Part shown: positions 1-32,000 of the stretch, in pieces | Position numbering within the stretch: the first letter of the stretch is position 1 | How the letters are laid out: every line of letters begins with the position of its first letter | Source of the DNA: Candidatus Saccharimonadota bacterium | Lineage (GTDB): Bacteria; Patescibacteriota; Saccharimonadia; Saccharimonadales; UBA4665 | Assembly (NCBI GenBank): GCA_963716945.1 | Contig: OY970322.1 | Location: 150,001 to 182,000, forward strand | Length of the DNA stretch: 32,000 bases | Direction of reading: 5' to 3' | Notes under the pieces: model-generated | Told to the model about the DNA's origin: nothing | The model's input: the letters and a program-made list of their open reading frames with translations, nothing else | The model's database searches: none | Translations under genes and position numbers: made by a program

Positions 1-86
1 CGTCCGGACTAGCTCGCTTAGAAGCGCGCGGTTTTGTTTAGTGACAAATCGCCTCATTGATTAAGGTATTATAGAGGAAGAACGGA

Positions 87-1109
87 TTGAAGTCGATGCA
101 AAAGATAGCCGTAGTGGTGCCCAACTGGAACGGTAAAGACAGGCTCAAAGCCTGCTTGGACTCGTTGCGGGCCCAAACTTTGCGGCCGCATATCATAGTC
201 GTAGACAACGGTTCGGCCGACGGTTCGGCGGCACTGGTTGAAGAGGCTTATCCCGACATCGAGCTAATCAAGCATGATAGGAACAAAGGCTATGCCGGCG
301 GCATGAACCCCGGCTTCCGGCGGGCCATCGAGCTGGGTTTTGACTATGTCGCGGCCTTTAATAACGACGCCGTCGCCGACAAGCAGTGGCTCGGCAACCT
401 GGCGGCCTGCCTGGACAGTCACGACCGGGTCGGTATCGCCGCCTGCAAACTGCTGACCAGCGACGGGCGGGCGCTGGACAGTACCGGCGACTACTATACG
501 GCCTGGGGCCTGCCATACCCGCGCGGCCGAAACGAGACCGCCATTGATAAATATGACGGCCGGACCGATGTCTTCGCGGCCAGCGGCGGGGCCAGCCTGT
601 ACCGCGTGAAAATGCTGGAAGCCGTCGGCCTGTTCGACGAGGACTTTTTCGCCTACTACGAGGATGTCGACTTGAGCTTCCGGGCCCAGCTGGCCGGTTG
701 GAAAGTCCGCTACGTGCCGGCGGCCACGGCCCGCCATCAAATCGGCGGCACTAGCGGCGGCCTAAAAGGCTTCACGACTTACCAAACCCTGAAAAACCTG
801 CCGATGCTGATGGTCAAAAACGTCCCCCGCAAATACCTCTACCGGGTCAGTTGGCGGCTCGCCTTCGCCCAAACGCTTTTCTTCGGCAGGGCCGTCCTGC
901 GCGGCCACGGCTGGTCAGCCGCGAAAGGCAAGGCGGTCTGTCTTTATTACTTGCCGCGCAACTTGCGCAAGCGCAAGCGAATCCAGGCCGCCAAGACCGT
1001 CGGTGACGACTATATCTGGTCGATGATGGTCCATGATCTGCCGCCTAACGCCGCCGGCCTGCGCCGCCTGAGGTCCTTGGGCTGGAAACTAAGGGGCAGG
1101 AAAGCATGA
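87..1109 (+). CDS. Family 2 (GT-A fold) glycosyltransferase
   Basis: 340-aa ORF. The N-terminus IAVVVPNWNG...HIIVVDNGSADGS and the acidic YYEDVD motif are typical of GT2 enzymes. The TTG start at 87 follows GAGGAAG; an alternative ATG lies at 96. It overlaps the next gene by ATGA. Confidence 0.85.
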   Translation: MKSMQKIAVVVPNWNGKDRLKACLDSLRAQTLRPHIIVVDNGSADGSAALVEEAYPDIELIKHDRNKGYAGGMNPGFRRAIELGFDYVAAFNNDAVADKQWLGNLAACLDSHDRVGIAACKLLTSDGRALDSTGDYYTAWGLPYPRGRNETAIDKYDGRTDVFAASGGASLYRVKMLEAVGLFDEDFFAYYEDVDLSFRAQLAGWKVRYVPAATARHQIGGTSGGLKGFTTYQTLKNLPMLMVKNVPRKYLYRVSWRLAFAQTLFFGRAVLRGHGWSAAKGKAVCLYYLPRNLRKRKRIQAAKTVGDDYIWSMMVHDLPPNAAGLRRLRSLGWKLRGRKA

Positions 1110-2203
1110 GCAAAATCGTCATCGACGCCCGCGAGTACACCACCAGCACCGGCCGCTACATGTTCCGGCTGGTCGAATATCTGGAAAAGCTGGACAGCCC
1201 GCACGACTACGTGCTGCTGCTCAAGCCGGCGGACATGGACGCCTACGACTTGGCCAACCCCCGGTTCACTAAGATCGCTTGCCCGTACAAAGAGTTCACG
1301 TTTTTCGGGGAGCAGGTCCGTTTCCGGCGTCAGCTGCGGCGGCTGAAACCGGACCTGGTGCATTTCGGCAAAGACCACCAGCCGGTACTTTACGGCGGCA
1401 AAACCGTCACCACTATGCATGACCTGACGACCGCCCGGTTCCGTAACCCGGACAAAGCCTGGCCGGTCTTCAAGTTCAAGCAGCTGGTTTACCGCCGGGT
1501 GGTCAAACGCGTCGCGCGCAAGTCAAGCGCTATTCTGACCGGGTCGCAGTTCGTCAAAGAGGACCTGGCCCGGTTTACCGGCGTCGATCCTGCCAAGATT
1601 ACCGTCACGCCCGAAGCGGCCGATCCGATCAAGGAAGCCGCCGAACCGATCCCGCCGCTGGCCGGCCGAAAATTCATCATGTATGTCGGTCGGCCGACGC
1701 CGCACAAGAACCTGGAACGGCTGGTCAAGGCTTTCGCGTTGCTCAGGGCCCAACACCCGGACCTCGTCTTGGTCCTGGCCGGCAAACTTGACAACAACTA
1801 CCGGCGGCTTGAAAAAACCGTACAAAAGAAGAACACCAGGGGAGTGGTTTTCGTAGGTTTCGTCAGCGAGGCCCGGCTGCGCTGGCTGTACGAGAATTGC
1901 GCGGCCTATGTCTTCCCGTCGCTTAGCGAGGGCTTCGGCCTGCCCGGCCTGGAAGCCATGCTGCACGGCGCGCCGGTCGTCAGCAGCAATGCCACTTGCC
2001 TGCCCGAGGTTTACGGCGCGGCGGCCCATTACTTCGACCCCTTGGATATCAAGGCCATGGCCAATGCCATCAGCGAAGTTTTGGTTGATAAAAGCCTGCG
2101 TGACGGCCTGATCGAGGCCGGGCGCCGGCAAGCCGGCCAGTATTCGTGGCAACGTTTAGCCGAGCAGACCCTGGCAGTCTATAACCGCGTACTGGGCAGC
2201 TGA
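1106..2203 (+). CDS. Family 4 (GT-B fold, Glycos_transf_1-type) glycosyltransferase
   Basis: 365-aa ORF. The C-terminal signature FVFPSLSEGFGLPGLEAMLHGAPVVSSN is the canonical GT4 E-x7-E region. It is coupled to its neighbours by an ATGA overlap upstream and a TGATG overlap downstream. Confidence 0.85.
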   Translation: MSKIVIDAREYTTSTGRYMFRLVEYLEKLDSPHDYVLLLKPADMDAYDLANPRFTKIACPYKEFTFFGEQVRFRRQLRRLKPDLVHFGKDHQPVLYGGKTVTTMHDLTTARFRNPDKAWPVFKFKQLVYRRVVKRVARKSSAILTGSQFVKEDLARFTGVDPAKITVTPEAADPIKEAAEPIPPLAGRKFIMYVGRPTPHKNLERLVKAFALLRAQHPDLVLVLAGKLDNNYRRLEKTVQKKNTRGVVFVGFVSEARLRWLYENCAAYVFPSLSEGFGLPGLEAMLHGAPVVSSNATCLPEVYGAAAHYFDPLDIKAMANAISEVLVDKSLRDGLIEAGRRQAGQYSWQRLAEQTLAVYNRVLGS

Positions 2204-3726
2204 TGCCTCTGCCGCCTGATGTTCAAACCAAGTTTTTGCGTGCCCTGCGCTCGCCGCGTTTTTTCACGGCCATTCTGGTCATTTTCGGTTTGGAATCGCT
2301 TTGGCTGGCGCTTTCGGCGGCCTATCCGGGGGTCTTTGACGAGAACGTGCACTTCGGTATTATCAAGCTGTATTCCCATCAGTGGAGCCCGTTCTTCCCG
2401 GCTAATTTGACCGACACCGACCCGTCGGGCGCGGTCGTCCGCGACCCGTCCTACCTCTACCACTACCTCATGAGTTTCCCCTACCGGCTAATCAGTGCGG
2501 CCACCGCCAGCCAAACCGCCCAAGTCATCGTGCTGAGGCTGATAAACATCATGCTGTTCGGCAGTTCGCTGGTACTTTTCCGCCGGCTGCTGCTGCGGAC
2601 CAAAACTTCGCCGGCGATTGTCCACACCGTGCTCCTATTCCTGATATTGGTGCCGATGGTGCCGCTGCTGGCCAGCGAGATCAACTACGACAACTTGATC
2701 CTGCCGCTGACCGGACTGGTCTTGCTGATGACGGTCTCGCTTAGCGACAGTCTGGGGCGGCGGCGCTTGCCGGCCGACGGAATTCTCTGGCTATTAACGC
2801 TATGCCTGTTGTCGAGCCTGGTGCAGTTCGAATTTCTGCCGGTTTTCGCGGCCGTTTTCCTGTGGCTCGGCTGGCGGTTGTGGCGAAGCGGCCTAGGCCG
2901 GCGGCAGATCCGGCAAAGCCTGTTCAGAGGTTGGCGAATAACTTCTTGGCGGCGTAAATTATTAATCGGCCTACCGCTTGTGCTGGCGACTGGCTTATTC
3001 CTGCAAATGTACGGCGTTAACGCCGTCCGCTACCACAACTTCACGCCGGCCTGCAACCAGGTGCTGACCGACCGCCAGTGCGCTTCCGACGGCGCTTGGG
3101 TCCGGGCCCAGCAGGCGCTGGCCCACAAGACTACGGTCGACATCAATCCGCTCCGCTTCAGTGCCGGCTGGGCTTACCGGCTGATGGTCGGTATGTTCTA
3201 CACCTCGAGCGGCGGCGGCAGTCCGCAGGCTTTTTACTTAAGTGTCAATCCCCTGCCGGTCATTTTCGGGGCGGCATTGGTGTTTTTGGTCCTCGGTATG
3301 GTACTGGCAATCCGCTATTGGCGGACGATTACCGGCAGCTATAAACATCTGGACTTCCTGATTTTTGTAAGCCTGTTGTACGCCGCCGCACTGTGGCTGC
3401 GCAATTACCACGACTATGTCCGTCTGGGCCAAAAAGTCGCCATTAACGGCCGTTACCTGCTGCCGATCGCCTTGCCGGTGATGCTGGTATTGGCGCTCGG
3501 CTTTAACCGGTGGTTGCGGCGCCGGCCGCGGCTTAAGCTCGGTTTGCTCGCGGCGGCGCTGCTGCTTTTCTCGCAAGGCGGCGGCGCCCTGACCTACTTC
3601 GTCTATAGCCAGCCGGACTGGTATTGGCAGTCGCCGGCCGTAATCCGCTTCAATAACGATGCCCAGGCCGTGATTAAGCCGCTGGTAATTATCAAGTCGC
3701 CGGTTCCGAGCGTTAGCGGGCTTTAA
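2203..3726 (+). CDS. Polytopic integral membrane protein, putative GT-C-type glycosyltransferase (DUF2142-like); paralogue of 30446-31918
   Basis: 507-aa ORF with more than 10 hydrophobic segments. An FDENVH acidic motif sits in the first predicted loop. It is the last gene of the GT2-GT4 operon. It shares blocks with the ORF at 30446: DPSYLYHYLMSF, EINYDNL, FLPVFA, RNYHDY..LGQ..A.NGRYL.P. Confidence 0.65.
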   Translation: MPLPPDVQTKFLRALRSPRFFTAILVIFGLESLWLALSAAYPGVFDENVHFGIIKLYSHQWSPFFPANLTDTDPSGAVVRDPSYLYHYLMSFPYRLISAATASQTAQVIVLRLINIMLFGSSLVLFRRLLLRTKTSPAIVHTVLLFLILVPMVPLLASEINYDNLILPLTGLVLLMTVSLSDSLGRRRLPADGILWLLTLCLLSSLVQFEFLPVFAAVFLWLGWRLWRSGLGRRQIRQSLFRGWRITSWRRKLLIGLPLVLATGLFLQMYGVNAVRYHNFTPACNQVLTDRQCASDGAWVRAQQALAHKTTVDINPLRFSAGWAYRLMVGMFYTSSGGGSPQAFYLSVNPLPVIFGAALVFLVLGMVLAIRYWRTITGSYKHLDFLIFVSLLYAAALWLRNYHDYVRLGQKVAINGRYLLPIALPVMLVLALGFNRWLRRRPRLKLGLLAAALLLFSQGGGALTYFVYSQPDWYWQSPAVIRFNNDAQAVIKPLVIIKSPVPSVSGL

Positions 3727-3732
3727 CCGGGC

Positions 3733-4206
3733 TTACTCTTCTTCCGGCGGTTTGCTGAGGACGATGTGGCGGTCACGCCCGTCACCGGCCGAATCGCTGG
3801 TCAGGCCGTACTCGGCGGCCAGCTGGTGGACCACCCGGCGGTCGGCGGCGTTCATCGGCTCGAGGTGCATCGGTTCGCCCGAATCGCGGACCTGCTTGAC
3901 CCAGGCCTCGGCCTTATCGCGCAGGCGGTCGGCCCGCTGCTTCTTATAATCGGCGATGTCGACATTGACCCGGTTGTGCTCGTAGTCGTTGTTCTTGAGC
4001 GCCGTGCTGGTCAGATATTGCAGGGAGCGCATGTTGTCGCCGTGCTGGCCGATCAGGAAGCCGTTGAGGTGCGTGCTCGGCACGTTAAGCTGGATGACTT
4101 CGTCGTCGCTGGTAGCGTAGACGTCGGTGTTAAGACCGAAGAACGACAACAGGTCCTCAAGGTATTTCTTAGCGTAGACAATGGCGTCTTCCATGGAGCT
4201 GTTCAT
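3733..4206 (-). CDS. jag: Jag/KhpB-type RNA-binding protein (KH + R3H domains)
   Basis: 157-aa ORF. It has a KH-like GFLIGQHGDNMRSLQYL and an R3H-like MNAADRRVVHQLAAEYGLTSDSAGDGRDRHIVL. It lies directly downstream of yidC with a 4-nt overlap, which is the conserved yidC-jag arrangement. Confidence 0.85.
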   Translation of the reverse strand: MNSSMEDAIVYAKKYLEDLLSFFGLNTDVYATSDDEVIQLNVPSTHLNGFLIGQHGDNMRSLQYLTSTALKNNDYEHNRVNVDIADYKKQRADRLRDKAEAWVKQVRDSGEPMHLEPMNAADRRVVHQLAAEYGLTSDSAGDGRDRHIVLSKPPEEE

Positions 4207-5135
4207 CGTTTTTTCCTCCTCTTTTTAACTGGTTTGGAGGCTGGTTTTTTGGGTTTTTGGTCGACTATTTCGGCTTCCGGGATGGCCGCTACGTTCTTAG
4301 ACGGCTTGTCGGCTATGACTTCCATTTCCGTTTCGTCGCGGCGCAGCACTATGCCCTGCTGGATGAAGGCCACGATGCCGCCGACCAGCCAGTAAAGGCT
4401 CAGGGCCGAAGCCAGGTTGACTGTGAACAGGAAAATCATCACCGGCAACAGGTAGCGGGTGCTGCGGCCGACGGCGGCGTTTACCTCTGTCTGGTCGGCT
4501 TGCTTACCGTTGCTGGCCTCTTTGAGGATGGTCCTCAAGGAACGCTTCTCTTTGTCGTCAGGCATGAGCTGCTTGGTCTGGTAATACTGGGCGATGGCGC
4601 TGCCAAGTACGATGACCATCGCCGGCCAGTAGACGCCGCCATGGGCCGTGCCGGCGGCGCTGCGGCTCAAATCAACGATGCCGAAGAGGGTGTTGTCGAA
4701 CAAGTGGATGTTATGCGACAGCGCTTTCATCCAGCTCAAGTGCTGGAGGCTGGGATAGGCGAAAGTCACCAGGTTGTGCGGGTTGCTGATTACCCGGCGC
4801 AGGCCGCTATACAGGCCGATCAGAATCACCAGCTGGATAATCAGCGTCGGGAAGGTGGCGAACGGGTTGATGCCCCGTTCCTTGTAGAGTTCCATCAGCA
4901 TTTGCGACTCTTTTTGGCGGTCGCCTTTGGCCGCCAGCTTGACGCGCTTGATTTCCGGCTGGAGAGCGCGCATGGCCTTGGCCTGGTGCAACTGTTTCTT
5001 GAGCAGCGGCCACAACAGCACCCGGATAACAATCGTGAAAATAATCAGGCTGAGACCGAAGTTATGCCCCGGCAGCAAAGCGTAAATCAGGACCAGCAGG
5101 TTGAAGATGGGCTGAACTATAAATGTCGTGAACAT
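4203..5135 (-). CDS. yidC: Membrane protein insertase YidC (short, monoderm-type with basic C-terminal tail)
   Basis: 310-aa ORF with a multi-TM 60-kDa-IMP-like core (KMRALQPEIKRVK..., NPFATFPTLIIQLVILIGLY). It ends in the lysine/arginine tail KPKKPASKPVKKRRKKR. It sits in the conserved rnpA-yidC-jag position. Confidence 0.9.
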   Translation of the reverse strand: MFTTFIVQPIFNLLVLIYALLPGHNFGLSLIIFTIVIRVLLWPLLKKQLHQAKAMRALQPEIKRVKLAAKGDRQKESQMLMELYKERGINPFATFPTLIIQLVILIGLYSGLRRVISNPHNLVTFAYPSLQHLSWMKALSHNIHLFDNTLFGIVDLSRSAAGTAHGGVYWPAMVIVLGSAIAQYYQTKQLMPDDKEKRSLRTILKEASNGKQADQTEVNAAVGRSTRYLLPVMIFLFTVNLASALSLYWLVGGIVAFIQQGIVLRRDETEMEVIADKPSKNVAAIPEAEIVDQKPKKPASKPVKKRRKKR

Positions 5136-5200
5136 AGCGGCGTCAGAGGCTCCCTTAACTGATCTTTCATTCTACTATATCACGGCCGACCGGTGTTCGG

Positions 5201-5557
5201 TTAGGGTTTGGGAACCGGTTTGGCGGCTTTTTGGAGCAGCTCGGCGACGGCCGTCCGGAGCTCGGCCGCCGGTAATTCGGCGACCCGGTCGTCAAACACC
5301 GTAAACACCAGGTCCGTGCCCGGCGCGATCCCGTCGCCGGCGGCCCGGACCGTTTCATAAATCCGGCGACGGATGCGGTTGCGCACGACGGCCGACTTGT
5401 TAACCTTGCGGCTGACCACCACGGCTACCCTGTAAGGCCGGCCCGGGCCGCGCTGGTTGAACTTAAGGCTGACCAGCGGGCCGCGCAGGCTCTGGCCGCG
5501 CTGGTAAACGCCGCGCAGGCTGCCGTAGCCGTGGAACCGGTGTCCGGAGGTAATCAT
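5201..5557 (-). CDS. rnpA: Ribonuclease P protein component
   Basis: 118-aa basic ORF with the RNR motif (SAVVRNRIRRRIYE). Its start codon abuts the rpmH stop codon. Confidence 0.9.
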   Translation of the reverse strand: MITSGHRFHGYGSLRGVYQRGQSLRGPLVSLKFNQRGPGRPYRVAVVVSRKVNKSAVVRNRIRRRIYETVRAAGDGIAPGTDLVFTVFDDRVAELPAAELRTAVAELLQKAAKPVPKP

Positions 5558-5695
5558 CTAAGCGGAGAGCTTGGCGCGGCCTTTGGTGCGGCGGCGCTTG
5601 AGGACGTTACGGCCGGCCTTGGTGGCCATCCGCTTAAGGAAGCCGTGCTCGCGGGCGCGGGCGCGCTTCTTAGGTTGGTGGGTTCGTTTCGGCAT
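5558..5695 (-). CDS. rpmH: 50S ribosomal protein L34
   Basis: This gene is not in the supplied ORF track. Manual reverse-strand translation gives [45 protein letters not shown] (45 aa), an unmistakable L34. An AAGGAA Shine-Dalgarno lies upstream, and the TAG stop sits directly next to the rnpA ATG. Confidence 0.95.
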
Positions 5696-5734
5696 AATGG
5701 TTCCTTACGCTTTAGGAGTTTGAATCGTCCCATA

Positions 5735-5763
5735 ACTATAGCGTTGTTACCTCTGTTTGTAAA
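5735..5763 (-). promoter_or_regulatory. Putative sigma70-type promoter of the rpmH-rnpA(-yidC-jag) operon
   Basis: The minus strand reads TTTACA-N17-TATAGT, with the -35 at 5763-5758 and the -10 at 5740-5735. This is about 40 nt upstream of the rpmH ATG. Confidence 0.45.
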
Positions 5764-5825
5764 GAGTGCCGGCGCCGGCCCGGATTTTGTGCTTTTGACA
5801 ATGTTTAGCGGCCAAACCGCAAAAG

Positions 5826-5949
5826 TTATCCACTGAACGGTAGCTACTGTCCACAGATTAACAGATTGAACTGGGGTCTGTGCATAAATATACCTCTGCG
5901 CGGCTTTTTCGTAAGTGATTTTTAAGAAAAGCCTGTTTGGTGTGGAAAA
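5826..5949. promoter_or_regulatory. DnaA-box cluster upstream of dnaA (oriC part 1 and/or dnaA autoregulation)
   Basis: Three boxes are present: TTATCCACT (5826-5834), cTGTCCACA (5847-5855) and TGTGGAAAA, which is the reverse complement of TTTTCCACA (5941-5949). Each is 1-2 mismatches from TTATCCACA. The last box overlaps a weak candidate dnaA promoter (TGGAAA-N17-TATATT). Confidence 0.5.
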
Positions 5950-5994
5950 CTTAGTCCAAGTCACGTATATTGGGACTACACGAGAAGGAGAGGT

Positions 5995-7392
5995 ATGCAG
6001 CAAGACGCTTTATGGCAAGCGGTTCTAGGGGAAATCGAATTGTCGGTTTCTCACGGCAGCTTCATAACCTGGTTCAAAGGCACTTCCCTATTAAAGCACT
6101 CCGAGGACTGTATTGTTATCGGCGTTAATAATATTTTCATTAAGCAGCACTTGGAGTTGCGCTACGGCGACATAATCACCAAAACGCTGGCCAAGAACGG
6201 CCTGGTGTCCAAGCGGATCGAGTATAAGATAGTCTCGGCTCATAGCGATAAGCAGCGGGCCGCCAAACCCCAGGAAGCCGCCGGCGAACGGCCGGCCGAA
6301 CCGGCCTCAACGGCCGGCGCCGTCCGCAAGCCAAGCCCCAGCCCGGTACTGGGCAACGACCTGTCCCACTCTTATAGGCAAGGTTTGAACGAACGCTACA
6401 CGCTGGATGATTTCGTGGTCGGCGACGGCAACGAGCTGGCCTTCGCGGCTTGCCAGGCCGTCGCCAGCCAGCCCGGCACCAAATACAACCCGCTCTTCCT
6501 TTACGGCGGCGTCGGCATCGGCAAAACCCACCTTATCCAGGCGGTCGGCAACATACTGGCGGCCCGCGACCCGTCAGCCAAGGTGCTTTATATATCGACC
6601 GAGCAATTCGTCCAGGAATTCGTTGACGCCCTGCGGATGCGCAAAACGCCGGCTTTTGCCCGCCACTATCGGACGGCCGATGTCCTGATTGTCGACGACG
6701 TCCAGTTCATCGCCGGCAAAGAAAAAATGCAGGAAGAGTTCTTCCACACCTTCAACGCCCTACACCAGGCCAACAAGCAGATTATCCTCAGCGCCGACAA
6801 ACCGCCCAAAGACATCCCGACCCTTGAGGACCGCCTGCGTTCGCGCTTCACCGGCGGCATGAGCATCGACATGCAGATCCCGGACTTCGAGACTCGTTGC
6901 GCCATCGTCCAAAGCAAGGCCCAAAGCCACGGCGCCGAACTCGACAACGAAGTCGTCCAGTACCTGGCGACCAACATCCAAAACAATATCCGCGAACTGG
7001 AAGGCGCTCTCAACCAGCTGCTGGCCTACTGCGAGATGCGCGGCCTGGAACCGACCCTGGCAATCGCTTCCGGCTTGCTAAACGTCAACAAAACCCGCCC
7101 GAAACACCTAAGCGCCAAGCAAATCATTGAACGCACGGCCCGCCATTTTCAGATACCGTTCGAAGATATCGTCGGGCCCAAACGAGACAAGGATATCGTC
7201 GTGCCCCGCCAAGTCGCCATGTACATGCTGCGCAACGAGCTTAAACTAAGCTTCCCTAAGATTGCCCGCGAGCTCGGCCGCAAAGACCACACCACCGCCA
7301 TCCACTCGGTTGACAAGATCGACCGCGAAGCCCGCCAGGACGCTTCGCTGCGCATGGCTATCAGCGAAATCCGGGAGCATTTATATGCTTAA
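5995..7392 (+). CDS. dnaA: Chromosomal replication initiator protein DnaA
   Basis: 465-aa ORF. It has the Walker A GGVGIGKTHL, the Walker B LIVDDVQF, sensor motifs, and the C-terminal DNA-binding helix region KDHTTAIHSVDKI. A strong AAGGAGAGG Shine-Dalgarno lies upstream. Confidence 0.97.
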   Translation: MQQDALWQAVLGEIELSVSHGSFITWFKGTSLLKHSEDCIVIGVNNIFIKQHLELRYGDIITKTLAKNGLVSKRIEYKIVSAHSDKQRAAKPQEAAGERPAEPASTAGAVRKPSPSPVLGNDLSHSYRQGLNERYTLDDFVVGDGNELAFAACQAVASQPGTKYNPLFLYGGVGIGKTHLIQAVGNILAARDPSAKVLYISTEQFVQEFVDALRMRKTPAFARHYRTADVLIVDDVQFIAGKEKMQEEFFHTFNALHQANKQIILSADKPPKDIPTLEDRLRSRFTGGMSIDMQIPDFETRCAIVQSKAQSHGAELDNEVVQYLATNIQNNIRELEGALNQLLAYCEMRGLEPTLAIASGLLNVNKTRPKHLSAKQIIERTARHFQIPFEDIVGPKRDKDIVVPRQVAMYMLRNELKLSFPKIARELGRKDHTTAIHSVDKIDREARQDASLRMAISEIREHLYA

Positions 7393-7459
7393 AGCCCGGT
7401 TCCAGGCCTGGGTAAAGCCTGTGGGCGGCTTGTTGAAGGTTCGGTGCATAAAAACCGGT

Positions 7460-7660
7460 TTATCCTCATGGCCATTGGCCGGGCCGGGCGGGGCTGTTGA
7501 TAAGCACCCCGGCTTATACGAGCCTTTGCACGGGTTTGTACCTGGCTTTTTCCACGGCGAAAAACATACTTTCATATCCATAATTTCGTCAATTATACCC
7601 ATTATCCACACTACCTATAACAAGCGGCTAGTTTATTTAAATCTTAATTATTAATAGTAG
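7460..7660. promoter_or_regulatory. Candidate oriC (DnaA boxes plus AT-rich unwinding region) in the dnaA-dnaN spacer
   Basis: There is one perfect TTATCCACA at 7602-7610. Near-matches are TTATCCTCA (7460-7468), TGTTGATAA (7495-7503, reverse orientation) and TTTTCCACG (7548-7556). An AT-rich tract follows at 7611-7655 (ctacctataacaagcggctagtttatttaaatcttaattattaat). Confidence 0.55.
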
Positions 7661-7669
7661 GAGGCAGGC

Positions 7670-8761
7670 ATGAAACTTCAAGTTACCCAGGAAAACCTTA
7701 ACCGCGCGCTCGGCTCGGTCGCCCGTGTCGCCAATAGCCGTGGTACGCTGCCGATACTGGCCAACGTGCTCATAAAAACCAGTAATAACCGCCTCAGCCT
7801 ATCCGCCACCAACCTCGATATAGCCATCACCCACTACATCGGCGCCAAAGTTAAGGATGAAGGTTCGATCACGGTTCCGGCCCGGCTAATGCAGGATTTT
7901 GTCGGCAGCCTGCCCGACGGTATTATCGAGCTCGACCTTCAGGAAACCAAACTCCACGTGACGACCGACCAGTACCAATCGGTCGTAAACGGGATTGTGG
8001 CCGACGATTTTCCGGTTATGCCGGCTATTAAGGACGGCAAGACCTGGACTATAGGGGGCAGCGCTTTCAAAAAAGCCCTCCAGCAAGTAGTCTTCGCCGC
8101 CTCTAATGACGAGACCAGGCCGGTCCTGACAGGTGTTTTAATACAGACGCTTAACGGTAAGCTATATATGGCGGCGACCGACAGCTACCGGCTGGCCGAG
8201 AAACAGCTTGGCGCCAACAAGCAAGATATTAACCTGCTCGTCCCGGCTTCGGCTATGCAGGATCTTTTGAGGGTTTTGGCCGATGACGACCAAGACGTCA
8301 AGGTTACCCATGACGACCAGCAGATGCTATTTCAGGTCGGCGACATAGAGCTGGTAACCCGCTTGGTAGACGGCAAATATCCGGATTATCGAAAACTCAT
8401 TCCCGATTCTTTCGCCACTATCGCCACCCTTAAACGGGCCGACCTGGTTAACGTTACTAAGGTTTCCAGTCTGTTTGCCCGCGAAAGCGCCGGCAGCGTT
8501 ACTATAGAAGCCGATGACAAGGCCGGCCAAATAAGTATCAGGTCGGTCGCTTCCCAGCTCGGCGAAAACACCGCTACCGCCCCGGCCAAAGTTACCGGCA
8601 GCGGCAGCATCACGGTTAACTCGCGCTACCTGTTGGACGCCTTGGGCGTGTTGTCCGGCGATGATGTCTCGTTCAGTTTCAACGGCAAGCTGGAGCCGAC
8701 GCTCCTTAAGGACCCGGCCAGTCCCGACTACCAGCACATTATCATGCCGCTCAAAAGCTAA
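7670..8761 (+). CDS. dnaN: DNA polymerase III beta sliding clamp
   Basis: 363-aa ORF. It starts with the typical MKLQVTQENLNRAL...RGTLPILANVLI and ends with the C-terminal MPLK motif. An AGGAGG Shine-Dalgarno lies upstream. It sits in the conserved dnaA-dnaN-recF order. Confidence 0.95.
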   Translation: MKLQVTQENLNRALGSVARVANSRGTLPILANVLIKTSNNRLSLSATNLDIAITHYIGAKVKDEGSITVPARLMQDFVGSLPDGIIELDLQETKLHVTTDQYQSVVNGIVADDFPVMPAIKDGKTWTIGGSAFKKALQQVVFAASNDETRPVLTGVLIQTLNGKLYMAATDSYRLAEKQLGANKQDINLLVPASAMQDLLRVLADDDQDVKVTHDDQQMLFQVGDIELVTRLVDGKYPDYRKLIPDSFATIATLKRADLVNVTKVSSLFARESAGSVTIEADDKAGQISIRSVASQLGENTATAPAKVTGSGSITVNSRYLLDALGVLSGDDVSFSFNGKLEPTLLKDPASPDYQHIIMPLKS

Positions 8762-8796
8762 ACCGCTTTCGGCGGCCGGCTACGTATAATACGTGT

Positions 8797-9852
8797 ATGA
8801 TTACCGATTTGAGGCTGCAGCACTTCCGATCGTTTGGCGACGCTTCGTTTGAGATCGGCCAAGGGGTTAATATTATCGTCGGGCCTAACGCCAGCGGCAA
8901 AACCAACCTGCTGGAAGCGGTTTTGGTCCTGGCGAGAGGCGTATCGTACCGTGCCCGGGACAACGAACTGCCGGGTTTCGGCCAAGCTTGGGCGCGGCTT
9001 GACGGCCATATCGATAACGGCGGCCAACGGACCGTAAAAATCATCGCCGGGCCACAACCCGAAAAAACCTACGAGATAGACGGCAAAACCCTTAAGCGCC
9101 TGAGCCTGGAAAAGAGCTTGCCGGCGGTATTGTTCGAACCCGACCACCTGCGCCTGTTCAGCGGCGGACCCGACCGGCGGCGCGACTACCTGGACGACCT
9201 GCTGGAACAAACAGCCCCGGGTTACGGCCCGGCCCGCCGGCAATACAAGCGGGCTCTGGCCCAGCGCAACCACCTGCTTAAGCAGCCGGGCCGGGCCACG
9301 TCGGCTGATTTATTCCCTTGGGATGTCCGGCTTAGCCAGCTAGCCGGCGTTATAGTCCGGGCCCGGTCGGAGCTGGCAGAGCAGATAAACTCCGAAATAG
9401 CCGGCCTGTATAAAGAGCTGTCACGGTCCAAGACAAAGGTCGCGGCCCGCTATGCCAACAGCTGGCCGGTTGAGGCCTACGAAACCAGCCTGCTTAAGCG
9501 TCTGGAGACCGCCCGGGCCGACGACCTGCTGCGCGGCTTCACCGGCAGCGGCCCGCACCGCGAGGACTTGGTTGTAACTTTTGACGGCCGTCCGGCGCAG
9601 GAAACCGCCTCCCGGGGCGAGGTTCGCACCGCCGTCCTGGCGCTCAAAATCGTCGAACTCCAACTCCTGCAAGCCGCCCGCCAGCGCCAGCCGCTGTTAT
9701 TACTGGATGACGTCTTCTCCGAGCTGGACGGCCGCCGCCGCCACGCCCTGACCGACTACCTGTCGGCCTACCAAACCTTCATCACTACCACCGACGCCGA
9801 TGTCGTCCTGCACCACTTCACCGACAGCTGCAACGTCATTGCGCTGGGATAA
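8797..9852 (+). CDS. recF: DNA replication and repair protein RecF
   Basis: 351-aa ORF. It has the Walker A GPNASGKTNLLEAV, an SMC-type signature (GPHREDL) and the Walker B LLLLDDVFSELD. Confidence 0.93.
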   Translation: MITDLRLQHFRSFGDASFEIGQGVNIIVGPNASGKTNLLEAVLVLARGVSYRARDNELPGFGQAWARLDGHIDNGGQRTVKIIAGPQPEKTYEIDGKTLKRLSLEKSLPAVLFEPDHLRLFSGGPDRRRDYLDDLLEQTAPGYGPARRQYKRALAQRNHLLKQPGRATSADLFPWDVRLSQLAGVIVRARSELAEQINSEIAGLYKELSRSKTKVAARYANSWPVEAYETSLLKRLETARADDLLRGFTGSGPHREDLVVTFDGRPAQETASRGEVRTAVLALKIVELQLLQAARQRQPLLLLDDVFSELDGRRRHALTDYLSAYQTFITTTDADVVLHHFTDSCNVIALG

Positions 9853-9854
9853 AC

Positions 9855-10532
9855 CTATTCGTTATTAGTCGGGCTGAGGAACGTAATCGTATATTTTGAC
9901 GGGTCAAAACCGACCTGCCTGATCCAGTTAAGCGCATCATTTTGGCCTTGGGTGCTGCTCGCCGTGATAACGATTACGAGCTTAGGTGCCGGACTGGAAT
10001 AATCGATTGTGTAATTAACCTGGAATTCGTTGCCGCCCCCCGAAAACGGTAATAATTGCACCAGGCCGTCGTTCTGAATTGCGTTATAACGAGCCTGGTT
10101 TGCCTCAAGCGCCTTTTGCTGGTCGGCCGGCAAGCTGCCCTCATTGATGGCCTGCGCCTGGAAGCTAAAGGTCTTATCCGGTAAACGAGCGCCCTTGGTA
10201 TCGCTAATATTACTCAGATGCACGCTATAAGTTTCCCCTTCCTGCAATTGCTTATTGAACGAAACCGTAATAACCGAACCGCTGACTGACGACGCCGCTG
10301 AAAGGTTTTGAGGGTACAGCGTTACCGACACGCTTTTAGACAAGGGCTTGCTGAAGTTAATTTTGAAAAACGGCGAGATAGTACCGACGGAGTTTACGGA
10401 GGGGTCGGTTCCGGTAATTCTAAAACTTACGGCCCGGTGTACCGAAAAAGCAATCCACATAACAACTATCAGCAACAGAAAAAGCAAAAATAAACGTACC
10501 AGTTTGACTAACCGCAACTCGTTTTGTTCCAT
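9855..10532 (-). CDS. Bitopic membrane protein with Ig-like (SbsA/Big_5-like) ectodomain; last gene of the T4SS-like operon
   Basis: 225-aa ORF with a single N-terminal TM (LFLLFLLLIVVMWIAFSV). This is followed by ITGTDPS...FKINFSKPL...GETYSVHLSNISDTKG, a pattern typical of bacterial Ig-like domains. It lies 13 nt downstream of the hydrolase gene. Its function is unknown. Confidence 0.6.
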   Translation of the reverse strand: MEQNELRLVKLVRLFLLFLLLIVVMWIAFSVHRAVSFRITGTDPSVNSVGTISPFFKINFSKPLSKSVSVTLYPQNLSAASSVSGSVITVSFNKQLQEGETYSVHLSNISDTKGARLPDKTFSFQAQAINEGSLPADQQKALEANQARYNAIQNDGLVQLLPFSGGGNEFQVNYTIDYSSPAPKLVIVITASSTQGQNDALNWIRQVGFDPSKYTITFLSPTNNE

Positions 10533-10545
10533 ATAATCCAGCCCC

Positions 10546-13125
10546 CTAGTCTAGCGACACGTAACCGGTTATGCCGTTACTATAATAACCGCTGCCTGTC
10601 TCGGTTGAAACTTTTGACTTGCCGGGATAGTTGGCCGGATCGGCGCCGGCGTCCTGGTCACCTCCTATATAGGTAGTCGTGGTGCCGGACACGGATACCA
10701 GGATATTGGTATGGCCGCCACCATAGACGGCTATATCTCCCGGCTGAGGCGTATAACCGTCCCCGTTGGTATGCCAGTGCATACCTTGCTGGCCGGCTTG
10801 CGCGTCGGTTTGCAGGGTCGGTACATACGATATCCGCCAGCTTGGCGACTGCAACGGACTGCCGGCCTGGTTATAAACCCAGCTGACGAAATCGGCGCAC
10901 CAAAGCTGGTTCTGGTTTTCGCTATATTTAGAAAAACTGTCAGCCGAATTTGCCCGGAAGCCGGGGGTCATTTGTCCGGAGTTCCATAAGGCCAGTTCCT
11001 GCTGGGCAATAGTAACTACCTGCTGCTGGATAGCCGACCCGCTGGCGCAGCCGGAGGTACTGGCCGGACTAATTGGGGTCGAAGGCCCCGGCGTCGACGC
11101 CGGCTGGCTGTTGTAGTAGTCATAGTACTTAAGGACTGCCGTTACATACCAGCTGGCATGGTTGTACGAAAATATAAAGCTGCTCCAAGTTGACTCCGGC
11201 TTGTCTTTGGTAGCGCCGTCGCTTTGGGCGTACTTAGCGGCTGCGTCGGCCGATGTGACCAGGTCGTTAATCTTCGAGATGTCGTAACCTAGGCCGGTAA
11301 ACGTGCTTGGCAGGAATTGGAAGGGCCCTTCGGCGCCGGAACTCGAACTGGCCCAGCCGGAATTTGGATCGGGCTGCCCTTTGACGAATCTCGCCCAGGC
11401 CGCCGGCAAGCTGCTCGTATTGGGGTCCGTTTCGCTGCCGCCTAGACCGTGCTCCTCTGAGAATAGGGCCGCCACCAGTGCCGGCGCGACGTTATGGTTA
11501 TTAGCGCCTTGGGTAAAGGCGCCATTATACGGTTCGGGGATGAAGCTGGGCAGCGTACCGGCCGGTACATTTTCGTTATTGCTTGAGCAGCAGCTGGTCC
11601 CCGCGGATGCGGCACCCGACTGGGAGTCGGAACTGCCCTGTACCGCACTGGCCAGGTCCGCGCTGCTGTTTTGAATGTCGGACTTGATTTGCGATGACGA
11701 GTCATCACCGTTAATGTAGACGCCGATTATATAGTCTTTGCCGTTGATCTTAAAGTCGCCGACATTGCCAGCTACGGTAGATGTGCCCGCCCACTTGTTA
11801 TATGCGTCGTTAACGCTGTAGTAATTGTCGTTCTGGGAGGCATACTGCAAGGCGTTCTGAGCGGTTCCGTAGTCGCCGCCGGAAGTACTCAATATATGGT
11901 TCATGGCATCGGCTTCATCGCCAATAGTACTTTTGTTGACGCCGTCATTAGCCGGCGAGTAATAGCCTTTGACGTCAGTGTGGGTGTAGCCGTAGGACTG
12001 GGCTTTTTGGGTAAATGCGTCCACGCCGCCCATCGCTTGCATGAGCACGTTCGCGCCGGTATTGCTTGAAATCTCAAATGTCAGCTGCATGGCATTCCTA
12101 AGGGTTGTAGTGTCGCCGGCTTTCAAGTCTTTTGGATTACCCGTAGAGTAAACCAGGCTGGGATCAACCCGGACTGTTTTGTCCAACGAAATACCGCTCC
12201 TCAAAAGCGTATCGACTATAATCAGCTTCATTGTTGATGCCGGCGTGCTGGGCGGCTGGTCAGACTGATAGCTGGCGATTGTATTGCCGCCTTGCTCTTC
12301 AATGATTGCCGATTGCAGGTTATATTTGGAAACTATCTGGGAAATGTCCAAGTTCCCGCTAACTGCCGGGGCCGGCGTAGCGGTCGATGTGCTGCCGGGG
12401 CAGCAACTGGGTTCATTGGCGGTACCCGCTGCGCTGGTGTCGGTAGCGGAGGCAGTGGGGTCGCTGGCCAGGCTGCCCGTATAAGGTTCTACTTTGGCGT
12501 TGGTAGCCGAAAACGTGTTTTTGGTGCCGTCCCCGGACCAGTCATAAACGTCGACGTGATGGCCGATGATCGCCCCGCCGGTATCGGCCGCCAGGAACGC
12601 TCCGTGCCAGCCGACGGCATTTGGCCAAACGGTTACCAGAGACCCGTAAGGTATGACGTGAGGGTCGACCGCAATTTCGTAACGCGGCAAGCCATGACTG
12701 TTATCAGGACCTTGCAAACTGAGGCCGGTAGACGTAACCCCGCCGCCCTCCAGCGCGCTCCAGGGCGGCCCGTAGGTCGTAGCCAGGAAGCCGCTGCCGC
12801 CGCCGAACGAACCGCCATGGGCGGCCGATTTAGCCTTGTCGATCTCTGCTTGGGTGAAGCCTGTTCCGGCCACGCCGCCAAGCGATTCACCGTTCTTTGG
12901 AGTACTGGAAGCCGTTGCTATAGGTGTAGATGTGCCGGTGCCGGTTGTCGTGGTATCGGTACTGGTCGACCCCGGCGACGAACACGGTTCATAAAAACAT
13001 GTCCCGGCGTCACCGCCCTGCTGAGCGCAGTCGAAGTCATTGGCCGTAAAAGCCGCCGCCTGCTCTGACACTAATAAAACTACCAGGCAAATCGGCACAA
13101 ATAATTTTAGGAGCAAACTTTTCAT
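10546..13125 (-). CDS. Secreted multi-module peptidoglycan hydrolase (3D domain + SxxK serine hydrolase + SLT lytic transglycosylase + CHAP)
   Basis: 859-aa ORF with a signal peptide (LVSEQAAA/F). aa 114-196 look like a 3D/MltA-like domain (IAVDPHVIPYGS...LAADTGGAIIGHHVDVYDW). aa 262-475 carry S297-T-M-K and S353-S-N motifs, as in penicillin-binding or beta-lactamase-fold proteins. aa 540-665 look like SLT (LFSEEHG, GAEGPFQFLPSTF, SYNHASWY). aa 700-859 look like CHAP (LWC743ADFVSWV, GGGH805TNIL). Confidence 0.85.
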   Translation of the reverse strand: MKSLLLKLFVPICLVVLLVSEQAAAFTANDFDCAQQGGDAGTCFYEPCSSPGSTSTDTTTTGTGTSTPIATASSTPKNGESLGGVAGTGFTQAEIDKAKSAAHGGSFGGGSGFLATTYGPPWSALEGGGVTSTGLSLQGPDNSHGLPRYEIAVDPHVIPYGSLVTVWPNAVGWHGAFLAADTGGAIIGHHVDVYDWSGDGTKNTFSATNAKVEPYTGSLASDPTASATDTSAAGTANEPSCCPGSTSTATPAPAVSGNLDISQIVSKYNLQSAIIEEQGGNTIASYQSDQPPSTPASTMKLIIVDTLLRSGISLDKTVRVDPSLVYSTGNPKDLKAGDTTTLRNAMQLTFEISSNTGANVLMQAMGGVDAFTQKAQSYGYTHTDVKGYYSPANDGVNKSTIGDEADAMNHILSTSGGDYGTAQNALQYASQNDNYYSVNDAYNKWAGTSTVAGNVGDFKINGKDYIIGVYINGDDSSSQIKSDIQNSSADLASAVQGSSDSQSGAASAGTSCCSSNNENVPAGTLPSFIPEPYNGAFTQGANNHNVAPALVAALFSEEHGLGGSETDPNTSSLPAAWARFVKGQPDPNSGWASSSSGAEGPFQFLPSTFTGLGYDISKINDLVTSADAAAKYAQSDGATKDKPESTWSSFIFSYNHASWYVTAVLKYYDYYNSQPASTPGPSTPISPASTSGCASGSAIQQQVVTIAQQELALWNSGQMTPGFRANSADSFSKYSENQNQLWCADFVSWVYNQAGSPLQSPSWRISYVPTLQTDAQAGQQGMHWHTNGDGYTPQPGDIAVYGGGHTNILVSVSGTTTTYIGGDQDAGADPANYPGKSKVSTETGSGYYSNGITGYVSLD

Positions 13126-13144
13126 TATCGTAAACCGGCAATCA

Positions 13145-16100
13145 TTAAGGCGCGGCCCTTATGTGTTGATGGGTGCAGGTATCGTTGAAAGTCGTAAACT
13201 TACTATTGTTCAGGACGGGATAAGTCGGGTGGCACTCTATTTGTCCGAACGAACCGCCGGTAGTAGACAGTAAAGCCGCCGCGTCGTTAACGAACTTTTC
13301 ATCTGATGCGGCTTCAGCTCCGGTAGCGCCGTTTTGAATCGAAAAGTCCGCTGACTGGCCGCAAGTATGGCCGGAGTAGGCATCGCAACCCTCTGACGAG
13401 TGGTTGCTGCAAATTGCCGATATGCCCAGTGTCCAGCCGTCGGTTTGGACCAAGCCTAGAATCAAGCCTAGAAGATGAGGAGTAAGAGCTCCCACTCCAC
13501 AGTTCCCGCCTATGGGTATGCCTTTGGCGGTGTTTTGGATATCTTGGCAGTCAGCCGGCCCGCTGCCGCCTGCGGCCGATCCGCAGACGATCTTCCCGCT
13601 GCTTATGAAAGGCAGTAGTTGTTGGGCCAAAGACTGGGAGCTGCCCGTGGGGAGTGAGCCGGCGCTTGCCGGTGGCGTCGTGTCGGCTACTGTCTCGGTA
13701 GCGCTTACGGTCTGCTCCTGGTTAAGCTGGTCCATAGTGTTCTTGTAGCCTTGTGCCACCCGCCAGCGGAAGACCAGGTCCGCCCAGCCGTGCCCGGTCG
13801 GCGACAAGCCGTCAACCGGCCCGGCATTGTCTATATTGGCGGTTCCCAGGTTTCTTGGCGAGCACAAGCCTTTGTCCGGGTTTACGTCGCCGTTGTCATC
13901 ACGAACGATATAGTATTCGCCGTCCGGCGCTTTTTGGGTCAACATGTCGCCGATAGACACGCTACCGTCGAAACAGGCGCCATATCTGGCGGCGATGGCG
14001 TTCTCTTGGCCGCTGGCATCAAGCGCCTCCTGGTTCTCTAGCGGGCCATAGCTCGGATCGGTGGCTATAAGCTGCTTTTCATAGGGGGTGAAGCCGAACT
14101 GGACGTTGCCGCAATAAGTATTGGCGCTGGTAACGGTCGCGGCCGCGAAAGCGCTGTGCGACATCAGCGGGCTGAGTATCGAGCCGATTGAACGGATGGG
14201 ATTGAGCAAAGCGCTGCCAATTTTTAGCGGCACAGTCCAAGCCGAGCTGCTGAAATAGCCACTGGACGCCATAGCCACGCGGCTGATTAACGAATCGGGG
14301 TTGTTGACCGAGGCATAGCGTTCCACGGCGCTCTGCTGGCTCTCGTTGTAGGTAAGCTGGCCTATGTTGCTAGCATTGTCGGCCGCTAAATTCTGGTCGG
14401 TCAACGGCGCCCCATAGAATTCTTGCTGCTCAATCTGGTTGGCATATAAATTAGTGCCGCAATCAAGCGTATTATCATAAGGCTCGCCGGTGGCCAGGCT
14501 ATTATGCGAAGCGCCGATTTTGCTAGCCACAATCGCCTTAGCTATCAAGGTCGCGCCGCCTATGAGCGCCACTTGCTTGCCCGTCTGGACCCCGAAGTCC
14601 TTGAGCTTGGAGCCGCCGCTGACGATTTTGCCGAGTGCCCTGCTGGCAAGAGACGGGACGGCTTCGTCGGCCGCGTTTTCGGCAGCCACCTCGCCGCCGG
14701 CCATGATGCCGCCGCCCTCGCCGCCTGTCAGGTAGCTGACTACGGCGCCAATGGCAATATTAGCCCCTCCCAAAGCTGCCCCTACCCATAAGTTAGTTAA
14801 TGCCGGACAGGCGCTGCCAAGGCTGGTGACCACGCTGTTAAGCGGTTCGGGTAACCCCGTCGCCAAAGAGTACTGCCCGGTTGCCGAAGCCTCGGAGGCC
14901 GGGAAAGAACTTGTGTCGACCGGGATGCCGCTGGCCCGTTCTTCAGGAAAAGACGTCGTAATGTCAGCCAGCTTATAGTCCAAAGCGCCATCAACTTCGC
15001 CGTTGGCGCTGTTGCCGTCTTTCAGCTGCGAAGCAGCCGACTGCATCCATAACGCGCTGCGTTCCATTTGGGTATTCTGGGTATTTATGGTCTGGCCGGC
15101 ATCAGGAGACGTAAGCGACCCGTCATAGACCAGGCACATCGGTACGGCTATCTTATAAAACGGGTTGATAAAGCCGACGATATCACTCAACAGGCCGGTC
15201 AAGCCCTGGGCCGAGTCCTTTATTCCATTAAGCACCGACTGTACCGAATCGGGCAACGAGTTAGGGTCGGGCAATATATTATTCTTAACTTGTCCCGCAT
15301 CGTTAACCTCGGCGGTTTCCGCGGCCTGGGCTTTTTGGGCTATTTCATCAACCGTTCCATTGGGGCTTCCGCTGACGCTGGTGGTGCTAGTGGTGTTGCC
15401 GCTGTTGGTTATGCTGGTCGCCGAACCCTCCTCAGCCGTATTATAGGCATCCTGCTCGATATTAACTTCGTCTTGGGTTTCATCTTTGCCGGCATAACGG
15501 CCGGCCACCCAAGCGACCAAACCGATATTAAGCTCCGAACGTATCTGGCTGGCGACGCGGGCCCTGGTAATCGGCCCGATACTATTGGCCTTAAGGGCGT
15601 CAATCAGGTCCGGGGCGAAATTACGGGAGAAGCTAAAGTCCTTGGTCACGAATTTGTAACCCGGTATAAGACTATTTTTAAGTGAATTCTGAAGCGACTT
15701 GGTCTCAAGGCCGGTCGTCAGGCTGGCCGTTTCGTTATTAATTGTGGCGCTTTTGATATAAGTCCTGCCTAATTTGGTAGTGCCCTCGTTGAATTTTAAA
15801 ATATTATCATTTTGAAAGTTAGATATTACCTTTCCGGGCCGGTAGTCGTCGAAACTGGACCACAAGTCTTTGGCCTGACCCGTGACGGCAGTGGCCTTGG
15901 CCTGGATTTTATCAAGCAGCTGTCCGGCCAGGCTTCTGTCGGTGGCTGAGGCCGCGGCATCCTCGCTCTCGGCTGCCAGCGCGTCGATACCCAGCTTTTC
16001 GTTGGTTATAGATTCGGTATCCTGGGTCATGGAGGCCGTGTTGCGGGCAAACTGATAATCAGCAATATGCTCCGTGAAATCAACGACCTTATACCCTCCG

Positions 16101-16579
16101 ATGATAACCGCCACCAAAATAATCATGCCGATTACGATGACGTTGCTGCCGATAGCGATACCGACCAGCCACTTGTTTTTGAAGGCCCGGGCCTTGACGT
16201 TTTGGGCCTTGGCGCGGGCCCGGCGCAATGGCGCCAGCCGTCCCTCGTCATCATCGGGGTTGTAGAGGTTGTCGTCATCATCCTTTTCCCTGGGATTTCT
16301 GCTGCCGGCCGATTGCTCGGAATCACGCAGGTCGCCCGGGCTGGCCGAGCGGCCGCTGCCCCTGCTCCTGCCGCTGTCAGACCGGCCGCCTTCGCCGGCC
16401 TCATCGGCGCCGTCAGCCCCGTCGCCTTCAGGGTTGTATAATCCGCCCTCCTCGGCGTCGCGCAAATCCTCGCGGGGCACACCGCTACTGTCGCCGCGTT
16501 CGTGGCCGACGCCCAAGTCAGGCCGAATATTCGGACGGTTGGCATCTCCTTGCGGAAGTTGGTCTGGTGGCTCTTCCAT
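13145..16579 (-). CDS. Large membrane-anchored protein with acidic repeat-containing N-terminal tail and C-terminal LAS-type zinc-peptidase-like domain
   Basis: 1144-aa ORF. aa 1-136 are charged and disordered, with a duplicated DLRD...LYNP unit. A TM lies at about aa 137-163 (WLVGIAIGSNVIVIGMIILVAVIIGG). A long S/T/G/A-rich region follows. The C-terminus has SGH1071TCGQSAD1078 (H-x6-D) and CTH1137QH1139 (H-x-H), as in M15 and DD-peptidase/hedgehog-fold metallopeptidases. The CDS itself is solid; the domain call is tentative. Confidence 0.6.
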   Translation of the reverse strand: MEEPPDQLPQGDANRPNIRPDLGVGHERGDSSGVPREDLRDAEEGGLYNPEGDGADGADEAGEGGRSDSGRSRGSGRSASPGDLRDSEQSAGSRNPREKDDDDNLYNPDDDEGRLAPLRRARAKAQNVKARAFKNKWLVGIAIGSNVIVIGMIILVAVIIGGYKVVDFTEHIADYQFARNTASMTQDTESITNEKLGIDALAAESEDAAASATDRSLAGQLLDKIQAKATAVTGQAKDLWSSFDDYRPGKVISNFQNDNILKFNEGTTKLGRTYIKSATINNETASLTTGLETKSLQNSLKNSLIPGYKFVTKDFSFSRNFAPDLIDALKANSIGPITRARVASQIRSELNIGLVAWVAGRYAGKDETQDEVNIEQDAYNTAEEGSATSITNSGNTTSTTSVSGSPNGTVDEIAQKAQAAETAEVNDAGQVKNNILPDPNSLPDSVQSVLNGIKDSAQGLTGLLSDIVGFINPFYKIAVPMCLVYDGSLTSPDAGQTINTQNTQMERSALWMQSAASQLKDGNSANGEVDGALDYKLADITTSFPEERASGIPVDTSSFPASEASATGQYSLATGLPEPLNSVVTSLGSACPALTNLWVGAALGGANIAIGAVVSYLTGGEGGGIMAGGEVAAENAADEAVPSLASRALGKIVSGGSKLKDFGVQTGKQVALIGGATLIAKAIVASKIGASHNSLATGEPYDNTLDCGTNLYANQIEQQEFYGAPLTDQNLAADNASNIGQLTYNESQQSAVERYASVNNPDSLISRVAMASSGYFSSSAWTVPLKIGSALLNPIRSIGSILSPLMSHSAFAAATVTSANTYCGNVQFGFTPYEKQLIATDPSYGPLENQEALDASGQENAIAARYGACFDGSVSIGDMLTQKAPDGEYYIVRDDNGDVNPDKGLCSPRNLGTANIDNAGPVDGLSPTGHGWADLVFRWRVAQGYKNTMDQLNQEQTVSATETVADTTPPASAGSLPTGSSQSLAQQLLPFISSGKIVCGSAAGGSGPADCQDIQNTAKGIPIGGNCGVGALTPHLLGLILGLVQTDGWTLGISAICSNHSSEGCDAYSGHTCGQSADFSIQNGATGAEAASDEKFVNDAAALLSTTGGSFGQIECHPTYPVLNNSKFTTFNDTCTHQHIRAAP

Positions 16580-16615
16580 GTCTGTTTTTCACCGGCTAAG
16601 TCTTACTTATGCTTA

Positions 16616-18568
16616 TTATACGCTATCTGTACTGCCGGCGCTGCCGGGGTATAACCGGTTGCCGAGGTCGATTGTCCCTTGCGGCTGGCTGAAGTCCCCC
16701 GCTTCGTTGGCGGCCTCGGCCTCGATTGCCTGGACCTGTTCAGGGTTAGTCGTAATCAGGCCGGTTTCGGTCGGGCTGGCCACGACCTGGATATGGACGT
16801 GGTTTTGGCCGGCGAAAAACAGCCCCTGCCCGACGGGGAACTGGCTGAGGCGTTTGCGTTCCTCGCTGGTCAGCTTGAAGACTTCGGTCAGCACGTCGAC
16901 GGCCGTCGGCGACTGTTTCAGCAGGAACTGCATCGAGGCGTTGGCGACGATCGCCCGGCCCATCCGCGAACCCATGAAGTCCTCGACGTCCTGGCTGATA
17001 GTAGTGATGCCCAGGTTATATTTGCGGGCCCGCTTGGCCAGGCTGAACAGGAAGCTCGCCGAATCTTCATATTTCATAAGTTGCCAGGCCTCGTCGACGA
17101 TCAGGATACGGCGTTTCTGGTCGGTCTTCGTCTTGTTCCAAATGTAGTTGAGCACGATATACATGGCCACCGGCCGCAGCTCGTCCTCCAGGTCGCGCAG
17201 GTTAAAGACCACCAGCGGATTATTGATGTCGACGTTGCTCTGTTGCGAGAAGATACCGGCGAAAGTACCGGTGGTGTACTTGCGCAGCCGCTGGGCCAGT
17301 TGCGGCCCGGTACCGCCCATGTGCAGCAGCGTGTCATACAGGTCGACGATCGTCGGCGGTACGCCGGTGTGGGTCAGCGGGTCGTTGGTTATGCCGGCCT
17401 TGGCGTAGGTCTCGATCAGCGCCGCGTCGAGGTCGGCTTCTTCCGACGGCGCCAGCGGCGGCCCCATCGCGTTGGCGTTGGCGCCGGCCATCTGGATCTG
17501 GGCGCCGCCCATCATCAGGCGCAGCAGGCCGTGCAAAGTTATTAAGTTGCTTCTCAGGGCATTGTCGGCTTCTTCGGAGTCAACGACTTTTGGCAGGTCG
17601 AAGGGGTTAATACGAGTAGATGAATTCAAGCTCAGCCGGACATAGGCGCCGCCGACGGCGTCGCACATCCGCTCGTACTCGTTTTCGGGGTCGATAATAA
17701 AGATTTCGGTACCGAACATCATGCTCCGCAGGGCCTCCAGCTTAACCGTGAAGCTTTTGCCGGCGCCGGACTTCGCGAAGACCACCGAGTTGCCGTTTTC
17801 CAGCGAGAACCGGTCAAAAATGACCAGCCCCGAGTTGTGCATATTGATACCGTACAAAATCCCGTTGTCTTGGCTCAAGTCGGCGCTAGTGAACGGGAAG
17901 CTGGTGCTTAGCGCCCCGGTGCTCATGTTGCGTCGGATTTGCAATTGGTCGACCATTTGCGGCACCGTGCTGTTCAGGCCCTGCTCTTGCTGTGACGTCG
18001 CGGCCTTGCTGTAAACCAGCTGCTGTCCGAGCATCGACTCCACTTTGTGGGCCACGAACTCCAACTCTTCCATGCTGCCGGCATACAGCGTGAAGTACAG
18101 CCCGAACCGGAAGAAGCGCTCTTCGCCGACCTGCAGCTTGTCGCGCATTTCTTCGGCATCCTGGATCGCTGCTTCTTTGCCCGGGTCGCGGACCCGTCCC
18201 TTCTCGGCTTCGATTTGAATGCCGGCTTCCAGCTGGGTGACCTTCTTGCGCAAATTCTCGAGCACCACCTGGCTCTCGACAGGGTAAATGTACATGCTGA
18301 TATCAATCACTTCGTCCAGGTTGACCATGCTGCTCAGCCAGCCGGTATACAGCTGCCGGGGATAGCCGTAAACGTAGTAGGTCCGGGCATAACGCGTCCC
18401 GAGCTGGAAGTGGGTGTTGCTGAATTCCAGCGAACTGGGCGCTATGAAATCACGCAGCGCCGTAATCCCCTTCTGGAACGCCGCCTGAACCTCCTGTTCT
18501 TCGCGGGCGCGCTGGGCTTGGGCTACGGCTACCGGGTCCGGCGGCGGCTGTTTCTTCTTGCCGAACAT
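16616..18568 (-). CDS. virB4: VirB4/TraC/TrsE-family type IV secretion ATPase
   Basis: 650-aa ORF. Its N-terminal domain is VirB4-like (YARTYYVYGYPRQLYTGWLSSM). It has the Walker A FAKSGAGKSFT and the Walker B RRILIVDEAWQLM, followed by ARKYNLGITTISQDVEDF. Confidence 0.9.
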   Translation of the reverse strand: MFGKKKQPPPDPVAVAQAQRAREEQEVQAAFQKGITALRDFIAPSSLEFSNTHFQLGTRYARTYYVYGYPRQLYTGWLSSMVNLDEVIDISMYIYPVESQVVLENLRKKVTQLEAGIQIEAEKGRVRDPGKEAAIQDAEEMRDKLQVGEERFFRFGLYFTLYAGSMEELEFVAHKVESMLGQQLVYSKAATSQQEQGLNSTVPQMVDQLQIRRNMSTGALSTSFPFTSADLSQDNGILYGINMHNSGLVIFDRFSLENGNSVVFAKSGAGKSFTVKLEALRSMMFGTEIFIIDPENEYERMCDAVGGAYVRLSLNSSTRINPFDLPKVVDSEEADNALRSNLITLHGLLRLMMGGAQIQMAGANANAMGPPLAPSEEADLDAALIETYAKAGITNDPLTHTGVPPTIVDLYDTLLHMGGTGPQLAQRLRKYTTGTFAGIFSQQSNVDINNPLVVFNLRDLEDELRPVAMYIVLNYIWNKTKTDQKRRILIVDEAWQLMKYEDSASFLFSLAKRARKYNLGITTISQDVEDFMGSRMGRAIVANASMQFLLKQSPTAVDVLTEVFKLTSEERKRLSQFPVGQGLFFAGQNHVHIQVVASPTETGLITTNPEQVQAIEAEAANEAGDFSQPQGTIDLGNRLYPGSAGSTDSV

Positions 18569-18604
18569 ATCAGATAGCCCTTCCGCCTATTTCTCGATAC
18601 CGGA

Positions 18605-19549
18605 TCATTGCAGCTCCCTCTGTAAGTGCGCTTGCGGCGCACTGCCCTGGCCTTTGGTAATGATATCGGCTGTCAGGTTGTTGAAATCCTTGAGCTGCTG
18701 CCGGGTGGCCGTATCCGGGTTATAGGTGTCGTAATACAGCTCGATCAGCTCCTGCGTGTCCAGCGGCAAGCCCTGTATGCTGCACTGCATCAAACCCGAC
18801 AGGACGGCCTGAACCCGGTTGCGCAACTCGGTTTTGGCATTTTCCAGGTCCGGCTCGTTGATAACGACATGCTGGTCTTTTTTGTTAAATAAACCGCCTA
18901 TGCCGCCCAGGAAATTCTTGCTTTGGGTCAGCGCCTTTTGCGTATCAACGACCGGGAAGAACGGGATCACGACGTAAAACTTCTTGTCCATGATGTTGGT
19001 CTGCTGACTAAGGTCGCCAATGTAGCCGATGTAGTCCTCCATAAGCAGTGCCAGCAGCATATTATCGTGCTCGGTGCGGATCTTATCGAGCTTGTTGATG
19101 TAGGGTGCCAGGTCGACTTTTTGCGAGCGCATGAAGATCTGGATCGGGAAATAAAGCGAGTTCAAAAACCCCTGGTAACTGTATTCGACCGCTTCTTGCT
19201 CCTGGCTGCTCATCAGGTCAAAGTTGATGCTCTTGACCATGACTACCGAACGGAACGACCCGTCGTTCATGATGACGATGCCGTCCCGAATTTCGGCAAT
19301 TTGCAAGGAGTTCTGAGTACTGTTGGGGTGCGGAGCCGGCTTGCCCGGCTTGTCGGCGCCCACCGTCGGCATGTTCAAGGGGGCCGGGGCGTTAGAGCCG
19401 TCAGGCGTGGTTACCGGCGCGATTGACTGCCCGGGTATCAGCGGTGACGGCAAAGGGGCGGCACTGACCGAGTCCGGCATGCCCACGGCCGGGGCGGCCG
19501 GCTGGTCGGGATTCGGCTGGTTTGGTGTCGTTTGTGTTGACGGATCCAT
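18605..19549 (-). CDS. Hypothetical protein; Pro-rich N-terminus followed by a VirB4 N-terminal-domain-like region with no ATPase motifs
   Basis: 314-aa ORF. aa 1-80 are P/A/S-rich. After that, IRDGIVIMNDGSFRSVVMVKSINFDLMSSQEQEAVEYSYQGFLNSLYFPIQIFMRS resembles the CagE/TrbE/VirB4 N-domain pattern. No Walker motifs are present. The resemblance was judged by eye only. Confidence 0.5.
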   Translation of the reverse strand: MDPSTQTTPNQPNPDQPAAPAVGMPDSVSAAPLPSPLIPGQSIAPVTTPDGSNAPAPLNMPTVGADKPGKPAPHPNSTQNSLQIAEIRDGIVIMNDGSFRSVVMVKSINFDLMSSQEQEAVEYSYQGFLNSLYFPIQIFMRSQKVDLAPYINKLDKIRTEHDNMLLALLMEDYIGYIGDLSQQTNIMDKKFYVVIPFFPVVDTQKALTQSKNFLGGIGGLFNKKDQHVVINEPDLENAKTELRNRVQAVLSGLMQCSIQGLPLDTQELIELYYDTYNPDTATRQQLKDFNNLTADIITKGQGSAPQAHLQRELQ

Positions 19550-19608
19550 GTACGTTCGTTTGCCCCACCTTTATCTGTGACTGAACATCACTTTTTGCAA
19601 ATAACGAA

Positions 19609-20769
19609 TCAGTGTAATGAAATCATCACCTCGTTGCGCGGCTGATTTTCATCACCCCTGTTTTTCTGGGCCTCGCGAGCCAAAGTTGCCACATTAAGAT
19701 CGTCGTTCTTGGCCAAAGATATTATAGCAGGGTCACTGGTCGCTGTCACCGCAGGGCCTTGGGTGCCGGCCGCCGTTGGGGGCTGGGCGCCATCGTCGGC
19801 CCGGGCCGTTGTCGCCGGGGCGGCAGACGGCTGTACCGACACCGGGCTACCCAGGGGTTGGAGCGTACGCAAATTGCCGAATGACACCTGCCGTGAACTG
19901 GCTTGGGCCGCCAACCGGGCCGCCAGCTCGGCTTCTTCCGGCGTCGAATCGGCCGCTGCCGGAACCGGCGGAGCTGCCTGAACCGGAACCGCCGCTACTA
20001 CTGGCGGCTGCACCGGCACCGCCATAGCCGGTCCGCCGGCCGCTGCCGGAACCGCAGCCTGGACGTTATTCATGAACCAGTTGTTGCCGGCTCCGCCGGT
20101 CTGCTTGGCCGCCTCGTCCCGCCGCACATCGTTAAGCTGGTCGATGAGTTGTTGTCGATGATTGCGGCTTGAACGGTCGATCATGGTGTTAAACTGCTGG
20201 GCAATCGGGTTGTTGGTTTCGTCCAGCATGTCATCGGCGGCCGGCATGTCGTCCGCCGGCACTTCTTGAGGAATACTGCCGATGTCGATTAGGCGGTCCG
20301 AGTCAGTATCGGCGACTACAGGTGCGTAGATGCCGTCGCCGACGTTCTTAGTTGCCCAGCCGCGGCTATCGATAGTATCGGCCAGTGCCCGTAACCGGCT
20401 CTTTACCTCGGTTTGGCTAAGCCCGTTTGTCAGCACCCGCTCGACTTTCTTAGGCACCGTAATAGTTACCAGCTCCTTGACGCCACTCTGGTTCCAGATC
20501 CGCCGCCGGGGCTTGAACCAAAACCGCAGCTTAGCCAGCGCCCAAGTTTCGGTCGGCTGGTCCCGCCCGAACGGAAAGGCAAAAAACGCGCAAAACAAAG
20601 CCGGCGGCAAAAACAGCACCAGCAAAAACGCCACATGCTTAGTTACCAGGATAAAACAGATGTAGAACAGAAATACGGCAACCAGTGCGAAGATAAACTG
20701 CCGCAGCGTCAGCGGCCCCAGGATTTTGTCCTCAGCCTCGATATCCTGAATCAGTTTGTATGTTGCCAC
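19609..20769 (-). CDS. PrgI/VirB3-like two-TM T4SS membrane protein with a long C-terminal extension
   Basis: 386-aa ORF with a GTG start. The N-terminus IQDIEAEDKILGPLTLRQFIFALVAVFLFYICFILV plus a second TM match the PrgI-family pattern of Gram-positive T4SSs. The C-terminal ~300 aa include an Ala/Pro/Val-rich tract. Confidence 0.65.
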   Translation of the reverse strand: MATYKLIQDIEAEDKILGPLTLRQFIFALVAVFLFYICFILVTKHVAFLLVLFLPPALFCAFFAFPFGRDQPTETWALAKLRFWFKPRRRIWNQSGVKELVTITVPKKVERVLTNGLSQTEVKSRLRALADTIDSRGWATKNVGDGIYAPVVADTDSDRLIDIGSIPQEVPADDMPAADDMLDETNNPIAQQFNTMIDRSSRNHRQQLIDQLNDVRRDEAAKQTGGAGNNWFMNNVQAAVPAAAGGPAMAVPVQPPVVAAVPVQAAPPVPAAADSTPEEAELAARLAAQASSRQVSFGNLRTLQPLGSPVSVQPSAAPATTARADDGAQPPTAAGTQGPAVTATSDPAIISLAKNDDLNVATLAREAQKNRGDENQPRNEVMISLH

Positions 20770-20815
20770 AATACCTTAAGTATAACAAACCGCTACCGGA
20801 AGCGGCCAGGTATTG

Positions 20816-22576
20816 CTAGCCTATCGAACGTGCCCGCTGGAACCGCCGGCCTATGGCGTTGAAGTCCCGCTTGCCCAGCCTGTGTCCCGGCGTGCCTGAG
20901 GTAACGGTTTGCAGGATGTCCACGACTTCGTTCTTAACGAAGGCCGGCAAATGTAAGGCGTTCAAGGCGTTCCAATCAAGACTGTAAATATCGGGCACCT
21001 CATTAACGGTGTCATTACCCTTTTTGTCATGGCCCAGGATTTTTTCGGCAGGCTTCGTAACTACCAGCACCGTGTCGGCGACCCGGCGGCCGATCAGGTC
21101 GTCAATGACCATACGCTGGACGCGGCGGGCCTCCTCGGGGTCTTGGTCAAAGGGGTCGCCGACTTTGACCCCAAAGTCGTCGTGCTTCTGGAACTCATCT
21201 TCCAATTCCCGGGGATGCTTAGATAAGTAACGCTGTTCCATCAGCTGCCAAAGCATCGTGCCCAAGCTGGAGTCTTCTGCGTTTTGCTCAAGGCCGAAAT
21301 CTTTCAGCGCCTCGGTGTATTCGTAAGTCATGCGGCTGGCCATGTCGATCACGGCGTTTTTGCCCAGCTCGGCGACCGTTTGTTGCAGGAGCCGCACGTA
21401 TTTTTCCAGGAACTGCTCGCCCTGCGTTCTGATCCGGTCGGCCACTACCAGCCTGTCCCTATAAATATCGTCAAAATGGAAAATGTCCTCGTAGGACAGG
21501 AGAGCAATAGCCTGCTCATCCGGCAGCCACCGCTCATTGGGGTCGCCTTCCCGGCTGCTATCCGGTCCTTCAATCCAGTCTTCGCGGCCCGTCATCACGA
21601 AACTGGTACTTATCCGGCCGATACTTGAGATAACCGACGGCTGGGGGCCTTTTTCGGGGATTTCGGCCTTTAAATCACTCAGCGATTCGCCCATGTTGTT
21701 GAGGTGCTTCTTCAAGCCGTCGTCTTTGTAAACCCGCTGGTGGGTAGCGTCGCCGGCCGCGTTGTAAGTCTTGACCACGAAGGTCCGCACCGGGTACTTG
21801 TGGCCTTCAGGGCCTTCCATCAACAGAGTGTCTTCAGTCACGCGCTGGAGGTCGCCGTTGACCCTCCAGCTGACACCTGTCAAGCCCAGGCCCAGGCGCT
21901 CCTGGTGTTCGATGACGGTGTCGAAAACCTTCTTGTCGGGATTGGTTAACTTAATGTCGCGTACCTCGCGGCTGGCGCCGCGGCCCGGCCGTTCGCCCGG
22001 CTCCTGCCAACCGAATCCGGTGAACCATTCGAAAGGCGTGAATTCGTCGCTCGGGTGGTCAAGCCAGTCTGCCAGCTCGCCGTCATTGTAGCCGATTATG
22101 TCAGCCGGCTCGCCGTCGGGGCTCGTTACTTTGACGGTCCAGCGTTTTCCGGTGCCGTGGTTGAGAACGATTTTCTTTTTCTCGGCCCGGCCGATGTAGG
22201 GGCCGCCCCTCAAGGTGCTTCTGGCCCGGGGCCGCCACATGCCGGTCGGCTTGGCTTCTTTGGTAGTTACGGCGTAGGCGTCATAATCCGAGAATTCATA
22301 AACCTGGCCATTGCGGTCGCGCAGCCAGAAGCCCCTGAGGTCGGGACGGCCGGCGGCTTCGCCCATTTCCGTTACCTGTTCGGAAATCAGTCTTAGGGGG
22401 TCGAACTCCCTGCGCATCGTTGAAAGAACGATCTCGGTACCTGGCCCGGCCGCGGCGTGCGGCAAAGTGTGCACCTCCGTCGTAGGCGGTAAGTGGGCGG
22501 GTATGATTTCAGTCGTCGGCTCACCTGCCGGAGGCGGTTGTCGTACTAGTTCGGTCGAGGTTTCGGGTGATGCCAT
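20816..22576 (-). CDS. Hypothetical soluble protein (no recognisable domain)
   Basis: 586-aa ORF with no TM segments or signal peptide. It is the dominant frame across the interval. It is preceded by a consensus promoter and embedded in the T4SS-like operon. Confidence 0.6.
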   Translation of the reverse strand: MASPETSTELVRQPPPAGEPTTEIIPAHLPPTTEVHTLPHAAAGPGTEIVLSTMRREFDPLRLISEQVTEMGEAAGRPDLRGFWLRDRNGQVYEFSDYDAYAVTTKEAKPTGMWRPRARSTLRGGPYIGRAEKKKIVLNHGTGKRWTVKVTSPDGEPADIIGYNDGELADWLDHPSDEFTPFEWFTGFGWQEPGERPGRGASREVRDIKLTNPDKKVFDTVIEHQERLGLGLTGVSWRVNGDLQRVTEDTLLMEGPEGHKYPVRTFVVKTYNAAGDATHQRVYKDDGLKKHLNNMGESLSDLKAEIPEKGPQPSVISSIGRISTSFVMTGREDWIEGPDSSREGDPNERWLPDEQAIALLSYEDIFHFDDIYRDRLVVADRIRTQGEQFLEKYVRLLQQTVAELGKNAVIDMASRMTYEYTEALKDFGLEQNAEDSSLGTMLWQLMEQRYLSKHPRELEDEFQKHDDFGVKVGDPFDQDPEEARRVQRMVIDDLIGRRVADTVLVVTKPAEKILGHDKKGNDTVNEVPDIYSLDWNALNALHLPAFVKNEVVDILQTVTSGTPGHRLGKRDFNAIGRRFQRARSIG

Positions 22577-22613
22577 GACGAAAGGTGTTTATTTAAGTTT
22601 TTAATCAATATAG

Positions 22614-22642
22614 ATTATAGCTGATAATTCCAATATTGTCAA
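22614..22642 (-). promoter_or_regulatory. Consensus sigma70-type promoter (TTGACA-N17-TATAAT) upstream of the 586-aa ORF
   Basis: The minus strand reads ggtagTTGACAatattggaattatcagcTATAATctat. The -35 is at 22642-22637 and the -10 at 22619-22614. It lies in a 113-nt AT-rich gap, about 38 nt upstream of the ATG at 22576. Confidence 0.6.
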
Positions 22643-22689
22643 CTACCTAGTTTGATAGGTATGGTACGGAGATTATAAAATGGAGGCAA

Positions 22690-25600
22690 TTACTGATGGT
22701 GGGCGGCGTCTTCTTGGGCTTTCCTGGCTTGTTCGGCCGCGTCCTGCTGTTGTTTGGCTTGCTCTCTCGGGTCGTAGCTTCTCGGTTCCGGCAGCGGGAC
22801 GCCTTCTTTGCGAAGCTCTTCGGCCATGTCGCTCCACTCGGCCTTGGCGCCGGTGTCGTTGTAGCCGTAGGGGCCAGCCTGGTTGACGATAAGGTCTTGC
22901 ATGGTCCGGGCCTCCGCCGTGTAGTTGCCCTGGGCGTCTTTCTCTCTGGCGATAGCCATGTTGGTCAGGCGGGCCGATTGGACGGCTTCGGCCTTGGCGC
23001 CGGTCCAGTCGGATGCCTTGATGCTCATGGCGTTGGACTTGGCAGCAGCCGACTCCGGCCTGTCGAAGACGGAGTAGAAACTGCCCTTCTTGCCGGTGGC
23101 TTTGCCGGTCATGTCGACCATGACGCCATGACCCCACCTGGTCTCAGGCCTTAGACGGGCGCCGGCATCGGAAGCTTTCTTGACGACGCTCTGGGCGTAA
23201 GAGTGGCCGCCGCCTTTGCCCTTGCGCGCGGCGATGGAGTTGCCGATCTCGGCCAGGTCGTTGGTTTCGGCGCGTCCGGCATTAGCTAAGCCGAGCGCAC
23301 CCATTGTCTGAATATCGGCTCGGAAGAGCTCGGGGTTGTTGCTGATATTGGCCAAAGTACCACGGGCGGTGTGGAGGCCGGCTGCCGCCAGCTGCTCCTT
23401 TTCCTTGTCGCTGCTTGCTAGGATCTCAGTAATTTTGTCAATGTCCTTGAGTGACCTAGGAGCTCTTGCAACGCCTGTTTCTTTGTCAATAAAGCCTTCG
23501 TTTATAAGTGCTTGCTGGGTGTCCTGGCTGAAACCACGATACGAACCTGACAATGCACGCCAAGCTTCGTAGTGCATGCCGCCCTTGGACTCGATTTCCT
23601 GCCAGCCCTTGGTGCTGTGGTCGATCATGGCGTCGTCGATCTTGTTCTCTATGCCGGCCGCGAAGCGCTTGAAGCCGGGCGTGCCCTTTTGGCCGAGTTT
23701 GCCGGGCACCATTTCATCGGCATCGAAGGCCCATTCGGCCATTCGGCTGCCGATCCTGCCGATACTCCGGCCCTTATTGCCGAAGCGGCCGAATTCGGGG
23801 TTCCACAAGTAGCCGGCCCGGGCGCGCTGGATACGGCCGGCTGTGTGTTCTTTGCGCTTCTTGCTCAAGAAGCCGTAGCCGCCTTGGGCGCGGCTATTGA
23901 CCAGGTTGGCCATGCCGCTTAAGGCGCCGCCGGCAAACCGGAAAGTCATCGGAATCATTAAATAAGGCGCGAAGTAAGCTATAAAACCGATTATCTGGCT
24001 CAAGATATCGCTGCTCTGGTTGACGGCGATAGCCGAAAATACCCGCCCGGCGGCGATGAAACCGGCGATTAGCGGGAACATCAATAGGGCCTTGCTGAGG
24101 GATTCCCACCAGAGCTTGAAGACCCTCTGGGTATTGGGGTTAGGCAATATGTAGGCGGCCAAACCGATAGGCGCCAGGATGATCAGCATGATAATGGCTA
24201 TCTGCCGCAAAATCAGGGTTGCGAAACCGACCAGTACCGCCAGGGCGGCCATGCCGACAAAAGTCAGTAAACCGAATACGCCCATAGCAACGCCCACGAT
24301 GGTGGGGATTAAGACCGCGCCGCTTTGCGCCAAACTGAGATGGATGCTGGTATTGATGCCGACGAAGGGCTGCTCGATCAGGTATCTTATGCCGAAGCCC
24401 AAGTCATTCGTCAGTGTCACGAAGAAATCCATCAGCTGCCAAGACAAAGCGATGCCGATGGTCGCTATCAACAGCCTCGGCAACACCTTGCGAATCGTAT
24501 AGGCGTCCAATATTTCAAGGCCGAGGGCCTGGGCTATCAAGACTAGCAAAGTAGCCATGGCTATCAGGCCGAGCGCGATGTCGCGGAAGTGCGACCAAGC
24601 CGTTTTATAGGCGTCACATTGGCCGCCCGTGCCGCAAGAACCGTTGCTATCGGCAAATATTTGATTGGGGTCATCCGAATTGCCGTTGGTACCTACGGAA
24701 AGCTGGCTGTTAATTGCGTCGTCAAGGGCGCTGACTATGCCGACCAGGCCTTTGACGATACCGCAGATCAGCCAGTTCAACGGGTTAAGACCGGCATGGC
24801 AACTTAATGACAGGTCCTGGCTGGGGTTGCTGGCCGCGCCGGCCCCGCCGACGGGGCTGCTGCCCGGCGCCTCGTCGCTGGCCAGTTTACCGTCGGCACC
24901 TTTCGGATCGCCTATCTGGATAGGGATGCTGCCACTCTGATAACAGCCCTGCCCGTCGCTGCTAAGTGTCGCGCCGGTAATATTGGATGGGAAACCGGTC
25001 GATAGAGGATTGTCGCTGGAGCTGTTTTTGATAACCAGGGTTCCGTCCGCCGGCCAGCCCGAGGCTCCCGTAATCTGGCTTTGGCAGGTACTGTTGTAGC
25101 TTCTGCCGCTGGTGGCGAGGTAAGGGTCGCTGCCCGGGCTGCTCTGCGTGAAGACTATAGCCGTTTGGTCCGAAGTGCTGATGGTGCCGCTGTCCTGCCA
25201 GGTAAAGTAATAGTTAAAGCCTGCCGGGTCGGAATCGGGACTCAAGGTTATCGGGTCGTCGGTTTCAATACAATTATTATTGCCCCCGCCGGGAATGCTG
25301 AAGAGATGGATGGTGGCCGTCGCCGTGGCGTTCTGATAGTTGGAGCCGTCCGAGTTGGGGAAACCGTTAATGTAGTTCTTGGATGTGCAGCTGTCGCTTG
25401 CGTTCTGGATTTTGAAGTTCAGGTCATTGTCTTCTTTGTTATCGTAGTAGGTATCGCTGCCGACAGTGATGTGGCTGTGGTCGACCCACTGGCCGGTCTG
25501 TTTGGGCTGAGGGTTGTTGATGGTTATGGCGCCGTAGCGCGTCACGCCCAAAAGGCCGCCGCAATCGGCTTCGATAGTCGCCGCCGAAGAGCCGTCTTTG

Positions 25601-25893
25601 TGGTCATCGGTATAGATATATAGTTCCGGACAACCGTTGCCGTCCGGCCCTAGCGAGCCGTTGCCGTTGAAGTAAACGCCGGTGGGATACTTCTTGGTGT
25701 CGACGCCTTTCTTGGTGTAGGTCAGGGTGCTGCTGGTATCGGCCGGGTCGGGGCCGATGACCGCCTGGTTGCCGTCGGTGTAGCGGTACGTGCCGTTTAC
25801 GGCTGCGGTTTTTGCCGGCCAAAAAGAGGACAATAAGACTATTGCCAAAGGCAAGGCCGCCAACCAGAGTTTCTTGTCGCTCATATGTTTCAT
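22690..25893 (-). CDS. VirB6/TrbL-like polytopic channel protein with large N-terminal ectodomain and C-terminal extension
   Basis: 1067-aa ORF. It has a signal peptide (LPLAIVLLSSFWPAKTAA/V) and a ~400-aa Cys-containing secreted region. At least 5 TM helices lie at about aa 437-655 (LIAMATLLVLIAQALG, LLIATIGIALSWQLMDFFV, AIIMLIILAPIGLAAYIL, and others), as in TrbL/VirB6. A ~400-aa hydrophilic C-terminus follows. Confidence 0.7.
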   Translation of the reverse strand: MKHMSDKKLWLAALPLAIVLLSSFWPAKTAAVNGTYRYTDGNQAVIGPDPADTSSTLTYTKKGVDTKKYPTGVYFNGNGSLGPDGNGCPELYIYTDDHKDGSSAATIEADCGGLLGVTRYGAITINNPQPKQTGQWVDHSHITVGSDTYYDNKEDNDLNFKIQNASDSCTSKNYINGFPNSDGSNYQNATATATIHLFSIPGGGNNNCIETDDPITLSPDSDPAGFNYYFTWQDSGTISTSDQTAIVFTQSSPGSDPYLATSGRSYNSTCQSQITGASGWPADGTLVIKNSSSDNPLSTGFPSNITGATLSSDGQGCYQSGSIPIQIGDPKGADGKLASDEAPGSSPVGGAGAASNPSQDLSLSCHAGLNPLNWLICGIVKGLVGIVSALDDAINSQLSVGTNGNSDDPNQIFADSNGSCGTGGQCDAYKTAWSHFRDIALGLIAMATLLVLIAQALGLEILDAYTIRKVLPRLLIATIGIALSWQLMDFFVTLTNDLGFGIRYLIEQPFVGINTSIHLSLAQSGAVLIPTIVGVAMGVFGLLTFVGMAALAVLVGFATLILRQIAIIMLIILAPIGLAAYILPNPNTQRVFKLWWESLSKALLMFPLIAGFIAAGRVFSAIAVNQSSDILSQIIGFIAYFAPYLMIPMTFRFAGGALSGMANLVNSRAQGGYGFLSKKRKEHTAGRIQRARAGYLWNPEFGRFGNKGRSIGRIGSRMAEWAFDADEMVPGKLGQKGTPGFKRFAAGIENKIDDAMIDHSTKGWQEIESKGGMHYEAWRALSGSYRGFSQDTQQALINEGFIDKETGVARAPRSLKDIDKITEILASSDKEKEQLAAAGLHTARGTLANISNNPELFRADIQTMGALGLANAGRAETNDLAEIGNSIAARKGKGGGHSYAQSVVKKASDAGARLRPETRWGHGVMVDMTGKATGKKGSFYSVFDRPESAAAKSNAMSIKASDWTGAKAEAVQSARLTNMAIAREKDAQGNYTAEARTMQDLIVNQAGPYGYNDTGAKAEWSDMAEELRKEGVPLPEPRSYDPREQAKQQQDAAEQARKAQEDAAHHQ

Positions 25894-26043
25894 AATCTAG
25901 CAGGCAGGAGCTCTATGGGTTTTTGTTTGCCACCGGGAACGTTTTTGTAGTCAGGCATAATGCGCTTGAAGTTACATTGTTCTAAATATAGCACATAAAA
26001 AGGATTAGCGTTATCAAGGGGCGGCTTCTTCTCTAGCCGACAC

Positions 26044-26072
26044 TTGTCAATGGGTAGCTTAAGCTCTATAGT
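26044..26072 (+). promoter_or_regulatory. Putative promoter of the pilin-like gene array
   Basis: TTGTCA (26044-26049)-N17-TATAGT (26067-26072) sits in the divergent intergenic region. The -10 ends only 9 nt before the ATG at 26082. Confidence 0.4.
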
Positions 26073-26081
26073 TATATAAAA

Positions 26082-26882
26082 ATGAACATTACAACACACA
26101 AAGCCAAAAAAATAATCAGGAAAGTCAGCGGTCCGCTGGCCGGTTTCCTGGCTGCCGTGTTCATCTTGGCGCCATCGGTAGCCCTGGCCGCATCGCAGGT
26201 GTATGGCATAGCCTGCGCCAACAGTGACGTCAAGGTCAGCACCCACTCCGCGGCCTGTGCCGATAAGTCGGCAACCCTCAGGCTGTATGAGATCGGCAAC
26301 AAAAACCCTGAGAAACCCTACCCCTCCGGCTACGGCATAACGGTAGTAACGGTTGATTGCGGCAGCAGCAGTCCGACTACCCCCCTGCTGAACGGCCCCG
26401 TCAAGTTTAGTTGCAAGAAATCATCAATCAAGCCGACGCTCAAAGGCGCCACGATCATCCAGCATGCCGGCTCGGTCAGTCCCAGCGGCAGCCTTGGCGG
26501 CCAAGTCACCTGTGACCCGACGACCGATGCTACCTGCCCGGTTTGCCAGAGCAGCAATCCGCCGTCCGGCTGTGTCGACTGCAGCAACGGCACCTGTTCG
26601 GACCCGGCGGCCAACCCGGACGTTTCCTGCAGCGATAACGGCTGTGATTTGATATCCAAGTATCTTGACCCGTTTATTAACCTGTTCTCGGTGACCTTCG
26701 GTTTTATAGCCGTAGCCTCTATTATTATGGGGGGTATTCAATACGCGTCCTCGACCGGCGATCCGCAAAAGGTGACGGCGGCCAAACAACGTATTACCAA
26801 TACCCTGATCGCCTTAGTGGCTTATTTCTTCCTTTACGGCTTCCTGCAGTTCTTGATACCGGGAGGCGCATTTAACAGATGA
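26082..26882 (+). CDS. T4SS pilin-like protein 1 (VirB2/TrbC-like C-terminal module fused to a Cys-rich ectodomain)
   Basis: 266-aa ORF with a signal peptide (ILAPSVALA/AS). A ~190-aa region carries many Cys (...TCDPTTDATCPVCQSSNPPSGCVDCSNGTCSDPAANPDVSCSDNGCD). The C-terminus is helix-loop-helix: FGFIAVASIIMGGIQYASSTGDPQKVTAAKQRITNTLIALVAYFFLYGF. Confidence 0.7.
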   Translation: MNITTHKAKKIIRKVSGPLAGFLAAVFILAPSVALAASQVYGIACANSDVKVSTHSAACADKSATLRLYEIGNKNPEKPYPSGYGITVVTVDCGSSSPTTPLLNGPVKFSCKKSSIKPTLKGATIIQHAGSVSPSGSLGGQVTCDPTTDATCPVCQSSNPPSGCVDCSNGTCSDPAANPDVSCSDNGCDLISKYLDPFINLFSVTFGFIAVASIIMGGIQYASSTGDPQKVTAAKQRITNTLIALVAYFFLYGFLQFLIPGGAFNR

Positions 26883-26889
26883 GAAACCA

Positions 26890-27276
26890 ATGCTAAATAC
26901 ACTGTTATCAATCGTGGCAACGGATGCTTGCGACAAGTCCGGCGACTTCTTCGGCCTGCTGCCCTGGTACCATTACTTGCCGCCGGGTGATTTCAGCGGC
27001 TGCGACCTGGTTAACTTCAACTTCCTGCCAAGCTCTAGCGTAGCCAGCGACGTGCCGCTGGTGATGTTGGCGGTTATCGATGATTTGTTGCGTATAGCCG
27101 GCATCGTGGCGATTGCTTTCGTCATCGTCGGGTCGGTAAGATACATAACCAGCCAGGGCAATCCGGAGCAGACGGCCCAGGCCCAGTCAACTATTATTAA
27201 CGCTTTGATCGGCACGGCCATAGCTATAGCGGCCGCGACCTTTGTCGGCTTCGTCGGCAGCCAGTTGGGAGGTTAG
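26890..27276 (+). CDS. T4SS pilin-like protein 2
   Basis: 128-aa ORF with the C-terminal module AGIVAIAFVIVGSVRYITSQGNPEQTAQAQSTIINALIGTAIAIAAATFV. The N-terminal part has 2 Cys and LLPWYHYLPP. Confidence 0.7.
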   Translation: MLNTLLSIVATDACDKSGDFFGLLPWYHYLPPGDFSGCDLVNFNFLPSSSVASDVPLVMLAVIDDLLRIAGIVAIAFVIVGSVRYITSQGNPEQTAQAQSTIINALIGTAIAIAAATFVGFVGSQLGG

Positions 27277-27277
27277 A

Positions 27278-27592
27278 ATGGGAATTATTTTTCGGATCTT
27301 GGCAGAATCGGTAAGCGCCGGTAACCTGCCGGGAGCACCTACGCCGGCGGATCCCAACCCCGTCAGCCTGACCAGCGTGGCCGCTTTGCAAACCATCCTG
27401 GGCGTAGTCTTCGGTATAATCGGGGCCCTGGCGCTCCTGATCATAACGGTTTCCGGACTTCGCTATATAACTTCGGCCGGCGATCCGGAAAAGACGACCA
27501 GGGCCAGAAACGGTATCATCTATGCTCTCATTGGCCTGGTTTTGGCCATATCGGCCGAGGCGATAGTATCATTCGGAGTTAACCGGCTATGA
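27278..27592 (+). CDS. T4SS pilin-like protein 3
   Basis: I place the start at ATG 27278 (104 aa), preceded by GGGAGG and lying just after the upstream stop. The track's start at 27242 is less likely. The module is FGIIGALALLIITVSGLRYITSAGDPEKTTRARNGIIYALIGLVLAISAEAIV. Confidence 0.7.
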   Translation: MGIIFRILAESVSAGNLPGAPTPADPNPVSLTSVAALQTILGVVFGIIGALALLIITVSGLRYITSAGDPEKTTRARNGIIYALIGLVLAISAEAIVSFGVNRL

Positions 27593-28032
27593 TCAGGCGA
27601 TTATCTCTGGCTGTAGCCCTGCTGGTCTTATGCTTGTTTGCGGCGCCGCGGCCGGCGGCGGCTTATGACATATTCGGCGGTGTTAATTGTTCGGCCAACG
27701 GCAACTCCAGCTCCGCCTCCAATTCGGCGGTCTGCCAGGGCCAGCCGGCAACCGATCCTACAACCGGCAAGGCGGCCGACCCCATAGGCGGCGCCAACGG
27801 CCTACTGGCCAAGATCACCAATATCGTGGCCTATGCCGGCGGCGCCGCGGCCATTATCCTGGTAATTGTCAGTGCTTTGCGCTTCGTGACCTCGGGCAGC
27901 GATGTCAGCACCAGCTCGCGTACCGATACCGATGTCGAGAATGCCAGGCGCAGCCTTAGCAGCGCCCTGATCGGTTTGGCCATTATCGTTCTGGCCCGCA
28001 CATTAATATTATTTGTACTGAAAAAGGTGTGA
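27589..28032 (+). CDS. T4SS pilin-like protein 4 (loop-insertion variant)
   Basis: 147-aa ORF with a signal peptide (FAAPRPAAA/YD). The module is AAAIILVIVSALRFVTSGSDVSTSSRTDTDVENARRSLSSALIGLAIIVLART, with an ~8-aa longer inter-helix loop. It overlaps the upstream gene by ATGA. Confidence 0.65.
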   Translation: MIRRLSLAVALLVLCLFAAPRPAAAYDIFGGVNCSANGNSSSASNSAVCQGQPATDPTTGKAADPIGGANGLLAKITNIVAYAGGAAAIILVIVSALRFVTSGSDVSTSSRTDTDVENARRSLSSALIGLAIIVLARTLILFVLKKV

Positions 28033-28042
28033 AGGAGAGACT

Positions 28043-28483
28043 ATGAAACGGATTATCTTAAACATAACGGCGCTTTTGCTGCTCGCCATAGTGCCGGCCG
28101 CGGCGCTGACAGGCGCGGCTTATGCGGCGGGGTGCGGTACGCCTTCGACGCCCAAAACCCAGGTGCTGAATGGCATCGGCGAAACCGGCAGCAACTGCGA
28201 TGACAGCGGTGTCGCTAACGCTATCTCGGCTGGCGTTAATATCTTGAGTCTGGTGGTCGGCGTGGCCGCTGTCATGATGGTCATACTCAGCGGGTTCAAA
28301 TACATAACGTCCGGCGGCGAGGCCAGCAAGGTTTCCAACGCCAAGAACAGCCTGGTTTACGCCTTAATCGGTTTGTTCATCGCGGCTCTGGCGCAGCTGC
28401 TGGTGCACTTCGTCCTCGCGCAGTCGACTGTCGCCGCCTGCCCGCCCGGCAGCAAGGACGCCGCCTGCCAGCCGGCCCACTAG
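28043..28483 (+). CDS. T4SS pilin-like protein 5
   Basis: 146-aa ORF with a signal peptide (LTGAAYA/AG). The module is VGVAAVMMVILSGFKYITSGGEASKVSNAKNSLVYALIGLFIAALAQLLVHFVL. GGAGAG lies upstream of the ATG. Confidence 0.7.
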   Translation: MKRIILNITALLLLAIVPAAALTGAAYAAGCGTPSTPKTQVLNGIGETGSNCDDSGVANAISAGVNILSLVVGVAAVMMVILSGFKYITSGGEASKVSNAKNSLVYALIGLFIAALAQLLVHFVLAQSTVAACPPGSKDAACQPAH

Positions 28484-28498
28484 GGAGCTTCAGGTTAC

Positions 28499-28527
28499 TT
28501 GATTCCGCTAAAGCCTTGTAGTATAAG
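28499..28527 (+). promoter_or_regulatory. Possible internal promoter ahead of pilin-like gene 6
   Basis: TTGATT (28499-28504)-N17-TATAAG (28522-28527) lies in the only sizeable gap (74 nt) of the pilin array. Confidence 0.35.
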
Positions 28528-28557
28528 TTAAGTAGACTTAAAGAAAGGTTTAGAGAA

Positions 28558-29022
28558 ATGATTCAAAAGATCAAAACTTATATGTACATGGCGGCCGGAA
28601 CCATAATGCTGGCTTTGCCGCTGCTGGTATCAACTGCCGCCGCGTCCGCGGTAGCCGACTGTAACCAAGTCAGCTCCGGCATCGCCAACGGCGTCAACCA
28701 GGCGACAGGCACCAGCAGCAGCAACCCCAACGCCGTCGACTGTTCCTCGAGCAGCGTTAACGGCAGCACGATCGGTACCGCCGCTAAGGGACTGGTGAAC
28801 GTCTTCTCTATCATCGTCGGTGTCGTGGCCGTGGTCATGATCATCTACGGCGGCTTTCGCTACATTACTTCCGGCGGCGACAGCGGCCGGGTCGGCAACG
28901 CCAAGAACAGCCTGATTTACGCCATCGTCGGATTGGTTATCGTAGCCCTGGCGCAGCTGATTGTGCACTTTGTCCTGGGCCAGACTAACAGTATCCAGAC
29001 TAACGTCACCGCTCCGCAATAA
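28558..29022 (+). CDS. T4SS pilin-like protein 6
   Basis: 154-aa ORF with a signal peptide (VSTAAASA/VA). The module is VGVVAVVMIIYGGFRYITSGGDSGRVGNAKNSLIYAIVGLVIVALAQLIVHFVL. This is its closest match to gene 5, including long identical DNA runs. Confidence 0.7.
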   Translation: MIQKIKTYMYMAAGTIMLALPLLVSTAAASAVADCNQVSSGIANGVNQATGTSSSNPNAVDCSSSSVNGSTIGTAAKGLVNVFSIIVGVVAVVMIIYGGFRYITSGGDSGRVGNAKNSLIYAIVGLVIVALAQLIVHFVLGQTNSIQTNVTAPQ

Positions 29023-29044
29023 AGATTCGTTCTTTAGGCGCATG

Positions 29045-29073
29045 AAAAAACTTCCCGTTTAAGGGAAGTTTTT
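29045..29073. terminator. Bidirectional Rho-independent terminator
   Basis: The sequence is AAAAAA-CTTCCC-gtttaa-GGGAAG-TTTTT: a perfect 6-bp GC-rich stem flanked by an A-run and a T-run. It sits between the convergent pilin gene 6 and hsp20. Confidence 0.75.
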
Positions 29074-29089
29074 CTTAACCAAGCTCTGT

Positions 29090-29569
29090 TTATAAGACTT
29101 GGATTTTCTTAACCGTGTCCTGCTGGACTTTGCCGAAGCTGATGGTCAGGACGCCGTCTTTCAGGACGGCTTCGATCTCTTCTTCCTTGACGGGTACGGG
29201 CAAAGCAATGGTGCGGCTGAACTCGCCCCAGTAGCATTCCTGCAAGAAGTAATTCTCCACGCCGTCTTCGCTGCCTGAGCTGAGAGTGCCCCGGATTGTC
29301 AGCTGGTTGTCGGAAATACTGACGTCGAGGTCATTCTTATTAACGCCGGCGGTGCGGGCTTTGACGACCAGCTTCTCGCGTGTTTCATAAACGTCGACTG
29401 CCAGCTGGCCCGGCACGGTGTCGTCTTCGTCCCATTCGTCTTCCGCTATCGGGGAGCCGGCAGGTTCGGCCACAGCGTCAACCGGCTCGGCCGTGTCATC
29501 GCCCAGAAAGGCCGCCGTTAATTCGTCTTCTTCGAGCAGGAGATCGTCGTCGCGGTTACGTCGCGCCAT
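29090..29569 (-). CDS. Hsp20/alpha-crystallin family small heat-shock protein
   Basis: Alpha-crystallin domain motifs are present: AVDVYETREKLVVKARTAGVNKNDLDVSISDNQLTIRG and FSRTIALPVPVKEEEIEAVLKDGVLTISFGK. I prefer the ATG at 29569 (MARRNRDD), which is preceded by GGAGGG. The track's GTG at 29587 would contain that Shine-Dalgarno. Confidence 0.85.
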   Translation of the reverse strand: MARRNRDDDLLLEEDELTAAFLGDDTAEPVDAVAEPAGSPIAEDEWDEDDTVPGQLAVDVYETREKLVVKARTAGVNKNDLDVSISDNQLTIRGTLSSGSEDGVENYFLQECYWGEFSRTIALPVPVKEEEIEAVLKDGVLTISFGKVQQDTVKKIQVL

Positions 29570-29744
29570 GGTAGTGTTACCCTCCACTAAATTAATTGCC
29601 GTCTTGGCTGTCTGTCACCCCGCTAAAGCTTGGGGAATCGAGAAAGATTAAAAACCTTGCGTTTTTGTATTAGTAGCAGTATAGCTTAGGCGGTAAAGCC
29701 TGCGCAACGTGCCGGACACTTATTTACAACACATTAAACACAAC

Positions 29745-30416
29745 ATGAGCCTTTTCGATAGCCTTATCAGTAAAATCGCGCCGTATGACTGCCTGGAGTG
29801 CGGGGTGGAGGGCGAATTATTATGTATGGGCTGTGTCCGCCGCCTGAACACCATAACGGAACGCTGCTATGGCTGCCGCCAAGCCTCCCCCGGCTGGCTG
29901 ACGTGCGCGGCTTGCCGCAGCTCGAGCCGCTTGGCCAGCGTGAAAGTCGGTACCGCTTACGGCGACAGTGCCAAAAACTTGATCTGGAAGCTGAAACTAT
30001 CAGGCGCCCGGGCCGCGGCCCGGATTATGGCCTGCCAACTGGCGCCTATGGTAAAACCCGAAAACTTAGCGATAATCATGCCAGTACCGACGGCGACCGG
30101 CCGGGCGCGCCGCCGCGGCTACGACCAGGCAAAGCTGCTGGCCCGGGAGCTGGCCCGGCAAACCCGCCTGCCTTACCGCGACGGCCTGGCCCGCCTGGGC
30201 CAGACGCACCAGCATGGCTTGGACCGGCGCCAGCGCTTAGCGCAATTGACATCGGCTTTTCGCGTGACCAGGCCAGGGACGGTCAAAGGCCGCCGCGTCA
30301 TATTGGTGGATGACGTGGTGACTACAGGTTCCACGCTTGAAGCCGCGGCAGCAATTGTGCTGGCGGCCGGGGCTGTCCGGGTTGACGCGGTTGTTTTCGC
30401 CCAGCCTCAAGTCTGA
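29745..30416 (+). CDS. comFC: ComF family protein (double zinc-ribbon + phosphoribosyltransferase domain)
   Basis: It has N-terminal CxxC pairs (CLECG...CMGC...CYGC...CAAC) and the PRTase motif VILVDDVVTTGSTLEAAA. I prefer the ATG at 29745 over the GTG at 29709. A weak TTGCGT-N17-TATAGC lies at 29657-29685. Confidence 0.8.
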   Translation: MSLFDSLISKIAPYDCLECGVEGELLCMGCVRRLNTITERCYGCRQASPGWLTCAACRSSSRLASVKVGTAYGDSAKNLIWKLKLSGARAAARIMACQLAPMVKPENLAIIMPVPTATGRARRRGYDQAKLLARELARQTRLPYRDGLARLGQTHQHGLDRRQRLAQLTSAFRVTRPGTVKGRRVILVDDVVTTGSTLEAAAAIVLAAGAVRVDAVVFAQPQV

Positions 30417-30445
30417 CTGCCCTAATCGGCCTGACTAATGCTTTA

Positions 30446-31918
30446 ATGTACTTTGTGGAAGAGGAAACTAGAAAACTAGCCAAAATTGTCGGATCGAAGT
30501 TGGTATTCGGTTTCACTTTGCTGGTTTTTGTCTCTGAAACCGGCTACCTGTCGCTAACCAGCCGGTTCCCGATGGCCTTTGACGAGGCTTACCATTTCAG
30601 CCTGATAAAATTCTTCAGTCATCGGCTAAACCCGATAGTTACTTCGCAGGCCAGCAGTACTTACGGGCTCGGCGCCATTGTCCAAAACCCGTCATTCCTC
30701 TACCACTACCTGCTGAGCTTCGCCTACAGGTTCATAGCTCTCTTCACTAATAGTTTGGAAGTCCAAGCCATCAGCCTTCGTTTCATTAATATCGCTTTTG
30801 CGGTGGCTAGTTTAATCGTCATGCGGAAACTCCTAAGATTACTTAACATATCCGACGCCGTGGCCAATCTCGTCGTCCTGGTCTTTGCCCTGACTCCGGT
30901 CGTAACGGTCCTATCGGCCCAGATCAATTACGATAACCTACTGATCCTGGCGGTCACCTTGTGCCTGTATGAGACGGTTGCTTTTGTCAAAAAGCTGGAC
31001 CGTAAAATCTTTGACGCATACAGCCTGCTGAAGCTGTTATGCCTGTGCCTGTTCGCAAGCTTGGTAAAGTTCGCCTTCCTGCCGGTTTTCGCGGGTATCA
31101 CGGTGCTGGCAGCTTATAAGCTGGCCTTTTACCGGCCTCCTAAAAACTCCAGTCTCCGGACCGCCGCCCGCAAGAGTTTTGCCGGCATTACCAAGACTCC
31201 GAAGCTATTGTTGCTGGCCGCCACCCTCACGGGCGGCTTCTTATTCGTCAGGCTTTACGGAGTAAACCTGGTTGAATACCGCAACCCCGCGCCGCAATGC
31301 AGCCAGGTGCTTAATATTCAGGCCTGCAAGCACTATTACGCCTGGGACAGAGACTATAACGTCCGGCAGCAGGAGAAAGCCCACCCGGCAACTTACAAGA
31401 TGAACATCTTTGGCTACACGGTCTACTGGCTGGCTATCAACGGCTTCGGTGTGTTCGGCGCGATACTGCCGCTGGCCGGCCCCTATTACTTGTCGCCGAC
31501 CTTTTGTCTAATCATCGCCATCATTTTGACGGTGGCGTTCGTCTGCTCGGCCGCCAATTTCAAGAAACTTAAAAAGGGTCATGAAAATCTGCTGGCCGTG
31601 GCAGCCATCAGCTCCTTATACGTGTTAGCCATATGGGCCAGAAACTACCATGATTACTTGCAGCTGGGCCAGCCGATTGCCGTTGATGGCCGCTACCTGG
31701 TTCCCGTGCTGGTGTATTTCTACGCGTTGCTGGGTTTAGGTGCGCAGTATGCGCTGGCCGGTAAACAAACGCCGAAGCTGATAGCTAAATGTGCCCTGGT
31801 CCTGCTGGTAGTTTTCTCGTTTTTGTATTACGGCGGCTACGCGCAATATATAACGCACATCTACCCCGTCTACGGCCATATCAGCCCATCCGACAATTTC
31901 CTCATCGGCAAAGAATAA
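30446..31918 (+). CDS. Polytopic integral membrane protein, putative GT-C-type glycosyltransferase (DUF2142-like); paralogue of 2203-3726
   Basis: 490-aa multi-TM ORF. It shares ordered blocks with the 507-aa ORF: FDEAYHF, NPSFLYHYLLSF, QINYDNL, FLPVFA, YGVN..EY.N..P.C.QVL, RNYHDYLQLGQPIAVDGRYLVP. Confidence 0.65.
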   Translation: MYFVEEETRKLAKIVGSKLVFGFTLLVFVSETGYLSLTSRFPMAFDEAYHFSLIKFFSHRLNPIVTSQASSTYGLGAIVQNPSFLYHYLLSFAYRFIALFTNSLEVQAISLRFINIAFAVASLIVMRKLLRLLNISDAVANLVVLVFALTPVVTVLSAQINYDNLLILAVTLCLYETVAFVKKLDRKIFDAYSLLKLLCLCLFASLVKFAFLPVFAGITVLAAYKLAFYRPPKNSSLRTAARKSFAGITKTPKLLLLAATLTGGFLFVRLYGVNLVEYRNPAPQCSQVLNIQACKHYYAWDRDYNVRQQEKAHPATYKMNIFGYTVYWLAINGFGVFGAILPLAGPYYLSPTFCLIIAIILTVAFVCSAANFKKLKKGHENLLAVAAISSLYVLAIWARNYHDYLQLGQPIAVDGRYLVPVLVYFYALLGLGAQYALAGKQTPKLIAKCALVLLVVFSFLYYGGYAQYITHIYPVYGHISPSDNFLIGKE

Positions 31919-32000
31919 AACCGGCTGACGCCCATTGGCTCAGAACCGATACTAAACTTTGCACAATTCCGTGGAAGCCGGAGCGTGCGCCCCGGAAGAA

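Follow-up and report, generated by a model that had tools for sequence, protein, structure and literature searches.

A chromosomal, origin-adjacent T4SS cluster in a Candidatus Saccharimonadota genome and its probable role at the epibiont-host interface

Saccharibacteria are ultrasmall epibionts of other bacteria. In the cultivated Southlakia epibionticum, Tn-seq showed that a gene cluster encoding a type IV secretion system (T4SS), SEML1_0006-0019, is essential for epibiotic growth, and neither a coupling protein nor a relaxase was recognised in it (Wang et al. 2023, PMC10633639). A survey of Patescibacteria assigned their T4SSs an MPF-FATA (monoderm) ancestry with the relaxase missing, found TrsD to be the commonest component, and described pilin arrays of 2-11 genes and proximity to dnaA (Quinonero-Coronel et al. 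2025, PMC12102498). According to the same survey, VirD4-like genes lie far from virB4 in many Patescibacteria, and S. epibionticum has a distant VirD4-like gene that is non-essential (PMC12102498). The function of the T4SS in any Patescibacterium has been termed 'completely unknown' (PMC11665869).

Layout and chromosomal position of the locus

The locus described here is the chromosomal, origin-adjacent T4SS cluster carried by all Saccharibacteria. We analyzed it within a 32-kb window (the whole stretch of DNA under study), which is filled by 27 genes according to the ORF list and translations. The features are listed below.

5995..9852, +, context: dnaA, dnaN, and recF of the oriC region (translations)
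9855..10532, -, bitopic Ig-like protein, 225 aa, one N-terminal TM helix (Pfam Big_5, TM prediction, synteny)
10546..13125, -, secreted multi-module murein hydrolase, 859 aa (Pfam 3D, Beta-lactamase2, CHAP)
13145..16579, -, 1144-aa membrane protein (C-terminal alignment motifs; ortholog SEML1_0007)
16616..18568, -, VirB4 ATPase, 650 aa, monoderm CD1110 type (NCBIfam conju_CD1110, Pfam P-loop_TraG)
18605..19549, -, TrsD/TraC-like protein, 314 aa (NCBIfam TrsD; N-terminal matches to VirB4 profiles)
19609..20769, -, PrgI/VirB3-like membrane protein, 386 aa (Pfam PrgI)
20816..22576, -, 586-aa soluble protein in a variable slot between virB6 and prgI (no family match)
22690..25893, -, extended VirB6/TrbL-like polytopic membrane protein, 1067 aa (PF19590 TrbL_3 on a 1052-aa form)
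25894..26081, no strand, intergenic stretch separating the divergent virB6 and pilin genes (sigma-70-like consensus scan)
26082..26882, +, pilin 1, 266 aa, Cys-rich, VirB2-like (PF18895)
26890..27276, +, pilin 2, 128 aa (PF18895)
27242..27592, +, pilin 3 (PF18895)
27589..28032, +, pilin 4, 147 aa (PF18895)
28043..28483, +, pilin 5, 146 aa (PF18895; TrbC/VirB2)
28558..29022, +, pilin 6, 154 aa (PF18895)
29090..30416, context: Hsp20 (-) and ComF-type phosphoribosyltransferase (+) (Pfam HSP20, Pribosyltran)

The ORFs reproduced exactly the run of eight co-directional minus-strand genes (9855-25893) proposed in the initial annotation, and the gaps between them, put there at 13-113 nt, measured 13, 19, 36, 36, 59, 46, and 113 nt. 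All six genes diverging on the plus strand (26082-29022), called pilin-like, passed the PF18895 cutoff. The 2-nt spacing to recF was recovered as well, since recF ends at 9852 and is followed by the stop codon of the first minus-strand gene (9855). The suggested proximity to oriC agrees with the adjoining dnaN, dnaA, and DnaA-box clusters (5826-5949 and 7460-7610), and the intergenic regions on the two sides of dnaA contain six of the eight DnaA-box matches.

The locus matches SEML1_0005-0019 of S. epibionticum nearly gene for gene (Tables S1/S2), and both clusters are bounded by recF on one side and by Hsp20/ComF on the opposite side; Hsp20 and ComF are conserved pilin-side neighbours that match SEML1_0020-0021. 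All relatives of the locus proteins came from Candidatus Saccharimonadales/Saccharibacteria, and the conserved order is Hsp20, pilins, VirB6, variable slot, PrgI, TrsD, VirB4, a membrane protein of about 1000 aa, hydrolase, recF, dnaN, and dnaA. As the system has been described before and is essential in S. epibionticum, the present copy is a typical representative of something known; the earlier interpretation was right, yet already in the literature and not new.

No coupling ATPase, relaxase, recombinase, or terminal repeats were found in the 32-kb window, as had been claimed, nor in the 10 kb upstream. Pfam/NCBIfam profile searches of the 27 window genes returned no T4CP, relaxase, or recombinase, no att-like flanking repeats were found at the locus edges, and the 10 kb upstream in this 1.1-Mb genome hold glycosyltransferases and a Wzm/Wzt transporter, with no mobility gene. 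Given the distant VirD4-like genes of other Patescibacteria, a T4CP or relaxase may still lie farther away in the genome. A VirB8-like protein was likewise not found in the window.

These observations bear on whether the locus is an integrated conjugative element (ICE) or its remnant, with relaxase, coupling protein, and integrase lying beyond the window. Such an element would fit the placement of VirB4 in the conjugative family conju_CD1110, the closest plasmid relatives, among them an Embleya cluster that is truly conjugative and in which a T4CP and a replication-relaxation protein directly follow virB4, and the few Patescibacteria with relaxases in the survey (PMC12102498). However, the position of the Embleya T4CP is occupied here by a membrane hydrolase. 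The locus sits at the same chromosomal site beside recF-dnaN-dnaA in 64 of 83 species-level Saccharimonadia genomes, with the same order and neighbours; in these, recF and virB4 converge and are a median of 6 kb apart. VirB4 relatives occur in at least 568 species genomes, the 80 best all being from Saccharibacteria with 83-92% identity, which exceeds that of DnaA (69%) or DnaN (71%) in the same loci. Given also the uniform G+C content of the locus and its flanks and the absence of flanking repeats and of mobility genes in the window and the 10 kb upstream, we consider an ICE extremely improbable. The conserved position, uniform G+C, and lack of mobility genes or repeats indicate a resident chromosomal apparatus rather than a conjugative element, as initially argued. 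A Bacillota replicon has the same relaxase-less architecture, for which we found no earlier report.

VirB4, channel, and pilin components

Both motifs on which the VirB4 call had been based, GAGKS (Walker A) and IVDEAW (Walker B), are present, and the protein matched conju_CD1110 (362 bits, cutoff 325) and P-loop_TraG (94.5 bits); it is of the monoderm CD1110/MPF-FATA type. It enters the VirB4 profile at position 179. The neighbouring 314-aa protein, thought to resemble only the VirB4 N-domain, matched NCBIfam TrsD (E 7e-7) and aligned with the first ~80-230 positions of two VirB4 profiles; its syntenic homologues carry PF26593 (TraC-like), and its median identity across loci is 73%. Because this TrsD-like protein is a homologue of the N-terminal domain absent from the virB4 gene, VirB4 is in effect split. 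The PrgI/VirB3-like protein, a counterpart of SEML1_0010, matched Pfam PrgI above cutoff over residues 8-91 (45.8 bits, cutoff 27), in line with the original call, and has a long Pro/Ala-rich C-terminal tail.

The VirB6/TrbL-like assignment stood at the family and profile level but not in a direct Pfam hmmscan, where the 1067-aa window protein had no match. PF19590 (TrbL_3) is precomputed on a 1052-aa form, which is 100% identical to the window protein over the 99% of the query covered, and on about 100 homologues; Pfam TrbL matched 13 of 37 homologues, and the S. epibionticum counterpart SEML1_0013 is annotated as TrbL/VirB6-like. The match of the profile to the solved VirB6 (TrwI) was not significant (E 1.7). 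The predicted topology comprises a Cys-rich N-domain outside the cell, about 7 TM helices (370-650), and a C-domain that is helical and cytoplasmic.

The PF18895 scores of the pilins ranged from 28.9 to 59.5 bits (cutoff 26.6), with 28.9, 40.3, 52.2, 29.9, 42.8, and 59.5 bits for pilins 1 to 6, respectively. Pilin 1, also the largest pilin in most related loci, scored 38.5 bits against NF045849 (cutoff 40), and pilin 5 matched TrbC/VirB2 (E 1.7e-4). Pilins 5 and 6 are paralogues sharing a 189-nt repeat that is 71% identical. As pilin 3 homologues are 92-110 aa long, its true start is probably ATG 27278 (104 aa), not TTG 27242. Related Saccharimonadia loci have 3-9 pilins, with a mode of 6. Upstream of the array, a consensus scan alone gave a sigma-70-like candidate site oriented toward the pilins (26044-26072, TTGTCA-17-TATAGT, 10/12 consensus matches).

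From known T4SS parts, we propose that the ATPase, split into the TrsD-like N-domain protein and the ATPase proper, would dock on PrgI/VirB3 and the extended VirB6 channel in a single membrane, and would provide the energy to pull VirB2-like pilins out of the membrane and assemble them into a pilus or tube. It is only from pilin homology that we infer pilus formation.

Envelope-degrading enzymes and proposed function

Two large, putatively envelope-degrading enzymes are encoded right after virB4. The first, the 1144-aa protein, had no direct Pfam match and a poor AF2 model (pLDDT 44). It comprises an N-terminal disordered acidic/basic segment, a TM helix (142-160), a conserved core (~141-957), a Thr/Pro/Ala linker, and a C-terminal domain (~960-1144) resembling LAS (Hedgehog/DD-peptidase-type) zinc peptidases, with HxxGxxxD at SGHTCGQSAD and HxH at HQH. 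In this domain H92, G95, D99, and H160 are invariant (alignment A7), the top PDB matches of its profile were Sonic hedgehog N-domains (E 0.04-0.07), and the ortholog SEML1_0007 was assigned a Hedgehog/DD-peptidase fold. The C-termini in the family differ, being VanY (14), M23 (6), CHAP (3), GDSL lipase (3), Amidase_2 (2), and others, among them M14, GDPD, phosphatases, GH5, and BSP; 13 of 27 pairs with cores at least 50% identical carry unrelated tails. The protein after virB4 combines a conserved core with a swappable C-terminal enzyme domain, of which we found no earlier report.

The second enzyme, the 859-aa counterpart of SEML1_0006, was described as a 4-module murein hydrolase. Three modules are firm, namely 3D/lytic-transglycosylase-like (45.8 bits), serine DD-peptidase/beta-lactamase-like with STMK and SSN motifs (Beta-lactamase2, 51.1 bits), and CHAP (35.9 bits), all above cutoff; the SLT match (E ~1e-3) fell below cutoff, so that the fourth module is only probable. 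Its N-terminus is signal-like, and it takes the VirB1 role. The Ig-like protein was bitopic as stated, with Big_5 just above cutoff (24.7 bits, cutoff 23.6) and one TM helix at residues 11-29, and corresponds by position to SEML1_0005 (PEGA/Ig fold).

We propose that both enzymes open peptidoglycan at the contact site, the cell's own and probably the host's too. The action of the polymorphic hydrolase could be limited to the cell's own wall; it is not obvious, though, what the lipase, glycerophosphodiesterase, phosphatase, and GH5 tails would do on the cell's own peptidoglycan. The locus is very probably a core, non-mobile chromosomal T4SS of Saccharimonadia (Patescibacteria/CPR), whose product would be a conduit or contact device at the epibiont-host interface, required for feeding on the host.

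The six divergent pilins, with their large Cys-rich first member, and the lack of a substrate receptor in view would also suit a pilus serving adhesion or contact alone, with no translocation and the hydrolases simply letting it through the cell's own wall. The VirB1-type hydrolases of monoderm T4SSs (PrgK/TraG) normally act on the own wall, which supports this explanation. However, Saccharibacteria already adhere and move by means of two type IV pili, the tails just named do not readily fit a role on the own wall, and both the extended VirB6 and the very strong conservation of VirB4 speak for a functioning channel. We therefore regard a purely adhesive pilus as improbable.

Export of relaxase-bound DNA is unlikely because neither a coupling ATPase nor a relaxase was found in the window or the 10 kb upstream. 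Tentatively, we lean to export of envelope-breaching or effector proteins as the more likely direction. The main alternative, to which we give somewhat less credence, is import of host macromolecules by an uptake machine like Helicobacter ComB or archaeal Ced, which would supply DNA, RNA, or nucleotides of the host to a cell unable to make its own. Like ComB, the system is VirB4-only and lacks a T4CP. Patescibacteria lack nucleotide synthesis, and since S. epibionticum can do without ComEC competence, a different import route would be needed; ComF is a conserved neighbour, and a 2026 preprint reported that another Patescibacterium feeds on host RNA and has tubular structures, possibly T4SS pili. 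However, ComF is non-essential in S. epibionticum, and the match to CedB/CedD is weak and confined to the generic P-loop region. The polymorphic outward-facing enzymes argue that export or breaching is at least part of the function.

The variable slot between virB6 and prgI

The 586-aa protein was initially called an orphan. It has remote relatives; a search of 1.84 billion proteins gave just 75 cluster representatives at E<=1e-3. Neither it nor 44 relatives matched Pfam or NCBIfam, and Foldseek searches of PDB and BFVD with its AF2 model (pLDDT 78.5, pTM 0.70) gave nothing at E<=1e-3. No TM helix was predicted. The model suggests a confident fold without a detectable relative, for which we found no earlier report. 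The slot that it occupies is variable, being empty in 32 of 62 loci.

Gene content of the locus and assignment of its components

The coding-dense window contains 27 genes, and a 28th, rpmH, is masked by a spurious ORF. Genes 1-10 comprise two glycosyltransferases, a polytopic membrane protein, jag, yidC, rnpA (with rpmH close by), dnaA, dnaN and recF. Two nucleotides past recF begin eight minus-strand genes, which extend to 25893 with gaps of 13, 19, 36, 36, 59, 46 and 113 nt, and six pilin genes diverge from them. Beyond the pilins lie genes for Hsp20, a ComF-type phosphoribosyltransferase and a second polytopic membrane protein. We re-examined the sequence and found the coordinates, gaps, gene count, and GAGKS and IVDEAW motifs reported in the initial annotation to be correct throughout.

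Features of the origin-proximal locus, in window positions
5995-7392, dnaA
7670-8761, dnaN
8797-9852, recF
9855-10532, minus strand, Ig-like protein (Big_5; one transmembrane helix)
10546-13125, minus strand, murein hydrolase (3D, Beta-lactamase2 with STMK and SSN motifs, and CHAP above cutoff; SLT sub-threshold)
13145-16579, minus strand, 1144-aa membrane protein following virB4 (post-virB4 protein)
16616-18568, minus strand, VirB4 (NCBIfam conju_CD1110, NF045971, 362 bits, cutoff 325; Pfam P-loop_TraG, AAA_10 and DUF87)
18605-19549, minus strand, TrsD-like VirB4 N-domain protein (TrsD E 7e-7; aligns to two VirB4 profiles over their first ~80-230 positions)
19609-20769, minus strand, PrgI/VirB3 (Pfam PrgI 45.8 bits, cutoff 27)
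20816-22576, minus strand, 586-aa protein in the slot between virB6 and prgI
22690-25893, minus strand, VirB6-like protein of 1067 aa (supported via relatives)
26082-29022, plus strand, six VirB2-like pilins, divergent from the eight (all above the PF18895 cutoff; several also touch TrbC/VirB2 and the Mycoplasma-ICE pilin family NF045849)

Apart from VirB4, the P-loop proteins of the window are DnaA and RecF, which leaves VirB4 as the sole ATPase of T4SS type. The VirB4 match spans profile positions 179-733, and the absent N-terminal positions are supplied by the adjoining TrsD-like protein, whose syntenic homologues carry PF26593 TraC-like. The complementary profile coverage of these two adjacent genes means that VirB4 is in effect split, in agreement with the earlier assignment of the smaller protein to the VirB4 N-domain. 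A VirB8/TcpC-like protein was not found in the window.

The putative VirB6 is the weakest of the component calls. Direct Pfam/NCBIfam scans of the window protein, whole or in fragments, gave no match, and a profile of 37 homologues searched against PDB sequences gave only a non-significant match, to TrwI/VirB6 (E 1.7). PF19590 TrbL_3 is precomputed for a 1052-aa form that is 100% identical over 99% of the query, and for ~100 homologues, and Pfam TrbL was matched by 13 of the 37 homologues. Hydropathy predicts an exported N-domain, about seven transmembrane helices and a long cytoplasmic tail. The VirB6/TrbL label given by the initial annotation is thus carried by the 1052-aa form and the homologues, and not by the direct scan of the window protein.

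Taken together, the locus encodes a complete monoderm inner-membrane core of a T4SS: VirB4 with its detached N-domain, VirB3, VirB6, pilins and wall hydrolases.

Two gene calls in the window can be refined. The ORF at 5554-6003 (minus strand, 149 aa) is almost certainly an artefact, and the gene actually present there is rpmH (45 aa, ~5558-5695, minus strand), as positioned by the gene call on a matching Logan contig. The third pilin ORF (27242-27592) has a TTG start that overlaps the preceding gene by 35 nt, and an ATG at 27278 would give a 104-aa product, fitting the 92-110 aa of its homologues. A defence-system reading was rejected: PADLOC gave only mad8 on VirB4 (E 3e-24), a generic resemblance among HerA/VirB4-type ATPases, with no other defence component beside it.

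Mobility genes, the replication origin and conjugative relatives

No family match to a coupling ATPase, relaxase or recombinase was obtained in the 32-kb window or in the 10 kb upstream of it. The upstream sequence, taken from a different assembly of this organism, contains glycosyltransferases, a methyltransferase and a Wzm/Wzt exporter, and G+C is even over the locus and both flanks. Just two repeat pairs bracket the region (2428/30671 and 2790/31033); both fall within two paralogous membrane-protein genes, and their reading as attachment sites was rejected on this ground. We likewise rejected an integrative and conjugative element (ICE), given no recombinase match, no att-type flanking repeats, and no relaxase or coupling protein in the 32 kb plus 10 kb upstream. 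Six of eight DnaA-box matches (at most one mismatch; one perfect) fall at 5826-5949 and 7460-7610, the intergenic regions on either side of dnaA, and these flanking clusters make the oriC assignment reasonable. With no mobility genes in view and a conserved chromosomal site adjacent to the origin, the data support the earlier proposal of a resident, non-conjugative system.

The two paralogous polytopic membrane proteins, at 2203-3726 (507 aa) and 30446-31918 (490 aa), bracket the origin and the T4SS at a distance of 28,243 nt. They have no Pfam match and show a GT-C-like topology, and the long-range direct repeats of the window (~77% identity over 62-65 nt) come solely from them.

The locus shares much with the MPF-FATA conjugative T4SSs (pGO1/pIP501 trs/tra, pCF10 prg, CTn2), namely a CD1110-type VirB4, a PrgI/TrsC-type VirB3, TrsD, VirB6 and a downstream wall hydrolase of SLT+CHAP type, and outer-membrane core parts are absent from both. 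We take the window order VirB3-TrsD-VirB4-membrane protein-hydrolase to recall trsC-D-E-F-G. Unlike these systems, the locus has no T4CP or relaxase, carries six VirB2-like pilins, and is chromosomal, vertically conserved and adjacent to the origin. Its VirB4 is just 29-39% identical to plasmid relatives, the closest in the plasmid collection. A conjugative function for the locus is highly improbable.

Two related clusters lie outside Patescibacteria. An Embleya sp. linear plasmid (NZ_CP108778.1) encodes a VirB6-sized protein, PrgI, VirB4, a T4CP, a replication-relaxation protein and NlpC/P60, and its T4CP gene, which immediately follows virB4, occupies the position that the membrane hydrolase has in the window. 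This cluster is a conjugative cousin of the window locus. Its annotated 'PrgI family protein' (349 aa, 10308-11357 of the extracted Embleya locus) includes a TrsD-like stretch (E 3e-9), so that VirB3-like and VirB4-N-like parts appear fused there.

The second cluster (7483-17036 of the extracted Pontibacillus locus) is carried by an 898-kb replicon of Pontibacillus sp. ALD_SL1 (NZ_CP062975.1). It encodes two pilins homologous to those of the window (E down to 2e-14) and, in the place of VirB6, a protein of 780 aa. A small protein, one resembling TrsD (E 1e-31) and a VirB4 of 37% identity follow, and after VirB4 comes a 1051-aa 'DD-metalloendopeptidase family' protein. Neither a T4CP nor a relaxase appears among the annotations within 12 kb, a soft absence given the incomplete PLSDB annotation. 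Unlike the Saccharimonadota bacterium, Pontibacillus is a free-living member of Bacillota; its cluster has only two pilins, and its neighbours are flagellar genes rather than the origin. This indicates that the pilin-bearing, relaxase-less architecture is not confined to Patescibacteria.

Conservation across Saccharimonadia and proposed function

All named homologues of the locus proteins come from Candidatus Saccharimonadales/Saccharibacteria. A scan of one genome per species found a VirB4 relative in at least 568 loci, of which the best 80 were all from Saccharibacteria and 83-92% identical. ORFs were called in 83 related loci and assigned by means of HMMs for which the window proteins served as seeds. 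The usual order was Hsp20, pilins, VirB6, slot, PrgI, TrsD, VirB4, a ~1000-aa membrane protein, hydrolase, (Ig-like), recF, dnaN and dnaA. TrsD-like and PrgI genes stood beside virB4 in this order in 78-79 of the 83 loci, and recF was present and convergent with virB4 in 64 (median distance 6 kb), the exceptions being mostly truncated contigs. Each locus had 3-9 pilins, most often 6.

Median identity to the window protein was 87% for VirB4, a value somewhat inflated relative to the other genes as 80 loci were selected on VirB4 similarity, 73% for the TrsD-like protein, 71% for DnaN, 69% for DnaA and 57% for RecF. The faster parts were PrgI (47%), VirB6 (32%) and the pilins (32-47%), and tblastn mostly failed to detect relatives of the hydrolases, of the Ig-like protein and of the 586-aa protein. 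VirB4 is thus more conserved than DnaA and DnaN within the same genomes, a contrast that we consider real despite the selection on VirB4. From these sequence comparisons, the engine (VirB4, TrsD) is extremely conserved, while the surface parts diverge fast.

The window carries the features of the Patescibacteria/Saccharimonadia T4SS: a VirB4 of the clade, adjacent TrsD and PrgI genes, a VirB6/TrbL-like protein, a pilin array, no relaxase or coupling protein in the cluster, and a dnaA/dnaN neighbourhood. The locus is almost certainly the Saccharibacterial core T4SS. Its core has no DNA-processing or substrate-receptor parts in view and is fixed in the chromosome beside the origin, and its cytoplasmic engine is under very strong constraint.

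This system has been described before. Wang et al. 2023 (PMC10633639) reported an 'apparent T4SS (SEML1_0006-0019)' in Southlakia epibionticum, essential by Tn-seq for epibiotic growth and nearest to Gram-positive conjugative systems, with essential pilins and no recognisable coupling protein or relaxase. In that genome (PMC10633639), recF is SEML1_0003, and on the opposite strand follow an exported Ig/PEGA protein (0005), a lysozyme/lysozyme/Cys-protease hydrolase (0006), the 1113-aa SEML1_0007 with a C-terminal Hedgehog/DD-peptidase fold, VirB4 (0008), a 293-aa partner (0009), PrgI (0010), two extra genes (0011 and the NTF2-like, non-essential 0012) and a TrbL/VirB6-like protein of 1088 aa (0013). 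Six diverging pilins (0014-0019), Hsp20 (0020) and ComF (0021) complete the region (PMC10633639).

Order and orientation in S. epibionticum ML1 agree with the window gene for gene, save for the 0011-0012 interval and 0004, an extra 250-aa gene adjoining recF that only S. epibionticum has; neither cluster has a recognised coupling protein or relaxase. The interval from prgI to virB6 encodes a 999-aa protein and the non-essential NTF2-like (VirB8-fold) protein in S. epibionticum, but one soluble 586-aa protein of unrelated sequence in the window. The hydrolase modules also differ, being phage-tail lysozyme and glucosaminidase in S. epibionticum, and 3D, DD-peptidase-like, SLT and CHAP in the window.

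A Patescibacteria survey (Quinonero-Coronel et al. 2025, PMC12102498) describes a VirB4 of MPF-FATA ancestry with TrsD as its commonest companion, PrgI-type VirB3, VirB6, and arrays of 2-11 VirB2-like pilin genes, which are abundant in Saccharimonadia. Relaxases are near-absent there, VirD4-like genes are mostly distant from virB4, and dnaA, dnaN, rnpA and rpmH are enriched near it. The window shares VirB4, TrsD, VirB3, VirB6, pilins, the lack of a relaxase and dnaA proximity with the surveyed systems and shows no difference in kind. A 2025 review calls these systems the 'most exciting newcomers' of the superfamily, a 2024 perspective (PMC11665869) calls their function 'completely unknown' and offers effector delivery or nucleotide uptake as guesses, and a 2026 preprint shows tubular structures at the Patescibacterium-host interface that may be T4SS pili. 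Across the 2023 and 2025 papers, the review, the perspective and the preprint, every element of the resident-T4SS interpretation is in print. The window is therefore another member of an already known system, whose content, missing relaxase and coupling protein, pilins and origin position were published in 2020-2025. No other T4SS has been reported as essential to the survival of its own carrier bacterium, and this one is conserved throughout an entire class of ultrasmall, host-dependent bacteria.

Mechanistically, VirB4 would power pilin extraction and the assembly of a pilus or tube via VirB6 and VirB3, the two hydrolases would breach the peptidoglycan, and the apparatus would serve an obligate feeding relationship with the host. 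We tentatively favour protein export or presentation as its function. We regard a role in pili or adhesion only as improbable. Import of host macromolecules is a weaker candidate than export or presentation, though not a negligible one. In its favour, VirB4-only systems can run inward, as ComB imports DNA (PMC11665869). Helicobacter ComB, Bordetella Ptl and Brucella VirB are T4CP-free like the window, according to literature cited in the survey (PMC12102498). Those three systems differ from the window, however, in being diderm with a VirB7/9/10 core, and kinship is limited to the VirB4, VirB3, VirB6 and VirB2 families.

The exchangeable head of the post-virB4 protein and the virB6-prgI slot

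Direct Pfam/NCBIfam scans of the 1144-aa post-virB4 protein, whole and in fragments, gave no match. Nineteen word-level homologues and the syntenic ORFs of 76 of the 83 loci form one family with it. Conservation ends at about residue 957, beyond which a Thr/Pro/Ala linker leads to a tail that varies. Scanning the 300 C-terminal residues of 75 family members against Pfam identified tails of peptidase/amidase type (VanY 14, Peptidase_M23 6, CHAP 3, Amidase_2 2, Peptidase_M14 1) and others (GDSL lipase 3, Exo_endo_phos 2, tyrosine phosphatase 1, GDPD 1). GH5 cellulase and BSP peptidase tails occurred in another set of homologues. Even where the cores were at least 50% identical, the tails lacked BLASTP similarity in 13 of 27 pairs.

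The window tail itself (~185 C-terminal residues, ~13148-13700) has no Pfam match, nor has its subgroup. Across 16 homologous tails, H92, G95, D99 and H160 are invariant, giving the pattern HxxGxxxD ... HxH; the window tail thus has the zinc-ligand motifs of LAS peptidases (VanY/M15 type), HxxGxxxD (H-x6-D) and HxH, in a ~150-aa domain. A profile of the 16 tails against PDB matched Hedgehog N-domains (Hedgehog/DD-peptidase LAS fold) best, although weakly (E 0.04-0.07), and the Hedgehog/DD-peptidase fold was assigned to the ortholog SEML1_0007 by Wang et al. 2023 (PMC10633639). An AlphaFold model of residues 131-1144, built from a 19-sequence alignment, was unusable (pLDDT 44), and Foldseek with it returned nothing.

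The diversity of hydrolases, with peptidases/amidases, a lipase, a teichoic-acid-type phosphodiesterase and a glycosidase, would fit varied host envelopes better than upkeep of the bacterium's own wall. It is conceivable, though doubtful, that the post-virB4 protein is a T4SS-borne 'evolved' effector, its core tied to the machine and its exchangeable head matched to the host envelope, and that with the hypervariable slot protein it sets host range. If so, the Saccharibacterial T4SS would serve to breach the host envelope and would have the design of a polymorphic-toxin system, with related relaxase-less versions also in free-living Bacillota (Pontibacillus). We did not find a polymorphic hydrolase of the Saccharibacteria T4SS in the literature, which is weak evidence of its being unpublished, and the available text of the 2025 survey (PMC12102498) mentions neither the polymorphic C-terminal module nor the variable slot. 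Our observations on heads, slot and divergence rates are modest and possibly already known to groups in the field. The conserved engine, the interchangeable heads and a variable slot whose occupant has an unrecognised fold point to candidate host-specificity determinants that are testable in a genetically tractable relative.

The 586-aa slot protein is soluble, with disorder over its first ~55 residues. It had no match in direct Pfam/NCBIfam scans, whole or in fragments, and 44 of its relatives contained no Pfam domain. Exhaustive HMMER against 1.84 billion representatives recovered 75 relatives at E<=1e-3, three of them at E<=1e-30, with conservation concentrated in residues ~340-582. From the alignment of these relatives, AlphaFold gave a confident model (pLDDT 78.5, pTM 0.70) in which two modules rich in beta-strands, with long hairpins, are accompanied by a helical domain at the C terminus, and Foldseek with this model found nothing at E<=1e-3 in PDB and BFVD. 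By crude ORF calling, the slot was empty in 32 of 62 loci and elsewhere held one to four unrelated same-strand ORFs of 96-771 aa. In S. epibionticum, it is occupied by different genes, one of them dispensable (PMC10633639).

Follow-up and report, generated by a model that had tools for sequence, protein, structure and literature searches.

The 32,000-nucleotide window, by which is meant the whole stretch of DNA that was analysed, comes from a member of Candidatus Saccharimonadales (Saccharibacteria/TM7, Patescibacteria) and carries a chromosomal T4SS locus, adjoining dnaA-dnaN-recF. The locus includes genes for a VirB4-like T4SS ATPase (TraG P-loop, AAA_10; 16616..18568, minus strand), for TraC-like (314 aa) and PrgI/VirB3-like (386 aa) proteins (18605..20769, minus strand) and for a 1067-aa TrbL_3/VirB6-like membrane protein (22690..25893, minus strand; assigned by Pfam on the identical locus L001), together with six VirB2-like T4SS pilin genes arrayed on the plus strand (26082..29022). 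The ATPase is 83-97% identical over 80+ Saccharimonadales loci. Two genes downstream of virB4 lies g2 (10546..13125, minus strand), an ORF with an ATG start that encodes 859 aa, exactly as an earlier note on this DNA had described; the protein P0001 on a 1.10-Mb NCBI contig is identical to it. Between the VirB4-like gene and g2 is g1 (13145..16579, minus strand; 1144 aa), whilst downstream of g2 is the gene for a hypervariable, 225-aa exported Ig-like (Big_5) protein (9855..10532, minus strand), the counterpart of SEML1_0005 (PEGA/Ig). The association of the hydrolase with a T4SS, also put forward in that note, was borne out by its location in a cluster with VirB4, VirB3/PrgI and VirB6-like genes and by conserved synteny with recF-dnaN-dnaA, g2 being found between virB4/g1 and recF in every locus examined. 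A tRNA scan of the window found none.

The g2 product was predicted to be a secreted four-module peptidoglycan hydrolase. A signal peptide could be read at aa 1-25 (MKSLLLKLFVPICLVVLLVSEQAAA, followed by F; 13051..13125, minus strand), whose n-region is basic, whose core is hydrophobic and whose cleavage site resembles A-x-A, and is followed by four independently folding modules carried on Ser/Thr/Gly/Pro linkers. All of the motifs previously reported occupy their given positions, namely DTGGAIIGHHVDVYD (181-195), STMK (297-300), SSN (353-355), FSEEHG (555-560), GPFQFLPSTF (600-609), C743 and H805, as do the linker motifs PCSSPGSTST (47-56), CCPGSTST (241-248), SCCSS (511-515) and SGCASGS (691-697). 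At least three distinct peptidoglycan-hydrolase families were recovered, Pfam giving 3D, Beta-lactamase2 and CHAP above their gathering cut-offs, and with the SLT module recognised by phmmer, a family profile and AF2/Foldseek, the proposal of four distinct wall-cleaving modules stands. The predicted catalytic residues align with family active sites (TEM-1, Slt35/MltB, MltA/YuiC) and, in all four modules, are kept and near-invariant among the relatives compared. Estimates of dN/dS were 0.03 for modules 1 and 3, 0.04 for module 2 and 0.07 for module 4, compared with 0.13-0.27 in the linkers; these values are approximate because dS is near saturation (about 1), and on this measure all four modules are under purifying selection.

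Module 1 (aa 86-225; 12451..12870, minus strand) is, by its sequence features, an MltA/YuiC-type double-psi β-barrel lytic transglycosylase. It scored 45.8 bits against Pfam 3D (PF06725; gathering cut-off 23.8), aligns with MltA (7esj) and YuiC (4wjt), and possesses three Asp residues (D154, D181 and D192) that were conserved in 23/23 relatives. The three Asp, which lie in the catalytic site, and the core motifs of the double-psi β-barrel, ADP...ADTGGAI.G..D.Y, are common to module 1 and to YuiC and MltA; neither of the latter is T4SS-linked, however, YuiC being a stand-alone stationary-phase/sporulation protein and MltA a two-domain lipoprotein of diderms.

Module 3 (aa 520-680; 11086..11568, minus strand) fell below the Pfam gathering thresholds when searched as a single sequence (SLT 13.7 versus 21.3, SLT_2 12.8 versus 24.3), but its identification as an SLT lytic transglycosylase, made in the earlier note, is upheld by three agreeing lines of evidence. 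A phmmer search with this region retrieved a Rubrobacter lytic murein transglycosylase with SLT_2 and SLT domains (E=2e-6); a family profile, whose members include two genuine SLT_2 proteins that the query itself had retrieved (E=2e-6 and 7e-4), matched Slt35/MltB structures in the PDB (E=2.8e-11) with E558 on the catalytic Glu; and the top 50 Foldseek matches of an AF2 model (pLDDT 85.4) were all lytic transglycosylases. Model and sequence thereby confirmed the module as an MltB/Slt35-type (SLT_2, family 3) lytic transglycosylase core with a lysozyme-like fold, bearing catalytic E558, GPFQFLPST at 600-608 (G-x-x-Q-F-x-P-x-T) and YN at 654-655. The catalytic Glu had been given as E557/E558, of which only E558 was retained, being conserved in 39/39 relatives and aligned to the Slt35 Glu, whereas E557 was kept in 25/39 and was rejected. 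Module 4 (aa 695-859; 10549..11043, minus strand) is a predicted CHAP cysteine amidase/endopeptidase, with a score of 35.9 bits against Pfam CHAP (PF05257; cut-off 26) and with C743 and H805 each conserved in 66/67 relatives and position 823 (D823) occupied by D/N in 67/67. A phmmer search of this module against the PDB gave no match.

Module 2 (aa 255-500; 11626..12363, minus strand) has the fold of a class-A β-lactamase/PBP-A serine hydrolase. Its Pfam Beta-lactamase2 score was 51.1 bits (cut-off 22), a family profile searched against the PDB likewise supports the class-A fold, and Foldseek with an AF2 model (pLDDT 93.9) returned GES, TLA, LRA-5, PBP-A (2j9o) and Rv2911 at TM-scores of 0.69-0.79, with 0.78-0.79 for PBP-A and 0.69 for Rv2911. 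The label of serine hydrolase given by the earlier note was right, in that S297-T-M-K300 and S353-S-N355 align to S70-x-x-K73 and S130-x-N132 of TEM-1, whilst the wall bond that the module would cleave can only be predicted. The position of TEM Glu166 is occupied by Y389 (Y/F in 72/74 relatives), the equivalent of TEM Asn170 is kept as N397, and the KTG box is replaced by K444-W-A-G, or K-W-A/G among relatives. The complete fold, the Ser-Lys, Ser-x-Asn and Lys motifs and the missing Glu166 are those of a class-A-fold PBP/DD-peptidase. PBP-A of Thermosynechococcus, Rv2911/DacB-like DD-peptidases and the LRA-5 ‘precursor’ β-lactamase similarly have SxxK and SxN and are without Glu at position 166; they differ in having K-T/S-G rather than K-W-A/G, and in being stand-alone proteins of own-wall metabolism, whereas module 2 forms part of a multi-module lytic enzyme linked to a T4SS. 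The absence of Glu166 and the presence of KWA instead of KTG make the substrate and the exact bond cut uncertain, a DD-endo/carboxypeptidase being the most likely prediction.

It is quite improbable that module 2 does not cleave the wall at all, either as a genuine β-lactamase protecting the cell where it meets antibiotic-producing actinobacteria, or as a catalytically silent domain that binds stem peptides or has a regulatory role, for which the LytM and CHAP domains of PrgK, as regulatory pseudo-enzymes, provide a precedent (PMC11323569). Class-A β-lactamases were its best fold matches and bla_class_A its best NCBIfam match, but the score of the latter, 39.7 bits, is far below the equivalog cut-off of 200, and Tyr at the Glu166 position together with KWA argues against efficient β-lactam deacylation, such that a true class A β-lactamase was rejected. 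Ranked by identity and TM-score, the nearest fold matches also include the DD-peptidases PBP-A and Rv2911. Against a dead site, S297, K300, S353, N355 and K444 scarcely vary among 69-74 relatives (S297/K300 69/69, S353 73/73, K444 71/72) at an approximate dN/dS of 0.04. The literature searched gave no description of a class-A β-lactamase fold recruited to a secretion-system hydrolase to serve as a lytic DD-peptidase. The module bears on the re-use of PBP/β-lactamase folds, here in a serine enzyme within a lytic protein linked to secretion. Its relatives carry the labels ‘Beta-lactamase enzyme family’, ‘serine hydrolase’ and ‘D-alanyl-D-alanine carboxypeptidase’, which calls for care when resistance genes are annotated in metagenomes.

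The Cys-containing linkers noticed earlier are present, and their Cys follow a family-wide 1-2-2-1 pattern: a single C48 ahead of module 1 (12982..12984), doublets C241-C242 between modules 1 and 2 (12400..12405) and C512-C513 between modules 2 and 3 (11587..11592), and a single C693 between modules 3 and 4 (11047..11049), all on the minus strand. This pattern suggests disulfide closure of the modules, the probable pairs around the first three being C48-C241, C242-C512 and C513-C693. In a boundary-based test, Cys flanked 14/24 modules on both sides versus 3.8±1.8 under the null (0/5000 permutations), and only 6/97 Cys fell within Pfam-matched stretches. A crude linker-context grouping found the strict 1-(2)n-1 pattern in only 22/68 slot proteins, a low figure because many first Cys lie outside an S/T-rich context, and the boundary-based test was judged the better of the two. 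The suggestion that the linkers containing PGSTST are duplicates did not survive, since these have only six low-complexity residues in common, and a search for DNA repeats in the ORF gave short chance matches only, none joining the two linkers.

The position of g2 was compared across 67 species with VirB4 83-92% identical, and 68 slot proteins were surveyed. The slot was always filled by a wall hydrolase, drawing upon some 20 Pfam wall-enzyme families, among which 3D occurred in 3/68 proteins and Beta-lactamase2 in 2/68; one slot protein (L063) combines GDSL, Phage_lysozyme2, Amidase_3 and NlpC/P60, and some bear GH3 (NagZ-like exo-glucosaminidase) modules. In a gene-by-gene comparison, identity was 88-89% for VirB4, 80-84% for DnaN and 75-79% for DnaA, but 17-19% for the hydrolase and 0-11% for g1. 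The exact four-module combination of g2 was found in one 50%-identity cluster only, out of 1.84 billion. The earlier view that four activities are unusual thus holds against the two-module SLT+CHAP hydrolases that are usual in monoderm conjugative T4SSs (PMC12102498), though not within the protein's own lineage, where other slot proteins also hold 3-4 modules; uniqueness of four-module stacking was accordingly rejected, and what stands out in g2 is its particular module set rather than module number.

The C-terminal enzyme domain of g1 varies among species as well, with VanY, M23, CHAP, GDSL, Amidase_2, GDPD and others represented. Pfam searches of the window copy of g1, and of its C-terminus separately, gave no match, yet the latter (about aa 990-1144; 13148..13612, minus strand) carries a LAS/M15-like zinc-peptidase signature, H1071-x2-G-x3-D1078 with C-x-H-x-H1139, which was invariant in 15 relatives and belongs to a domain found in 17/79 g1 proteins. 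A LAS fold is suggested by these motifs and by the published annotation of a C-terminal Hedgehog/DD-peptidase fold in the positional counterpart SEML1_0007 (PMC10633639).

The closest parallel to g2 is SEML1_0006 of Ca. Southlakia epibionticum ML1 (Wang et al. 2023, Cell; PMC10633639), which occupies the same slot in a shared order of virB4, a protein of about 1100 aa, the hydrolase, a small exported Ig-like protein and recF-dnaN-dnaA. It is a three-module hydrolase (Lysozyme-like, Lysozyme-like, Cys-proteinase) of Tn-seq class ‘ES’, that is, essential for epibiotic growth of S. epibionticum (PMC10633639). Both are multi-module secreted wall hydrolases of the same phylum, with the Cys peptidase last, encoded in a T4SS locus that is essential; however, SEML1_0006 has 643 aa, with glucosaminidase-type and phage-tail-lysozyme-type modules ahead of the Cys proteinase, and is without the 3D, β-lactamase-fold and SLT_2 modules, sharing with g2 at most the C-terminal Cys-peptidase class.

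Amongst better-known hydrolases, the layout of the TraG(pIP501)/TcpG/CwlT type (SLT or muramidase with CHAP or NlpC/P60) is matched by aa 520-859 of g2, to which two more catalytic modules are added at the N-terminus. Ten stand-alone SLT+CHAP proteins, most of about 440 aa, were among the closest relatives of aa 520-859, and g2 looks like a fusion of 3D, Beta-lactamase2 and an SLT-CHAP unit. PrgK of Enterococcus faecalis pCF10 (LytM, SLT and CHAP) is likewise a monoderm T4SS-operon hydrolase with more than two predicted domains, SLT preceding CHAP as in g2, but it is membrane-anchored and plasmid-encoded and does not contain 3D or serine-hydrolase modules. Only its SLT is active, as a muramidase, the LytM site being degenerate and the other two domains inactive in vitro (PMC11323569). 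Two inactive domains out of three call for caution in inferring activity from domain content, although in g2 all four catalytic sites read as intact and conserved, and its SLT is of the MltB/SLT_2 type. VirB1 profile matches seldom adjoin virB4 in most Patescibacteria classes, and other hydrolases may substitute (PMC12102498).

Saccharibacteria and other Patescibacteria are obligate episymbionts that need their T4SS in order to grow on a host. We consider it likely (with a probability of roughly 0.6) that g2 encodes the wall-hydrolase component, a functional VirB1 equivalent, of an episymbiont chromosomal monoderm-type T4SS, including a role in cutting the host wall. The protein would be exported by Sec, whereupon its two transglycosylases, of different folds, would cut glycan strands, and the serine module (most likely a DD-endo/carboxypeptidase) and CHAP (an amidase or endopeptidase) would cut peptide stems and cross-links, acting jointly with the C-terminal LAS-type peptidase of g1. 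The outcome would be a local gap in the peptidoglycan to accommodate the T4SS with its VirB2-like pilus. As the module set turns over among close relatives whilst the machine is conserved, the wall cut most likely includes that of the host bacterium at the attachment site, with the module set matched to host wall chemistry. A near-constant secretion machine with swapped cutting modules suggests an enzyme tuned to the wall of each host, and action on a foreign wall is plausible and consistent with the comparative data. Such a conserved machine with quickly exchanged cutting modules is a concrete candidate host-range determinant, and the slot a natural library of some 20 enzyme families as exchangeable, probably disulfide-closed beads.

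A bolder form of this interpretation, which we advance tentatively and regard as doubtful in full, would have g1 and g2 constitute a polymorphic ‘wall-breaching cassette’ determining or restricting the range of host walls that the episymbiont can open, its modules exchanged as disulfide-closed beads in a grammar C-[module]-CC-[module]-CC-[module]-C, and a class-A β-lactamase fold recruited as a lytic DD-peptidase. In such a cassette, g1 would have a swappable C-terminal enzyme and g2 would have 2-4 swappable wall-cleaving modules.

An unlikely though serious alternative is that g2 has the classical VirB1/PrgK role only, remodelling the cell's own peptidoglycan for T4SS/pilus assembly without ever cutting the host wall, and with module turnover neutral or otherwise driven. 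The operon position is that of PrgK, TraG(pIP501) and CwlT-type hydrolases (PMC12102498), Pfam recognised no foreign-wall targeting or wall-binding domain in g2, and essentiality in ML1 is equally well explained by failure of T4SS assembly. Nevertheless, relatives as close as those compared should have alike walls, yet their slots draw on about 20 enzyme families; g1 swaps its C-terminal enzymes as well; and four or five activities, two glycan cleavers included, seem excessive for a local gap in one thin wall. The hypervariability of the slot could also stem from a general diversification of the cell surface, driven for instance by phages or antagonists, instead of from host-wall matching, given that it extends to non-enzymatic surface proteins of the locus (225 aa and 586 aa).

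Nutrient harvesting, in which host or environmental peptidoglycan would be digested to supply an auxotrophic episymbiont with muropeptides, amino sugars and amino acids and the T4SS link would reflect co-regulation only, is improbable: Saccharibacteria cannot make many building blocks de novo (PMC10633639), GH3 modules are typical of muropeptide processing, and a protein predicted to be exported by Sec has no obvious need for a T4SS, but the place of g2 in the T4SS operon is strictly conserved, the window shows no uptake or recycling genes for the anhydro-muropeptides that lytic transglycosylases yield, and muropeptide catabolism was depleted in another Patescibacterium according to a 2026 preprint. 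A plasmid or phage origin of g2 was also rejected, as tblastn searches of 72,556 plasmids and of 50,697 phages produced weak single-module matches only, to CHAP in Tsukamurella and Nocardia and to 3D in Listeria and Bacillus phages.

The reading frame at 10546-13125 (minus strand) was confirmed as a genuine ORF of 859 codons with an ATG start, its product carries a predicted N-terminal signal peptide, and every motif listed in an earlier note on this DNA was found at the residue assigned to it. That note had described four different wall-cleaving modules in one secreted protein. Three distinct peptidoglycan hydrolase families were recovered above their curated Pfam cut-offs, namely 3D (aa 151-204, 45.8 bits, cut-off 23.8), Beta-lactamase2 (aa 282-442, 51.1 bits, cut-off 22) and CHAP (aa 739-818, 35.9 bits, cut-off 26). 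Only weak Pfam matches were obtained for SLT and SLT_2 (13.7 and 12.8 bits), and the fourth module required separate proof.

A phmmer search with aa 520-680 against 5.8 billion proteins retrieved two proteins that contain SLT_2 and SLT domains, one of them a Rubrobacter 'lytic murein transglycosylase' (E=2e-6) and the other matched at E=7e-4. A ten-sequence profile of the module, compared with crystal structures, matched E. coli Slt35/MltB (E=2.8e-11), a score helped by the inclusion of those two bona fide SLT_2 proteins in the profile, and the alignment placed E558 on the glutamate of 'GVETRWG'. An AlphaFold2 model of aa 515-690 was confident (pLDDT 85.4, pTM 0.83), and its best 50 Foldseek matches in the PDB were all lytic transglycosylases (Slt35, SltB1-3, Slt70, MltF, MltE, MltC), with probabilities of ~1, TM-scores of ~0.5 and modest E-values of 4e-3 and weaker. 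The proposed active site, E557/E558, could be retained for its second residue, as E558 is invariant among relatives (39/39) whereas E557 is kept in only 25 of 39. These searches, the model and the conservation of E558 support an SLT lytic transglycosylase as the fourth module; judged by its sequence, it is an MltB-type core with an insertion of ~30 residues separating the catalytic helix from the GPFQFLPST motif.

The other modules were likewise borne out at the level of catalytic residues. The 3D region is alignable to MltA (7esj) and YuiC (4wjt), and the three aspartates after which the family is named (D154, D181 and D192) are each conserved in 23/23 sequences, whilst the catalytic set of the CHAP module is nearly invariant among relatives (C743 66/67, H805 66/67, D823 67/67 as D/N). 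In the serine module, S297-T-M-K300 aligned with S70-x-x-K73 of TEM-1 and S353-S-N355 with S130-D-N132; the Asn170 site is N397, the Glu166 site is Y389, and the third box reads K444-W-A-G (K-W-[A/G]-G in relatives). Its AlphaFold2 model was very confident (pLDDT 93.9, pTM 0.92) and superposed over its full length on the class-A enzymes GES, TLA and LRA-5, and also on the class-A-fold DD-peptidases PBP-A (2j9o) and Rv2911, the former (TM 0.78-0.79) having the highest sequence identity (19-20%). A class-A β-lactamase was rejected, given an NCBIfam score of 39.7 against a cut-off of 200, the tyrosine at the Glu166 position and the K-W-A-G box. On this alignment, superposition and failed cut-off, the module is classed as a putative PBP-A-like serine enzyme of class-A fold, for which established knowledge of the fold would predict DD-endo- or carboxypeptidase action. 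Relatives of module 2 (P0006, P0013 and P0020) carry the public annotations 'serine hydrolase', 'Beta-lactamase enzyme family' or 'D-alanyl-D-alanine carboxypeptidase', and surveys of metagenomes could wrongly count multi-module lytic proteins of this type among the resistance genes.

Relative to the 89%-identical orthologue of locus L002, dN/dS was 0.03 for 3D, 0.04 for the serine module, 0.03 for SLT and 0.07 for CHAP, compared with 0.13-0.27 for the two longer linkers, these figures being approximate as dS is ~1. No module looks like a decaying domain, in contrast to PrgK with its degenerate LytM site (PMC11323569), and sequence evidence indicates four intact catalytic modules that together would span glycan and peptide bonds. 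The finding is real and the earlier description is correct in its essentials.

The hydrolase gene lies in a minus-strand T4SS operon (9855-25893) that directly abuts the plus-strand genes recF, dnaN and dnaA (5995-9852). By ascending coordinate, the operon comprises genes for a 225-aa Ig-like exported protein (9855-10532), the hydrolase, a 1144-aa protein here termed g1 (13145-16579), a VirB4-like ATPase, a TraC-like protein, PrgI (VirB3-like), a 586-aa protein (20816-22576) and a TrbL_3 (VirB6-like) protein. Beyond it, six consecutive VirB2-like pilin genes (26082-29022, plus strand; 266, 128, 116, 147, 146 and 154 aa) each encode a C-terminal hydrophobic pilin core, several with a Cys-rich N-terminal part. 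With recF-dnaN-dnaA directly adjoining it and rnpA-yidC-jag on their other side, the operon lies at the presumed replication origin, and every long relative that was examined keeps this layout. In the 19 nt that separate the stop codon of g1 from the ATG of the hydrolase (13126-13144, TGATTGCCGGTTTACGATA) there is no clear Shine-Dalgarno sequence; g1 and the hydrolase gene overlap by 4 nt or more in several relatives, which suggests translational coupling. A small gene encoding 88-92 aa, without a Pfam match, is conserved between dnaA and dnaN in relatives and overlaps the dnaA end by a few bases (window ~7385-7660, plus strand; 15472-15741 in L001, the locus identical to the window; L002 15468-15737; L005 16316-16582; L007 16588-16866).

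An identical hydrolase was found on a 1.10-Mb NCBI contig, and all its named relatives belong to Candidatus Saccharimonadales/Saccharibacteria. The same T4SS locus is known from Ca. Southlakia epibionticum ML1, where the essential system spans SEML1_0006-0019 (PMC10633639) and where the reported essential pilin array is matched by the six pilin genes here. The hydrolase occupies the slot of SEML1_0006, a Tn-seq-essential protein of 643 aa with two Lysozyme-like domains and a Cysteine proteinase domain; the preceding gene, SEML1_0007, encodes a C-terminal Hedgehog/DD-peptidase fold, and SEML1_0005 is an exported Ig/PEGA protein (PMC10633639 supplementary tables).

With VirB4 as an unbiased anchor, the two downstream genes were extracted from 80 loci of different Saccharimonadales species (VirB4 83-92% identical). 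The second gene always encoded a wall hydrolase (390-1052 aa). Pfam families among 68 of these slot proteins were Phage_lysozyme2 (41), Amidase_3 (12), GDSL and NlpC/P60 (11 each), M23 (10), CHAP (9), SLT_2 (8), C39_2 (7), GH3, Glucosaminidase, Amidase_2 and SLT (4 each), 3D (3) and Beta-lactamase2 (2), with several others occurring once each. A four-module stack had been considered unusual in itself; this holds for the particular set, with its rare 3D and Beta-lactamase2 modules, but not for the number, since other slot proteins have three or four (GDSL, lysozyme, Amidase_3 and NlpC/P60 in L063; GH3, lysozyme and C39_2 in L042). When 1.84 billion 50%-identity representatives were searched exhaustively with HMMER, all four modules were matched by no cluster but the query's own, and among 174 related proteins none had three of the four and 22 had two, most commonly SLT and CHAP in proteins of mostly ~440 aa, the canonical two-module architecture. 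The protein can therefore be read as a probable lineage-specific fusion in which 3D and Beta-lactamase2 were joined to an SLT-CHAP unit. Searches of plasmid and phage collections gave only weak single-module matches. Multi-module wall hydrolases of Saccharibacterial T4SS loci are a kind already known; the particular set is new, above all for its serine enzyme of β-lactamase fold and its 3D domain, as is the documentation of slot hypervariability against a conserved machine.

Gene-by-gene comparison of the window with three relatives gave identities of 75-79% for DnaA, 80-84% for DnaN, 66-71% for RecF, 88-89% for VirB4, 61-75% for TraC-like and 52-57% for PrgI, against 17-19% for the hydrolase (one module in common) and 0-11% for g1. 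Hypervariability extends beyond enzymes, as no similarity could be detected between the 225-aa and 586-aa proteins and those in the corresponding positions of these genomes, whose VirB4 is 88-89% identical. The last 350 residues of g1 were polymorphic across 77 species (VanY 14, M23 6, CHAP 3, GDSL 3, endonuclease/phosphatase fold 3, Amidase_2 2, and also GDPD, M14 and tyrosine phosphatases). The locus thus appears, from these comparisons, to combine a conserved machine with rapidly exchanged extracellular enzymes directed at the envelope. Across loci L005-L087, g1 behaves like a polymorphic effector in which the C-terminal ~200-350 aa differ in enzyme by species. The C-terminal domain of the window g1 (13148-13612), for which Pfam returned no match, is common to 17 of 79 g1 proteins and has H-x2-G-x3-D as an invariant motif and C-x-H-x-H at its terminus, motifs pointing to a LAS/M15 zinc-peptidase-like domain.

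The T4SS linkage, the essential positional counterpart and the module turnover in close relatives are taken as established. The hydrolase would be Sec-exported and clear a passage through peptidoglycan for the T4SS with its pilus, with the host wall among the walls cut. Close relatives should have alike wall chemistry of their own, whereas the walls of their hosts (in cultivated cases Actinobacteria) differ widely in chemistry, and the turnover is hence best explained by targeting of the host wall, with an overall probability of about 0.6. The foreign-wall action proposed earlier is favoured to that extent. A classical role on the cell's own wall only, though clearly less probable, is a serious rival. 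Surface proteins of the locus that are not enzymes vary no less than the enzymes do, so the pattern could also stem from diversification of the cell surface in general. Two further readings, nutrient harvesting by the hydrolase and a role other than lysis for module 2, both seem improbable. The value of the finding lies in the testable idea of the slot as a host-wall-matching cassette, more than in the count of four modules.

Cysteines were the most regular feature of the slot hydrolases, and their junction pattern is also new. The reported linker cysteines were present, whilst a duplication of the linkers was not supported. Among 68 slot proteins, 50% of 464 cysteines lay in a context rich in Ser/Thr/Gly/Pro/Ala/Asn, compared with 21% for residues overall (p≈2e-42), and CC dipeptides numbered 22 where 5.7 were expected. 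Only 6 of 97 cysteines fell inside Pfam-matched stretches, though 44% of the length belongs to such stretches, and 14 of 24 modules were flanked on each side by a cysteine at most 50 residues away, where chance would give 3.8±1.8 (0/5000 permutations). Such a layout, shared by slot hydrolases with unrelated modules and with cysteines nearly absent from module interiors, is as expected if a disulfide between its two flanking cysteines closes each module, as the sequences suggest; no description of this pattern was found in the literature searched. The recurrent order is a single cysteine after the signal peptide, doublets at the internal junctions, a single one ahead of the final module and lastly the catalytic cysteine, as in the window protein: C48 (12982-12984), C241/242 (12400-12405), C512/513 (11587-11592), C693 (11047-11049) and catalytic C743. 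The disulfides predicted here would pair C48 with C241, C242 with C512 and C513 with C693. The single-doublet-doublet-single layout also occurs in L005, L006, L007, L010, L012, L017 (67; 435-436; 648-649), L018, L041 (55; 420-421; 611; 654), L045, L063 and L087.

Follow-up and report, generated by a model that had tools for sequence, protein, structure and literature searches.

A six-gene array of VirB2-like pilin-family genes next to the type IV secretion genes of a Saccharimonadales genome holds six conserved positional classes

Six consecutive open reading frames stand in tandem on the plus strand of a 32,000-nucleotide stretch of an uncultivated Saccharimonadales genome (the window; G+C 54-61%, with environmental MAGs as relatives), and the question that they raise is whether they encode interchangeable versions of one protein or distinct parts of one machine. 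The genes g1 to g6, which occupy array positions p1 to p6 within 26082-29022, are as follows.

26082..26882, plus strand: g1 (p1), 266 aa; PF18895 28.9 bits, NF045849 38.5 bits
26890..27276, plus strand: g2 (p2), 128 aa; PF18895 40.3 bits
27278..27592, plus strand: g3 (p3), 104 aa from the ATG at 27278; PF18895 52.2 bits, NF045849 44.0 bits
27589..28032, plus strand: g4 (p4), 147 aa, signal-like N-terminus; PF18895 29.9 bits
28043..28483, plus strand: g5 (p5), 146 aa, signal-like N-terminus; PF18895 42.8 bits, TrbC 22.2 bits
28558..29022, plus strand: g6 (p6), 154 aa; best PF18895 score of the six, 59.5 bits

Alignment confirmed the proposal of an earlier note on this DNA, at the same coordinates, that the six ORFs end in a common C-terminal module (helix, short loop, helix) and diverge in their N-terminal parts, which could not be aligned. 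Pairwise module identity was 20-61% (mean 34%), with g5 and g6 the closest pair at 61%, and the likeness among the six is, judged from their sequences, far beyond chance. The motifs proposed for the module were somewhat too strict: G-[GS]-[ILF]-[RKQ]-[YF]-[IVA]-[ST]-S-x-G-[DNE] was exact in g1 and g6, with the other four differing at 1-3 positions, and [AT]-L-I-[GA] fitted five of the six, g6 having AIVG. Among window ORFs of at least 60 aa, a relaxed motif form was found in the six array ORFs only.

By Kyte-Doolittle scan, the sole method used for this purpose, each module contained two hydrophobic segments, and g1, g4, g5 and g6 began with a signal-like hydrophobic segment. The third protein had been described as leaderless-looking, and the scan found no signal-peptide-like segment in it; g2, passed over in that description, likewise gave no hydrophobic N-terminal segment or clear signal peptide. 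g3 is the shortest array member; a start at the TTG at 27242 would lengthen it to 116 aa, but gene callers choose the 104-aa form. The Cys-rich N-terminal part attributed to gene 1 was borne out, with all 12 Cys of g1 lying upstream of the module; the protein runs from a signal-like N-terminus through a beta-rich ectodomain (about residues 38-130; pLDDT >90 over 41-130 in the AF2 model) and a Cys-rich linker to the helical hairpin module at 190-258. The loop insertion seen in gene 4 appeared in the alignment as 7 aa between the helices and was present in 9 of 33 measurable p4 orthologues. Four of the inter-helix loops (g1, g3, g5 and g6) have a net basic charge; those of g2 and g4 are net neutral, so the predicted hairpin topology is less secure for these two. 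The AF2 model of g6 has two long helices, at 69-104 and 112-150.

All six proteins exceeded the gathering cutoff of PF18895 (T4SS_pilin; curated cutoff 26.6 bits), with 28.9-59.5 bits and E-values of 1e-6 to 3e-16. All six also matched NF045849 ('Mbov_0395 family pilin-like conjugal transfer protein'; E 1e-11 to 2e-4) over 57-74 of its 80 model positions (71-72 for g1, g3 and g6), with g3 above and the other five below its equivalog cutoff of 40, and with g1 scoring higher there than on PF18895. The Mycoplasma ICE Mbov_0395 pilin-like protein resembles those of the window in belonging to a monoderm and to MPF_FATA-related systems, but its gene is a single one on a mobile ICE and is not known as part of a six-gene chromosomal operon. 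Matches of g1-g6 to PF04956 (TrbC/VirB2) were in register and sub-threshold (14-22 bits; cutoff 27.9), and 35 of 55 g6 orthologues matched that family at E<=1e-3. The 2717 homologues of g6 are mostly from Saccharimonadales, with the source names 'pilin' or 'type IV secretion system pilin'. Comparison by hhalign with seven real MPF_T VirB2/TrbC proteins gave an in-register alignment at E 0.04-0.1 and about 1% probability, a profile search of PDB sequences had no pilin among its matches, and Foldseek found nothing significant in the PDB and no match to solved pilins; direct similarity to bona fide VirB2 is weak. What the window shares with the diderm MPF_T pilins (A. tumefaciens VirB2, RP4 TrbC) is the signal peptide, two hydrophobic helices, a short loop with basic residues and a place beside VirB3- and VirB4-like genes. 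It differs from them in having six genes and not one, a monoderm host, two members without a leader, longer mature parts with N-terminal ectodomains of 35-190 aa that often carry a Cys pair, and in that none of the six proteins reached the PF04956 threshold.

The neighbourhood of the array comprises the following genes.

10546..13125, minus strand: multidomain cell-wall hydrolase (3D, Beta-lactamase2 and CHAP domains), VirB1/PrgK role
13145..16579, minus strand: 1144-aa protein without an assigned family, at the SEML1_0007 position by synteny with strain ML1
16616..18568, minus strand: VirB4-type ATPase (PF19044, E 7e-27; AAA_10; DUF87)
18605..19549, minus strand: TraC-like/TrsD-like protein resembling the VirB4 N-terminal domain (precomputed PF26593)
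19609..20769, minus strand: PrgI, VirB3-like (PF12666, E 9e-12)
20816..22576, minus strand: 586-aa protein without an assigned family, placed in the T4SS cluster by position only
22690..25893, minus strand: VirB6/TrbL-like polytopic membrane protein, 1067 aa (PF19590 TrbL_3, precomputed for an identical locus)
29090..29587, minus strand: Hsp20 small heat-shock protein (PF00011), convergent with g6

The PrgI/VirB3, VirB4 and cell-wall hydrolase cluster lies about 3 kb from dnaA-dnaN-recF. The TraC-like protein matched NF041427 TrsD weakly (E 7e-7, far under the curated cutoff), the 586-aa protein had no Pfam or NCBIfam match and the 1144-aa protein no Pfam match, and no VirB5, VirB7, VirB9, VirB10, relaxase or coupling protein was found in the window. 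The VirB6-like gene is divergent from the array, and 51 of 54 related loci have a homologue of it upstream of their arrays; PrgI was found in 40 of the 41 related loci with enough flank, and an Hsp20 gene adjoined the array in 72 of 73. The PF18895 result, the sub-threshold PF04956 matches and the adjoining VirB6-, PrgI/VirB3- and VirB4-like genes uphold the VirB2/TrbC-like identity first proposed, and support the reading of g1-g6 as VirB2-like T4SS pilin-family genes beside a T4SS. These family matches and the VirB6-like and PrgI linkage speak against what the earlier note had named as fatal to its proposal, namely proteins with no similarity to VirB2/TrbC-type pilins, or ordinary membrane proteins unrelated to the adjacent secretion genes. 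That the six are small integral membrane proteins of this ordinary kind, set beside T4SS genes by chance, is highly improbable: low-information two-helix hairpins do match tetraspanin, cytochrome bd subunit II and DctQ weakly and spuriously, and some JGI annotations of homologues carry such misnomers, but all six passed a curated family threshold, their linkage is conserved, and their ML1 orthologues are co-essential with T4SS genes.

The array has a published counterpart in Southlakia epibionticum ML1, where the six pilins SEML1_0014-0019, all matching PF18895 (Table S2 of PMC10633639), were each essential by Tn-seq, called GD/ES/ES (Wang 2023, PMC10633639). The six-pilin array also appears in PMC12102498 and in the review PMC12857230, which terms it essential and proposes a pilus-like conduit. 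As the array was already in the literature and its essentiality had been demonstrated in a cultivated relative, the six-gene finding is correct but not new, and the contrast that had been drawn with single-pilin T4SSs does not make it unusual for this lineage. The two loci are syntenic gene by gene, in order and strand: dnaA-dnaN-recF, T4SS genes on the minus strand, six PF18895 genes on the plus strand, Hsp20 on the minus strand and a comF-like gene on the plus strand. In each array the third pilin is the smallest, with 103 aa in ML1 and 104 aa in the window, and a spacer precedes the sixth (83 nt and 74 nt, respectively). The lengths of p1 (266 aa in the window, 132 aa in ML1) and p2 (128 aa and 185 aa) differ, and therefore the ectodomains differ, and in place of the 586-aa ORF of the window, the ML1 cluster contains a second large polytopic protein together with one non-essential gene of 837 bp. 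SEML1_0013, the counterpart of the VirB6-like gene, was matched to TrbL/VirB6 by fold, SEML1_0007, the counterpart of the 1144-aa protein, has a C-terminus with a DD-peptidase-like fold, and the ML1 Hsp20 orthologue is essential. Essentiality of the pilins is established for ML1 only, and for the genes upstream of p6 some of it may stem from polarity on p6; orthology with ML1 makes it probable that epibiotic growth depends on the system. We consider it rather probable, as a joint claim, that the window array is the orthologue of this published six-gene VirB2-like pilin operon of an origin-proximal chromosomal Saccharibacteria (TM7) T4SS and that it works by the mechanism proposed below.

In 321 of 324 comparisons among 54 species-level genomes, all with complete arrays, a gene had its best inter-genome BLAST hit at its own array position, and gene order was invariant. 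The comparison of copy number and dN/dS across relatives that had been suggested for this array gave six genes in 46 genomes, seven in 7 and five in 1, and a dN/dS against the closest relative of 0.07-0.13 for all six genes (modules 0.02-0.07, N-terminal parts 0.08-0.19). The extra gene of the seven-gene arrays was of p5/p6 type and at the 3' end in all seven; the single five-gene array had an apparent p2-p3 fusion. Mean pairwise identity within classes was 0.20-0.34 for the N-terminal ectodomains against 0.41-0.72 for the modules, with p6 highest (0.72) and the other classes at 0.41-0.54. A signal-like segment was present in 96-100% of p1, p4, p5 and p6 orthologues, in 33% of p2 and in 17% of p3, and p1 orthologues had their last ~85 aa conserved, with ectodomain types varying between lineages. 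These data show p1-p6 to be six ancient paralogue classes in fixed order, under purifying selection and linked to VirB6-, PrgI/VirB3- and VirB4-like genes. The sixth gene is also set apart by expression signals, which together span 28499..28548.

28499-28527, plus strand: conserved promoter-like element TTGATT-N17-TATAAG, in the g5-g6 spacer
28540-28548, plus strand: Shine-Dalgarno AAAGAAAGG, in the g5-g6 spacer before p6

As a strict pattern (a consensus match), the p6 promoter-like element occurred in 28 of 54 loci against a background of 0.032 per kb, and a score of at least 9 of 12 was reached in 73% of g5-g6 spacers versus 8% of coding controls. Median intergenic gaps were -1, 0, -4 and 10 nt along p1 to p5, from which translational coupling of p1-p5 is predicted, and 72 nt before p6. 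New here are the positional orthologue classes, their purifying selection, the extra copies at the p5/p6 end only, the status of p6 as the most conserved class with its own conserved promoter-like element and Shine-Dalgarno, the mostly leaderless p2 and p3, and the lineage-variable p1 ectodomain.

These results bear on whether the array supplies alternative pilins, a repertoire of interchangeable or differentially expressed members for antigenic or host-range variation, as has been proposed for Bartonella and Anaplasma VirB2 paralogues and, in PMC12102498, suggested for Patescibacteria. Within-array divergence is indeed high, the ectodomains evolve faster than the modules and the p1 ectodomain type depends on lineage. 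However, the positional orthology with invariant order, the low dN/dS (<=0.19 even in the ectodomain-bearing N-terminal parts), the absence of cassettes or of repeats close to identity (the best at the DNA level, g5 against g6, has 71% nucleotide identity over 189 nt), the predicted coupling of p1-p5 and the individual essentiality calls in ML1 make a repertoire unlikely. Bartonella and Anaplasma phagocytophilum also have tandem VirB2-family genes beside a T4SS used for host interaction and not conjugation, but those arrays are lineage-specific amplifications tied to antigenic variation (as cited in PMC12102498), whereas the window copies are ancient, order-fixed and under purifying selection. 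The same paper catalogues 441 'VirB2 arrays' of 2-11 genes in Patescibacteria (Quinonero-Coronel 2025, PMC12102498), near virB4 and dnaA as here, where six of six pass the PF18895 threshold; it gives a within-array identity of 25% on average and 54% at most, to which the mean here (34% in the module, lower at full length) comes close. It takes pilin diversity as a possible means of coping with varied host strains, where we find conserved orthologue classes under purifying selection, and in the passages searched no mention was found of orthology between array positions. Of the three functional options in the earlier note, positional orthology, dN/dS and array sizes thus disfavour the variation repertoire and favour a heteromeric structure in which g1 is distal and accompanied by minor pilins; the data speak for major, minor and distal subunits of a single machine, none of the six redundant with another.

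In the mechanism that we propose for such a machine, p1, p4, p5 and p6 would enter the membrane via Sec with cleavable signal peptides, p2 and p3 would insert leader-free, and all six would fold as hairpins with both termini outside and the loop inside. The VirB4/VirB6/PrgI machine would then extract the six to build a single heteromeric structure that contacts the host bacterium, either a conduit across the envelope or a short pilus. p6 may be the bulk (candidate major) subunit, because it is the most conserved, has its own promoter-like element and strong Shine-Dalgarno, and the p5/p6 type alone is duplicated; p1 may be a low-copy distal, host-contacting subunit, because its ectodomain is large, lineage-variable and Cys-rich; and p2-p5, whose overlapping or abutting genes would lead to coupled amounts of product, may be minor or adaptor subunits. 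We infer these major, minor and tip roles only from conservation and expression signals. Type IV pili and T2SS pseudopili offer a functional analogy, with an abundant subunit, co-encoded low-copy paralogues and a large potential cap subunit, but their fold and assembly machine are unrelated.

A less probable reading, though one that deserves weight, is that all six proteins stay in the envelope as stoichiometric parts of the T4SS translocon (stalk or channel lining) and polymerise into no pilus, after the model of pilin-like proteins from the ICEs of wall-less Mycoplasma and of pilus-less monoderm MPF_FATA systems. Systems of the monoderm MPF_FATA lineage, to which this T4SS belongs, are generally without pili (PMC10633639, PMC12102498), the NF045849 matches and the Foldseek result fit this reading, and six fixed, non-interchangeable classes suit a defined complex as well as a fibre. 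Against it, the p6 expression signals and p5/p6-type duplication suggest one subunit in excess, typical of a polymer, the large variable p1 ectodomain, predicted to be secreted, suggests exposure to the outside, and cryo-EM of another Patescibacterium has shown tubular structures that 'may be T4SS pili' at the host interface (bioRxiv 10.64898/2026.06.21.733656).

A further promoter-like site was found before g1.

26044..26072, plus strand: promoter-like site TTGTCA-N17-TATAGT (consensus scan, 10 of 12 matches)

This site ends 9 nt before the g1 ATG and has no Shine-Dalgarno, a spacing from which the g1 transcript is possibly leaderless. As a strict pattern, the layout occurred at g1 in 11 of 62 related loci, compared with 0-1 at the other five array positions.

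Six consecutive ORFs on the + strand, numbered g1 to g6 in order, had been read in an earlier note on this DNA as VirB2/TrbC-like pilin paralogues sharing one two-helix module. Multiple alignment confirmed the shared module, with the common part confined to the last ~75 residues of each protein, downstream of an N-terminal ectodomain.

g1, 26082-26882, + strand, pilin-family ORF
g2, 26890-27276, + strand, pilin-family ORF
g3, 27278-27592, + strand, pilin-family ORF (alternative TTG start at 27242)
g4, 27589-28032, + strand, pilin-family ORF
g5, 28043-28483, + strand, pilin-family ORF
g6, 28558-29022, + strand, pilin-family ORF

Two hydrophobic segments were found in every module by Kyte-Doolittle scan and were predicted as a hairpin of two long helices in the AlphaFold2 models of g6 and g1, with an intervening loop of the form [GS][GSA][ILFV][RKQ][YF][IVA][ST]S.[GS][DNE] ... 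A[KRQ]. The loop, read from the sequences, carries a net charge of +2 in all but g2 and g4, where it is neutral. The loop motif as first written holds literally for g1 and g6 and is off by 1-3 positions in the other four; slightly relaxed, it matches exactly g1-g6 and no other window ORF of at least 60 aa. Module identity among the six ranges from 20 to 61% (mean 34%), the closest pair being g5 and g6, whose DNA is 71% identical over 189 nt. The individual features described earlier also stood, as g1 carries 12 cysteines, every one upstream of the module, and g4 has a loop insertion of 7 residues. Judged from hydropathy and charge, a signal-peptide-like N-terminal segment is present in g1, g4, g5 and g6 and absent from g3, which had been described as leaderless-looking, and likewise from g2, which had gone unmentioned. 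The TrbC/VirB2 architecture of signal peptide, two helices and basic loop is thus seen for the hairpin in all six, with the leader absent in g2 and g3. A 116-aa form of g3 from the TTG start was rejected as the source of a leader, as the hydrophobic segment is absent from it too and gene callers choose the 104-aa ATG form.

All six proteins cleared the curated PF18895 (T4SS_pilin) gathering cutoff of 26.6 bits, with whole-protein HMM scores of 28.9, 40.3, 52.2, 29.9, 42.8 and 59.5 bits for g1 to g6, and 55/55 scanned g6 orthologues matched the family too, which bears out the reading of the six as T4SS pilins. The match to TrbC/VirB2 itself (PF04956) was divided, with sub-threshold scores of 14.4-22.2 bits for g1, g2, g3, g5 and g6, no match for g4 and none of the six reaching the gathering cutoff of 27.9 bits, but with 35/55 of the g6 orthologues matching at E<=1e-3 (best 4.8e-7). 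When aligned by hhalign to a purpose-built alignment of seven genuine VirB2/TrbC proteins from MPF_T plasmids, the helix-loop-helix fell in register at a non-significant E of 0.096 for the g6-class alignment and 0.04 for the six-paralogue alignment (probability ~1%). Searching the PDB by Foldseek with the AlphaFold2 models of g6 and g1 yielded no significant match, and a g6-orthologue profile searched against PDB sequences returned no pilin, its sole return being a spurious cytochrome bd (E=2.8). The direct evidence for the module as a VirB2 homologue is therefore weaker than the family name implies; the link is supported by the PF04956 matches in the g6 orthologues, by the architecture, by conserved linkage with VirB3/4/6-like genes and by the published fold-based annotation of Southlakia epibionticum ML1.

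The only NCBIfam family returned, for all six, was NF045849, 'Mbov_0395 family pilin-like conjugal transfer protein', with scores of 44.0 (g3), 38.5 (g1), 33.3 (g6), 26.5 (g5), 22.8 (g2) and 20.9 bits (g4). Only g3 passes its equivalog cutoff of 40 bits, and the score of g1 exceeds its own PF18895 score, so that by these models g1-g6 are related to the family but are not members as equivalogs. As NF045849 describes a protein of a Mycoplasma ICE, matches to it from all six suggest that co-option from diderm systems is not required to account for the pilins, and they fit uneasily with the statement, in the survey of Quinonero-Coronel et al. 2025, that MPF_FATA systems lack VirB2-like genes (PMC12102498). 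A plasmid-borne source is without evidence, since tblastn of g3 against 72,556 plasmids gave zero matches.

An opposite-strand T4SS cluster begins 188 nt upstream of g1, and its PrgI, VirB4-type ATPase and TrbL_3-like genes all lie less than 10 kb from the pilins, in agreement with the earlier view that the array adjoins secretion genes. The features below are given in order away from g1, followed by two ORFs on the pilin strand.

22690-25893, - strand, 1067-aa polytopic protein, TrbL_3/VirB6-like by precomputed Pfam PF19590 on the identical contig
20816-22576, - strand, 586-aa protein inside the cluster, no Pfam/NCBIfam family at E<=0.01
after the 586-aa ORF, opposite strand to the pilins, PrgI (VirB3-like)
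after PrgI, opposite strand to the pilins, TraC-like protein
after the TraC-like protein, opposite strand to the pilins, VirB4-type ATPase
13145-16579, - strand, 1144-aa protein inside the cluster, no Pfam/NCBIfam family at E<=0.01
10546-13125, - strand, cell-wall hydrolase with 3D, class-A beta-lactamase-like and CHAP domains
after the hydrolase, opposite strand to the pilins, Big_5 exported protein
2203-3726, + strand, 507-aa ORF, no Pfam/NCBIfam family at E<=0.01
30446-31918, + strand, 490-aa ORF, no Pfam/NCBIfam family at E<=0.01

PF19590 was seen in a precomputed 1052-aa gene call and was absent from the local-Pfam hmmscan of the 1067-aa ORF, a discrepancy that could reflect the Pfam version or the start site. 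Beyond the cluster lie recF, dnaN, dnaA, rnpA, yidC and jag, which places it on the chromosome adjoining the replication origin. Neither a relaxase nor a coupling protein was detected in the window, which also gave no matches in Rfam and tRNA scans. To our knowledge, monoderm T4SSs are normally without a pilin, which makes the array the most unusual feature of the Saccharibacterial T4SS.

This arrangement is that of ML1, whose published order runs dnaA, dnaN, recF, - strand T4SS genes, six + strand pilins, - strand Hsp20 and + strand comF-like gene (PMC10633639 Table S1), with synteny to the window from dnaA through the comF-like gene. The window likewise has the six-pilin operon layout of Wang et al. 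2023, with a divergent VirB6-like gene, an origin-proximal VirB4/PrgI cluster and Hsp20 after the pilins; the ML1 hydrolase counterpart differs, having lysozyme-like domains and a cysteine proteinase domain. The six ML1 pilins, SEML1_0014-0019 (132, 185, 103, 126, 127 and 138 aa, + strand; PMC10633639 Table S1), are all assigned to PF18895 (PMC10633639 Table S2). The Patescibacteria survey reports, across 383 assemblies, 441 VirB2 arrays each holding 2-11 genes, with a mean within-array identity of 25%, enriched in Saccharimonadia and often near dnaA (PMC12102498). The published operon and these arrays mean that the interpretation in the earlier note was right and its object already known: the window array is orthologous to a system already published and reviewed, and is no new kind of object.

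To compare relatives, an HMM of the six window modules was run against every ORF in the fetched loci. An exact copy of the g6 protein is found on a 1.10-Mb NCBI contig and on a Logan contig of the same gene order. The 2717 g6 homologues and 80 fetched species-representative loci came almost all from Saccharibacteria/Saccharimonadales MAGs, and where sources name the g6 homologues they are called 'pilin' or 'type IV secretion system pilin'. Three loci (L002, L021 and L064) carry Saccharimonadales-type arrays on contigs labelled as Dormibacterota, Verrucomicrobiia and Limnocylindria MAGs, and these contigs are probably mis-binned. Of the 54 arrays that are not truncated at the edge of a contig, 46 contain six genes, seven contain seven and one contains five. 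In the seven-gene arrays (L062, L066, L068, L071, L077, L078 and L079) the extra copy is always at the 3' end and of p5/p6 type (p1-p6 being the orthologue classes at positions 1 to 6), with the p5 slot itself classed as p6-like in four of them, while in the five-gene array (L070) the p2/p3 place is taken by a 220-aa ORF (8467-9129) containing two pilin modules, perhaps a natural fusion of p2 and p3, perhaps an assembly error. The layout recurs in relatives, with a VirB6-like gene upstream in 51/54 loci and Hsp20 adjacent in 72/73.

For the 54 loci that have exactly six genes, the best inter-genome BLAST match was at the same array position in 321/324 cases, the three exceptions being p5 matching p6; the six genes are thus ancient orthologue classes in fixed order and not recent amplifications. 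Measured against L002, the closest relative (77-88% amino-acid identity), dN/dS was 0.07-0.13 for all six genes, the modules giving 0.02-0.07 and the N-terminal parts 0.08-0.19. No cassette-like or near-identical repeats able to drive gene conversion turned up in the repeat search. The possibility raised earlier, that the array is a repertoire for host-range or antigenic variation, is disfavoured by this positional orthology, fixed copy number, purifying selection and absence of recombination substrates, and by the ML1 orthologues having each been called GD/ES/ES, individually essential, by Tn-seq (PMC10633639), ML1 being the only strain for which a pilin requirement for epibiotic growth is known and the organism of the window being uncultivated. 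On the same counts the array does not fit VirB2 amplification of the Bartonella/Anaplasma type, with its recent lineage-specific copies, variable number and diversifying selection. The comparison instead predicts six conserved, ordered, non-redundant parts.

The classes also differ from one another. Signal-like segments were found in 96-100% of p1, p4, p5 and p6 orthologues, 33% of p2 and 17% of p3; mean pairwise module identity was by far highest in p6 (0.72, against 0.41-0.54 in the other classes); and the median number of cysteines upstream of the module was two in p2, p4, p5 and p6. The p1 orthologues have their C-terminal ~85 residues in common, with an invariant C...C/GCDLI...GDPQK...FLQFLIPGG, and differ in ectodomain type. 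The AlphaFold2 model of g1 has a confident beta-rich domain at residues 41-130 (pLDDT >90), left without a fold class by the lack of a significant Foldseek match, followed by a poorly predicted Cys-rich linker and then the hairpin.

Genes p1 to p5 overlap or abut (median gaps -1, 0, -4 and 10 nt), and p6 is preceded by an AT-rich spacer of ~72 nt median; a terminator scan of the array gave nothing exceeding expectation. In the window this spacer holds a strongly conserved element, TTGATT-N17-TATAAG at 28499-28527 (+), in extended form TTGATT-N17-(TGTAG)TATAAG, followed before g6 by a Shine-Dalgarno sequence, AAAGAAAGG, at 28540-28548 (+). The strict pattern occurred at 28/54 loci, compared with 0.032 per kb in the background, an enrichment inflated by the control being coding DNA that is GC-richer than the spacers. 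An artefact of AT-rich spacers is opposed by the recurrence of the same hexamers and Shine-Dalgarno in genomes (L002-L081) with a protein identity of only ~50%, and the element looks like an internal promoter giving extra p6 expression. Upstream of g1, TTGTCA-N17-TATAGT starts at 26044 (+) and stops 9 nt short of the ATG, the 26044-26084 region lacks a Shine-Dalgarno, and this layout (-10 box 7-9 nt from the ATG) was found at p1 in 11/62 loci and at p2-p6 in 0-1. The short distance and missing Shine-Dalgarno hint at a leaderless p1 message. Both elements are consensus matches, from which we infer promoter function.

Most economically, the six proteins are read as non-redundant subunits of a single envelope structure associated with the T4SS. 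Hairpins sitting N-out/loop-in/C-out would be mobilised by the adjacent VirB4/VirB6/PrgI machine, with p6 as the abundant subunit, p1 as the distal, host-facing one and p2-p5 as minor subunits produced in coupled amounts. Such a division of labour, suggested by the positional-orthology and promoter analyses, has not so far been proposed in the literature, which only speculates on a pilus (PMC12857230), and predicts that p6 is an abundant shaft subunit, that p1 is a host-specific distal subunit and that p2 and p3 insert without a signal peptide. Together with the role of the T4SS itself it is where the remaining interest lies, the Saccharibacterial system being the only T4SS reported as essential for its bearer's life, with a function 'completely unknown' (PMC11665869).

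We hold more tentatively, leaning somewhat against it, that the six classes are ordered into one heteromeric fibre or conduit of VirB2 type, in which p1, from a leaderless mRNA, would be the cap that touches the host, p2-p5 would make up a priming or adaptor complex, with two of the four inserting without signal peptides, and p6 would form the shaft. If true, it would be a first both as a multi-pilin T4SS filament and as a T4SS pilus of a monoderm, used by the epibiont to draw material from its host. A short wall-spanning stalk or other non-pilus structure is a live alternative to an extended pilus, in keeping with a T4SS of monoderm MPF_FATA ancestry and with pilins resembling the Mycoplasma ICE protein of NF045849, but tubular structures that 'may be T4SS pili' have been described in another Patescibacterium (bioRxiv 10.64898/2026.06.21.733656). 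The tight conservation, beside six hydrophobic hairpin proteins, of the Hsp20 gene (29090-29587, - strand, convergent with g6), whose ML1 orthologue SEML1_0020 was called essential (PMC10633639), raises the possibility that Hsp20 serves as a chaperone here.
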